Source: Nitrospirae bacterium CG2_30_70_394 (GTDB lineage Bacteria; CG2-30-53-67; CG2-30-70-394). From it: a DNA stretch of 46,741 nucleotides. The notes beneath the pieces were generated by a model. It made no database searches. It was not told where the DNA came from and saw nothing but the letters and a program-made list of their open reading frames with translations. The DNA lies in assembly GCA_001873295.1 (NCBI GenBank), contig MNYW01000083.1:299-47039 (forward strand). Direction: 5' to 3'. Shown here in pieces: positions 1-46,741 of this stretch; position 1 is the stretch's first letter; each line of letters starts with the position of its first letter. The position numbers and the translations under genes were made by a program.

Positions 1-27
1 GGCCGGCCACGGCGCCGCGCCGTGCGC

Positions 28-903
28 TCAAAACGGCGCCAGGTAGCAGAGGCCGGAGGTGGGGGTGAGTTGCGGGAGCCAGCGGGAGAGGGCGGCGGAG
101 TCGACCACCCGGCGGAGGCGACGCATGCCGCGCTCCTGGGGGCGGAGGAGCTCGGGGGTGGGGCCGAGGTTGGTGATCTCGCCGGCGATGCGGAGCGCCT
201 CGTGCAGGCTGCCGAGGTCGTCCACCAGCCCCGCCTCTTTGGCCTGCGCTCCGGAAAAGATGCGGCCGTCGGCGAGTGCCCGCACCTGCGCCTCGGGGAG
301 GTGGCGTCCCGTCGCCACCGCTTGCACGAACTGGCCGTAGACCGAGTCGATCACCCCGGCAAGCAGGGCGCGCTCGTCGTCGGTCATCGCGCGGGTGGGG
401 GAGCCGATGTCCTTGTACCGGCCAGACTTCACCACCTGGCTGGAGACTCCGAGGCGGTCGAGGAGGGGGTCCACGCGGGTGAAGTGCATGATCACCCCGA
501 TGGAGCCGGTGAGGGTGCCGGGGTCGGCGACGATCCGCTTCGCGCCGCAGGCGATGTAGTAGCCGCCGCTCGCCGCGACGTTCCCCATGGAGATGACCAC
601 CGGCTTGTGGTGCTCTTCCTGGAAGCGCAGCAGGGCCGCGTGGATCTCCTGCGACGGCGCCACCGCGCCACCGGGCGAGTCGATGCGCACCACCAGGCCG
701 CGCACCCGCGGGTTGTCGGCGAGGTCGTCAATGTCGCCGACCACCTCCTCCGACTCAGCGATGATGCCGTTGAGGTCGATGTAGCCGAGCCGATCCGCCT
801 CTAAGGGGAGGACGCCGTCGCCGCTGCCGAGGTGAAACAGAAGGAAAATCAGCCCGAGGAAGGCGGCGAGGAAAAGGAGGCGTTTGAGGTTGTGGGCGCG
901 CAT
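28..903 (-). CDS. sppA: Signal peptide peptidase SppA (peptidase S49, short form)
   Basis: N-terminal TM segment; RIDSPGG, ASGGYY, TGSIGV and KSGRYKD motifs typical of S49. Start taken at ATG 903 (MRAHNLK). Confidence 0.9.
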   Translation of the reverse strand: MRAHNLKRLLFLAAFLGLIFLLFHLGSGDGVLPLEADRLGYIDLNGIIAESEEVVGDIDDLADNPRVRGLVVRIDSPGGAVAPSQEIHAALLRFQEEHHKPVVISMGNVAASGGYYIACGAKRIVADPGTLTGSIGVIMHFTRVDPLLDRLGVSSQVVKSGRYKDIGSPTRAMTDDERALLAGVIDSVYGQFVQAVATGRHLPEAQVRALADGRIFSGAQAKEAGLVDDLGSLHEALRIAGEITNLGPTPELLRPQERGMRRLRRVVDSAALSRWLPQLTPTSGLCYLAPF

Positions 904-971
904 GGGGAGCTCGCACCATCTTCGTTGGTTGCCGGCAGTGCCGGCAACCAAGAAGAGCGAGGCTGATGCGA

Positions 972-1294
972 GGAGTCTGTCGGATTGGGTTGTGCGTGGT
1001 GGCAGCCAGCGGGCGCGAGTCCGGATCGGGAGCCGTTCGTAGCGCTACGTGGGGCTAGGTCACGAGGGACAGCCCACGAGCGGGCGTAAGTCCAGCTGTT
1101 CAACCGCGCCGGCCACCCACCGCGCCCGGTAATCTTCCGAAAGCCCAGCCTGCACCGGCGGTGGCCACAGAAGCGGCCTCTCGCGATCGGCCACCGTGCA
1201 GCGCTGGCCCATCACCCCTCCCGGTGAGGTCTCCCGGACCCGCGTCCATCTAACCCTCCAGACCCCGACCGGTCCCGAAAGGGTGACAGACTCC
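972..1294 (-). mobile_element. Internally deleted IS1182-like element (about 320 bp, MITE-sized remnant)
   Basis: 10-bp terminal inverted repeats GGAGTCTGTC (972-981) and GACAGACTCC (1285-1294) enclose a transposase N-terminal fragment. The minus-strand end reads NPTDS, like the xPTDS ends I associate with IS1182-family transposases. Confidence 0.6.
1060..1212 (-). pseudogene. Truncated IS1182-family transposase N-terminus
   Basis: MGQRCTVADRERPLLWPPPVQAGLSEDYRARWVAGAVEQLDL resembles the DRxQxxLLPPS-x-WLPEDHLARFV-x-VEQLDL start of IS1182 transposases. GGAGG lies upstream and the frame stops after 50 codons. Confidence 0.6.
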
Positions 1295-1558
1295 AGTGGG
1301 CGGCCGCGGGGAGGGTCGATTCGGGCCGGTGGCATCTACGCCGAGAGGCGGCGCTCTGGGGAAGATTGGACACGGCAGGAGATTGCTTGTATTTCAGGAG
1401 TTTATGGCGGTCGCTCGCCCTCCGGCTCAAGCAGATTCGCGCCCCACCGGGGCCCGGTGCAGCACCCTGCGAGGAAACGCCCCATTGATTCGTGCGCCCG
1501 GCCTGTCCCACAATCCGTCCCTCGACGTGACGCCTCCCGGCTTCCGTCGCCGGAGGTG

Positions 1559-1573
1559 TTGGATTTCATCCAA
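1559..1573. promoter_or_regulatory. Palindromic candidate regulator site upstream of frdC
   Basis: Perfect TTGGAT-N3-ATCCAA inverted repeat in the AT-rich leader about 90 bp before frdC. Resembles but does not match FNR TTGAT-N4-ATCAA. Confidence 0.3.
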
Positions 1574-1661
1574 ATAGATGTACGGATGATTTAGCGTTCG
1601 TAATCTGTCTCGATTTCGGGAGATCTACCGGCCGGTAATCTCCAACTAGGTGGAAAGCGAA

Positions 1662-2429
1662 ATGAAGAGTTTATTGCAAGAGGAAGTGCGCAAGAGTCGG
1701 ATGCCGGCGCGGTTGGATCTTCTTCAGAGTCTGTCGGGGCTCGTGCTTGGCCTGTTTATGTGGGTCCATCTCATCCTGGTGTCGAGCATTTTGCTTGGCA
1801 AAGGTGCGATGAATGCGGTCGCTCGTTTCATGGAGTTGAGCTTCCTTCGCGAAGACGGCTCTGGAGGGTACCCGTTTATTCCGTGGGTGATTGCCTTCGG
1901 AATTTTTCTTGTCTTTATCTTTCACGCTGGGCTGGCGATGCGGAAGTTCCCATCCACGTGGAAGCAAAATCGGGTCTTTCTCTCCCACATGCAGATGATG
2001 CGCCACCCGGATACGAGCCTGTGGTATGTGCAGGTTGTGACCGGGTTCATTATGTTTTTCTTGGGCTCGGTGCATCTCTACGTCATCATGACGAATGCCG
2101 GTAGTATCGATCCTTACGCCTCCGCGGATCGCTTCGTGACCGACTGGATGTGGCCGCTCTTCCTCATCCTACTCTTCGCGGTCGAGTTGCACGCGGCAAT
2201 CGGGATGTATCGCTTGGCGATCAAGTGGGGGATTTTAGACGGGGAAGATCCACGGGTGGCACGCAAGAAGTTTAAGAAGATTAAGAATATCACCAGCGCG
2301 TTTTTTCTGACGCTCGGCATCCTCTCCTGGATTGCCTACGTGTATATCGGTATCCAACACCGTGCGCACGCCGGCGAGCGGTACATCTCCTCCACGGCCG
2401 TTGAGTATTCCTTCGTAGCGCGAGGCTGA
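1662..2429 (+). CDS. frdC: Quinol:fumarate reductase / succinate dehydrogenase dihaem cytochrome b subunit (Wolinella type B)
   Basis: KSRMPARLDLLQSLSGL start, five TM helices and four haem-ligand His (VHL, FHAGLAMRK, SVHLY, AVELH). Alternative GTG start at 1650. Confidence 0.93.
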   Translation: MKSLLQEEVRKSRMPARLDLLQSLSGLVLGLFMWVHLILVSSILLGKGAMNAVARFMELSFLREDGSGGYPFIPWVIAFGIFLVFIFHAGLAMRKFPSTWKQNRVFLSHMQMMRHPDTSLWYVQVVTGFIMFFLGSVHLYVIMTNAGSIDPYASADRFVTDWMWPLFLILLFAVELHAAIGMYRLAIKWGILDGEDPRVARKKFKKIKNITSAFFLTLGILSWIAYVYIGIQHRAHAGERYISSTAVEYSFVARG

Positions 2430-2434
2430 TTTAG

Positions 2435-4405
2435 ATGAAAGTCGTATACACCGATTCTCTTGTGATCGGGGCCGGCTTGGCCGGCCTCCGTGTCGCTGTC
2501 GCGAGCAAGATGCGTGGGTTGGACACCCTCATTTTGTCGCTCATTCCGGCCAAGCGTTCCCACTCTGCCGCCGCCCAGGGCGGCATGCAGGCGAGCCTCG
2601 GGGCCGCCGCGAAGGGGGAGGGGGACAACGAAGACATCCACTTCGCGGATACCGTCAAGGGCTCCGACTGGGGTTGCGATCAACCGGTCGCGCGGATGTT
2701 TACCCACGTCGCACCCAAGGCGATCCGCGAGCTCGCGGCTTGGGGGGTGCCGTGGAGTCGTGTGCGCGGCGGTGATCACGAGGTGGTGATCAACGCCCAG
2801 CGGACCATCATCCACGAGAAGGAAGAGGCGCATGGCCTGATCATGGCCCGCGACTTCGGTGGCACGAAGAAGTGGCGCACCTGTTACACCTCTGATGGCG
2901 CCGGCCACACGATGCTCTACGCCATGGACAATAAGGCGATTGAGCTCGGCATTCCGGTCCATGAGCGGATGGAGGCGGTCGCTCTGATTCATGAAGGTGA
3001 TCGTTGCCGCGGGGCAGTGGTTCGGGACCTCATCACCGGCGAGTTGATCGCCTACGTGGCGAAGGCGACCACGATCGCCACCGGCGGCTACGGGCGCATC
3101 TACGGGGTGACCACCAACGCGGTCATCGTCGAGGGCATGGGGGCCGCTATCGCCTTGGAGACAGGCAAGGCGCCGCTGGGAAACATGGAAGCGGTGCAGT
3201 TCCATCCGACCGCGATTGTCCCCGTCGGCATCCTGATGACCGAGGGGTGTCGTGGTGACGGCGGGGTTCTGCGTGACGTCGATGGCTACCGTTTCATGCC
3301 CGACTACGAGCCGGAAAAGAAGGAGCTTGCCAGCCGCGACGTCGTGTCACGGCGGATGACCGAGCACATGCGCAAGGGCAAGGGTGTTCCGTCACCGTAT
3401 GGCGATCACCTGTGGCTCGATATCACGATCCTTGGCAAGGAGCACATCGAGCGCAATCTGCGCGAGGTTACGGAGATCTGCAGAAACTTTCTTGGTGTCG
3501 ACCCGGTCAAGGACTACATTCCGGTGCGGCCGACCCAGCACTATTCCATGGGGGGTGTACGCACCAACTGGACCGGGGAAAGCCCTGGGCTACGAGGGCT
3601 CTTTTCCGTGGGTGAGGCCGCATGCTGGGATCTCCACGGCTTCAATCGTCTGGGCGGCAACTCCGTCGCCGAGACGGTCGTCTCAGGGATGATCGTGGGC
3701 GAATATGTCGCCGACTATTGTGAGCAGTCGACTTTGGAGATCTCGACCGGTGTGATCGCCGGCTTTATGGAGCGCGAACGGGCGCGCATCGACGCGCTGC
3801 TGGCCCGTCCGAGTGGGGAGAAGGTGTACGAGCTCAGGTCGGCGATGCAGCAGATCATGATGGACAAGGTGGGCATCTTCCGGACGGGAGAGAAGTTGCA
3901 GGAGGCCCTTGATGGGCTGAAGGATCTCTTGCGGCGGAGCAGGAACATTGCCCTGACCAACAAGATCGGATCTTCCAATCCCGAGCTTGTGGATGCACTG
4001 CGGCTCCAGCGCCAGCTCAAGCTGGCGGTTACGGTGACCAAAGGCGCGCTGCTGCGCACCGAGAGCCGCGGTGCCCACACCCGCGAGGACTATCCAGAAC
4101 GTAACGATCGGGACTGGCTCAAGCGCACTTTGGCGTACTGGAAGAATGAGGCAGACGAGGAGCCGACGATCGAGTACGAAGATCTCGACATTTCAAAGAT
4201 GGAGCTTCCACCCGGCTTCCGTGGTTACGGAACGGACAACACGATCCATCACCCGAACACGGCGGGGCGAGTCCAACAAGCCGCCGAGATCGTGCAGTCA
4301 ATGCCGGGTGCCGATCGCTTCCAAGTTCAAAACGCGCTGATGCCGTTCGACCTTCCTGCCAAGTACAAAGAGAAGAACGAGCGCATAGGGGTGGGCTGCA
4401 AATGA
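2435..4405 (+). CDS. frdA: Fumarate reductase flavoprotein subunit
   Basis: GAGLAG FAD motif, SHSAAAQGG covalent-FAD His, [36 protein letters not shown]; 656 aa. Confidence 0.96.
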
Positions 4406-5169
4406 GCAATCACGTGAATACTCCGACGGCACACGGAAACGACAAGGGCCGGAAACTTCGGTTCCACATCTTCCGTTACAACCCGCAACTGCCTGGCGAC
4501 AAGCCACGCATGCAGACCTTCGAGATCGAAGAGCAACCGGGGATGACGATCTTTGTCGCGCTCAACGAGATCCGTGAGCGCCAAGATTCTTCGTTGCAGT
4601 TCGACTTCGTGTGTCGTGCTGGTATCTGCGGCTCTTGCGGCGTGGTGATCAACGGCCGGCCTGACCTCGCGTGTCACACCCTGACCGCGAAGTTTAGCGG
4701 CGGAGAGATCACCCTCCTTCCCCTTCCCGCCTTCGAACTGATCGGTGACCTGTCGGTCAACACGGGCAAGTTCATGCGCTCCATGAGTGAGCGGATTGAA
4801 AGCTGGATCCATAGCGAGGAGGCGAAGCACTGCGACTTCAATGTCCTCGAAGAGCGCATGGATCCGGACCTCGCGGACAAGATCTACGAGTTGGATCGCT
4901 GCATCGAGTGCGGCTGCTGTATCTCCGCCTGTGGCACCAAGCGCATGCGCGAGGACTTTCTCGGCGCCGTTGGCTTTATGCACGTGGCGCGTTTTCATCT
5001 TGATACTCGAGACCAGCGAACCGACGACGACTGGTACGAGATCATCGGCGACGATGACGGCATCTTCGGCTGCATGAGCCTGATGGGCTGTGAGGACAAC
5101 TGCCCGAAGGATCTTCCGCACCAGGCCCAGATCGCCTTCCTGCGCCGCAAGATGGTGATGGTCCGCTAG
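4402..5169 (+). CDS. frdB: Fumarate reductase iron-sulfur subunit
   Basis: [10 protein letters not shown] [2Fe-2S], [11 protein letters not shown] and [12 protein letters not shown] clusters; ATGA overlap with frdA. Confidence 0.95.
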
Positions 5170-5250
5170 GGATCGCCCCGGCCGGCGGGGCTGGCCGGGG
5201 CGCTTGGGCCCGCGCCCCCCCGCAGGATTTCCGGCCGGCAGGCAGACAAC

Positions 5251-5499
5251 GGCCACGCGGTGCACGGAAGGCGGGAGCTCGCCGAGATGGCGCGGCGCCA
5301 AAGGTGGCGTGCGCGCCGGGCCACGGCGGTGTACGGAAGGCGAAAGCTCGCCGAGCGGCTCCCCGGGCCGAGGTTGAGGCCACACGCCACGGCGCTGTGC
5401 CGAACGTGGAGGCCCGCGGCGCCCTCTCTCAAGGCGGGGGTGAAGCCGCGCGGCCGGCCCAAAGGGCTGTGCCGAACGTGGAGGCCCGCGGCGCCCTCT
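5251..5499. repeat. Degenerate four-unit direct repeat array (period 66-72 bp)
   Basis: Exact 34-bp repeat GCTGTGCCGAACGTGGAGGCCCGCGGCGCCCTCT at 5394-5427 and 5466-5499. A near-identical pair lies at 5251-5286 and 5319-5355. The two pairs align with each other at about 26/36 positions. Confidence 0.8.
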
Positions 5500-5565
5500 T
5501 TCGCTGTGGATCGGGTTGGCTCTCCCCGGCGGTTTTCCGCGGCGGGTGTGGCAGGATGGCCACTT

Positions 5566-6384
5566 ATGTCCCTCTTCCTCCTTCGCCGCCTCCCCCTCGC
5601 CGTGGTGTCGCGCCTCGTGGGATGGGTGGCGCGGCGCCGCCTGGGGCCGCGCCTGCTCCAGCCACTCCTGCGAGCCTACGCGCGCCACTACCGGGTGAAC
5701 CTCGGCGAGGCAGAAACGGCGCTGACCGCGTATCCCACGGTCGAGGCCTTTTTCACTCGCCGCCTGCGGCCGGGCAGCCGGCCGGTGGCAACGACGCCCC
5801 TCGTGTCGCCGTGCGACGGCTGGCTGGCCCCGGCGGAGCGGATCACCGGGGATCGGGCGATCACCGCCAAGGGGTACCCGTACCGACTCGCCGACCTCCT
5901 GGGTCCGCTCGCGCCCTGGGGGTCGCGCCTCGCCGGCGGTCAGTGGCTCACCCTCTATCTGTCGCCGCGCGACTACCACCGCTTCCACGCCCCCGCGGCG
6001 ATGGTGGTGGTGGAGAGCTGTCACCTCCCGGGCCGGCGCTGGCCGGTGAATGGCTGGGGGATCGACCACCTCCCGGACCTCTTCGTGGAGAACGAGCGGG
6101 TGGTGGTGGCGGCGGAGACCACTGCGGGGTGGCCGCTGGTGATGGTCTTCGTGGCGGCGCTCAACGTCGGGCGGATCGAGCTACACGGGGTGGGTCCCGC
6201 TACCGGTCAGGGTAGCCGCCACCACTGGGCGCTCACCGCGGGCGAGGAGATGGGCTACTTCGGCCTCGGTTCGACCATCCTCCTGCTCTTGCCGCCGTCC
6301 GCGCCTCCGCTGCTGGCGCGCGGCGGTGGCGCCCCTATTCGGGTCGGTGAGGCCTTGGCGAACGCGCCGCCTGGAGGGCGATGA
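5566..6384 (+). CDS. psd: Phosphatidylserine decarboxylase proenzyme
   Basis: FFTRRLRPGSRP, SPCDG, YLSPRDYHRFHAP, ENER and GLGST self-cleavage motif. Start at ATG 5566. Confidence 0.9.
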   Translation: MSLFLLRRLPLAVVSRLVGWVARRRLGPRLLQPLLRAYARHYRVNLGEAETALTAYPTVEAFFTRRLRPGSRPVATTPLVSPCDGWLAPAERITGDRAITAKGYPYRLADLLGPLAPWGSRLAGGQWLTLYLSPRDYHRFHAPAAMVVVESCHLPGRRWPVNGWGIDHLPDLFVENERVVVAAETTAGWPLVMVFVAALNVGRIELHGVGPATGQGSRHHWALTAGEEMGYFGLGSTILLLLPPSAPPLLARGGGAPIRVGEALANAPPGGR

Positions 6385-6916
6385 GGGCGCCGACGACGCC
6401 GGCGACCAGCATCACCACGAGAATCGCGATGCCGCGGTGGTCGTGGGCCCGCTGGATCATGTCGATGGCGAACTCCCCGAGGAAGTAGCCGGCGGCGGTG
6501 AAGATGATCGCCCACGGGAAGGCGGAGGAGGCGTTGAGGAGTAGGAAGCGGCTCGGCGGCGTGCGCAGCATCCCGAAGGTGAGGGGCAAAAGGATCCGGA
6601 AGCCGTACATGAAGCGCGACGCCGGGATCAGCCAGCCGTGGTAGCGGTCAATGAGTTCCATCGCTTTGTTCACCCGGCCGGAGAAGGCGCGTACCCGCCG
6701 GATGATCGGCTCCCCGCGCCAGCGGCCCAGGTAGTAGTAGCCCTGATCGCCGATCACCGCGCCCACCACCGCCACCCCGTACACCTCCCAAAAGCTGAAC
6801 ATGCCGATGTGGGCGAGGAAGCCGGCCACCACCAACACCAGCTCCCCCTCGAGGACGCAGCCGACGAAGACGAACCAGAGGCCGTAGTCGAAGAGGTAGG
6901 ACTGGACCTGGTCCAT
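6335..6916 (-). CDS. DedA family membrane protein
   Basis: LEGE..AGFLA, GAVIGDQGYYYLGR and RFMYGFR DedA/SNARE-associated motifs. Its 3' end overlaps psd convergently by 50 bp. Confidence 0.88.
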   Translation of the reverse strand: MDQVQSYLFDYGLWFVFVGCVLEGELVLVVAGFLAHIGMFSFWEVYGVAVVGAVIGDQGYYYLGRWRGEPIIRRVRAFSGRVNKAMELIDRYHGWLIPASRFMYGFRILLPLTFGMLRTPPSRFLLLNASSAFPWAIIFTAAGYFLGEFAIDMIQRAHDHRGIAILVVMLVAGVVGALIALQAARSPRPHRPE

Positions 6917-7028
6917 CGGGGTTCGCTTCGTTTTCGGGGAGGTGGGGAGTTGGGTTAGGGATGGGGTCGGCCGCCGGCCGCGGGCGATCTTTTCACGACG
7001 CTATCCGTACCTGCCCGCTCTCCCGCCC

Positions 7029-7418
7029 CTATTCCCACACATCCGGGTAGCGCACGGTCACCACCGTGTGGATGCCGCCGCGGACCTTGAAGTCTGCCAC
7101 CACCTCCATGCGCCGCGGTGCGGTGGCGGCCACCAGGTCGTCGAGGACCTGGTTGGTGACCGCTTCGTGGAAGGCACCTTCGTCGCGGTACGACCAGAGG
7201 TAGAGCTTCAGGGACTTGAGCTCGACGCAGGTCTGATCGGGACAGTAGCGGATGGTGAAGGTGGCGAAGTCGGGCTGGCCGGTGACCGGGCAGAGGCAGG
7301 TGAACTCCGGGCAGACCAGCTCGATGTCGTACTCCCGGTCCGGGTACGGGTTAGCGAAGGTGTCGAGGTTGCGCGACGGCCCGCGGTGTTCCCCCGCACC
7401 GAGCCGCCCCATGCTCAC
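7029..7418 (-). CDS. queF: NADPH-dependent 7-cyano-7-deazaguanine (preQ0) reductase, short type
   Basis: [26 protein letters not shown] and RGGI motifs. Confidence 0.95.
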
Positions 7419-8359
7419 TGGGCCGCCTCGACGAGGAAGTGCTCGGCGTCGAGGGCCGCCTGGCAGCCGGTGCCGGCGGCGGTGATCGCCTGCTTGTAGA
7501 CCGGGTCCATTACATCGCCGCAGGCAAAGACGCCGGGGACGGAGGTGGCGGTCGAGTGGGGCGCGGTGGTGATGAAGCCGGCAGGGTTCAGCGCCAGCTG
7601 GCCGTTGAGGAAGGCGGTGTTCGGCTGGTGGCCGATGGCCATGAAGATGCCGTCCGCGGGCCGCTCGGTGATCGCGCCGCTCTTCACGTTCTTGACCCGC
7701 ACGCCGGTGACGTGGGGTGGGTCGCCCGCGCCGAGGATTTCCACGATCGTCGAGTCCCAGAGGCAGGTGATCTTGTCATTCGCCTGCACCCGGTCGGCGA
7801 GGATCTTGCTCGCGCGCAGTTGGTCGCGGCGGTGGACGAGAGTGACCCGGGAGGCGAACTTGGTGAGGAAGAGAGACTCCTCCGCTGCCGTGTCGCCGCC
7901 GCCGACCACGTAGACCTCCTTGTCGCGAAAGAAGAAGGCGTCGCAGGTGGCGCAGGCAGAGACCCCGAAGCCGCGGTACCGCGTCTCCGACTCCAGCCCC
8001 AGCCAGCGCGCCGAGGCGCCCGTGGCGACGATCAAACAGTCGGCGGTGTAGGGGTCGCCGCCGGTGGTGACGGAGAACGGCCGCTGCCTTAGATCGACGC
8101 CCGTGACCACCTCGAAGAGGCAGCGGGTACCAAACCTTTCCGCCTGCCTCTTCATCAATTCCATAAGCTCGGGTCCCTGGATCCCTGCAGGGAAGCCGGG
8201 AAAGTTATCCACCTCGGTGGTCATGGTGAGTTGGCCACCCGGCTGCGGCCCCTCCAGGACCAGGGGGTTGAGGTCGGCGCGAGCCGCGTAGAGCGCCGCG
8301 GTGTAGCCCGCCGGGCCGCCGCCGATGATGACGAGTTTCTCGTGGTGGGTGTCGGCCAA
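7415..8359 (-). CDS. trxB: Thioredoxin-disulfide reductase
   Basis: [15 protein letters not shown] active site, GGGDTA, HRRD and QAITAAGTG; TTG start after GAGGAGG. Confidence 0.96.
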
Positions 8360-8455
8360 GGCGTCCTCCTCGGGTGGAGCGCCACCGTACGGGGCGGCGA
8401 TTTGCGCGGGGCGGGATGGTAGGAGGGGGGTAGAGGGTACGCAACCGAGCCGCCC

Positions 8456-9490
8456 TCAGGGCGCCGCCACCCGCCACGAGGTGACCGCCCAGCGGTGGTC
8501 CGCCTTGCGCTGGGCGGAGGCGGTAATGCGGTTGGTGGGGCGGGTGAGGGGGAGCTCGACCCGGGCGCGGAGCCAGCCCGTGGCCGGGTCGAAGTGCGCG
8601 TCGAGGCGGCCGCGTTCGGAGAGGAAGAGGTTCACCTGGTCCGGCCGGTACTGCTCCGGCGCCCGCAGGCGGATCGCGATCTCGCCCACCGTTCGCCCTC
8701 CCAGCAGCCCAACGTCGGGGTGGCGTTCCACCCACGGCAGGGGTGGTTGGGCCACCGCCTCGGCGAGGGCGGCGACCGACCCGAGGCTCCCCACCATGGG
8801 GTTGCGGGGTAGGCGCCCCAGGGGTGTCTCCGCGCCCACGTTGCCACGGTCCTGGGTGAGCTGGACCGGGTAGCCGAGGTGGCGCGCGACCTCTTCACTG
8901 CCCAGCGTGTACTCGCCGTACGGGGCGGCGAAGGGGATCGGTGTGATCCCGAGGCGCGCCTGTAGCAGGTGGGCGGCGGCGGTCAAGTCGTCGCGCAGGT
9001 GGGTCTCCCAGGTGGGATCGCCGTAGAGGTGGCGGTGGCGATGGCCGTGGTTGCCGAGGCTTACCCCCGGTCTCCGGGCGAGCTCGGCGAGCTGCTCCCA
9101 GCTCATGAAGTCGGGAAAGCGCGCCTCCATCGCCTCGGTGTAGACGAACAGGGTGTAGGGGTAGCCGCGTGCCGCGAGGATCGGCGCGGCGATCGCGTAG
9201 ATCGAGCGGTAGGTGTCATCGAAGGTAATCACCACGCTCTTGGGCGGCGGCGGGGCGCCGCGCGCCAGGGCCGCGGTGAGCTCAGCGAGGGGGATCACCC
9301 GCAGGTGGTGGTCGGCGATCCACGCCATCTGGTCGCGGAACGCTCCCACGCTGATCGAGGTGGAGGGGTGGGCGGTCTCGTCCACCCGGTGGTAGAGGAG
9401 GAGGGTGCAGTAATCGCCGCCTGCCGCCGCCCCCCCCACCGCCGGGAAGAGGAGGATGAGGAGGAGGGCGAGGAGGGTTAGACGTTGCAT
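8456..9490 (-). CDS. Exported polysaccharide deacetylase (NodB/CE4 family)
   Basis: Signal peptide, LLYHRV, ITFDD, NHGHRH and APYG motifs. Start at ATG 9490 (MQRLTLL). Confidence 0.85.
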   Translation of the reverse strand: MQRLTLLALLLILLFPAVGGAAAGGDYCTLLLYHRVDETAHPSTSISVGAFRDQMAWIADHHLRVIPLAELTAALARGAPPPPKSVVITFDDTYRSIYAIAAPILAARGYPYTLFVYTEAMEARFPDFMSWEQLAELARRPGVSLGNHGHRHRHLYGDPTWETHLRDDLTAAAHLLQARLGITPIPFAAPYGEYTLGSEEVARHLGYPVQLTQDRGNVGAETPLGRLPRNPMVGSLGSVAALAEAVAQPPLPWVERHPDVGLLGGRTVGEIAIRLRAPEQYRPDQVNLFLSERGRLDAHFDPATGWLRARVELPLTRPTNRITASAQRKADHRWAVTSWRVAAP

Positions 9491-9560
9491 GGTGGGTCCG
9501 TCGCGACCACCGCACCCGGGGAGCGCACCGCGCTGCTCCAGCCGCCGTGGCGGCAACAGC

Positions 9561-10403
9561 TCACCCCTCGCCGGGCAGGATGGCGACGGCGAAGGTGATC
9601 GTGGCTCCCTCCAGGCGGTTGTCGTCGATGATCTGGCGGATCTCCTCCACGTACGCATCGCCCTGCTGGGAGTAGGCGCGCAGCCCCGTCGCCAGGGTGG
9701 AGCCGTCCACCGGCCGCCCCGCGTCGCGCAGGCGCGCACGCAGGCTGCGCAGGGGGCGGTAGGCGCGGTGGGTGTTGATGTTGCGCAGGTAGCTGCGCAC
9801 CGAATGGCTGGTGGTGCGGTAGGCGGCGACGCGGTAGTCGGCGTCCGGATCGGCGGCGCGCGCCGCCAGCCCCGGGGTGTCGCCGGTGACCCACTGGCCA
9901 AAGAGGTTGTTGCCGTCGTGGACGAACCGCGACGTTCCCCAGCCCGACTCCATCGCCGCCTGCGCCAAAACCAGGGCGGCGGGGAGGGTGTCGACGCGCA
10001 CGAGGAGCTCGTCCACCGTGGCCGCAGGGACCGGGCCGGTGGCGGGCGGGATCAAGGGGGTGGGTAACTGGTAGTCGCGCACCAGGCCGTTAAGGACGCG
10101 CCGCTCGCGGGCGCAGAGGCGGCCGGAGGCCAGCGCCTGCCGGCGGTGGAGGAGCCAGCGGCGCTCGCCCGCCACCCGCTGATTCTCCGCCTCGACCACC
10201 GGCAGGAGGGCGTCGAGAAAGAGCCGTTTGCGATCGGGGATGGAGGTGACCTGGGCGAGGTCGCGGGGAAAGGGGCGCGTGTACGCCACGCCGGTGGTGG
10301 GGGGCGCGGCTCCAGCACCGCCGATCCCGACGATCACCGCACCCGCCCCGAGGAGGGCGAAGGTGGCGGCGGCGAGGGGGCGGGCGAGGGGGGTGGGGAT
10401 CAT
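9561..10403 (-). CDS. Glucosaminidase-domain protein (Bax-like, GH73)
   Basis: LAQAAMESGWGTSRF, NNLFG, YLRNINTHRAY and YS..G.AY motifs; N-terminal signal or anchor. Confidence 0.88.
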   Translation of the reverse strand: MIPTPLARPLAAATFALLGAGAVIVGIGGAGAAPPTTGVAYTRPFPRDLAQVTSIPDRKRLFLDALLPVVEAENQRVAGERRWLLHRRQALASGRLCARERRVLNGLVRDYQLPTPLIPPATGPVPAATVDELLVRVDTLPAALVLAQAAMESGWGTSRFVHDGNNLFGQWVTGDTPGLAARAADPDADYRVAAYRTTSHSVRSYLRNINTHRAYRPLRSLRARLRDAGRPVDGSTLATGLRAYSQQGDAYVEEIRQIIDDNRLEGATITFAVAILPGEG

Positions 10404-10469
10404 GAAAGATGAGCCATGGAGGGGGAGGTCCCTTTTCGGCGGCGTGGCCCAAGGGGAGCAGGGCGGGGG

Positions 10470-11147
10470 TCACTCGGGGAGGCGCAGGACATAGCCCGCA
10501 CCGCGCACCGTGTGGATCAGCGGCGGGTCGAATCCCTTGTCGATCTTCTTCCGGAGGTAGTTCACGTAAACGTCGACGACGTTGGTGAACGATTCCTCCG
10601 TTCCCCCCCACACATGCTCGGTGAGGCGGGCCCGGGAGAGGACCTTTCCGGGGTTTTGCATGAAGTAGAGGAGGAGGGAGTACTCCTTGGCGGTGAGCTG
10701 GATCTCTTGGCCGGCGCGGCTCACCTGACGGCTCACCGGGTCGAGGTGGAGGTCGGCGAGGGTGATCGCGGCGGTGGTCTGGAGCGCTTGACTCCGGCGC
10801 ATGAGGGCCTGGATGCGGGCGAGGAGCTCGTCGAAGGAGAAGGGCTTGGGGAGGTAGTCGTCCGCCCCCGTCTCCAGGCCGTGGACCCGGTCCTCCACCT
10901 CGCCCAGGGCGGTGAGCATGATCACCGGCACCGTGTTGCCCGCGCCGCGCAACTCGGCGAGGACCGCGAAGCCGTCCTTCTTCGGCAGCATGACGTCGAG
11001 GATCACCACGTCGAACGCCCCTTGGCTCGCCTCAAAGGCCCCCTCTTCGCCATCGGCGGCCACCACCACCCGGTACCCCTCCTCGGTGAGGCCGCGGCGG
11101 ATGAACTCTGAGACCTTCAGCTCGTCTTCGATGAGGAGGATACGCAT
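10470..11147 (-). CDS. OmpR/CusR-family DNA-binding response regulator
   Basis: ILLIEDE, ILDVMLP, GADDYLPKPF and winged-helix NVVDVYVNYLRKKID..IHTVRGAGY. Confidence 0.93.
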   Translation of the reverse strand: MRILLIEDELKVSEFIRRGLTEEGYRVVVAADGEEGAFEASQGAFDVVILDVMLPKKDGFAVLAELRGAGNTVPVIMLTALGEVEDRVHGLETGADDYLPKPFSFDELLARIQALMRRSQALQTTAAITLADLHLDPVSRQVSRAGQEIQLTAKEYSLLLYFMQNPGKVLSRARLTEHVWGGTEESFTNVVDVYVNYLRKKIDKGFDPPLIHTVRGAGYVLRLPE

Positions 11148-11300
11148 GGCGAGTCGCCGGGCCGGCGCGCGGGACCCGGATTGTCCTGTACCGGCGGGCG
11201 GTGGGGAAGGGGAGGGGGTGAAGGATGAGGAGGGGGTGCTGGCGTCCCACCCCGCACCGGGGCCATGAGGGGCGAAGGAGGATAGGTGCGGCGCCCCCCC

Positions 11301-11408
11301 CGGCGGCTCGATTCGTTTGGCGTCGTGGTTCTCTCGCGACGCGACCAGCAAGCAGGTGGAGGAGATCGGCGGCGGCTCGATTCGTTTGGCGTCGTGGTTC
11401 TCTCGCGA
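11301..11408. repeat. Exact 39-bp direct repeat pair with 30 bp between copies
   Basis: CGGCGGCTCGATTCGTTTGGCGTCGTGGTTCTCTCGCGA at 11301-11339 and 11370-11408. Confidence 0.9.
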
Positions 11409-11469
11409 ACCCCGCCGGCGCGCGGGGTGGGGGGTTCATCCGCCCATCCCCTGGGCGCGCGCCGCCTGC

Positions 11470-12915
11470 CTATCGCCGCCAAAACTCGGGCAGAAAGAGG
11501 ACCAGCACGGTGTAGAGCTCCAGGCGGCCAAGGAGCATGCACAACGACAGGATCCACTTGGCGGCCCCGGGGAGGGCTGCGAAGGTGTGCGAGGGGCCGA
11601 CCATGCCGAGCCCCGGGCCGACGTTCCCCATGGCGGTGATGACCGCGGTGGTCGCAGTGATCAGGTCGATGCCGAGGCTGGTGAGGGCCAGGCTGGCGAT
11701 GACCAAGACCAACAGATAGAGGAAGAAGAAACCCCAGATCTCATGGACGATCTCCGGGTCCACGGTGCGGCCGGAGAGGCGCACCTGGGTCACCGCGTGC
11801 GGGTGGACGAGGTGGCGGAGCTGCTGGAACCCCTGTTTGAAGAGGAGGAGGATGCGGACGCTCTTGATCCCCCCACAGGTGGAGCCGGCCATGGCACCGG
11901 TAAACATCACGGTGAGCAACACCCCCTGGGTGACGAAGGGCCACAGCGCATAGTCGGCGGTGGCAAAGCCGCTCGTGGTGATCACCGAGGCGACCTGGAA
12001 GATCCCGAAACGCGCGGCGCTACCCCAGGTGTGGCCGGCGACACGCAGGGCCACGACGGTGAGGAGACACGCCCCGCTGAACAACAGGGCGAAGAACTTC
12101 AGCTCCGAGTCGCCCTGCAGGGTGCGCCACCGCCCGGCGAGGATGCGGTAGTGGAGGACGAAGTTGATCCCGCCGGCAAGCATGAAGAGGGTCACCACCC
12201 AGTCCACCGCCGCCGACTGGTAGAAACCCACAGAGGCGTCGTGGGTGGAGAAGCCACCGGTGGCGAGGGTGGCGAGGCTGTGGCAGACGGCGTCAAAGGG
12301 GGAGAGGTGGAGGGCGATGAGGATGGCGGTCTCGGCGAGGGTGAGGAAGGTGTAGATCCCCCACAACCGCGCCGCTGTGTCGCGCACCCGCGGGCTGAGC
12401 TTGTCCGCCACCGGCCCGGGGGTCTCCGCCTTGAAGAGCTGCATGCCGCCGACGCCCAACAGCGGCAGGATGGCGATCGACAGCACGATCATCCCCATGC
12501 CGCCGAGCCACTGGGTGATTGCCCGCCACAACAAGATCGCGTGCGGCATCGCGTCGAGGCCGGAGAAGATCGTCGAGCCGGTGGTGGTGAAGCCGCTCAT
12601 CGCCTCGAAGAAGGCGTCGGTGGGCGAGCGGGTGAGACCGCAGAAGAGGTACGGCAGGGCGCCGAGGGTGGCGGCCAGCAGCCAGGTGAGGGTGACGATG
12701 ACAAACCCCTCGCGGTGGGAGATCTCAGGCGTCTTGTTCGGGGTGGTGGCGAGGAGGATGAGGGCGAGGCCAAGGCCGCACAGGGAGGCGATCCCCAGGC
12801 CGGTGGCGGATGGGTCGCCGGTGAGGGCGCCGTACGCCCACGGCACCGCCATCGCCAGGCCGAAGAAGGCGGCCATGACGCCGAGAATGCGAAAGATGAT
12901 GGCGAACTGGAGCAT
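11470..12915 (-). CDS. trkH: Trk potassium uptake membrane protein
   Basis: FFEAMSGFTTTG, QWLGGMG, ATGGFS, TTSGF, GSTCGGIK, GNVGPG and GRLE motifs. Confidence 0.95.
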   Translation of the reverse strand: MLQFAIIFRILGVMAAFFGLAMAVPWAYGALTGDPSATGLGIASLCGLGLALILLATTPNKTPEISHREGFVIVTLTWLLAATLGALPYLFCGLTRSPTDAFFEAMSGFTTTGSTIFSGLDAMPHAILLWRAITQWLGGMGMIVLSIAILPLLGVGGMQLFKAETPGPVADKLSPRVRDTAARLWGIYTFLTLAETAILIALHLSPFDAVCHSLATLATGGFSTHDASVGFYQSAAVDWVVTLFMLAGGINFVLHYRILAGRWRTLQGDSELKFFALLFSGACLLTVVALRVAGHTWGSAARFGIFQVASVITTSGFATADYALWPFVTQGVLLTVMFTGAMAGSTCGGIKSVRILLLFKQGFQQLRHLVHPHAVTQVRLSGRTVDPEIVHEIWGFFFLYLLVLVIASLALTSLGIDLITATTAVITAMGNVGPGLGMVGPSHTFAALPGAAKWILSLCMLLGRLELYTVLVLFLPEFWRR

Positions 12916-12926
12916 GGGGGGGGGCA

Positions 12927-13096
12927 GTAGAAAGGAGGAGGTAGAAAGTAGAAAGGGGGAGGCGACACGAAGGGGCTGTGCGGGTCGGGTGGCTCGCCGG
13001 GAATGGACCACGGCGTTACCCGCGTGGCGGATTTCTACGTGGCCTCGGCGCCGCCGTGGCTGCCTCCAGCTCCCGTCCTACCTCCTACCTCCTACC
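12927..13096. repeat. Intergenic insert with inverted heptamer-repeat arms
   Basis: Purine arm GTAGAAAGGAGGAGGTAGAAAGTAGAAAGGGGG (12927-12959) and pyrimidine arm TCCTACCTCCTACCTCCTACC (13076-13096), between trkA and trkH. Confidence 0.7.
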
Positions 13097-13103
13097 GCGG
13101 TCC

Positions 13104-14468
13104 TCACCACGCGGTCGCCTTCATCTGCAGCGCCTTTTCCACCTTCTTCACCGCCGGCTTCAGCGCCACGATCACCACCCGGTCGCCCGCCTCCACCACG
13201 TCGCTGCCGGTGGCGATCCGGGACTCGCCCTCGTGCAGGATGGCGCCGACGATCGCCCCCTTCGGGAAGTTCACCTCCGCCAGGGGGGTGCCCACGAGGT
13301 CGGAGCCGGCGATCGCTACCGCCTCCATGATCTCCGCCTGGTCCTCCACCAGTTGATCCACCGCCAGGACCTTGCCCTTGCGGATGAAACGCAGGACCGC
13401 GCCGACCGTGGAGAGGCGCGGATTGAGTGCCGCGTCGATCCCCAGCGACGGCGCCAGCGGCACATACTCGGGCCGGTTGAGGAGGCAGAAGACCTTCCGC
13501 GCGCCGAGGCGGCGAGCGAGCATCGAGGCGAGCATGTTGTCCTCCTCATCGTGGCTCACCGCGAGGAAGAGGTCGCAGCTCCCCACGTTTTCCTCGCGCA
13601 TGAGGTCGACGTCGGTGAGGTCACCATGTAGGACGATGGCGCGGGCGAGGTTCTCCGACAGCACCGCACAGCGCTGCTCGTCCGGCTCGATGATCTTCAC
13701 CGTGATGTTGCTCGACTCCAGGTTGTGGGCGACGGTCTGCGCCACCTGGCCGCCGCCGCCGATCACCACGTGGGTAATCGGCGGGCCGGCGAGGCCGAGC
13801 TTGGGAAGGCGGGCGTCGAGGTCGGCGGGGCGGCCGAGGAGGTAGATCTGGTCGTCGGCGTGGAGGTGGTCGGTGCCGTGCGGGATGAGGACCCGGCCGT
13901 CGCGCAGGACCGCGCACACCAGCACCCGCGCCTCGGCGTTGGGCGGGAAGCTGCGCTTCAGCGGCTCGCCCACCAGGGCGGAGCCGGCCTGAATGTGGAA
14001 GGCGGCGAGGCGCAGGGTGCCGTCGCCGAACTCGAGGACCTCGGTGGCGGCGGGGAAGTCGATGAGTCGCTGGAGGCGGGCCGCTACCTCCATCTCCGGG
14101 TGGATGATCAGGTCGATCCCCACCGCCTCCGAGGCGAGAATCTCGCCCACCTCCGCGTATCCCACCTCGCGGATGCGCGCCACCTTGTGCGGCACGCCGA
14201 AGCGATGGGTGGCGATCATGCAGGTGGTCAGGTTCACCTCGTCCGAGTCGGTGACCGCCACCAAGATCTCTGCATCCTCCGCGCCCGCCTCACCGAGGAC
14301 CCGCGGCACGCTGCACTTCCCCACCACCCCTTGAATGTCGAGGAGCTCGCTGGCGCGCGCGATGCGCGCCGGATCGAGGTCAATGAGGGAGACCGAGTGG
14401 CCGTTGCGAGAGAGCCAGCGGGCAATGTTGAACCCCACCTCACCGGCACCGGCGACGATCACACGCAT
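13104..14468 (-). CDS. trkA: Trk system RCK regulatory subunit
   Basis: Two RCK N/C pairs with GAGEVG and GGGQVA; 454 aa; upstream of trkH. Confidence 0.95.
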
Positions 14469-14495
14469 GGCTGGCTCCGAAGTCCGGACGGTGGC

Positions 14496-15713
14496 CTATC
14501 GGCCGATGGGTTCGAGATCCACGGTGCGGATCTCCCGCTCGCTGGCGGCGCGGATGGTGATGCGCAGCTCCGGGAGCTGCAAGCGCTCCCCCTCGACCGG
14601 GATGCGATGGAACTGCTCCAGAAGGAAGCCGGCCACCGTGTCGTACTGCTGGCTCACGAGCTCGATGGAGGTCTCCTCCTCCAGCTCGTCGAGGGTGAGA
14701 CGTGCCTCCACTCGCCAGCCACCGCCTTGCAAGGCGGTGATGGGTGAACGTTCCACCACGTCGTGCTCGTCGGTGATCTCGCCAACCAGCTCCTCGATCA
14801 CGTCCTCGGCGGTGACGATACCGGTGGCGCCGCCGTACTCGTCCACTACCACCGCCAAATGGATTTGGCGCTCGCGCAGGCAATCGAGGAGGAGGTCGGC
14901 GGTCATCGTTTCCGGCACGTAGAAGGGTGGCTGGGTCAGGGTGGAGACCGGCTGGCGGTCATCGTTCACCGCCAGGAGGTCGAAGGCGTTGAGGATGCCG
15001 ACGATGTTGTAGATCCGGTGACGGAGGACTGGAAAACGCGAGAAGCGGGTCCGGTTCACCACCTGGATCGCCTCCGCCACCGTCTGCTTCTCCTCCACCG
15101 CGACCACGTCGACGATCGGCACCATGATCTGACTCACCTCCGTCTCCTTCAGATCGAAGATGCGGCCGATCATCGCCTCCTCGTCGGGCGTCTCCTCGTG
15201 GCGAAACCGGTCGAGGTCGCGCAGGGAGTCGAGCTCCTCGCGGTTGAGATAGACGAGGTGGCGATCCCCCGCCCGCCTCCCGCCCAGAAGGCGCTCTAGG
15301 TGGAGGAGCGGGAGGATCCCCGGCCACAGGGGGGCGAGGGCGGCGGCGAAGTAAGGCAGCTCCGCCACGGCGCGCTCCGGAGTGGAGCGCCGGCTCAAGG
15401 CCACCGCGGCGACCACCCCCCCGGTGATCGCCACCAGGGTCAGGCCGCGGCCGGCGCCGGCGGGCAAGAGCGGCGCGAGGGCGGCGACGGCCACCGCCAG
15501 GAGGGGGATCTGCACCAGGCGCAGGGTTGCCTGCAGGGCGACCGGCTCCTTCAAAGCGGCGAGCAGGGGGGTGAGGGAGGGCGCCTCGGCGGCGGTCGCT
15601 TGCAGGTCGATCTTGTTCACCACCTCCAGGTGGTGGTCGAGACGGGCGAGGGCCACCGCCGCCACGATCGCGGTCACGGCGAGGCCGAGCAACAAGATCG
15701 TCACCCCCATCAT
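14496..15713 (-). CDS. HlyC/CorC (CNNM-like) CBS-domain membrane protein
   Basis: Hydrophobic N-terminus, [41 protein letters not shown] and a CorC C-terminal domain. Confidence 0.87.
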
Positions 15714-16843
15714 CCCTCCGCCTCGTGGGGGGGCCGCGGCGGGGCGTGGACCTCCAGGGTGACGACGCGCAGGCCATCCACCGCGCTTACCACGATCTCC
15801 ACCCCCTCGACCTCCAGCCGCTCGCCGACCGCCGGGAAGTGGTCGAGCCGGTGGATCACGAAGCCGCCCAGGGTCTCGAAGTCGTTGCCCTGGATGTGGG
15901 TGGCGAAGGTGTCGTTGAACTCCTCCGGGGAGGCCATCGCCGAGACTCGGAAGCGGCCATCGCCGAGCGGTTCGATCGGTCGCTCCTCGCCCCCTTCGCC
16001 AAGCTCGCCGACCAGCTCGCGCAGGATGTCTTCCATGCACACCAGCCCCGAGGTAGTGCCGTGCTCGTCGATGACGATGGCGACGTGGACGTGGCTGCGC
16101 TGGAAGTCGCGCAACAGCTCGTCAATGGCGCGCGTCTCGGGGACGAAGAGGGGCGGCTGGGCGAGGTCGCGCAGCGGCGGGAGGGCGGTGCGGCCGGCGG
16201 CCAAAAGGTCCTTGGCGTAGACGATCCCCAGTACGTGGTCGAGGTCGCCGTCGATCACCGGCACCCGCGAGAAGCGACCGCGGAGGAGCTCGGGGATGAT
16301 CCGCTCCGGGGGCAGGTCGGCGGCGAGGGCGAAGATGTCGGGGCGTGGCGTCATCACCTCGCGTACCTGCGTCTCGCCGAAGCTATAGACGTTGTGGAGC
16401 AGCTCGCGGATCGTGTCGTCCGACTCCTCCACGGCGGTCGGCGGCGGGGGCGGCGGCGGGGCGCGGTGCAACCATGACCGCAGCGGGGTGGCGAGGAGGG
16501 GGGCGATACAGAGATCGCCGAGGTGGGCAACCCGGCGACACATCCGGTCGGAGAGGTGGTCCGCGACCCGCAGGGGCAGCGGGTCGCGGACCAGCACTAC
16601 CGCGGTCAGGCCGAGGGCGAGGTGAATCGCTTCGAGGTCACCGCGCAGCAGGCCGCCCGCGGCGAGGGCGGCGACCAGCGCCGCGACGGTGCAGGCGAGC
16701 TCCACGGCGTGGTGGGCCTCCCCCTCAGCCGGCGCCGGCGGCTCCAGCTCCACCTGGCGTCCCGCACAACGGCGGACGAGGTTCGCCGTGAACAGGAGCG
16801 CCACGAGGGCAACGAGGATGAGTCCCGCCGGATCTGGGTCCAA
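15710..16843 (-). CDS. HlyC/CorC (CNNM-like) CBS-domain membrane protein, second paralogue
   Basis: TTG start (MDPDPAG) after AGGAAAG; VREVMTPR, FSRVPV, IDEHGTTSGLVCMEDILRELVGE and ETLGGF. Confidence 0.85.
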   Translation of the reverse strand: MDPDPAGLILVALVALLFTANLVRRCAGRQVELEPPAPAEGEAHHAVELACTVAALVAALAAGGLLRGDLEAIHLALGLTAVVLVRDPLPLRVADHLSDRMCRRVAHLGDLCIAPLLATPLRSWLHRAPPPPPPPTAVEESDDTIRELLHNVYSFGETQVREVMTPRPDIFALAADLPPERIIPELLRGRFSRVPVIDGDLDHVLGIVYAKDLLAAGRTALPPLRDLAQPPLFVPETRAIDELLRDFQRSHVHVAIVIDEHGTTSGLVCMEDILRELVGELGEGGEERPIEPLGDGRFRVSAMASPEEFNDTFATHIQGNDFETLGGFVIHRLDHFPAVGERLEVEGVEIVVSAVDGLRVVTLEVHAPPRPPHEAEG

Positions 16844-16870
16844 ACCGATCTTTCCTATGCTGTGGATTCC

Positions 16871-16937
16871 GAAGGAGGGAGGGGGTAGAGCGCGCACCTC
16901 CGCACCGCCGCGGTGGCGCCTCCCCCCTTCCTCCTTC
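16871..16937. repeat. 14-bp purine/pyrimidine inverted repeat (one mismatch) between aspS and the CorC gene
   Basis: GAAGGAGGGAGGGG (16871-16884) and CCCCTTCCTCCTTC (16924-16937). Confidence 0.6.
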
Positions 16938-16944
16938 CTGTGCC

Positions 16945-18720
<1,776 letters not shown>

Positions 18721-19213
18721 GTCCGTACCCTCCGTGCGGCCCGACGGGACCGAAATGGGGCGGCAGTGTACCAGTCAGCGGCGGCGGGCAGTAGCGGCGC
18801 CTCGCCTCCAGAGTCGGTCGCTTTGGCGATCGGCGCGCCCACCCGCGGGCCCGATCCGGGCCGAGAGCCGGTCGCAGCCGGAGACCGGGACAAGGTCCGG
18901 CTCGCCCCTACGGACCGGTCGCAGGCAGGACCGCCGCGTCGCGGGTGGTGCGGGCGGTGGCCGGAGCCAGGCGCGGCGGTACCGCCGGTGTGGGCGCCCT
19001 AGATTCCGCACGGGTCGTGGATGGCGGCCGGGAGGGGCGGGGCGCGCGGCGGGTTCTGAGGCGACCGCCAGCCGGTCGCGGGTCGGCGCCCGCCGCGGGA
19101 TGCGGACCGGTGGAGGCGTGATCGCTCGGCCGGCGCGCCGGCGGGTGAGCGAGATGGGTGGGCAACACACTGAGGGTGCGGCCCCGTCGTTTCGGGTAGG
19201 CGTTCCGTGCGCG

Positions 19214-19303
19214 GGCGACGCGGTGCGCGCGGGGGTGGGTCGGTGGGGGGAGATGAGCGGGTTGGCCACCGCTACGGCGACGCGGTGCGCGCGGGGGTGG
19301 GTC
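19214..19303. repeat. Exact 28-bp direct repeat pair with 34 bp between copies
   Basis: GGCGACGCGGTGCGCGCGGGGGTGGGTC at 19214-19241 and 19276-19303. Confidence 0.88.
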
Positions 19304-19307
19304 TCCC

Positions 19308-19370
19308 TTGATGGGTGTCAAAGCCGCGCCGGGCGTGGCTTTGCGCGGAAAAGAAGCGGCAAGCTAGTGT
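19308..19370 (+). promoter_or_regulatory. FNR/CRP-like box plus candidate sigma70 promoter of the Rieske/cyt b operon
   Basis: TTGAT-GGGT-GTCAA (19308-19321; one mismatch to FNR consensus), then TTGCGC (19341-46)-18 bp-TAGTGT (19365-70). Confidence 0.5.
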
Positions 19371-19452
19371 AATGGTGGTCTTTCCGTTGATTGGCCCCGC
19401 GGGGGCGTGGTAGCGTCCGCGCCCGTTCGGCGCAGGTAGGGGGAGAGCAGCC

Positions 19453-21306
19453 GTGGCACCGGCCTACAACCAGAGAAAGTTCGACCTGAAGATCGTCGAC
19501 CAGGAGTACCTGTTCGGGAACTTCTCCTGCGCCGCCGGCTGTCCGGTCTACACCCACGCCGGCGAGTACGTGCAGGCGATCGCCGAGGGCGATTTCGAGC
19601 GCGCCTACGCGGTGGCGCGCGGCCCCAACGTCTTCGCCTCGGTGTGCGGCCGCACCTGCTCCCATCCGTGTGAGCAGCAGTGTCGCAAGGGGGTGGTGGC
19701 AAAGCGGCCGATCTCGATTCGGGCGCTGAAGCGATATGTGACGGAGAAGTACGGGGTGGAGATCACCCGCAACCTGCAAAAGAGCCTCTCGTTTTCCACC
19801 GCCCCGGGCTCCACCCACCCCACCCCCAACGGCCACAAGGTGGCGATGGTCGGTGCCGGTCCAGCGGGCATCTCGTGCGCCCACGACCTCGCCCGCCTCG
19901 GCTACGAATGCCACGTCTACGAGCGGCTCGAGGTCCCCGGCGGGATGCTCTACGTCGGGATTCCCGAGTACCGCCTGCCGCGCGAGCTGATCAAGAACGA
20001 GGTGGCGGCGGTGGAGCTGCTCGGGGTACAGATCCACTACGGCCAGGAGTGCGGCAAAGACTTCACCGTCCAGTCGCTCTTTGACGACGGCTGCGAGGCG
20101 GTCTTCCTTGGCATCGGCGCCCACCTCGGCCGCGGCTTGCCGATCCCCGGCAAGGAGCTTCAGGGGATCCACGTCGCCGTTCCCTTCCTGCGCGACGCGG
20201 CCCTCTACCGGCCGATCGCGGAGCTGGGCGAGCGGGTGTTGATCATCGGCGGCGGCAACGTCGCGATGGACGTGGCGCGCACCACCATCCGGGTGAAGCC
20301 GGAGGTGAAGGAGGTGCGGATCACCTGTTTGGAAAGCCGCGACAAGATGCTCGCCTTCCCCTGGGAGCTGGAGGAGGCCATGGAGGAGGGGGCGACCCTC
20401 GACGCCGGTTGGGGGCCCCTGGAGTTTGTCGGCGAGAAGGGCCGGCTCACCGGCGTGCGGATGAAGCAGATCGCCTCGATCTTCGACGCCGCGGGCAAGT
20501 TCAACCCAGAGTACGTGGAGGGGAGCGAGACGATCTTCGCCTGCGATACCTGCGTGCTGGCCATCGGCCAGGGGATCGACACCACCTTTCTGACCGCGGC
20601 GGATGGGGTAAAGGTGGGGCCACGCGGCAACATCGAGACCAATCCACAGACGATGCAGACCTCCAACCCGCGCGTCTTCTGCGGCGGCGACGCGGCCTTC
20701 GGGCCTAGGCTGGTGATCGATGCGGTGGCCGAGGGGAGCCGGGCGGCGCGCGGCATCGACGAGCTGATCCAGGGGCGGTCGCGGATCATCAAGCTGTGGT
20801 CCTCCACCGAGGTCCCCAACTTCCACGTCAGCCCGCTGATCGACCTTGACGCCAAGCGGCCCGAGGTCTTTGCGATGGCGGCGGACTACGACTACCGCCC
20901 GCGCATCGAGCCGCTCACGATCTCCTTCGACGATCGTCACAACTGGAAAGAGGTGGAGCAGGTCTACTCGCAGGCGGATGCGCGCGCCGAGGGCAACCGC
21001 TGCCTGCGCTGCAACTTCAACACCGTCTTCTCGTCGGCCACCTGCATCCTGTGCGGCGGCTGTATCGACGTCTGCCCGGAAAACTGTCTGTCGATCATCG
21101 ACGTCGCGCAGATCCACGCCGCCACCGGGTCCGCCATGGAGCAACTCTTGGCGGCGCGCTACGCGGGTGAGGCGGCGCCGAACGGCGCGGCCATCATCAA
21201 GGACGACGCCCGGTGCGTGCGCTGCGACCTCTGTGTCCGGCGCTGCCCCACGGACGCGATCACCATGGAGCGGTACGAGGAAAGGGAGGTGGCTCTCGAT
21301 GTCTGA
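19453..21306 (+). CDS. FAD/Fe-S NAD(P)H oxidoreductase (GltD/NfnB/DsrL-like architecture with C-terminal 2x[4Fe-4S])
   Basis: CAAGCP..CGRTCSHPCEQQC, GAGPAG, GIPEYRLP, GGGNVAMD, GGD, RCLRC, CILCGGCIDVCP and CVRCDLCVRRCP. Confidence 0.88.
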   Translation: MAPAYNQRKFDLKIVDQEYLFGNFSCAAGCPVYTHAGEYVQAIAEGDFERAYAVARGPNVFASVCGRTCSHPCEQQCRKGVVAKRPISIRALKRYVTEKYGVEITRNLQKSLSFSTAPGSTHPTPNGHKVAMVGAGPAGISCAHDLARLGYECHVYERLEVPGGMLYVGIPEYRLPRELIKNEVAAVELLGVQIHYGQECGKDFTVQSLFDDGCEAVFLGIGAHLGRGLPIPGKELQGIHVAVPFLRDAALYRPIAELGERVLIIGGGNVAMDVARTTIRVKPEVKEVRITCLESRDKMLAFPWELEEAMEEGATLDAGWGPLEFVGEKGRLTGVRMKQIASIFDAAGKFNPEYVEGSETIFACDTCVLAIGQGIDTTFLTAADGVKVGPRGNIETNPQTMQTSNPRVFCGGDAAFGPRLVIDAVAEGSRAARGIDELIQGRSRIIKLWSSTEVPNFHVSPLIDLDAKRPEVFAMAADYDYRPRIEPLTISFDDRHNWKEVEQVYSQADARAEGNRCLRCNFNTVFSSATCILCGGCIDVCPENCLSIIDVAQIHAATGSAMEQLLAARYAGEAAPNGAAIIKDDARCVRCDLCVRRCPTDAITMERYEEREVALDV

Positions 21307-21799
21307 TCCCACTGTCGAGCCGGAGTTCAGCTACGACCAGTTTTCCCGCCGGGACTTCTTCACCTTGGTGGGCGGGGTCGCCATGGCCGGCACCTTCGGC
21401 GCCGCCTTGGTGGCGTCGTTCCGCTACATGTGGCCGAACGTCCTCTACGAGCCGCCCACCCGCTACAAGATTGGCCCCCCGGCCGAGTACCCGGTGGGGG
21501 TCAACTTCGTCGCCGACCAGCGGATCTTCGTGGTCCGCGGGGTCTACGGCCTGCAGGAGAACGAGTACCGGGTGGTGTCGGCGATCTGCACCCACATGGG
21601 GTGCACCCCGAAGTGGGTGCAGGCGAACGAGCGCTGGGAGTGCCCGTGCCATGGCAGTCAGTTCAACACCCTCGGGGTGAAGGTGGCCGGGCCGGCGCCG
21701 CGGCCGCTGCCGTGGTACGAGGTGAGCATGGGCAACGACGGCCGCTTGCTGGTGGACCAAAACAAGGTGGTCGCCGCCGACTTCAAGCTGAGTGTGTGA
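21299..21799 (+). CDS. Rieske [2Fe-2S] subunit of a Rieske/cytochrome b complex
   Basis: Tat motif SRRDFF plus TM anchor; CTHMGC, CPCHGSQF and GPAPRPL. Overlaps the upstream gene by 8 bp. Confidence 0.93.
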   Translation: MSDPTVEPEFSYDQFSRRDFFTLVGGVAMAGTFGAALVASFRYMWPNVLYEPPTRYKIGPPAEYPVGVNFVADQRIFVVRGVYGLQENEYRVVSAICTHMGCTPKWVQANERWECPCHGSQFNTLGVKVAGPAPRPLPWYEVSMGNDGRLLVDQNKVVAADFKLSV

Positions 21800-21851
21800 C
21801 GGCCTGGACCCGCGGGCGGGGGGAGCGCCACCGAGGAGTGAGGAGGAAGAG

Positions 21852-22601
21852 ATGAGCCGCGTCGCCGATGTCCTGTTCGCCAACCGGGTGTGGAAGTCCG
21901 TCTTCCGCCACGGCTATCCAAGCAACCCGCGCAACCGTGCGGAGGTGATGTTTCAAAACGTCTTCCTCCACATCCAGTCGGTGAAGGTCTTCAAGCGGAG
22001 CCTGCAGGTGAGCGCCACCTTTGGCCTCGGGTTGACCCTCGCCTACCTCTTCCTCCTCCTCACCCTCAGCGGCTTTTTGCTGATGTTCTACTACGTCCCG
22101 GAGGTGCACCGCGCCTACGCGGACATGAAGGACCTGGAGTTTGCGGTGAGCTTCGGGGTGGTGCTTCGGAACATGCACCGGTGGGGTGCCCACGCGATGG
22201 TTGCCTTCACCTTCTTGCACATGGCGCGGATCTTTTACACCGGCGCGTACAAGGCACCGCGGGAGTTCAACTGGCTGATTGGCATCCTGTTGCTGGTCAT
22301 CACCCTCTTCCTCTCCCTCTCCGGCTACCTCCTGCCGTGGGACCAGCTCGCCTACTGGGCAATCACCATCGTGTCCAACCTGATCCGCACGACGCCGCCG
22401 GCCGACATCGTCGGCGCCGGCGCCAGCTATTTCGTCCTCGGGGGCACCCAGATCGGGCAGAACACCCTGATCCGGTTCTACGTGATGCACGTCTTTGGCC
22501 TGCCCGCCATCGCCGGAATCTTGATGGTGGTGCACTTCTGGCGGATCCGGAAGGACGGCGGTCTGGCGCGTCCGGACGAGAGCAACATCCCCTTGCGCTA
22601 G
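21852..22601 (+). CDS. Cytochrome b6-like subunit (N-terminal half of a split cytochrome b)
   Basis: SGFLLMFYYVP, RNMHRWGAH..LHMARIF, PREFNW, GYLLPWDQLAYWA and H-x14-H in helix D. Confidence 0.93.
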   Translation: MSRVADVLFANRVWKSVFRHGYPSNPRNRAEVMFQNVFLHIQSVKVFKRSLQVSATFGLGLTLAYLFLLLTLSGFLLMFYYVPEVHRAYADMKDLEFAVSFGVVLRNMHRWGAHAMVAFTFLHMARIFYTGAYKAPREFNWLIGILLLVITLFLSLSGYLLPWDQLAYWAITIVSNLIRTTPPADIVGAGASYFVLGGTQIGQNTLIRFYVMHVFGLPAIAGILMVVHFWRIRKDGGLARPDESNIPLR

Positions 22602-22656
22602 CACCGGGCCGGGCGGTCTTGGCGAGTTGCGCAGGCGGGACTCGAGGGAGGCAGCG

Positions 22657-23178
22657 ATGGCAGCGAAGCCGATGGACAACATGAAGTCGTACGGTCTGAT
22701 GAACCTGGTGCAGGGGAAGAGCCCGGCGATCCAGAAGGACCCGTACGACATGGTGATGAGTTGGCCCCACCTTCTCTTCCGCGAGGTGGTCCTTTTCCTC
22801 ATTGTCCTAACGATCATCATGGGGATGTCGATCCTGTTCAACGCGCCCCTGGAGGAGATGGCGGACCCGAAGAACACCCCCAACCCGGCCAAGGCGCCGT
22901 GGTACTTCCTCGGCTTACAAGAGGCGCTCTCCTGGGGTCCGCCGGTCCTCGGTGGGATCGTCTTCCCGACGGTCCTTGCCGGCTTGCTCATTGCCGTGCC
23001 GTACCTCGATCGGTCGCGCGACGGCATCGGCGTCTGGTTTCACCCCAAGCGGCGGACCATCAACATCCTCTTTACCGTGGGGATGGTCCTGTGGTTTGGC
23101 CTGATCGTCGTGGGGACCTTCCTGCGTGGCCCCAGTTGGGAGTTCTTCTGGTTCTGGGAGCCGTGGCCCATCCACTGA
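22657..23178 (+). CDS. Cytochrome b subunit IV-like protein (C-terminal half)
   Basis: WPHLL, ADPKNTPNPAKAPWYFLGLQE (APWY at the PEWY position) and PYLDR; three TM helices. Confidence 0.9.
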   Translation: MAAKPMDNMKSYGLMNLVQGKSPAIQKDPYDMVMSWPHLLFREVVLFLIVLTIIMGMSILFNAPLEEMADPKNTPNPAKAPWYFLGLQEALSWGPPVLGGIVFPTVLAGLLIAVPYLDRSRDGIGVWFHPKRRTINILFTVGMVLWFGLIVVGTFLRGPSWEFFWFWEPWPIH

Positions 23179-23246
23179 ACCGGGCGGGCGGGGCCGTTGT
23201 GTGAACAGCGAGGCCGGGGCGTGACCGCGGCCATCGGGAGAGGCGG

Positions 23247-25562
23247 ATGAGCACGAGCGTGGGCATCGTCATTGCGGTTCTGGTCCTGGCGGCGATCGCC
23301 GTCTTGCTGAAGATGAAGGCGTGGCGCCCCCTCTTCTTTGTCTTGGGGCTGGTGGTCTTCGGTCTCTTCTGGGGCCAGGTGGTGAAAGACCAGATTCACC
23401 CGTACGACGCTTACCAGCAGGAGTACCGGCAGCGGCTCGTGGAGCTCGCTGGCGGCGACCCGGCCAAGGTCGACTTCAAGCCCGGGATCGTTCAGCGCTA
23501 CATCCCGGCACTCAACCGCAGCGACCGGTGTGAGACCTGCCACCTCGCTGTCGACAACCCGCGCTTCAAGGACGCGAAGCAGCCCTTCACCACCCACCCA
23601 AATATCTCGACCCATCCGCCGGACCGGTTCGGATGCACCGTTTGCCACGAGGGCGTCGGGATCTCCGTCGACCTCCGCGGCGCCCATGGCCACCAGGAGA
23701 ACTGGCGCAACCCGGTTCTCGACAAGCGGCTCGTCCAGTCGCGTTGCGTCCAGTGTCACGAGCGCGGTGCGGCGCTCACCGGCTCCAGCCTCTACGCCCA
23801 GGGGGAGATCCTGTTCAACCGGGTTGGCTGCCTTGGCTGTCACCCGGTGAAGGGGCAAGAGCTGGAACGGCTGCCCGGGCCCGACCTGAGGATCCTCCCC
23901 AACAAAATGCAGCTCGACTGGCTGGCCGGCTGGCTCAAGGATCCGAACAGCTACCTCAAGAAGAGCTACATGCCGAACTTCGAGCTGAGCGACGACGACG
24001 TGAAGGCGATCACCTCCTACCTCGTTGCCTCCGCCCGTGGCTACCTGGCCGACCAGGGCGTGCCGAGTCTCGGCCGCGACGTCCCCACCGATCCCACGAA
24101 GGTGGCCGAGGGTAAGCAGCTCGTTCTGTCGGTCGGCTGCTTGGGCTGTCACAACATCGACGACGCTGTCCTGGTGGACGAGGCCGGTCTCGACCCGACG
24201 GTGCGCGAACGCAACTTCGGCCCTGACCTGGCGCGCACCGGCGACAAGCTCCACGGCCAGTGGATCAAGGAGTGGGTCCTCAACCCGCAGGGGCAGGACC
24301 CGAAGACCACCATGCCCAACATGCGCCTTAGCCCGAAGGAGGCCGAGGCGATCGCCGCCTACTTGCAGCAGAAGGGTGACTCCACGGTGGCGAAGATCGA
24401 CCTCGCCGCCGAGCCCGACAACGCCGAGCTGGTGGCGCGGGGCAAACAGCGGATCGAGTGGTTCAACTGCTCCGGTTGCCACCCGATCGCCGGCTTTGAG
24501 GGGCGCGCCTTCTACGGCCCCGAGCTCACCTTCGAGGGCGACCTGGACTACTTCCGCCTCGCCTTCGATTTGAAGAAGGAGGAGATGGTTGAGCGCGACG
24601 AGAAGGAGAAGGTCCAGAGCCACCTCCATGTGGCCAACTTCGTGCGCATGAAGCTGGAAGATGCGCGCCAGTTCCGGCCGGAGCTACTGAAGATGCCCAA
24701 CTTCCACTTCTCCCCCCAGGAGGTGGAGGCGCTCACCGTCTACGTCACCTCCCTCAAGGCGCGGGTCTACCCGGCGTCGTTCCACGTCGAGATGGACGAC
24801 CGCCGCAAGGCGATCTCCCGTGGCCGCGAGATGTTCGCCCGCTACAACTGCCGCGGTTGCCACGAGCTCGACCCCGCGGCGCCGCGCTCCTCCGGCCACC
24901 TGCGCGCCTATTACGCGGGTGAGGCCAAGGCCCTGGCGCCGCCGGTCCTCCACGGTGAGGGACGCAAGGTCCAGCCCCTGTGGGTCCAGGGCTTCATGCA
25001 GCGCCCGATCACCCTGCGGCCGTGGCTGGCCGTGCGCATGCCCACCTTCGGCCTCAGCGATGGCGAGGCGGAGACCCTCTCCGCCTACTTCATCGCCCTG
25101 GAGGAGAGTCAGCACCCGTTTTACGGCGTCGATTCCGGCAACCTCGACCCGGTCTCCGTGGCCGAAGGCAAAGAGCTCTTGATGCGCTTCAAGTGCCTCA
25201 AGTGCCACGTCCTCGGTGCGGAGATCCCGAAGGACAAGGCACCCAACGAGCTCGCCCCCAATCTGGAGCTCACCAAGAGCCGCCTGCGTCCGGCATGGAT
25301 CGACGAGTGGCTCACCGATCCCCAGGGGTTCCAGGCGGGGACCCGCATGCCCAACTTCTTCTTCTTCGACGAGATCGAGGACGAAAACGGCGAGGCGGTC
25401 CTCGACGCCGCCGGCAACCCGAAGCTCGACTACACGAACGACACGGCCAAGGACAACCTCGCCCAGATCCACAAGATGCGCGACTACCTCATGACCCTCG
25501 ACGCCGCCGAGGCGCGCCAGATGTGGTCGCGCCTTGGAAGCGGCGGTGACGCGGCGCAATGA
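23247..25562 (+). CDS. Membrane-anchored octahaem cytochrome c
   Basis: Two N-terminal TM segments; eight CxxCH (CETCH, CTVCH, CVQCH, CLGCH, CLGCH, CSGCH, CRGCH, CLKCH); five MPxF/M motifs. Confidence 0.92.
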   Translation: MSTSVGIVIAVLVLAAIAVLLKMKAWRPLFFVLGLVVFGLFWGQVVKDQIHPYDAYQQEYRQRLVELAGGDPAKVDFKPGIVQRYIPALNRSDRCETCHLAVDNPRFKDAKQPFTTHPNISTHPPDRFGCTVCHEGVGISVDLRGAHGHQENWRNPVLDKRLVQSRCVQCHERGAALTGSSLYAQGEILFNRVGCLGCHPVKGQELERLPGPDLRILPNKMQLDWLAGWLKDPNSYLKKSYMPNFELSDDDVKAITSYLVASARGYLADQGVPSLGRDVPTDPTKVAEGKQLVLSVGCLGCHNIDDAVLVDEAGLDPTVRERNFGPDLARTGDKLHGQWIKEWVLNPQGQDPKTTMPNMRLSPKEAEAIAAYLQQKGDSTVAKIDLAAEPDNAELVARGKQRIEWFNCSGCHPIAGFEGRAFYGPELTFEGDLDYFRLAFDLKKEEMVERDEKEKVQSHLHVANFVRMKLEDARQFRPELLKMPNFHFSPQEVEALTVYVTSLKARVYPASFHVEMDDRRKAISRGREMFARYNCRGCHELDPAAPRSSGHLRAYYAGEAKALAPPVLHGEGRKVQPLWVQGFMQRPITLRPWLAVRMPTFGLSDGEAETLSAYFIALEESQHPFYGVDSGNLDPVSVAEGKELLMRFKCLKCHVLGAEIPKDKAPNELAPNLELTKSRLRPAWIDEWLTDPQGFQAGTRMPNFFFFDEIEDENGEAVLDAAGNPKLDYTNDTAKDNLAQIHKMRDYLMTLDAAEARQMWSRLGSGGDAAQ

Positions 25563-25667
25563 AGTCCGCTTGTCTAGCCGCGTCGATCCATCAACCGTGA
25601 TCTGTCCGCACCCTGACCACCATTCGTCGCGACATCGTGTCGCGGCGTGACCCCAGGAGGAGTAGCC

Positions 25668-26366
25668 ATGAGTAGACACCCTGTCCTTTCCACCACCGCC
25701 ACCCTCGCCATGGCCCTCGGCCTCGCCGCCTCGCCGGCGAGCGGAGGCGACCTCAGCGGCAAGATCACCTACAAGGGCACCCCGCCCGCGGCGTCCATGC
25801 TGGACACCAAGTCCGACCCGGTCTGCCTCAAGGCCCACGGCACCATCCCCTCGGAAGAGGTGGTGGTGGGCGCGGGTGGCGGCCTGCAGAACGTCTTCAT
25901 CTACGTGAAGGAGGGGCTGGCGGGACAGAAGTTCGAGCCCACCGCAAACGCGGCGACCCTCGACCAGCAGGGGTGCCAGTACCGGCCCCACGTCCTCGGG
26001 GTGATGGCCGGGCAGAAGATCGACATCCTCAACAGCGACGAAACCCTGCACAACGTCCACCCGGTCCCCAAGGACAACCGCGAGTGGAACCTCGCCATGC
26101 CCTTCAAGGGGCAGAAGGTGACCAAGAAGTTTTCCAAACCGGAGATTGGCATCCACGTCACCTGCAACGTCCACGGCTGGATGAGCAACTACATCTGCGT
26201 GGTCGACAACCCCTTCTTCGCGGTCTCTGGAAACGACGGCACCTTCACCATCGCCGGCCTCCCGGATGGTGACTACACCCTCGCCGCCTGGCACGAGAAG
26301 TTTGGCGAAAAGACCGCCAAGGTCACCGTCAAGGGCGCCACCGCCACCACGTTCAGCTTCGAGTAG
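25668..26366 (+). CDS. Exported cupredoxin-like / carboxypeptidase-regulatory-like domain protein
   Basis: Signal peptide, LDQQGCQYRPHV, LHNVH, CNVHGWM and GTFTIAGLPDGDYTLAAWHE; strong AGGAGG RBS. Confidence 0.8.
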   Translation: MSRHPVLSTTATLAMALGLAASPASGGDLSGKITYKGTPPAASMLDTKSDPVCLKAHGTIPSEEVVVGAGGGLQNVFIYVKEGLAGQKFEPTANAATLDQQGCQYRPHVLGVMAGQKIDILNSDETLHNVHPVPKDNREWNLAMPFKGQKVTKKFSKPEIGIHVTCNVHGWMSNYICVVDNPFFAVSGNDGTFTIAGLPDGDYTLAAWHEKFGEKTAKVTVKGATATTFSFE

Positions 26367-26397
26367 AGCCGCCGGCCGCCGGCCGCGGAGCAAGATC

Positions 26398-26434
26398 AGC
26401 CCCCCGGACTCCCTGAGCCCGGGGGGCTTTTGTT
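26398..26434 (+). terminator. Rho-independent terminator of the Rieske/cyt b operon
   Basis: Stem AGCCCCCCGG / CCGGGGGGCT followed by TTTGTT. Confidence 0.8.
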
Positions 26435-26518
26435 GTGGCTCGTGCCCGCGGAGAGATCCACCCCACGACGCCGGCGCGGTTGTCCCTTTTGCCTTCGCGG
26501 GAGGCTGGGTCTTGTGGG

Positions 26519-29059
26519 TCAGACGCCGATGCGGCGGAGGCGGAGGATGGGGTTTTCGGGGAGGGCGGGGTCGGGGAGGTCGATCTCTGCCTCCAGCCAC
26601 CAGGTGCCATCGCCGGCGGGATCGAGGAGGGTCTGGGTGCAACGCCAGCGGCGCGGGGGGTTCTCGTGCAGGGTGGTGAGGTGGGGGCGGCGGGCGGCGG
26701 GGGTGAAGAGGATCTCGCCGTACTCGGCGAAGTAAGGGGCGAGGGCCTCCTCGATCCGGCGGGCGTCCCACGGATCCGCCTCGTCGGGACAGAGGCAGGT
26801 GGCCGCCTCCTCGTAGTCGCGCTCCGCCAGGGCGCCCACCAGGCGGTGGAGCTCGGTGCGCACCCGGGCAATAAAGGCGCGCGGGTTGCGGTGGGGGTTG
26901 AGGGATACCGGTTCGGCCGCCGGCGTCGCCTCCGGGTGGAGGCGGCGCTCCGGGTGTTGCATCTCCTCCCACTCCTCCAGCAGGGAGGCGTCGGCGGTCT
27001 CCAAGAGCGCGCGCACGTAGGCGACGATCTCGTCCACCGCATCGTCCTTGTACACATCGGGGACCGTGTGGCGGAGGCAGTTGTAGACCTGGCTCAGGTA
27101 GCGCAGGAGGACCCCCTCGGCGCGGGCGATGGCCAGGTAACGGACGTAGAGGGGGAAGGTGTAGAGCCCCTCCACCATCTCTCGCGCCACCCCCTTGGGG
27201 CGGATGTTCTCCCCCGCCACCCACGGGTGGTGGGCGGCGAAGCGGTTGAAGAGGGTGTAGATCTGCTCGGCGTTCGGCTTCGGGTAGGTGACCTCCTCCA
27301 GGCGCGCCATCCGCTCGTCGTACTCCACCCCCTCCGCCTTCAGGCGGCCGATCAGCTCGTCCTTGGCGTGGCGGATCTGGCCGTAGAGAACCGCCTGGGG
27401 GTTTTCGAGGATCGACTCCACCAGGGAGAGGAGGGCGAGGGGATAGCCGGGGTCGTCGCGATCGAGCTCGGCGAGGGCCGAAACGAGGAAGAGGGAGAGG
27501 GTGGTATGGAGTGAGAAGTCGTGCTGCAGGTGGCTGGCGAGCCGCAGGTCGCTGGTGGGGCGGCCGGGGCGGCGGGCGACGGTGATGATCCCGGCGCCGC
27601 GCAGGGAGCGGAACAGGGTGGCGGCGCGCCGCCGGTGGTAGCGCTTGGCGCCGTCGCCGTCGTGGGCGTGGCGGATCAGGTCGATGACCGCGCCGTAGCC
27701 GCCGGCGCGCTCGTGGTGCTCGATGCCGTGCTGGAGGCGCTGGAGGAGCAGCCCGTGGGTGATCTCGAAACGCGACTCGAGGGGTTCGGGGGGCTGGCTG
27801 GTGAGGCGCACGAAGGTCGCCTCGTTCCAGTTCACGAACCCCTTGGGTGCGGCCCGTTTGACGACCCGCCGCTTGTTGCCCTCCGCCACCTTCGCCACCG
27901 CCCGTTTGTTGGCGATGGTGTGTTCCGGCGCCTGGGCCACCACCCAGCCCGCGTCGTCGAACCCCTTGCGGCCGGCGCGGCCGGCGATCTGCAGAAAGTC
28001 GCGCACAGAAAGCAGCGCAACCTTGTCGCCGTCGTACTTCGAGAGGCGCGAGAAGAGGACCGTGCGGATCGGGATGTTCACCCCGACGCCCAAGGTGTCG
28101 GTGCCGCAGATCACCTTCAGCAGCCCTGCCTGCGCGAGCCGCTCCACTAGCCGCCGATAGCGCGGCAACAAGCCGGCGTGGTGGACGCCGATGCCATGGC
28201 GCAGAAAGCGGGAGAGCTCCTTGCCGTACGGGGTGTCGAGGCGCACGCCGGTGAGTTCCTTGCCGAGGGCGCGCTTCTGCTCGGCGTCGGTGATCTTCGC
28301 TGAGGTGAGCGCCTGGGCCTGGTCGGCGCAATCGCGTTGGGTGAAGTGGACGATGTAGATCGGCGCCCGCTGGCTCTCGACCAGCGCCTCGACGGTCTCG
28401 TGGATCGGCGTCTCGCGGTACTCGAAGGTGAGCGGCACCGGCCGCTCCACCGCGCTCACCTCGGCGACCGCACGGCCGGTGCGGGCGGTGAGCCGCTCGC
28501 GGATCGCCGCGGTGTTGCCGAGGGTGGCGGACATGAGGAGGAAGGTAGTGGCCGGCAGGGCCAGCAGCGGCACCTGCCACGCCATGCCGCGGTCGCGGTC
28601 GCCGTAGTAGTGAAACTCGTCCATCACCACATAGGGCGCGTCCACCTCGTCGCCGCGGCGCAGCGCCTGGTTGGCGAGGACCTCGGCGGTGCAGCAGCAG
28701 ATCGGGGCATCGGGGTTGATCGTCGCGTCTCCCGTCTGCATCCCGACCCGCTGCGGGCCGAAGGTGGCGCACAGGGCGAAGAACTTCTCGTTCACCAGCG
28801 CCTTGATCGGCGCGGTGTAGATCGACCGGCTCTGCTCGCTCAGCGCCTTGAAGTGCAGCGCCGTGGCGACCAGCGACTTGCCCGAGCCGGTGGGGGTGGC
28901 GAGGACCACGTGGTGGCCGGCGAACAGCTCGAGGATCGCCTCCTCCTGCGCCGGGTAGAGGGTGAGCCCCTGACCCGCCACCCAGGTGAGGAAGCGGTCG
29001 AGGACGTCGCCGGCGGCGAGGTGGCTCCCTTCCGGGAGGAGGTCGGCGAGGGTGGCCAT
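26519..29059 (-). CDS. DEAD/DEAH-box (Ski2-like) helicase, DUF3516-type
   Basis: TPTGSGKS, APIKALVNEK, MDEFHYY, MSAT, GTDTLGVG and QIAGRAGR. Start at ATG 29059. Confidence 0.9.
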   Translation of the reverse strand: MATLADLLPEGSHLAAGDVLDRFLTWVAGQGLTLYPAQEEAILELFAGHHVVLATPTGSGKSLVATALHFKALSEQSRSIYTAPIKALVNEKFFALCATFGPQRVGMQTGDATINPDAPICCCTAEVLANQALRRGDEVDAPYVVMDEFHYYGDRDRGMAWQVPLLALPATTFLLMSATLGNTAAIRERLTARTGRAVAEVSAVERPVPLTFEYRETPIHETVEALVESQRAPIYIVHFTQRDCADQAQALTSAKITDAEQKRALGKELTGVRLDTPYGKELSRFLRHGIGVHHAGLLPRYRRLVERLAQAGLLKVICGTDTLGVGVNIPIRTVLFSRLSKYDGDKVALLSVRDFLQIAGRAGRKGFDDAGWVVAQAPEHTIANKRAVAKVAEGNKRRVVKRAAPKGFVNWNEATFVRLTSQPPEPLESRFEITHGLLLQRLQHGIEHHERAGGYGAVIDLIRHAHDGDGAKRYHRRRAATLFRSLRGAGIITVARRPGRPTSDLRLASHLQHDFSLHTTLSLFLVSALAELDRDDPGYPLALLSLVESILENPQAVLYGQIRHAKDELIGRLKAEGVEYDERMARLEEVTYPKPNAEQIYTLFNRFAAHHPWVAGENIRPKGVAREMVEGLYTFPLYVRYLAIARAEGVLLRYLSQVYNCLRHTVPDVYKDDAVDEIVAYVRALLETADASLLEEWEEMQHPERRLHPEATPAAEPVSLNPHRNPRAFIARVRTELHRLVGALAERDYEEAATCLCPDEADPWDARRIEEALAPYFAEYGEILFTPAARRPHLTTLHENPPRRWRCTQTLLDPAGDGTWWLEAEIDLPDPALPENPILRLRRIGV

Positions 29060-29272
29060 GGCGGGGAGAGAGGGGGGGGAAAAAGGGCGGGCAGCGGGGA
29101 TGGGGCGAAGGGTGGAGGAAGAGGTGGGGAAAAGGTCGGTCCGGTGGGCTTCGGATCGTTTGGGGGCGCAGGCAGCGGGGATGGGGTGGGGCGGGTGGGG
29201 CGATCCGGCGGGCTCCACCGCTCACGCCAACCTCTTTTGCCGGCTACCCCGCGGTCGTGGCGCGCGGCGCGT

Positions 29273-30127
29273 TCACTCCCCGGTGAGGTGGGCAGCTTCG
29301 GTCTCCGCCGCCGCGTCGGCCAGGGCGACGCGGTTGCGGCCACCGTGCTTGGCCTGATAGAGGGCGCCGTCGGCGCGCGCGATGAGGGCCTCGCCGCTCA
29401 CCGGGTGTTCCACGTCGAGGCGGGAGAGGCCAATGCTGATGGTGATCGGCCCGGCCTCCGGCGGGAGGGCGAAGGGGTGGCTGGAGACGGTGGTCAGCAG
29501 CCGGTGGGCGAGGCGGAGCGCCTCGGTCTCGTCGGTGTAGGGGAGGAGGATGACGAACTCCTCGCCGCCGTAACGGGCGGAGATATCACTCGCCCGCAGC
29601 CCCGAGCGGATCAACTCGGCGATGGTCCGTAGCACCCGGTCGCCGGCCGGGTGGCCGTAGGTGTCGTTCACCCGCTTGAAGTGGTCGATGTCGATCATCA
29701 TCAGCGACAGGGGCAGGCGGTGGCGGCGGGCGGCGCGCAGGTACTCCGCCAACCGCTCGAAGAAATAGCGCCGGTTGTACATGCCGGTGAGCTCGTCGGT
29801 GACCGAGATCGCCTCCAGGCGGAGGTTGAGCCCCTCCATCAGGGTCGCCTGCGCCGCCGCCTCCCGCTGCTCGCGGACGATCGCGTCGAAGGCGCGACCG
29901 AGGAGATAGCCGGCGATGGCGAAGCAGAGCCCCGAGCCGAGGGTCATGTAGCCATAGAGGAGGGCGTGGTTGGCGAGCTCGACCTTCACCTCCGGCCACG
30001 ACCACAGCCCCTGGTGGGGAATCTGGAGGATGAACCAGCCAAGCGGCGCGATGAACGCGATGGCGACGCCCAGAAGCGGAAAACGCCACCGCCGGGGAAT
30101 GGGGTCTCTGACGCGATCCGCGGCCAT
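29273..30127 (-). CDS. Membrane-bound diguanylate cyclase
   Basis: Two TM helices, coiled coil, TDELTGMYNRR, DIDHFKRVND, RASD I-site and GGEEF. Confidence 0.92.
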   Translation of the reverse strand: MAADRVRDPIPRRWRFPLLGVAIAFIAPLGWFILQIPHQGLWSWPEVKVELANHALLYGYMTLGSGLCFAIAGYLLGRAFDAIVREQREAAAQATLMEGLNLRLEAISVTDELTGMYNRRYFFERLAEYLRAARRHRLPLSLMMIDIDHFKRVNDTYGHPAGDRVLRTIAELIRSGLRASDISARYGGEEFVILLPYTDETEALRLAHRLLTTVSSHPFALPPEAGPITISIGLSRLDVEHPVSGEALIARADGALYQAKHGGRNRVALADAAAETEAAHLTGE

Positions 30128-30200
30128 GGCGCTACTTTCCCGTGGTCCAGGCCGTCCGTCAAAGCGGCGTGGTCGCCCACGCCCGGGGACGCCAAGGAGA

Positions 30201-30416
30201 GCGACCGGTCGTGACCTCGGCGTCTGTGCGCGAGACCCGCCTTCCAGCCCCGCGCCTCGCCCGATTGCTGCGCCCGCGACGCCCACCCCTTTCTACCTTC
30301 AATTTCTCCTGCGTTGAGTCGTCTGCCCCCCTTTCCGATTCGCGCCGATTCGCAGTGAATCGCGGCCCGCTCGACAAGCCATCTTCCCTCCCCCTTTCTA
30401 CTTCCTACTTTCCTTT
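30201..30416 (-). repeat. Dispersed modular intergenic repeat, copy 1
   Basis: Reverse complement of 30336-30389 matches 42142-42195 and 46236-46286. 30241-30295 matches 42235-42289. 30201-30216 is the exact reverse complement of 46361-46376. Confidence 0.85.
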
Positions 30417-30446
30417 GCGCGAGCCCTGCCTTGTGGGCCGCGGCCG

Positions 30447-30484
30447 AAAGCAAAGGGCCCGGGGGTCGATCGACCCCCGGGCCC
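30447..30484 (-). terminator. Terminator of the RND operon
   Basis: Perfect 30-bp palindrome GGGCCCGGGGGTCGA/TCGACCCCCGGGCCC (30455-30484) followed by TTTGCTTT on the minus strand. Confidence 0.75.
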
Positions 30485-30517
30485 CGGGTGCTACGGCTTG
30501 GGTGGGTGAGTTGCGCC

Positions 30518-33500
30518 TTAGGCGCTCACCGGCCCCTCTTCGGGCGGGGTCTCGGGCGGCGGTGCGGCGGCCTGCTGTTCGCGTCGCAGCCGCGCCTTCT
30601 GCTTCGCCTCCTTGAAGGTCCGCTTCTTCTCCCGTACCTCCTGGTGCTGGAGGTGGTTGAAGAGGTAGATCGGGACCATCACCAGGGAGAGCAAAGTGGA
30701 GGCGCCGGTCCCCCAGATCAGGGAGGTGGCGAGGCCGTTGAAGATCGGGTCGAGGAGGATGACGAAGGCGCCGACGAAGACCGCCGCGGCGGTGAGGAAG
30801 ATCGGCATGGTCCGCAGGGCGCCGGCCTCGATGCAGGCGTCGCGCATCGACATCCCCTCCTCACGGCGCTCCATGGCGAACTGCACCACCAAAATCGAGT
30901 TGCGGACGATGATCCCGGCCAGGGCGATCATCCCCATCATCGAGGTGGCGGTGAACCAGGTTCCGGTGAGCCAGTGGCCGGGCATGATCCCCACCAGGGT
31001 GAAGGCGATCGGCGACATGATGACGCCGGGCACGGAGAAGGAGCGGAACCAGCCCACCAGCAGGACCCACATGACGAGTAGGGCAATGCCGAAGGCGCCA
31101 CCCATGTCGCGGAAGGTCTCGACGGTGGTGTGCCACTCGCCGTCCCACTTCACCACCACATCCTTCTCCGTCTTCGGCTGGAGGAAGAGGTGCTGCTTGA
31201 TCGGCCGCCCCGCTGGGGTGGTGATCTCCTGAATCGGACCCCACATGTTGATGAGGGCGTAGACCGGCGAGGCGTTGCGGCCGGCGACGTCGCCGGTGAC
31301 GTAGATCACCCGTTGGAGGTTCTCGTGGTAGATCGACTTCTCCTCCACGGAGCGCTCCACCTTGACCAGCTCGGCGAGGGAGATCACCCGACCCGACGGC
31401 GTCGGCAGGCGGATCTCCTTCAGGGCCTCCACGGAGTTGCGCCGCGCCACCGGGAAGCGCAGGTGGATGGGGACCGGGGCGAGCTCGCCGCTGAGGCGCA
31501 GGTGGGAGATGTCCATCCCCGCCATCGCCATGCGCAGGGTCTTCACCACCATCTCTTTGGAGAGCCCCACCTGGTTCACCTTCTCGTCGTCAACGACGAG
31601 CGTGTCTTTTGCCTGGTCGTCCTCGTAGTACCAGTCCACGTCCACCACGTCCTGGGTGTGGTCGAAGACCTCGTGGACCTGCTTGGCCACCGCCACCTGG
31701 GACTCACGGTCGCCGCCGTAGATTTGGCAGACGAGGGTGGAGAGGTTGGGCGGGCCGGGGGGCGGCTCGAGCACCTTGATCCGCGCCCCATACTTGTCGG
31801 CGATCGCGTGCAGGGCTGGCCGGACACGGGTGGCGATGTCGTGGTTCTGCTCGGTGCGGAACCGCTTGTCGACGATGTTCACCTGGATTTCGGCGACGTT
31901 GGACCCCTCGCGCATGAAATAGTGGCGTACCAGGCCGTTGAAGTTGAAGGGCGAGGCGGTGCCGGCATAGATCTGGTAGTCGGAGACCTCGTTTACCGTG
32001 CGCAGGTAGTCGCCGAGCTCCATGGCGACCCGCGTGGTGTCTTCGAGGGTGGTCCCCTCGGGGGTGTCGATGACGACGCTGAACTCGCTCTTGTTGTCAT
32101 ACGGCAACAGCTTGACGAGCACCATCTTGGTCCCCACCAACCCCATTGCCGCCATCATCATCACCATCACCGTGAGATAGCAGATCCACTGTAAGCCGCG
32201 GTGGTCGAGGATCGCCCCCATGGTCCGCTGGTAGAAGTGGTAGTAGGCGGTCTGCTTGGCGTAGTCGGCGTGCGACTCCTCTACATCGGTGCGCCGCCGG
32301 GTGGTGATCGGTTCGGGCTCGTAGTGTTTGAGGAACTTGTTGGCGCACCACGGCGTCACCATCAGGGCAACTGCCAGGGACATGAGCATGGCGGCGGAGG
32401 CGTTCACCGGCATGGGGCGCATGTAGGGCCCCATGAGGCCGCCCACCACCGCCATCGGCATGAGGGTGACGATGACCGTGAAGGTGGCAAGGATCACCGG
32501 CGGCCGCACCTCGTTCACCGCGTAGATGATCGCCTGGATCGGCGGCAGCCTGCGCATAGAGAAGTGGCGGTGGATGTTCTCCACGTCGACGATCGGGTCA
32601 TCTACCAAGATGCCGATCGACATGATCAGGGCGAACAGGGTCACCCGGTTCAGGGTGTAGCCGATGGACCAGCTCCAGAAGAGGGTGATCGACAGCACCA
32701 CCGGCACTGCGATGAGCACCACCAGCGCGTCGCGCCAGCTCAGAAAGACGCCCACCAGGAGGATGACCGAGACGGTGGCGATCCCGAGGTGGAAGAGGAG
32801 CTCATCCGCCTTGTGGCCAGCGGTGAAGCCGTAGTTTCGGGTGAAGGTGTAGTGGACGTCCTCGGGGATGAGCTGGGAGCGGATCTGTGCCAGCTTCTGC
32901 TCCACCGCCGCGGCGGCGTTCACCGAATTCGTCCCCTTCTTCTTGGCGACCGTGATCGTCACCCCGGGGATGGTGTGGCCGTGTGCATCCGCGGGCCATT
33001 CGATCGTCTTGCCCAGGGCCTCTTCCTCGGCCTGGTATTGGGGACCGACGCCGAACAGGACGTAGTTGTCGACCTCCCCTGGACCGTCCTCAATCTCGGC
33101 CACGTCGCGCAGATAGACCGGCCTGCCCTGGAAGGTCCCCACCACCAGGTTGCCCACCTCGCGGGCGTTCTGCAGGAAGGTACCCGCGTCCACCAGCAAC
33201 TCCTGGTCGTTCACCTGGAACTTGCCCGCCGGCATCGACCAGTTCGCCGCCTGAACCACCTGCGCGATCTGCGGCGGCGAGGTCATGTGGGCCGCCATCT
33301 TCTGGGAATCGAGGATGACGCGGAGGGTGCGCGGCCGGCCGCCGATGATGTCGACCTCCGCGGCGTCGGGGATCTGGGCGAGCTGGTCGGCGATCGGCTG
33401 GGCCATGCGCCGCAGGTCGTAGTCGCCGTAGTTTTCGCTGTACAGGGTGACCGCGACCTGTGGGACGTCGTTGATGTCCCGCAGCTTGATCATCACCTGC

Positions 33501-33934
33501 ACCATCGGGCTGCCCGGGGCGAAGCTGACTCCGCCGCCCGGCGCCTTGTCGATGTTGTTGAAGATCTTGTCGTAGAGCTGAACGAGGGAGCGCTGCTGGT
33601 CGGAGTTGACGTAGAAGCGCGCGGTAACCACACCATAGTTGGCGTGGCTCATGGAATAGACGTACTCCACCGGGAAGTCGTCGATTCCCCAAATCAGCCG
33701 TTCGAGCGGCTTGACGACCTGGGACTCCACCTCCTCGGCGGAGGCACCTGGTACCGCGACGATGATGTCCACCATCGGCACCACAATCTGCGGATCCTCC
33801 TCGCTCGGGGTCACGAGGACCGCGAAGAGGCCGAGGATCAGGGCGGTGCCGATGAATAGCGGCGTCAGCTTGCTGGTCGTGAAATAGCCGACCAGCTTGC
33901 CGAGGAAGGTCTCGTCGGTCGTGTAGTGGGCCAT
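30518..33934 (-). CDS. RND efflux transporter permease subunit (AcrB/CusA superfamily)
   Basis: 1138 aa; GILVDDPIVDVENI, GIIVRNSILVV and GALRTMPIFLT; two large periplasmic loops. Confidence 0.93.
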   Translation of the reverse strand: MAHYTTDETFLGKLVGYFTTSKLTPLFIGTALILGLFAVLVTPSEEDPQIVVPMVDIIVAVPGASAEEVESQVVKPLERLIWGIDDFPVEYVYSMSHANYGVVTARFYVNSDQQRSLVQLYDKIFNNIDKAPGGGVSFAPGSPMVQVMIKLRDINDVPQVAVTLYSENYGDYDLRRMAQPIADQLAQIPDAAEVDIIGGRPRTLRVILDSQKMAAHMTSPPQIAQVVQAANWSMPAGKFQVNDQELLVDAGTFLQNAREVGNLVVGTFQGRPVYLRDVAEIEDGPGEVDNYVLFGVGPQYQAEEEALGKTIEWPADAHGHTIPGVTITVAKKKGTNSVNAAAAVEQKLAQIRSQLIPEDVHYTFTRNYGFTAGHKADELLFHLGIATVSVILLVGVFLSWRDALVVLIAVPVVLSITLFWSWSIGYTLNRVTLFALIMSIGILVDDPIVDVENIHRHFSMRRLPPIQAIIYAVNEVRPPVILATFTVIVTLMPMAVVGGLMGPYMRPMPVNASAAMLMSLAVALMVTPWCANKFLKHYEPEPITTRRRTDVEESHADYAKQTAYYHFYQRTMGAILDHRGLQWICYLTVMVMMMAAMGLVGTKMVLVKLLPYDNKSEFSVVIDTPEGTTLEDTTRVAMELGDYLRTVNEVSDYQIYAGTASPFNFNGLVRHYFMREGSNVAEIQVNIVDKRFRTEQNHDIATRVRPALHAIADKYGARIKVLEPPPGPPNLSTLVCQIYGGDRESQVAVAKQVHEVFDHTQDVVDVDWYYEDDQAKDTLVVDDEKVNQVGLSKEMVVKTLRMAMAGMDISHLRLSGELAPVPIHLRFPVARRNSVEALKEIRLPTPSGRVISLAELVKVERSVEEKSIYHENLQRVIYVTGDVAGRNASPVYALINMWGPIQEITTPAGRPIKQHLFLQPKTEKDVVVKWDGEWHTTVETFRDMGGAFGIALLVMWVLLVGWFRSFSVPGVIMSPIAFTLVGIMPGHWLTGTWFTATSMMGMIALAGIIVRNSILVVQFAMERREEGMSMRDACIEAGALRTMPIFLTAAAVFVGAFVILLDPIFNGLATSLIWGTGASTLLSLVMVPIYLFNHLQHQEVREKKRTFKEAKQKARLRREQQAAAPPPETPPEEGPVSA

Positions 33935-33937
33935 GAC

Positions 33938-35122
33938 CTACATCGCCTCCATGATCGGGCTGCCGTCTTCCACCTCGTTCAGCTTGTTGAGGACGATGCG
34001 TTCCCCTGCCTTGAGGCCGGCGATGATCTCGACCTGCGAGTCGCTACTGCGGCCGAGGCGGACGAAGCGGAGGTGCGCCTTGTTGTCAGCCCCCACCACG
34101 AAGACGCTGGTGAACTGGTACCACCGCTTCACCGCGTCGCTTGGGATGTAGATCGACTCCGCCCCTTGGCCCACCGCGAAGGTGGCGCGACCAAACATGC
34201 CCGCCTTCACCACCGTGGTCTCGGGGAGGTTGACCCGCACCATGTAGGTGCGGCTCATGGGATCCACCGACGGGATAACCTCGCTCACCGCCAGTTGGCT
34301 TGCCAGGCCGGCAGACTCGATCTCGACGTTCACCGCCTGTCCCTGGACCACCTGCGCCCCCTCGTCCACCGGCACCGTCAGGCGATAGGTGCGCGCCTCA
34401 ATGGTGAACAGCGGGTGGCCGGGGGCGGCGAGGTCACCCACGTCCGCCATCTTCTGGGTGACCCGGCCGTCGAAGGGGGCCTTGACCACCGTGTAGTCCT
34501 GGTAGATCTCAGCGGACTTGAGCCCCGCCTCCGCCTGGCTCTTCTGCGCTTCGAGGGCCGCGATCTGCGCCTCCGCCTGGGCAACCATCGCCTGGGCGCC
34601 GGCATAGGCAGCGTTCACATCGTCGAGCTCCTTCTTCGCAAAGGAACCCTCGCCGTAGAGCTGGTTGAACCGCTCGTGGTGGGCGGTAGCCGCGATGAGC
34701 TGCGCCTCGGCCGCCCGCTTCGCCGCCCGGGCCACCTCGATTCCCTTGGAGGCCGCGTGTACCCCGGCGTTGGCCTGGGCAACCTTGGCGCTCACCTCGC
34801 CATCGTCGAGGACGCACAAGACCTGGTGGTGGCTCACGTCGTCGCCCTCCCGGACCTTGATCTCCTTGATCTTGGCCATGATCTGCGGCGCTACCTGCGC
34901 CACCTCGTGCGACTCGACGGTACCCATCACGGTCACCGTGCGTGAGGGCGCGGACTGCTGCACCGTGCCCACCTTCACGTCGGTCACCGTCATGGCGGCG
35001 TCGGGCGTCTCTCCCGCCTCGACCTTGTCAGGACCAATGATCGGTAGGTTGCCCTGATCCCACCCGATCATCAGGTAGCAGGGGAAAACGAGGAGAAGGA
35101 AAAACTTGAGCCAGAAGCGCAT
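33938..35122 (-). CDS. RND periplasmic adaptor (membrane fusion protein)
   Basis: Lipoyl halves VREGDDV and KAPFDG.V, helical hairpin, VDPMSRT and AGMFG. Start at ATG 35122. Confidence 0.92.
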   Translation of the reverse strand: MRFWLKFFLLLVFPCYLMIGWDQGNLPIIGPDKVEAGETPDAAMTVTDVKVGTVQQSAPSRTVTVMGTVESHEVAQVAPQIMAKIKEIKVREGDDVSHHQVLCVLDDGEVSAKVAQANAGVHAASKGIEVARAAKRAAEAQLIAATAHHERFNQLYGEGSFAKKELDDVNAAYAGAQAMVAQAEAQIAALEAQKSQAEAGLKSAEIYQDYTVVKAPFDGRVTQKMADVGDLAAPGHPLFTIEARTYRLTVPVDEGAQVVQGQAVNVEIESAGLASQLAVSEVIPSVDPMSRTYMVRVNLPETTVVKAGMFGRATFAVGQGAESIYIPSDAVKRWYQFTSVFVVGADNKAHLRFVRLGRSSDSQVEIIAGLKAGERIVLNKLNEVEDGSPIMEAM

Positions 35123-35393
35123 GGGCCCCTCCCGGAGCTGGGCGGCGTGTCCAGGGAACACGCCGCGGGATACTGGTGACCGCGAAAATTATGAGATGAC
35201 GGTTAGGCGGCGAGGAATGGATCGAGTCTGACAATGCACTCTACCGAGATCAAGATGGGAGATCTTCCCCCCGGGCGACTGCGCAACCCGAAGTCTGCCT
35301 CGCAATAGGCATACGAGAGCCCCCTGCTTAAGAATGGTTGCGAACTTTTTTTCCGCCCCCGCCCCAATCGCTACAGGGGCCGGGCTCGGGCGG

Positions 35394-37630
<2,237 letters not shown>

Positions 37631-37631
<1 letters not shown>

Positions 37632-37948
37632 CAGGCGGGCTCCATGGTGCACTTCAACGGGTGTTCCTGGCGGCGGGCATAGGCGGTCACCTGCGCCACC
37701 TTGGTTTCCGCCACCTCGCGGGTGAAGACGCCGGCAACCCCGACCCCGTTGCGGTGGACGTTCATCATGATTTCGTAGGCGCTCGCCTCGTCGAGGTGAA
37801 AAAAACGGGTGAGGAGCTCCACCACGAACTCCATGGTGGTGTAGTCGTCATTGTGCAGCAGCACCTTGTACATGGGCGGCCGCACCACCTGCGACCGCTC
37901 GCGAGTCCGTGTCTCGCCCTGCCCGCCGGGCCGCTCGTTGCCTGCCAT
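37631..37948 (-). CDS. clpS: Clp protease adaptor ClpS
   Basis: [31 protein letters not shown] and HPLKC. Confidence 0.96.
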
Positions 37949-38111
37949 GGCGCCAGTCTACCCGTGGAGCCCACCACACGGCAGCACCACACGGCAGCAG
38001 GTAAAGTAGCTTGGGGTCAGGTCTTTACTTTATACCCCTGGTCCAACACCGGACTCTGATGCGCCACGTCACCCCAATCCGCTGACCCCTGCGAAGGGGC
38101 GCGAAGGGGGA

Positions 38112-38224
38112 GGGGGCAGACGCAGTAAAAGGTAGGAAGTAGGAGGGGGAAGGAGGGAGGCGAGGGGGGGCGCGGGCGAACGGCCGGGCATGGGTTGTCG
38201 CCGGGAAGGCAGTCTCGCGCACAG
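38112..38224 (+). repeat. Dispersed modular intergenic repeat, partial copy
   Basis: Shares GGGGGCAGACG, the GTAGGAAGTAG arm and GGAAGGC..GTCTCGCGCACAGA with the 30.2-30.4 kb copy. Confidence 0.6.
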
Positions 38225-38422
38225 AGACGGAGACGCGCGCGGAGGGGGTGGCGCCGGCGGTGAAGCAACCGGAGAACGGTGCGCGCCGGCGCGAAGGGGC
38301 GCCGCGGGTCGGGGACTTTTCGAGTGCGAGCGTGGGTTGCCAGCGCCGTGGCGGGCGCGGCCGTGCCCAGTGGGGTGGGGTTTGCCACGGTGGGGCTACC
38401 ACGGCGCCGGCGCGGAGCAGCG

Positions 38423-40453
38423 ATGGTCCCCCCCTTCACCAACGACCTGATCCACGAGACCAGCCCATATCTCTTGCAGCACGCCCACCAACCGGTGGCG
38501 TGGCGGCCGTGGGGGGAGGCGGCGTTGGCGGCGGCGCTCCAGCTCGATCGGCCGATCCTGCTATCCATCGGCTACGCCGCTTGCCACTGGTGCCACGTGA
38601 TGGCCCACGAGTCGTTCGCGGACGCGGAGACCGCCCGCTTCATGAACGACCACTTCATCTGCATCAAGGTCGATCGCGAGGAGCGGCCCGACCTCGACCA
38701 GCTCTACCAGACCGCGTTGCAGCTCCTCACCGGGCGCGCCGGTGGCTGGCCCCTGACCCTCTTCCTCACCCCCGCTGGCGCGCCGTTTTTCGGCGGCACC
38801 TATTTTCCGCCCGCCGACCGCCATGGCCTCCCCGCCTTCCGCCGGGTCCTCGCCGGGGTGGCGCGCCACTACCGGGAGCAGCGGGGAGAGGCGGCGGCGG
38901 ACGGCGGCCGGGTGGTGGCGGCGCTGGCGGAGATGGAGGCGGCGAGCCCGCCCGGGAGAGTCGGCGCGCCCCTCGTGGCCGGCGCGGTGGAGGAGATCGC
39001 CGCCCAGGTCGACCCGGTCCACGGCGGCGTCGGCGGCGCCCCCAAGTTTCCCCAGACCGCCTGCCTCACCCTGCTGTTGCGCGCCGGCGGCCGGGCGCGC
39101 GCGCTGGCGCTGCTCACCCTCGACGCGATGGCCGCGGGCGGCATCTACGACCACGTGGGTGGTGGCTTCGCCCGCTACTCGACCGACGAGCTGTGGCTCG
39201 TCCCGCACTTCGAGAAGATGCTCTACGACAACGGCCTACTCGCCGCCCTCTACCTGGAGGCGTACCAGGTGACCGGCAAGCGCGCCTACGCGCGGGTGGT
39301 GGAGGAGACCCTCCGCTATCTCCAGCGCAACCTCTACCGCGACGGCGGCGGCTTCTACGCCAGCCAGGACGCGGACAGCGAGGGGGTGGAGGGGCGGTAC
39401 TACGTCTGGAGCCGCGCTCAGATCGACGCCCTTCTCGGCAGTGAAGCCGAGCTGTTTTGCCGCGCCTACGGGGTGAGCCAGGCGGGCAACTGGGAGGGGC
39501 AGAACATCCTCCATTTGGCCCGTTCGACCGCCGCGCTGGCGGCGGAGACGGGGGTAGCGCCTCCAGCATTGGACGAGCTTTTGGCCCGCGGCCGCGCGCG
39601 CTGCCTCGCCGCCCGCGAACAGCGCCCTGCCCCGTCCACCGACACCAAGGTGATCATGAGTTGGAACGGCATGGCGATCTCCGCCTGCGCCCGCGCCGCC
39701 CTCTGCCTCGATCTCGACTGGGCACTGGCGATGGCCACCGCGAGCGCCGACTTCCTGTGGGAGGCGAGTTGGCGCGCCGGCCGCCTCCACCGCACCTGGA
39801 CCGACGGCGCGGCGCGCCACGATGGCGTCCTCGACGACTACGCCTACCTTGGCGCCGCCCTCCTCGACCTCTACGAGGCGACCGGTGAGGGGCGCTTCCT
39901 GGCGCGCGGGGCCACCCTCGGCGAGGCGATCGTCGACCGCTTCTTCGCCGGCGACGGAAGCGGCTTCTACCTCACCGCCGAGGATGACGACCGCCTCATC
40001 CACCGGCCGCGCGCGCGCCATGACCAGTCGATCCCGTCAGGGGCGGCGGCGGCGTGCGCCCTGCTCCTGCGCCTGGCGGTGTTCACCGACAACGCGCGGC
40101 TGCAAGAGGCGGCAGAGCAGACCCTCGCGCACCACGCCGGCGCCATGGCCGCCCAGCCGGTCGCCTACGCCGGTCTGTTGGCGTGCGTCGAACCCGTCCT
40201 CGATCCGCCCGTGGAGATCACCCTGGTGGGCGACCCAAGCGCGCGCCGCGCCTGGGTCCGCCGCCTTGCCCAGCTCCACCTCCCGCACCGTGGGGTCTGC
40301 CACCTGCCGTGCGACCCGCCGGTGGCCGGCGCCATCGCCGCCGGCAAAGAGGCCCAGGGCGGCGGGGTCACTTGCTACCTGTGTCGCCACACTACCTGCA
40401 CCCCGCCGATGCGCCGCTGGGAGGAGCTGGAGCGGGCGCTGGCGGGTGGCTGA
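38423..40453 (+). CDS. Thioredoxin-domain protein (DUF255/YyaL/SPATA20 family)
   Basis: [51 protein letters not shown] and DADSEG. Confidence 0.93.
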
Positions 40454-40611
40454 CACCGGTGGCGGGATTGGGGACAATGGCGGTTTGCGGGCGCGGCGAC
40501 CGGCCGCGACCGCGTTGGGTTCACCGCCGGGCCGTTGGGCGAGCGCCAGCCCACCGGGCTGGCCGGCGCCCGGGGGTTGGCGGGCAGATAGGTAGAAGAG
40601 AGCGAGAAACC

Positions 40612-42060
40612 ATGAGCCCTGAGACCGCCGCGATCCCCGCCATCCATTTCGGCACCGACGGCTGGCGGGCGCCGCTCGGCTGCGGCCCCACCTTCCTGCA
40701 GGTCGGCAGGATCGCCGCGGCGGTGGCCGACTGGCTCGCCGAGGAGGGGTGGCACGGCCGGCCGGTGGCGATCGGCTACGACACCCGCCTGCTGGCTTCG
40801 GTGCTGGCGGAGGAGGCGGCGCGGGTCCTGGCTGGCCGCGGCGTTGCGGTGCGCCTCGCCAAGACCTTCATCCCGACTCCGTGTCTCTCCTACATGGTCA
40901 CCGCCGAGACCTGCGCCGCGGGGCTGATGATCACCGCCAGCCACAACGCACCGAACTACATCGGGGTGAAGGTGAAGGCGTCCCACGGCGGCTCCATCGA
41001 CGACGCTGCCGCGGCCAGGATCGCGGCGCGGGCCAGCACGCTGGTTGGGGCCGACCTGCCGCCGCTCACCACCACCTTCGACGGCCTCAAGCGGGCGAAG
41101 CAGATTTCCGTGGTGGATGAGCGGCGCGCCTACCTCGCCCACATGCTCCGTTGCCTCGGCCCGGTGCCCGAGCGACGGTGCAGCTTCTCCCTGCTCGCCA
41201 GCTCCATGCGCGGCGCCACCCAAGGGCTCTTGCCCCAGGCATTCGCCGACCGGGGGTTGAACATCAGCGAGATCGAGAACGAGCGCGACGTCACCTTCGG
41301 CGGCCGCAAGCCGGAGCCGGTGGCGGCCAACCTCGCGTTGGAGCGCAAGCTGCGCATCCTCTGGGATCGCGACGTGGTCTTCGTCACCGACGGCGACGGC
41401 GACCGCCTGGCGTTGATCGACGAGCGCGACCGGGTGCTCACCGCCCACGACCTCTTCCTCATCCTCCTTCGCCACCTGGTGGAGGTGCGCGGGCAGCGCG
41501 GCGCGGTGCTGCACGCGGTCAACCTGTCGCGCGCCATCCCGGCGATGGCGCGCCACTACGGCCTTCCCGAGCGGCGCGTCCCGGTGGGGTTCAAACACGT
41601 GGCCGCGGCGATGGTCAGCGGCGACGTTCTCATCGGCGGCGAGGAGGCGGGGGGGATCGGCATCCAGGGCTATCTCAAGGAGCGCGACGCGATCTACCTA
41701 GCGCTGTTGGTGGCGGAGGCGATGTGGGAGCGGCGCCAGCTCCTCGGCCGGATGGTGGATGAGTTGCGCGCGGAGTTTGGGGTTGGCCCGTACGAGCGGC
41801 GTGACCTCACCCTGACCGCAAGCGAGCGGGCGCGGGCGAACGAGCGGCTCGCCGGCGAGGTCCCGGCGACCTTGGGCGGCCGTGCGGTGGTCGAGGTCGA
41901 TCGGATCGACGGCCTGCGCCTCACCCTCGACGACACCACCTGGCTCCTCGCCCGCCCGTCCGGCACCGAGCCTTTGGTGCGCCTCTACGCGGAGGCCGCC
42001 CCCGGCGGCGACCCCGCGCGCTGGCTCGACGCCGCGCAGGCGTGGCTCATCGCGCCGTAG
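40612..42060 (+). CDS. Phosphoglucomutase/phosphomannomutase family protein
   Basis: FGTDGWR, TASHN, DGDGDR, VGFK, GEEAGG and RPSGTEP. Confidence 0.92.
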   Translation: MSPETAAIPAIHFGTDGWRAPLGCGPTFLQVGRIAAAVADWLAEEGWHGRPVAIGYDTRLLASVLAEEAARVLAGRGVAVRLAKTFIPTPCLSYMVTAETCAAGLMITASHNAPNYIGVKVKASHGGSIDDAAAARIAARASTLVGADLPPLTTTFDGLKRAKQISVVDERRAYLAHMLRCLGPVPERRCSFSLLASSMRGATQGLLPQAFADRGLNISEIENERDVTFGGRKPEPVAANLALERKLRILWDRDVVFVTDGDGDRLALIDERDRVLTAHDLFLILLRHLVEVRGQRGAVLHAVNLSRAIPAMARHYGLPERRVPVGFKHVAAAMVSGDVLIGGEEAGGIGIQGYLKERDAIYLALLVAEAMWERRQLLGRMVDELRAEFGVGPYERRDLTLTASERARANERLAGEVPATLGGRAVVEVDRIDGLRLTLDDTTWLLARPSGTEPLVRLYAEAAPGGDPARWLDAAQAWLIAP

Positions 42061-42075
42061 GGGCGGGGCCGGGGT

Positions 42076-42346
42076 GGAGGTAGAAAGGGGGAGGGCAGAG
42101 GTGAGGGGGGGCGCGGACGCCGCGATCGGGAGGCGCGGGAAAGGGAAGATGGCTTGTAGAGCGGGCCCCGAACCACTGCGAATGGGCGCGAATCGGGGAG
42201 GGAAGGAGGCGAGGAACGCGCGGGAGGAGGTAGATAGAAAGAGGTGGGTGTCGCAAGCGAAGCAATCGGGCGAGGTGCGGGCCGGGAAGGTGCGCTCGCG
42301 CGGCGCCACCGCACCGGGGGGTGAAGCGCCGCCCCTTCCTACCTCC
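42076..42346 (+). repeat. Dispersed modular repeat, copy 2, bounded by 15-bp inverted repeats
   Basis: GGAGGTAGAAAGGGG (42076-42090) and CCCCTTCCTACCTCC (42332-42346), one mismatch. The interior is homologous to the 30.2-30.4 kb and 46.2 kb copies. Confidence 0.8.
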
Positions 42347-42576
42347 TACTACCTTCCTTTGCGTTGCGTTGTGTCCATCCCCCCTGGCTTCCGTCCTTCA
42401 CCCCCCCCTCCCCCCTGTTGGTTACCTTCCCCTCCGCGCCTCTGCGCCTCTGCGCGAGCCCGTCTTTCCAGGCCCCACGGTGGTTGGCGATGCGGCTGGC
42501 GACGCCGGCGCACGAATCGACGCTACACTGGCGAGCGGGCGGCGAGCGGAGAGGGCGCGGCTCGGGAGGAGAGGCG

Positions 42577-42918
42577 ATGGTGGAACGACCCGCAGGGGAG
42601 GTAGCGGCGGCTCAGGGCATCGCGGCGGTCCTCGCCGCGGAGCGCGACGCGCGGGACGCGGTGGCGGCGGCGCGCGTGGCGGCGGCGGAGATCGTCGCCG
42701 CGGGCCGGGCGCGGGCGCGCACAATCTTGGAGCGCGGCGAGCAGCGGCTCACCCGGGCGCGAGAGCGGGTCGAGGGGCGGGTCGCCGGGCGGATCGCCGC
42801 GTTGGAAGAGAAGGCGGAGCGCCTGCAAGGGCCGGTGGAGGTGGACGACGCCACCCTCCAGCGCCTGGCCGGTGCGGTGCAGCGGCTGGCGGCGGAGCTC
42901 ACCGGGGGGGAGGCGTGA
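42577..42918 (+). CDS. Putative V/A-type ATPase peripheral stalk subunit (G/H-like)
   Basis: Short Ala/Arg/Glu coiled coil (VLAAERDA..AEIVAAGRARA); first gene of a translationally coupled V-ATPase cluster. Confidence 0.6.
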   Translation: MVERPAGEVAAAQGIAAVLAAERDARDAVAAARVAAAEIVAAGRARARTILERGEQRLTRARERVEGRVAGRIAALEEKAERLQGPVEVDDATLQRLAGAVQRLAAELTGGEA

Positions 42919-43622
42919 GGGCCACCTTTGCCTACGCCCAGGCGCGGATCGGCGCGCGGCTGGCGCGCCACCCGGAGGCGGCGGTGTGGGGTCATCTCGC
43001 CACCGCCCGCACGGTGGCCGCCTACCTGACCGCGGCGCGCCGCTCACCGGTGGCGCCGTGGCTCGCCAGCCTCGCCTCCACCGCCACCGCCCATGAGATC
43101 GAACGCACCCTGCGCGCCGAGGTACGGCGGGCGGTGGCGGAGGTGGCGGGCTGGGTCACCCCGGCGTGGCGACCGGCGGTGGGATGGCTGCGCCACCTGA
43201 CGGTGGTGGAGCTGCTGGCGGGGGTGTGGAGCGGGGAGGCGGTGGCCTGGCTGGCGCCGGACCCCGCCCTCGCCGCCTATGGGGGCGGGGAGGGGGCCCT
43301 TGCTTCCCTCGGCCTGACCGAGGTGGCGGCGGCGGTGCGCGCGGGTACCTCGCCGCTCGCCGCCTGGCTCGACGGCTGGCAGAGGCGGTGGCCCGACGCC
43401 TCCCCAGCGCCGCTGGCCGATCGGTTACGCCGCCTGGGTTCGCCCTCTCTGGGGGCGGGCGACGCGGCACAGGGGGTGCGCCGGGCGCTCCTCCACCTGA
43501 TCCACCGCCAGGCGGCGGAGCCGGTCGTCCCCCTTGCCTACCTCACCCTGGTGGTCCTCGACCTCGCGACCCTGCGCGGCGAGCTGGTGGCGCGCGCCTG
43601 CTTCGAGGGGGGCGAGGGGTGA
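42915..43622 (+). CDS. Putative divergent V/A-type ATPase subunit C-like protein
   Basis: GTGA coupling at both ends; FAYAQARIGAR start and LAYL..LRGELV end; position before subunit I. Confidence 0.55.
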   Translation: MRATFAYAQARIGARLARHPEAAVWGHLATARTVAAYLTAARRSPVAPWLASLASTATAHEIERTLRAEVRRAVAEVAGWVTPAWRPAVGWLRHLTVVELLAGVWSGEAVAWLAPDPALAAYGGGEGALASLGLTEVAAAVRAGTSPLAAWLDGWQRRWPDASPAPLADRLRRLGSPSLGAGDAAQGVRRALLHLIHRQAAEPVVPLAYLTLVVLDLATLRGELVARACFEGGEG

Positions 43623-45424
43623 GCCTCCGTCCCCGTCCGGCCCGCTGGTTCGAGCTGGTGGTGGTGCGCGGCGAGGCGATGCGTGCCGCCGCGTCGCTCG
43701 CCGCCACCGGCGCAATGGAGGTTGAGGCTTTGCCCGGCGCCCCCCTGCACGGCGCCTCCCTCACCCGTTCGATTGCCCGCTTTCGCGACCTCGCCCGCCG
43801 CCACGGTCGCTACTGGCCGGCGGTGGAGGTGGCTCTCTCTCCCCTGACCCGGTCACCGCGGCCGGCGGTGGCCGCGGCCTTGCGCCGTCTCGCCCGGTGG
43901 GAGCGGGAGGGCGAGGCGACGATCCGCCTCCTCCAGGGGTTCGAGGCGGAGCGCGACCGGTTGCGCCTCTGGCAGACGGTGGCAGGAAGGCTGGGCGCCA
44001 GCGGGGTGGAGGTGGCGGGCCTGCTCGCGGCCGGCCCCGCCCTGGCGGTGGAGGTTGCCCTCCTCCCCGCGGTCGCCGCCCGGCTGGGGGTGGCGCGCCC
44101 GATCCTCACCCTGCAGGTGGCCCTCGACAGTAGCCGCACGGCGGTGGTGCTGGTGGGCCCGCCGCCCGAGGTGGCCCGCGAGGTGAGCCGCCTGGTGGAG
44201 CTGCGGGGCCGGCTCCTTACCCGCCTGGCGTGGCCCGGCGGGGAGGAGTTGGTGGGGTGGCTGGCGGCGCGCCTGGCCACGGTGGAGGGGGAGATCGAAC
44301 GCGCCTATGTCGCCCTCTTCGCCCTGGCGGAGCGGCTGGACCTCGCCGCCGCCCTCGCCGACCTCACCACCGTCGCCTGGTTCGTCGAGCGGGTCGGGCC
44401 GGTGGCGGCCACCCCCCTCTTCCTTCGTCTCACCGGCTGGACCTCCGACCCCGCCGCCTTGGTGCGCGCCTTGGAATGGGATGGGGTGGCGGCGCTGCTG
44501 ACCCTGCCGCAGCCGCCCGCCGGGGTGCGGCCGCCGTCGCTGCTGGTGAACCCGCCGTGGGTCCGTCCCTTCGAGCTCTTTGCCCAGGCGTTGGGCACCC
44601 CGGGAGAGGGGGAGGTGGACCCGTCGCCGTTGCTCGCCGTGGTGGTGCCGCTGCTGTTTGGCTACATGTTCGGCGACGTCGGCCAAGGCCTGGTCCTGGC
44701 GGCGCTCGGAATCGGACTGTGGCGGCGCGGGCCGGTGGCGCGGCTGCTCGCCGCCGGTGGCGTCGCCGCCGCCCTCTTCGGCCTCCTCTTTGGCTCCCTC
44801 TTCTGCCGCGTCGATCTCCTCTCCCCCCTCTGGCTGCACCCCCTCGACCAGCCAATCGCACTCCTCGTTTTTCCGATCGTTGCCGCGGTCCTCCTCCTCG
44901 CCGGCGGCCTCTGCCTCGCCGGGTTGGAGGCGGTGTGGGTGGGGGAGGGGGGGCGGTGGCTGCGGGAGGAGGGGGCGCTCCTCTTCGTCTACCTCGGCCT
45001 CGCCGGCGGCATCGCCTTCCGGCCGCTTTTCGGCCTGGCGGTGGTTGGGGCCCTCTACCATCTGGCGGTGGCACTCCTCGCCGGTGGCGGGGCCGGAGCC
45101 GCCGTCGCCCTGGGCCGGCTGGTGGAGGAGGGTCAGCGGCTGGGGGTGAACACCCTCTCCTTTGCGCGGGTCGGCGCCTTTGCCCTCGCCCACGCCGGCC
45201 TCGCCTCGGTGGTGGTTACCCTCGCCCACGCCGCGGGCCCCTTGGCGCCGCTGGTCTGGGTGGTGGGCAACGCGGCGGTCATCGTGCTGGAGGGGCTGAT
45301 CGTCTCCATCCAGACCACCCGCCTCGTCCTCTTCGAGTTCTTCGCCCGCTTCCTGCGCGGCGAAGGGCGGCCGTTCCAACCCCTCACCCCGCCCACCCTC
45401 GCGGAGGTCGGCCATGGTGGGTGA
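43619..45424 (+). CDS. V/A-type ATP synthase subunit I (a)
   Basis: PPSLLVNP..RPFE, EVDPSP, FGYMFGDVGQG, NTLSFARVGAFALAH (essential Arg), IQTTRL..FEFF and GRPFQP. Confidence 0.92.
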   Translation: MSLRPRPARWFELVVVRGEAMRAAASLAATGAMEVEALPGAPLHGASLTRSIARFRDLARRHGRYWPAVEVALSPLTRSPRPAVAAALRRLARWEREGEATIRLLQGFEAERDRLRLWQTVAGRLGASGVEVAGLLAAGPALAVEVALLPAVAARLGVARPILTLQVALDSSRTAVVLVGPPPEVAREVSRLVELRGRLLTRLAWPGGEELVGWLAARLATVEGEIERAYVALFALAERLDLAAALADLTTVAWFVERVGPVAATPLFLRLTGWTSDPAALVRALEWDGVAALLTLPQPPAGVRPPSLLVNPPWVRPFELFAQALGTPGEGEVDPSPLLAVVVPLLFGYMFGDVGQGLVLAALGIGLWRRGPVARLLAAGGVAAALFGLLFGSLFCRVDLLSPLWLHPLDQPIALLVFPIVAAVLLLAGGLCLAGLEAVWVGEGGRWLREEGALLFVYLGLAGGIAFRPLFGLAVVGALYHLAVALLAGGGAGAAVALGRLVEEGQRLGVNTLSFARVGAFALAHAGLASVVVTLAHAAGPLAPLVWVVGNAAVIVLEGLIVSIQTTRLVLFEFFARFLRGEGRPFQPLTPPTLAEVGHGG

Positions 45425-45497
45425 GAATCGAAACTCGCGGACATGCCAGCGATGTGGTGCGCGCCCACCCTCGCGGAGGTCGGCCATGGTGGGTGAG
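45390..45497. repeat. Exact 36-bp direct repeat pair with 36 bp between copies
   Basis: CGCCCACCCTCGCGGAGGTCGGCCATGGTGGGTGAG at 45390-45425 and 45462-45497. The first copy contains the subunit I stop codon. Confidence 0.92.
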
Positions 45498-45745
45498 CGC
45501 GATGGCCTGCCTCCCCTGCACCAGGTTGGTCCTAAGGCTCTCTCGCGGGTTGTTTCGGGGGAGGTGCGGGTGTCGGTGGCCCGGTGGCTCGCACGGCTCT
45601 CTCGCGGGTCACCCCCTCGCCCCGCCGAGCCTTCCCCCCCTTTGCGCCCGCTGGGGCTCTGGGCGAGCCTCCCCTTGTTGGTGGCGACCCCGCGCGTTGT
45701 TCCTGTCGCCGACCCCGCACCCTGTAGAACCCCAAGGAGGTTCCT

Positions 45746-46087
45746 ATGCGTCTGAAGCTCACCGTCGTGCTCTCCCTCGTCACCCTGCTGTTCGCCGGGG
45801 GCGCCACCTGGCTCCTCCTTGGCGCGGTCCCCGCCCTCGCCGCCGGGGCGGGGATGGAGCTGGACCCCGGGATCTGGCGCTGGGGGATGGTCGCCGCCGC
45901 GGGAGCCACCGGCCTCTCGGTCCTGGCCGCGGCCTACGCGGTGGCGGTGGTCGGGTCGGCGGCTGCCGGCGCCTTGGCGGAAAAGCCCGAGCTCTTCGGC
46001 CGCCTGCTCATCTTCGTCGGCCTGGCGGAGGGGATCGCGATCTACGGCCTGATCGTGTCGATCCTCATCCTCAACCGGCTGGGCTAA
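45746..46087 (+). CDS. V/A-type ATP synthase proteolipid subunit K (c)
   Basis: AAGGAGG RBS; leader helix plus one hairpin, AEKPELFGR..GLAEGIAIYG with the ion-binding Glu. Confidence 0.92.
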   Translation: MRLKLTVVLSLVTLLFAGGATWLLLGAVPALAAGAGMELDPGIWRWGMVAAAGATGLSVLAAAYAVAVVGSAAAGALAEKPELFGRLLIFVGLAEGIAIYGLIVSILILNRLG

Positions 46088-46126
46088 GGGTTGGCCGCCG
46101 CTCCCCCGCGGGGCTGCGGCGGGCCA

Positions 46127-46646
46127 AGTAGGAGGTAGGAAAGGGGAGGAGGGAGGCGAGGGTGGGGTCGCGGGGGAACCGCCGCCTTGGTCGCGGCCTG
46201 AAAGGCGGGTGTCGCGCGGAGGGGCGGCGCGGGGGAGGGAAGATGGCTTGTCGAGCGGGCCGCAAACTGCGAACGGGCGCGAATCGTGGACGGGGAGGAG
46301 ACGAGGGCCGCGCTGGAGTTGGCGATCGGCTCCGCCCGGCGTGCACCTCGGCGCCCCCGTGGTCACGACCGGTCGCCCCGCTTTGGGTCTTGGTCTCTTC
46401 GTGTGACGCGGCCGTTTTGCCTTCGCGCGCCTCCCTGTTGGGCGGCTGCACGTTTTGCGGCTCCTCGTCACGGTCGCCAAAGTGCGACAGACTCCTGGAG
46501 GTCGGTCGCTTGGGTGATCGAGTGGGAAGGCCGGCGCTGACCCGCGGACGACGGGGTGGGGTCGAGAAGGAGGTCGTTGCAAGGCCACCTGACCCCACTC
46601 CACCCCCATCGCCTCTGCTCCTTCCTACCTCCCTCCTCCCTCCCCC
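46127..46646 (+). repeat. Dispersed modular repeat, copy 3, inside the V-ATPase operon
   Basis: Purine arm 46127-46156 is partly complementary to pyrimidine arm 46621-46646. Shared modules at 46236-46286 and 46361-46376; IS-end-like GACAGACTCC at 46486-46495. Confidence 0.75.
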
Positions 46647-46741
46647 ATGCCCGCCATCCTCTTTCTCGGCGAGGAGCTGACCGCGGCGGGGCTGCGTCTT
46701 GCCGGGGTTGCGGCGCGGGTGGTGGGGGAGGGTGGGGTGGA
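46647..46741 (+). CDS. V/A-type ATP synthase subunit F, 5' part (runs off the window; not in the ORF track)
   Basis: ATG 46647 reads MPAILFLGEELTAAGLRLAGV, matching the GDxxTxxGFRLAG start of subunit F; expected position after K. Confidence 0.8.
   Translation, partial: MPAILFLGEELTAAGLRLAGVAARVVGEGGV

Follow-up and report, generated by a model that had tools for sequence, protein, structure and literature searches.

Paired direct repeats across a Nitrospirae genome: probable scars of off-target CRISPR spacer integration

Four units, each formed by two exact direct repeats around a spacer-sized insert, reside in the window, i.e. the whole stretch of 46,741 nucleotides from Nitrospirae bacterium CG2_30_70_394 analysed here. 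The units are probably scars left where CRISPR spacers were inserted outside CRISPR arrays ("neo-CRISPR" loci) by the natural off-target activity of Cas1-Cas2 enzymes with two specificities. The process itself is known; its scale in this genome is unusual. The four pairs, with their positions and lengths, had been reported in a first-pass annotation, and all were found again, both by repeat search and in the raw sequence. The features are listed below (none has an assigned strand); size classes A and B are defined further on.

5251..5386, two older diverged copies of the ~36-nt repeat of unit 1, starting at ~5251 and ~5319, with a spacer-sized stretch of dissimilar sequence after each
5394..5427, unit 1, left copy, 34 nt exact
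5428..5465, unit 1, insert, 38 nt, class B, period 72
5466..5499, unit 1, right copy, 34 nt exact
11301..11339, unit 2, left copy, 39 nt exact
11340..11369, unit 2, insert, 30 nt, class B, period 69
11370..11408, unit 2, right copy, 39 nt exact
19214..19241, unit 3, left copy, 28 nt exact, contains the class A core GTGCGCGCGGGG
19242..19275, unit 3, insert, 34 nt, class A, period 62
19276..19303, unit 3, right copy, 28 nt exact
45390..45425, unit 4, left copy, 36 nt exact, includes the stop codon of V-ATPase subunit I (ORF 43166-45424)
45426..45461, unit 4, insert, 36 nt, class B, period 72
45462..45497, unit 4, right copy, 36 nt exact

The repeats of the units at 5394, 11301, 19214 and 45390 have no sequence in common, as had been claimed; the unit at 19214 belongs to class A, the other three to class B. 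In each unit native target DNA is directly duplicated over one repeat-length (28-39 nt exact) around the insert; the pair of unit 1 widens to 44 nt at 91% identity (5387-5430/5459-5502). Chance cannot account for the four pairs: an exact 28-mer is calculated to recur within 100 nt about 1e-7 times per 2.65 Mb (per-base match ~0.29 at 70% GC). The placement in or beside intergenic DNA holds as well, and housekeeping genes flank all four units. Unit 1 lies between genes for an Fe-S subunit and phosphatidylserine decarboxylase, unit 2 between TrkH and response regulator genes, unit 3 between an ORF of unassigned product and a glutamate-synthase-like oxidoreductase gene, and unit 4 between V-ATPase subunits I and c. 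The window had been described as devoid of cas genes and, accordingly, its contig has no match to Cas1, Cas2e, Cas7e or Cas6e; the sole match to the Cas3 core on this contig (21.8 bits) is a generic helicase.

Units of this type are dispersed throughout the chromosome. The whole 2.65 Mb genome was scanned for pairs with at least 26 of 28 matches and periods of 30-200, complex tandem loci being set aside. The first-pass annotation had proposed to plot the periods, and their distribution is not flat. Clean pairs at periods 60, 61 and 62 number 4, 42 and 5, those at periods 69 to 74 number 4, 4, 7, 10, 6 and 4 (35 in all), and every other period has 0-6 pairs. The spike at 61 defines class A (period 60-62, 51 pairs at 38 loci), the hump class B (period 69-74, 35 loci, ~36 + 36 bp). 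The two classes together amount to ~73 loci and 86 inserts, about one locus per 36 kb. The modal duplication is 28 nt in class A and 36-38 nt in class B, and inserts measure 33 nt and ~34-37 nt, respectively. In class A, duplication and insert combine as 28 and 33 nt (15 times), 29 and 32 nt (16 times) or 30 and 31 nt (4 times), the spread expected if 28 + 33 events are widened by fortuitous border matches; exact runs of at least 27 nt are found in 37 of the 51 pairs. Eight class A loci are larger, with 2-5 inserts flanked by identical copies, and several feature 4-6 repeats, resembling small type I-E arrays. Loci lie mostly in non-coding DNA: 31 of the 38 class A and 24 of the 35 class B loci are wholly outside high-GC3 ORFs, compared to 30.4% of random segments. 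This agrees with the earlier idea that survivors are found where genes stay intact, plausibly because selection removes insertions falling within genes.

These features can be accommodated in the following scheme. An integrase of the Cas1-Cas2 type would join a spacer-sized fragment to two staggered positions, set one repeat-length apart, and gap repair would duplicate the intervening stretch, giving rise to a duplication-insert-duplication structure. Two integrase specificities would have acted across the chromosome. One, responsible for the unit at 19214 and 37 other loci, would produce a 28-bp duplication and a 33-bp insert at GC-palindrome targets, and would have hit several sites again, making them grow to 3-6 repeats. 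The other, responsible for the units at 5394, 11301 and 45390 and 32 more loci, would generate ~36 + 36 bp structures like those of the organism's own type I-G array. Some inserts would have been taken from the chromosome itself, the remainder from DNA of no traced source.

Class A has a target motif. Its 38 loci carry 38 different repeat sequences, which agree only in a GC palindrome core, CGCGCGCG, centred in the duplication. The motif is genuine: just 147 other genome positions reach the median site score of 12.3 bits, while the same fitting on random intergenic sets yields motifs of 5.7-6.5 bits, matched at 26,309-42,701 positions. Class A duplications are also hairpin-prone (-5.64 vs -3.45 kcal/mol, p = 7e-9). 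The geometry of class A is that of type I-E systems, and a centred CGCGCGCG palindrome is typical of GC-rich type I-E repeats.

The inserts are informative as well. Fifteen of the 86 match elsewhere in the same genome, above the 99th percentile of shuffled controls; for the other 71, no source was found in the genome comparison. The search of gap sequences against genome and virome, advocated in the earlier annotation, paid off on the genomic side, since the insert of unit 3 (19242-19275) is an exact copy, 34 of 34 nt on the opposite strand, of positions 3097-3130 of another contig (C27), a segment preceded by AAG in one orientation; five inserts searched in a viral collection found no exact match. 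In 9 of 10 cases among period-61/62 pairs the self-match begins 27-29 nt beyond the left copy's start, and its end falls no more than 2 nt from where the right copy begins. Of 12 self-derived class A inserts, 11 have G at one end (C when the opposite strand is read), against ~58% expected from composition; in E. coli type I-E systems a PAM-derived G is carried into the array in like manner. No consistent trinucleotide PAM emerged among the 12 class A protospacers (AAG and GAG twice each, AGG, CGG and others, several orientations being ambiguous). The insert of unit 4 is peculiar in that its 33-nt core (45428-45460) is identical to the insert core of a period-79 unit on contig C116 (C116:10472). 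The bases at both ends of the two inserts differ, and simple capture from one source therefore fails as an explanation. An all-versus-all comparison of inserts with exact repeat borders and native spacers gave no matches.

The genome hosts one native array, on contig C171, made up of 27 spacers of 34-38 nt and a 36-nt repeat, with a period of 71-74. The class B hump coincides with these dimensions, a comparison that the first-pass annotation had suggested making. From comparison with a relative the array is classified as type I-G: in a same-genus genome (G001) this repeat follows cas4g/cas1g (787 bits, cut-off 560) and cas2 at a distance of 186 bp. The lack of cas1 had been indicated beforehand as evidence against integration, and no intact cas1 was indeed found in the assembly, which is 94.28% complete. 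The only Cas1 trace is a 20-bit fragment, in an ORF also containing an N-terminal scrap of Csm6. Cas2e, Cas7e, Cas6e and Cas1e are missing from the assembled genome, and no Cas3 scores above cut-off. The missing cas1 weighs less than it might, because the native array starts at a contig end, and the relative has cas4/cas1-cas2 beside the same repeat. The earlier proposal that a host integrase may be seeding one-spacer proto-arrays chromosome-wide is supported: all the checks suggested with it were carried out, and the majority favoured it, the exceptions being the missing cas1, the search for empty alleles, and unit 1, for which a tandem origin may apply. As for class A, no parent array was found in the assembly. 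Type I-E Cas1 is also absent from 14 genomes of the phylum, in which the Cas1 genes typed are I-C, I-G or unclassified, and class A is therefore left with no assigned integrase.

A broader reading is evenly balanced between acceptance and doubt. According to it, the genome underwent a natural, genome-wide burst of promiscuous CRISPR adaptation, in which two integrases placed at least 86 spacers at ~73 non-CRISPR sites and created dozens of proto-arrays, about one sixth of the inserts being self-derived. Since no gene for the I-E-like activity occurs in the assembly or in the phylum genomes, the activity may have been supplied by a transient mobile adaptation module or by an unrecognised integrase, and self-targeting could have left the genome apparently devoid of cas genes.

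It may be argued that only class A is of the CRISPR type, and that class B, hence three of the four window units, derives from an unrelated process adding ~72 nt, as an insert plus a compensating duplication of the target. In favor of such a process, class B targets exhibit no motif (information content 6.4, vs 6.9-7.2 in controls) and are no more like the native I-G repeat than controls are (best identity 14.8 vs 14.6 of 36, p = 0.24). Few class B inserts are templated, exact genomic matches being found for 2 of 35, and matches at 90-93% for 2 more, and the absence of an intact cas1 fits too. Moreover, apparent duplication lengths vary between 23 and 48 nt, more widely than expected of a strict ruler, while the sum of duplication and insert is confined to 69-74. 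Yet, this spread is largely border blur, because most short duplications reach 34-38 nt when 1-2 mismatches are permitted, and the coincidence of class B periods with the 71-74 of the native array also speaks against an unrelated process. So does the only class B insert with a complete template (C171:3385; template on contig C144, next to TTC in one orientation), albeit this is a single case; TTC is a PAM of Cas4-bearing type I systems. Finally, no units occur in the 654 kb of same-genus genomes described below, of which one possesses this array together with cas genes. On balance, a separate origin of class B is unlikely, and off-target integration by a second, I-G-like enzyme is the preferred reading of the three units.

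Decayed tandem duplications, or short minisatellites, in which gaps are diverged neighbouring sequence, deserve consideration for unit 1. This unit closes a degenerate array of four head-to-tail copies, which start at ~5251, 5319, 5385 and 5457 and have periods of 69, 66 and 72. The first ~36 alignment columns of the diverged upstream copies are conserved, the remainder poorly; two of the "spacers" are somewhat alike. To judge from these alignments, unit 1 may be a decayed tandem repeat. The same origin had been considered possible for the units at 11.3 and 19.2 kb, but self-comparison of these, and of the unit at 45390, disclosed nothing besides the repeat pair, the gaps not being alignable to the flanks along their whole length. 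The exact copy of a distant locus in unit 3 is at odds with tandem duplication, which predicts neither two sharp periods, nor a common target palindrome, nor the 28 + 33 partition. As a general explanation it is very improbable.

We give equally little credit to the notion that the units are ordinary small CRISPR arrays, either remnants or carried by mobile elements, rather than insertions into native DNA. The class A loci with 4-6 repeats do look like type I-E arrays. However, the repeats of class A loci differ except in the core, the V-ATPase subunit I reading frame ends within the left copy of unit 4, 15 of 86 inserts have counterparts in the host chromosome, and no mobile-element signature was seen beside the four window units. 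A bona fide I-E or I-G array was rejected for the window, where each unit is two copies of a unique sequence, unlike the C171 repeat and with no match to Rfam families. Also rejected was a transposon or MITE with target-site duplication, because none of the inserts with exact repeat borders matched another, the only shared core (unit 4 and the C116 unit) having emerged from the genome search, and duplications are 28-39 nt long. Integration of spacers into native chromosomal DNA is retained as the best explanation.

Independent assemblies corroborate the units. Contigs assembled by a different assembler (Logan) from four runs contain the junctions of units 1-3, with the insert and parts of both flanking repeats. 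Unit 1 is found in pieces spanning 5398-5495 in three of the four runs, unit 2 in a piece spanning 11310-11399 in run X4, and unit 3 in contigs covering 19039-19271 and 19246 onward. Two long metagenome contigs, of 65.7 and 52.5 kb, carry the C116 unit at 99.95-99.98% identity. That the units are artefacts of assembly or binning, an alternative voiced in the first-pass annotation, is thus scarcely tenable, even though the metagenome-assembled genome is in 182 contigs and many units are near contig ends, as artefacts would yield neither a conserved target palindrome nor inserts copied at exactly 33 nt. Insert pieces in Logan contigs are at 50-85% of the depth of the flanks, which is a weak hint of an empty allele. 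The source organism is an uncultured groundwater bacterium. Many public aquifer runs contain its genome at 25-100x depth, so that existing data would allow allele frequencies and timing to be tested. Two genomes of the same genus (G001, 291,583 bases, and G002, 362,101 bases; 654 kb in total) contain no such pairs, where ~18 loci would be expected at the density observed here; the insertion events are lineage-specific and recent. The search for empty alleles in relatives, previously recommended, provided no clean single-copy one: the same-genus genomes lack the whole intergenic stretches hosting the units at 19214 and 45390, and intergenic DNA is not alignable.

The loci bear on two open questions, the origin of new CRISPR arrays, and how often the adaptation machinery harms its own genome. 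The genome would provide a natural catalogue of ~73 integration sites and of their target preferences, sequence-specific in one class and not in the other, along with proto-arrays at differing stages of growth, and a direct view of self-derived spacers and of the selection restricting survivors to intergenic DNA. A literature search on neo-CRISPR and related terms retrieved no paper describing dozens of these loci in one genome. Isolated arrays, according to what Shmakov and coworkers reportedly found, arise at sequences resembling the repeat. Off-target acquisition is one origin of isolated arrays in the accessible text of PMC13142298, which cites Shmakov 2020 (CRISPR J 3:535). The loci described here are similar in residing away from cas genes and, as to class A, at targets with a repeat-like GC palindrome; they differ in being mostly single-insert units with 38 different "repeats", and in the unlikeness of class B to the native repeat. 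Mini-CRISPR arrays carried by viruses, and solitary repeat units (Faure 2019, Medvedeva 2019, in the summary given by PMC8616872), likewise consist of a single spacer enclosed by two repeats, at a distance from cas genes, but their repeats are identical or close to the host CRISPR repeat, and reside in viruses, whereas here unique chromosomal DNA has been duplicated between housekeeping genes. Pyrococcus furiosus Cas1-Cas2 integrates off-target in vitro at sites sharing repeat features (PMC6698737, in the portion available). There too non-CRISPR DNA with repeat features is chosen, and two attacks occur one repeat-length apart; the substrate was plasmid DNA in vitro, while the present events are chromosomal, inherited and found across a natural population. 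A close parallel is the off-target integration documented for E. coli overproducing Cas1-Cas2 (Nivala 2018; PMC7054753; bioRxiv 10.1101/148544), which produced type I-E "neo-CRISPR" loci (Nivala, Shipman and Church 2018, Nat Microbiol 3:310, cited by PMC6698737 and PMC11788318). For natural cases the accessible text of the preprint mentions only "circumstantial evidence", from two other species. Within what these sources describe, the likeness extends to a spacer-length insert at a non-CRISPR site, flanked by a duplication one repeat long, to the 28 + 33 dimensions of class A, to growth into small arrays, and to partly self-derived inserts. Differences are that the integrase of class A was not found in the assembly or in 14 phylum genomes, and that the process seen here is natural rather than engineered, spans ~73 loci in 2.65 Mb, and comes in two size classes.

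Natural insertion of spacers at off-target sites by integrases of the Cas1-Cas2 type, proposed in the first-pass annotation for four repeat-insert-repeat units, is the best explanation of these sequences, as judged by their geometry, by the copied inserts and by a target motif. The same process is very probably at the origin of the loci called here class A (period 60-62, 28 + 33 nt), and probably, with less assurance, of those called class B (period 69-74, about 36 + 36 nt). All four exact direct-repeat pairs were retrieved by repeat search and in the raw sequence, and their repeats are mutually unrelated, as initially noticed. The units, named by the start of the left copy, are the following.

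Unit 5394: copies at 5394 and 5466, 34 nt exact, gap 38 nt, extending to 44 nt at 91%; class B
Unit 11301: copies at 11301 and 11370, 39 nt exact, gap 30 nt; class B
Unit 19214: copies at 19214 and 19276, 28 nt exact, gap 34 nt; class A
Unit 45390: copies at 45390 and 45462, 36 nt exact, gap 36 nt; class B

Housekeeping genes lie on both sides of each unit, and no Rfam family was matched at gathering threshold by the window and six loci. A further 30-nt pair (45521-45550 / 45580-45609; 80% identity, period 59) has GGCTCTCTCGCGGGT in common, and the repeat of unit 11301 carries a terminal GGTTCTCTCGCGA, similar to GGCTCTCTCGCGGGT.

The genome-wide period scan suggested at the outset was run on the whole assembly (2.65 Mb, 182 contigs, 70% GC, completeness 94.28%, contamination 0.48%), in which the window occupies C149:299-47039, and the distribution peaks at 60-62 and 69-74. 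Among exact close repeats, period 61 stands out with 36 pairs, and a hump covers 70-74. Under a uniform criterion, which required at least 26 matches in 28 over periods 30-200 and left out the native array as well as loci of conflicting periods, there are 4, 42 and 5 clean pairs at periods 60, 61 and 62, and 4, 4, 7, 10, 6 and 4 at periods 69 to 74; each remaining period has 0-6. Class A includes 38 loci and 51 pairs, class B 35 loci and 35 pairs, spread over more than 50 contigs. The most frequent class A combinations of duplication and insert are (28,33) and (29,32), found 15 and 16 times, followed by (30,31), (27,33) and (29,33), found 4, 3 and 3 times; this is the pattern of a 28 + 33 event whose borders are blurred by chance matches. 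Some class A sites have grown to 5-6 repeats. Class B is centred on a 36-38 nt duplication and a 34-37 nt insert, with a spread wider than that of class A, and most of its short apparent duplications reach 34-38 nt when 1-2 mismatches are allowed. At the four-repeat class A locus C143:38964-39200, the first 'spacer' has period 64, and opens with about 20 nt identical to the downstream flank, so that the first event there duplicated more than 28 nt.

Class A duplications carry a CGCGCGCG core at their centre, five of the eight core positions being found in 31-35 of the 38 loci, and a sixth in 26. The median site scores 12.3 bits, a value reached by just 147 other genome positions; three random intergenic sets, fitted in the same way, gave 5.7-6.5 bits and 26,309-42,701 positions. 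The duplications also fold better than random 28-mers (-5.64 vs -3.45 kcal/mol, p = 7e-9). Neither a motif common to class B duplications, nor a resemblance of these to the repeat of the native array, could be recognized, and their folding excess is slight (p = 0.017). Most loci of either class (31/38 class A, 24/35 class B) have no overlap with high-GC3 reading frames, against just 30.4% of 5,000 random segments.

The origin of several inserts could be traced. The 34-nt insert of unit 19214 is identical to C27:3097-3130 on another contig, and 15 of the 86 inserts, 11 of class A and 4 of class B, matched significantly elsewhere in the genome relative to shuffled controls, mostly exactly and at full length. 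The search for gap sequences in genome and virome was thus productive in the former; five inserts compared with viral_contigs found no exact match. Two more self-derived class A inserts (C40:1757 and C39:25-57) fall outside the set of 86. In 9 of 10 cases of period 61 or 62 the copied stretch starts 27-29 nt past the start of the left copy, and in these cases it ends at most 2 nt from the start of the right copy; the 28 and 33 nt lengths are therefore fixed independently. Of 12 self-derived class A inserts, 11 have G at one end, or C when the opposite strand is read, about 58% being expected from composition, and by eye most inserts of multi-insert class A loci have G first on one strand. No consistent trinucleotide PAM emerged among class A protospacers. 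The sole fully templated class B insert, C171:3385 (source C144), has TTC next to the protospacer in one orientation, a single case. The GC content is 67.8% in class A inserts, 69.5% in class B inserts, 70.3% in the genome and on average 64.2% in native array spacers. A 33-nt core of the unit 45390 insert recurs, with different bases at both ends, in the insert of a unit of period 79 at C116:10472, a difference for which simple capture from a single source does not account; in metagenome_contigs this twice-captured core was found only at the C116 locus of the same organism.

About 13 pairs of 32-35-nt two-copy matches lacking a flanking duplication were evaluated as additional inserts and discarded, as duplication was not above control; several resemble paralogous gene segments. 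Exact matches devoid of flanking duplication include a 33-nt stretch that the window holds twice in inverted orientation (46231-46263 / 30362-30394), window 42470-42503 and C17:297-330 (34 nt), window 38660-38698 and C8:14435-14473 (39 nt), and intergenic C5:6999-7030, a 32-nt copy of the gene end C116:10377-10408. The class A protospacers C127:9215-9248 and C27:3097-3130 are located 150-420 bp from the class B units C127:9400 and C27:3552; the chance of such proximity is about 2.5% each by an arithmetic estimate.

Decay of a tandem duplication had been deemed likely for unit 5394. This unit closes a series of four diverged copies with a conserved repeat part, and two of the gaps are somewhat alike; two readings apply, an old array with three inserts or a tandem repeat in decay. 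An origin of the units as assembly artefacts is hardly tenable for units 5394, 11301 and 19214, since Logan contigs, obtained by a different assembler from four aquifer and groundwater runs which may include the source sample of the genome, carry the insert plus parts of both copies (pieces 5398-5495 in three of four runs, 11310-11399 in one of the four runs listed, pieces up to 19271 and from 19246 onward in three of four).

The C116 unit is found on two long contigs of other metagenome assemblies at 99.95-99.98% identity, and a conserved 30-nt window stretch had no match in metagenome_contigs. Insert-specific Logan depth, 50-85% of that of the flanks, was dismissed as a sign of empty alleles because too indirect. 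At 19039-19053, Logan contigs of four runs add 28 letters and then repeat these 15 nt, in which a GGCGCGCGG core lies; the 43-nt length variant, not in the assembly, was rejected as a class A event because its dimensions differ.

Contig C171 begins within a regular array of 27 spacers (36-nt repeat, 34-38-nt spacers, periods 71-74), followed by housekeeping genes. In a same-genus genome a Cas4g/Cas1g fusion (787.5 bits against a cut-off of 560) and cas2 precede the same repeat by 186 bp, and the array is therefore attributable to type I-G. Comparison with native CRISPR lengths, envisaged from the start, showed that class B has the dimensions of this array. Further Cas1 genes in the taxonomic class are either of type I-C, or unclassified and followed by a Cas1-like gene. 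In another relative, G003, the latter pair adjoins an array of period 68-69, and a system of this type could be behind those class B loci with periods of 69-70, unit 11301 included. In G003 and the two same-genus genomes the unclassified Cas1 is high in GC, and the Cas1-like gene next to it matches the N-terminal domain only. In the type I-E system of E. coli, integration involves a 28-bp duplication and a 33-bp insert; class A has these type I-E dimensions.

The lack of cas1 had been indicated as an argument against integration, and no intact cas1 is present in the 94.28%-complete assembly, where a single 20-bit fragment was found in an ORF also carrying a Csm6 N-terminal scrap. Cas2e, Cas7e, Cas6e and Cas1e are missing from the assembly, no Cas3 scores above cut-off, and type I-E Cas1 was found in none of the 14 phylum genomes examined. 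Little weight against integration attaches to such negatives in an assembly that is binned and incomplete. A contig break cuts off the native array, and in relatives the cas loci of types I-C and I-G have a GC of 61-62%; cas islands of deviating GC often escape binning. The ORF with these N-terminal scraps of Csm6 (cas_NE0113) and Cas1 is C29:23180-24070 (L003:11181-12071), beside ccoG.

Samples of the two same-genus genomes (291,583 and 362,101 bases) contain no pairs at periods 60-62 or 69-74, vs about 18 loci expected at the density observed here, and 37 of the 51 class A pairs have an exact run of at least 27 nt. The events are thus younger than the split from these species. Genes flanking the window units match at 79-89% in the same two genomes; the search for empty single-copy alleles gave no clean site there, intergenic DNA being missing or unalignable, a result that carries no information on polarity. 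The intergenic stretches 45395-45731 (337 bp) and 18795-19342 (548 bp) correspond to about 5 bp and 84 bp, respectively, in same-genus genomes, where the former is wholly and the latter mostly missing; the extra length is only partly due to spacer units. A stretch of about 35 nt at 46463-46499, with dozens of matches at 85-94% in the two same-genus genomes, resembles a REP-like element dispersed in this genus. In one of them, G002, N runs between a 57-nt duplicated sequence of period 155 (L052:16158-16370, L067:1273-1485) look like scaffolding-gap artefacts of that assembly.

Passages of earlier studies report off-target integration in E. coli overproducing Cas1-Cas2, and propose it as one source of isolated arrays (PMC7054753, bioRxiv 10.1101/148544, PMC6698737, PMC13142298). 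The case described here is unusual because type I-E genes are missing, target rules differ between the two classes, some sites have grown to 5-6 repeats, and the scale reaches about 73 loci with no fewer than 86 inserts.

Follow-up and report, generated by a model that had tools for sequence, protein, structure and literature searches.

The window analysed here is a 46,741-nucleotide stretch of DNA from Nitrospirae bacterium CG2_30_70_394. It carries a six-gene unit on the + strand (19453-26366), bordered by the opposite-strand genes aspS (16945-18720) and a DEAD/DUF3516 helicase (26519-29218). The first-pass annotation had described a Rieske/cytochrome b gene set with a flavoprotein built in, and this is what lies there:

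19343-19452, + strand: upstream stretch, probable promoter and 5' leader, from conservation in congeners
19453-21306, + strand: flavoprotein, 617 aa, NfnB/GltD-type, cytoplasmic
21299-21799, + strand: Rieske protein, 166 aa, twin-arginine signal and membrane anchor
21852-22601, + strand: cytochrome b, 249 aa, short, b6-like
22657-23178, + strand: subunit IV, 173 aa
23247-25562, + strand: octahaem cytochrome c, 771 aa, membrane-anchored
25647-26366, + strand: type-1 cupredoxin, 239 aa from GTG, secreted
26409-26436, + strand: terminator-like G+C hairpin (26409-26426), then the T-run CTTTTGTTGT, from a terminator scan and the sequence

Read from the sequence, the Rieske gene, beginning at its ATG, overlaps the flavoprotein gene, ending at its TGA, by 8 nt; this overlap had been claimed. 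A Shine-Dalgarno-like run, GGGGAGAG, lies at 19440-19447, before the flavoprotein start. Some 90-100 nt upstream of that start align in two congeners (84% in L015, 77% in L024), and the remaining upstream spacer aligns with neither. RNA contigs from three runs have their left ends at 19430 (X19), 19431 (X21) and 19435 (X22); the conserved stretch and these starts hint weakly at a promoter within 19343-19452. A sigma-70 scan for the operon promoter returned 0 sites. The earlier description of a unit running from promoter to terminator is thus supported at its downstream end, where the hairpin and T-run lie, and unconfirmed at its upstream end.

The expectation of co-transcription fared well: in run X19 a single metatranscriptome contig of 6917 nt (19430-26346) bridges all six genes, although an assembled contig of this kind is no proof that the genes share one transcript. 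On the right, the RNA contigs end at 26346-26399, before the hairpin. We consider it very likely that the six genes form a genuine flavoprotein-linked Rieske/cytochrome b operon.

Cofactor sites in the six proteins

In the flavoprotein, an N-terminal Fer4_20 Fe-S domain (Pfam E 1e-18) is followed by Rossmann domains for FAD and NAD(P)H (Pyr_redox_2, 1.4e-27), and the C terminus is a ferredoxin domain of the 2x[4Fe-4S] type (4Fe-4S dicluster match); a TM scan predicted no membrane helix. Its top PDB relatives are 9bov, 9n5u, 8oh5_C, the NfnI large subunit (5jca_L, 6e-64) and GltD (2e-42). In enzymes of the NfnB/GltD type, hydride moves between NAD(P)H and FAD, which hands on electrons one at a time to [4Fe-4S] clusters. 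An NCBIfam profile search placed the protein above no cut-off (NF009410, 391 bits against 516). Among 50 aligned sequences, invariant cysteines comprise C26, C30, C65, C69, C73 and C77 in the N-terminal part, and C517, C520, C531, C534, C537, C541, C545, C588, C591, C594 and C598 further on. The C-terminal ferredoxin domain is family-specific, with invariant Cys and Arg. Glu294, invariant just past the second Rossmann strand, and a GxGxxA fingerprint are compatible with either NADH or NADPH. The source genome encodes two more paralogues, at 32% identity.

The Rieske protein (Pfam match 3.6e-11) carries the boxes CTH(L/M)GC and CPCHGS. Its homologues have RR in 80 of 80 cases, the Ser of CPCHGS in 78 of 80 and Phe in place of Tyr in 72 of 80. 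Its closest solved relatives are the Kuenenia proteins Kustd1480 (9rk3, E 1.3e-24) and Kuste4569 (9rk4, 5.2e-22), whereas the best b6f Rieske scores 3e-15. Cytochrome b (PF00033, 8.3e-42) retains two bis-His haem b sites, with H109, H123, H213 and H228 invariant and H40 in 78 of 79 sequences. The CxGG position reads G-L-G-L, so the haem cN cysteine is absent, as it is in 76 of 79 family rows (Cys in 3/79). Both split and fused cytochromes b occur, the fused form in 17 of the 68 complete sequences. Subunit IV (PF00032, 4.1e-05) has three predicted TM helices and scores below the cut-offs of both the NCBIfam ExtQ and the b6f subunit IV models. It carries a variant Qo-site motif, KAPWYFLGLQE, in which K-A-P-W-Y-F-L is invariant among 47 sequences and present in 73-74 of 74 in another set.

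The two remaining proteins match what the first-pass annotation had called an octahaem cytochrome and a copper-site protein. The cytochrome has exactly eight CxxCH motifs (residues 95, 130, 167, 195, 298, 408, 535 and 650), matches Pfam Cytochrom_C and multihaem families, and begins with a hydrophobic hairpin. The copper protein is a type-1 cupredoxin, which would be 232 aa long if translated from an alternative ATG at 25668; its ligands H135, C173, H176 and M179 are invariant in 57 homologues. Its AF2 model (mean pLDDT 82) matches amicyanin and plastocyanin in Foldseek (TM 0.7-0.8 on target). A beta-sandwich resembling CarboxypepD_reg is fused to the cupredoxin; the Pfam match spans residues 192-238 and falls under the cut-off.

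Spread and kinship of flavoprotein-linked loci

The scan found at least 405 relatives, and gene order was examined in 80 related loci. The gene directly after the flavoprotein encodes a Rieske protein in 78 of these, both misses being contig ends; cytochrome b follows in 77, subunit IV in 72 and a multihaem c in 70, with all misses at locus ends. The flavoprotein is thus conserved beside the complex, as the idea of a built-in subunit presumes. Identical gene order recurs at 7 more places in relatives, with flavoprotein identity of 37-42%. Most holders are Acidobacteriota, and these together with Verrucomicrobiota predominate; other groups among the 80 loci include Bacteroidota/Ignavibacteria, Zixibacteria, Binatota, KSB1 and Planctomycetota. 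Among the last, a Scalindua genome carries the window-type module (L049). In its second cluster (L152) the flavoprotein gene sits between cytochrome b and subunit IV. Judged from gene order, the flavoprotein is no chance neighbour of Rieske/cytochrome b genes, and complexes predicted to carry it are widespread in bacteria beyond the anammox group.

By homology, the window encodes a complex linked to an NAD(P) oxidoreductase, a kind whose first described examples came from anammox bacteria. The first-pass annotation had suspected this link, and both the Kuenenia relatives of the Rieske protein and the Scalindua module point to it. Its term "uncharacterised system" was overstated. Dibrova et al. 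2017 (PMC5600118) had noted NAD(P)-binding Fe-S oxidoreductases alongside subfamily-G cytochromes b, with numerous examples outside planctomycetes, and the window operon therefore belongs to a known kind.

Possible routes of electron flow

The source genome (94% complete) yielded no hydrazine synthase alpha domain (HZS_alpha), in keeping with the earlier remark that the window shows no anammox markers. It contains a cbb3-like oxidase, the complex I subunit NuoD, a multihaem/NrfCD cluster and two futalosine-pathway matches, the last of which imply low-potential menaquinone. The window cytochrome b is the only one found in this genome (G000), and the same holds for both congeners.

From the observed gene content, cofactor motifs, deep gene-order conservation, Kuenenia homology and RNA contig over the unit, we favor, with a probability of roughly 45%, a complex that splits menaquinol oxidation between a periplasmic haem/copper wire and NAD(P)+. 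Menaquinol would be oxidised at a Qo site built by cytochrome b and subunit IV (KAPWYF). The first electron would pass to the TAT-exported Rieske protein and on through the octahaem cytochrome and the cupredoxin to a cytochrome-c-dependent oxidase, and the second would cross the membrane via the two b haems. As haem cN is lacking, this second electron could enter the C-terminal 2x[4Fe-4S] domain of the flavoprotein and continue through its N-terminal Fe-S clusters and FAD to NAD(P)+. Flavoprotein docking, the path of the electrons and its direction are inferences, as is the nucleotide used, whether NADH or NADPH.

Homology to Kuenenia supports bifurcation, as the mechanism was proposed for that system. 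In the AlphaFold3 models of PMC12954380, four Fe-S clusters form a chain that links the b haems with FAD. The same paper ties the Rieske Ser to high potential (+303 and +335 mV in the Kuenenia proteins), and by its symmetry argument the kept CPCHGS Ser and menaquinone together would imply a very low-potential haem bP. It also argues that a non-pumping NAD(P)H input is redundant where complex I exists, which would apply here given NuoD.

The altered haem cN site would fit a remodelled n side. In a second comparison its cysteine is kept in only 5 of 82 flavoprotein-linked rows, whereas flavoprotein-less rows read C-M-G-G in 27 of 27. These rows form one clade (SH-aLRT 97), so the association counts as a single event. 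bc1 complexes have no haem cN and still reduce quinone, and loss of this haem is therefore no proof that the n-side quinone site is lost. The cysteine is, moreover, kept in the flavoprotein-linked complexes of Kuenenia, in both of which PMC12954380 models haem cN. That paper also models an extra haem b in Kuenenia; the candidate ligand, His40, occurs in flavoprotein-less relatives too.

The energetics are tight. Menaquinone has a potential of about -74 mV. Taking -320 mV for NAD(P) and about +335 mV for Rieske from PMC12954380, we estimate that the downhill branch of ~409 mV barely covers 246 mV uphill plus an assumed membrane potential of ~150 mV. The reaction would be expected near equilibrium, hence reversible. 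With a sole cytochrome b found, bifurcation would oblige half of the electrons to be recycled via NADH and complex I, at ~10 charges per 2 e-, which by our estimate is feasible only at low proton-motive force.

An ordinary Q cycle is the strongest alternative, though we judge it unlikely. The flavoprotein would then be an n-side input: electrons from NAD(P)H would travel through FAD and Fe-S clusters to haem bN and to a quinone site on the n side. The complex might serve as a redox-poising device, or as an integral, non-pumping NAD(P)H:menaquinone reductase (in sum, an NAD(P)H:cytochrome c reductase). A sole cytochrome b beside a cbb3-like oxidase would have to carry mainstream quinol:cytochrome c flow, most easily by a Q cycle, and run backwards, the bifurcating reaction is, by estimate, thermodynamically easy. 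Haem cN is not needed for quinone reduction in bc1, and Acidobacteriota, which make up most of the holders, tend to be heterotrophs well supplied with NAD(P)H. An analogue is the cyclic flow that ferredoxin and FNR drive at b6f; coupling of FNR to b6f is cited in PMC5600118. Such an input would nevertheless waste ~250 mV despite the presence of NuoD, the ground on which PMC12954380 rejected it in Kuenenia. Nor does it account for the pairing of the input module with a Rieske protein whose Ser is of the high-potential type, or for the loss of the cN cysteine in most flavoprotein-linked forms and its retention in flavoprotein-less relatives.

Confurcation, the reverse reaction, seems improbable. 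Electrons from the cupredoxin, octahaem cytochrome and Rieske protein, and electrons from NAD(P)H via the b haems, would jointly reduce menaquinone at Qo, so that NAD(P)H and the membrane potential drive reverse flow from a weak periplasmic donor. The estimated near-equilibrium energetics would permit this, and the genome has its multihaem/NrfCD cluster. A flavoprotein-less relative (L114), whose octahaem cytochrome is 32% identical over 656 aa, resembles the Nitrospina gracilis operon discussed for forward and reverse electron transport (PMC3578206). Yet the flavoprotein is missing from 26 of 30 loci in that very lineage, its holders are chiefly Acidobacteriota and Verrucomicrobiota, and the window yielded no identifiable lithotrophic donor system.

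Least probable of all is that the flavoprotein, as an NfnB/GltD-like NAD(P)H:ferredoxin-type oxidoreductase, is a soluble enzyme and no subunit, sharing the operon for co-regulation: the predicted lack of a membrane helix and the two paralogues would suit it, but the start/stop overlap, a gene order kept across many phyla at ~40% identity, the family-specific ferredoxin domain, the gene position in Scalindua L152 and the co-migration of all Kuenenia subunits (PMC12954380, citing its reference 9) argue against it.

Comparison with known systems

Like the b6f complex with ferredoxin:NADP+ reductase (FNR), which co-purifies with and is coupled to cyanobacterial b6f in work cited by PMC5600118, the window complex would place a pyridine-nucleotide flavoenzyme on the n side of a split b6-type complex. 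FNR has an unrelated fold, is encoded apart from the complex and lacks an Fe-S chain, and b6f contains haem cN and cytochrome f. The flavoprotein itself shares Fer4_20 Fe-S, FAD and NAD(P)H domains with the NfnB/GltD/dihydropyrimidine-dehydrogenase N-terminal family. Unlike those proteins, it ends in an additional 2x[4Fe-4S] domain with three more invariant cysteines, and its gene adjoins no NfnA or GltB partner gene.

The ExtOPQS genes of Geobacter sulfurreducens (Rieske, cytochrome b, membrane protein and cytochrome c; PMC5877670) lie in an ext cluster with multihaem cytochromes and no flavoprotein. ExtP, ExtQ and ExtS are the top NCBIfam models for the window cytochrome b, subunit IV and part of the octahaem cytochrome, all under their curated cut-offs (244 against 290, 66.8 against 150 and 60.4 against 100). 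Closer relatives form the flavoprotein-less clade (L114, L120-L145), which has Rieske, subunit IV and octahaem c genes in the same order and cytochromes b 49-54% identical, with no NfnB-like gene upstream in 26 of the 30 loci. The Nitrospina gracilis operon that L114 resembles comprises Rieske, b6, subunit IV and octahaem genes without a flavoprotein (PMC3578206). Our guess is that genome G016 belongs to the Nitrospina phylum.

Subfamily G (Dibrova et al. 2013/2017; PMC5600118) shares with the window a neighbouring NAD(P)-binding Fe-S oxidoreductase, and both fused and split cytochromes b occur within it. Short length correlates with CxGG presence in that subfamily, whereas the window cytochrome b is short and lacks the CxGG Cys.

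The Kuenenia complexes Kustd1480-1485 and Kuste4569-4574 (PMC12954380) offer the closest likeness. Both sides have a Rieske protein with the CPCHGS Ser and, like the 9rk3 sequence, Phe where Tyr would stand; a b6-like cytochrome b of four helices, with subunit IV as a protein of its own; a multihaem c that replaces cytochrome f or c1; and, in the cytoplasm, an NAD(P) oxidoreductase with FAD and Fe-S clusters. Kuenenia has CxGG and haem cN where the window has G-L-G-L, and five helices in subunit IV where the short window protein, of 173 aa, has 3 predicted. Gene order also differs, the flavoprotein coming first in the window, which has a cupredoxin and no HAO-like partner and whose host, with its cbb3-like oxidase, is not an anammox organism. 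A single Scalindua genome has both the window-type cluster (L049) and the differently ordered Rieske/cytochrome b/flavoprotein/subunit IV cluster (L152).

The operon and its products

A G+C content of 0.61-0.76 crowds the window's raw lists of open reading frames, and family support is confined to one consistent gene set on the plus strand, 19453-26366.

Genes of the operon and their products
19453-21306, +, flavoprotein, 617 aa; Pfam Fer4_20, pyridine-nucleotide/FAD Rossmann domains and a C-terminal 4Fe-4S dicluster
21299-21799, +, Rieske protein, 166 aa; its ATG overlaps the flavoprotein TGA by 8 nt
21852-22601, +, short cytochrome b; Pfam and NCBIfam matches
22657-23178, +, subunit IV, 173 aa; Pfam and NCBIfam matches
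23247-25562, +, octahaem cytochrome c; exactly eight CxxCH motifs, hydrophobic hairpin at the N-terminus
25647-26366, +, predicted type-1 cupredoxin; ligand residues and fold match

The first-pass annotation described these genes as one transcription unit with its own promoter. Its gene content and layout are correct; the promoter is supported by no scan, a sigma-70 search having returned 0 sites. An Rfam search of 18600-26600 gave no match. The flanking genes lie on the other strand (aspS upstream, a DEAD/DUF3516 helicase downstream), and a G+C hairpin with a T-run stands directly 3' of the cupredoxin gene. Only the last 90-100 nt of the 732-nt upstream spacer, 5' of the start codon, are conserved in the two congeners. 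A perfect 28-nt direct repeat (19214-19241 and 19276-19303, spacing 62 nt) lies 150-240 nt 5' of the operon. By blastn-short the genome has no further full copy, and the congeners' shorter spacers lack the repeat. It may bind a regulator or have arisen by recent duplication.

Four aquifer metatranscriptome runs contain 73-95% of the sampled words of 19300-26500. When their RNA contigs were placed on 16500-29500, one run (X19) yielded a single 6917-nt contig, 19430-26346, that spans the six genes; the same span is tiled by the other three. Left ends in the four runs fall at 19430, 19431, 19435 and 19471, right ends at 26346, 26356, 26357 and 26399. Such contigs prove neither a single transcript nor its strand or true ends, and the coinciding ends are a weak hint of a transcript that starts about 23 nt before the GTG and ends just before the hairpin. 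RNA cover is absent on 26482-27783 in all four runs and sparse on 18670-19103; an uncovered part proves nothing. All four runs also contain a record that maps to both ...17589 and 28906..., the two parts separated by 14 letters of other sequence, at a depth of 3.7-7.2. It could derive from another strain or organism, or from a form without the intervening 11.3 kb.

The flavoprotein exceeds the Pfam cut-offs for PF14691 and PF07992, its Fer4_20 Fe-S domain being followed by FAD/NAD(P)H Rossmann domains in the manner of NfnB and GltD. Its relatives of solved structure form the NfnB/GltD group (9bov, 9n5u, 8oh5_C, the NfnI large subunit 5jca_L, and GltD). The protein scores under all NCBIfam equivalog cut-offs (top model NF009410, 391 vs 516), and a scan for hydrophobic segments found none. 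The full-length AF2 model has a mean pLDDT of 74, with the C-terminal Fe-S domain mostly below 50-65, too low for cluster geometry. The Rieske protein, the short b6-like cytochrome b and subunit IV are encoded together, with intergenic gaps of -8, 52 and 55 nt. Next to them, the octahaem cytochrome c occupies the place of cytochrome f or c1. Eight CxxCH motifs are also present in 46 of 63 complete downstream homologues; the others have six (8 proteins), five (4), four (3) or ten (2).

The last gene is not matched by a Pfam copper domain, and a sequence search of its product against the PDB returned nothing meaningful, so that a fold search was needed. His135, Cys173, His176 and Met179 are invariant across 57 homologues. 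In the AF2 model (mean pLDDT 82), Foldseek retrieves amicyanin and plastocyanin. This ligand set and these fold matches together identify the product, as modelled, as a type-1 (blue) cupredoxin with a C-terminal beta-sandwich and a predicted His/Cys/His/Met copper site.

Conservation of the flavoprotein-linked module

The flavoprotein had been proposed as a built-in partner of the complex, and our gene-neighbourhood survey bears out its conservation at this position. Using an alignment of eight flavoproteins as query and one genome per species, we obtained at least 405 confirmed relatives and analysed the best 80 loci. In these best 80 of at least 405, the flavoprotein gene is followed directly by Rieske in 78, and then by cytochrome b in 77, subunit IV in 72 and a multihaem cytochrome c in 70; every miss falls at a locus end. 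By title, the majority of the 80 are Acidobacteriota, joined by Verrucomicrobiota, Bacteroidota/Ignavibacteria, Zixibacteria, Binatota, Planctomycetota including Scalindua, KSB1, Eremiobacterota and others. The order flavoprotein, Rieske, cytochrome b, subunit IV recurs in seven further places, found among members of the window's genus, family and class and in a single unrelated genome, with flavoprotein identity down to 37% and a multihaem cytochrome c next wherever the contig continues. A cytoplasmic FAD/NAD(P)-binding multi-Fe-S protein is encoded within the cluster and kept there. A cupredoxin homologue is found in 60 of the best 80 loci and is absent within the locus in the other 20. Among the 60 holders it lies directly 5' of the flavoprotein gene in 53, 3' as in the window in one (a congener) and elsewhere in six. 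Given this conservation of gene order, we take the six-gene set to be an ancient, mobile module and not a local accident.

The Rieske proteins of the best 80 loci carry RR (80/80), CTHxGC, CPCHGS with its Ser in 78, and Phe at the Tyr position in 72. In an alignment of 79 cytochrome b rows from flavoprotein-linked loci, four haem-ligand His residues are invariant and His40 is present in 78. The CxGG position reads Y in 49 rows, G in 18, W in 5, C in 3, A in 2 and F in 2, followed by L-G-x; the window protein has G-L-G-L, and the Cys of haem cN is missing in 76 of the 79, window included. In subunit IV, KAPWYFLGLQE is invariant and 'PEWY' is replaced by 'APWY'. The window's subunit IV has three hydrophobic segments in its 173 residues, and most relatives have 231-243 aa. 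Of 68 complete genes, 17 (loci L025, L027, L028, L032, L033, L038, L048, L049, L051, L053, L067, L083, L088, L089, L092, L097 and L099) encode cytochrome b fused to subunit IV in a single open reading frame of 410-519 aa; they belong to the same flavoprotein-linked family as the split forms.

For two relatives with a cytochrome b 52% identical to that of the window, genome searches gave no flavoprotein. One of the two belongs to a phylum in which 102 of 120 genomes have a comparable cytochrome b. Among the 30 loci listed from that phylum, an NfnB-like gene upstream is absent in 26, present in 3 (33-34% identity, the match reaching the C-terminal domain) and cut off in 1; all 30 have C-[ML]-G-G and keep the His. 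We considered His40 as a marker of flavoprotein-linked forms and rejected it, since the His also occurs in flavoprotein-less relatives. The layout of the flavoprotein-less clade is that of the Rieske/b6/subunit IV/octahaem operon described for Nitrospina gracilis (PMC3578206), and our guess is that these genomes are Nitrospinota. At one flavoprotein-less locus (L114, 6261-7595), a 444-aa Lpd-like pyridine nucleotide-disulfide oxidoreductase with a dimerisation domain is encoded directly 5' of Rieske. It is probably an unrelated neighbour and not part of the complex; weak matches at two other loci (L122, L124) may be the same gene.

We placed 111 cytochrome b rows on a quick maximum-likelihood tree (LG+G4), rooted on one long outgroup row and with its base unresolved. 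The 27 rows that lack the flavoprotein fall into a single clade (SH-aLRT 97); the flavoprotein-linked groups around it are unresolved. On this tree 5 of 82 flavoprotein-linked rows keep the haem cN Cys, so the presence of the flavoprotein does not imply, as a rule, that the Cys is lost. Because the flavoprotein-less rows are one clade, the association with the Cys amounts to a single change on the tree. The sequences are thus suggestive of an association between flavoprotein linkage and haem cN loss, carried by one branch.

Host physiology and the path of the electrons

The host genome (2.65 Mb, 182 contigs, 94% complete) has one cytochrome b, and each of the two congeners gives a single hit. 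Three COX1-family genes exceed the cut-off, one of them cbb3-like (538 bits vs a cut-off of 583); NuoD is present, and cytochrome bd was not found in the genome. Two matches to the futalosine pathway, with MenD below its cut-off, lead us to expect menaquinone. A search of this 94% complete genome for the hydrazine synthase alpha domain found none. The host is a non-anammox, probably microaerobic organism. With a single cytochrome b and a cytochrome-c-dependent oxidase, the window complex is the only Rieske/cytochrome b route to the oxidase that we found. Of three NrfD matches, two are halves at contig ends that adjoin a 472-aa Fe-S protein. The third lies in a cluster on another contig (C50; locus L113, 2851-9504) with two pentahaem cytochromes, an NrfC-like 4Fe-4S protein, and trihaem and 13-haem cytochromes c, a possible second quinol-linked periplasmic electron route. 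No canonical ActABCDEF set of alternative complex III was recognised in the broken contigs of this genome, in which a further route from quinol to cytochrome c may exist. Elsewhere in the window, a succinate dehydrogenase/fumarate reductase operon (cytochrome b anchor, flavoprotein, Fe-S subunit) occupies 1650-5169. The stretch 44001-46000 has a G+C content of 0.74 and an AT skew of -0.41, with only a weak V_ATPase_I match at 43166-45424.

The best-supported reading, by analogy with the anammox proposal, is that menaquinol electrons would be bifurcated between a periplasmic wire and NAD(P)+. Menaquinol would be oxidised at Qo; its first electron would pass through Rieske to the octahaem cytochrome c and the cupredoxin, and its second through the b haems to the Fe-S chain of the flavoprotein, FAD and NAD(P)+. 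The deep gene linkage, homology to the Kuenenia complexes, a Rieske protein of high-potential type in a menaquinone organism, the missing cN site and the presence of complex I all argue for bifurcation. Co-folding of two cytochromes b and two subunits IV with flavoprotein residues 464-617, every chain supplied with its alignment, scored 0.17 (mark 0.32, no controls; the subunit IV row started one codon early, at 22654, the true ATG being 22657), which speaks neither for nor against binding.

Other considerations count against bifurcation. Complexes of the bc1 type reduce quinone without haem cN. The potential of menaquinone is about -74 mV. With this value, -320 mV for NAD(P) and about +335 mV for Rieske (both PMC12954380), and an assumed membrane potential of 150 mV, a rough calculation puts the forward reaction near equilibrium. 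For a sole complex III, having to recycle electrons through complex I would demand a proton-motive force so low as to be implausible. In the main rival reading an ordinary Q cycle operates, and the flavoprotein passes NAD(P)H electrons into the n (cytoplasmic) side; this fits the sole complex III better but gives a poorer account of the conserved features. Reverse, confurcating operation of the complex is less likely, and so is the idea that the flavoprotein is merely a co-expressed soluble enzyme: in Kuenenia all subunits, flavoprotein included, are reported to co-migrate (PMC12954380, citing its reference 9).

Bifurcation could have consequences well beyond this lineage. We put at roughly one in four the chance that a respiratory 'complex III' in which an Fe-S/FAD wire has taken the place of the n-side quinone site is widespread outside anammox bacteria. 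For each menaquinol oxidised, one electron would then travel along the haem/copper wire to oxygen and the other would be driven uphill to NAD(P)+, so that aerobic and microaerobic bacteria of soil and groundwater would routinely obtain NAD(P)H by quinone-based bifurcation. If so, the loss of haem cN in the window lineage would mark a switch from the Q cycle to a 'pyridine-nucleotide cycle'. If the bifurcation mechanism holds, energy-yield estimates would change for many menaquinone-using aerobes; if it does not, the flavoprotein would represent a new way for NAD(P)H electrons to enter complex III.

Comparison with known complexes

This kind of complex is already known from anammox bacteria, and its wider occurrence was stated by Dibrova et al. 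(2017; PMC5600118), who report that short cytochromes b of subfamily G co-occur with Fe-S oxidoreductases that bind NAD(P), both in operons of planctomycetes and 'in many other cases'. Our literature searches found no paper on the module in Acidobacteria or similar phyla. New here are the quantified gene-order survey, the cupredoxin as a conserved partner, the finding of a single cytochrome b in the genus, the presence in metatranscriptomes, and the contrast between a window type devoid of the cN Cys and flavoprotein-less relatives that have it. Since the anammox proposal it has been asked whether a Rieske/cytochrome b complex is able to pass a low-potential electron on to NAD(P)+. In anammox bacteria this has so far been approached through isolated Rieske fragments and AlphaFold3 models only (PMC12954380). 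The module is common in phyla with cultivable members and occurs in groundwater community metatranscriptomes, and the window lineage has a simpler form, without the haem cN Cys, as the only cytochrome b found. These organisms should thus be easier test systems than anammox enrichments, and the question of mechanism is now more tractable.

The window complex differs from two known complexes outside the anammox group. Canonical cytochrome b6f has a haem cN Cys, cytochrome f and PEWY, whereas the window has no such Cys, an octahaem cytochrome c and A-P-W-Y; its proteins all score below cut-off against the NCBIfam b6, subunit IV and PetC models. Unlike Geobacter ExtOPQS, they also fall under the corresponding equivalog cut-offs (ExtP 244 < 290, ExtQ 66.8 < 150, ExtS 60.4 < 100).

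The nearest known systems are two complexes of Kuenenia. The best PDB matches of the window Rieske are 9rk3 (E 1.3e-24) and 9rk4 (5.2e-22), which the depositing paper assigns to Kustd1480 and Kuste4569 (PMC12954380); the next hit, the best b6f Rieske, is at 3e-15. The window Rieske is homologous to both and has the Ser of the high-potential type; the Kuenenia potentials are +303 and +335 mV (PMC12954380). According to the same source, the Kuenenia complexes combine a b6-like cytochrome b, hexa- or octahaem cytochromes c and haem cN, and quinol-driven NAD(P)+ reduction is favoured for them. In their AlphaFold3 models, four Fe-S clusters join the cytoplasmic NAD(P) oxidoreductase to the b haems, and an extra haem b, with ligand His43/His62, lies between the cytochrome b monomers (PMC12954380). 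His40 of the window cytochrome b is a candidate for the corresponding N-terminal ligand. In one Scalindua genome a window-type cluster (L049) occurs alongside another (L152; G160:C13:74000-86617), which has the order Rieske, cytochrome b (C-M-G-G), flavoprotein and a 281-aa subunit IV and is surrounded by three cupredoxin paralogues. The window shares with the Kuenenia kind a Rieske protein, b6-like cytochrome b and subunit IV encoded together, a flavoprotein in the cluster and a multihaem cytochrome c. Subunit IV has five helices in Kuenenia, in contrast to the three hydrophobic segments of the window protein, and haem cN is modelled in both Kuenenia complexes, whereas the window cytochrome b lacks the Cys of CxGG. 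Judged from its sequence, the window complex is a variant within the Kuenenia kind, set apart by the absent haem cN Cys.
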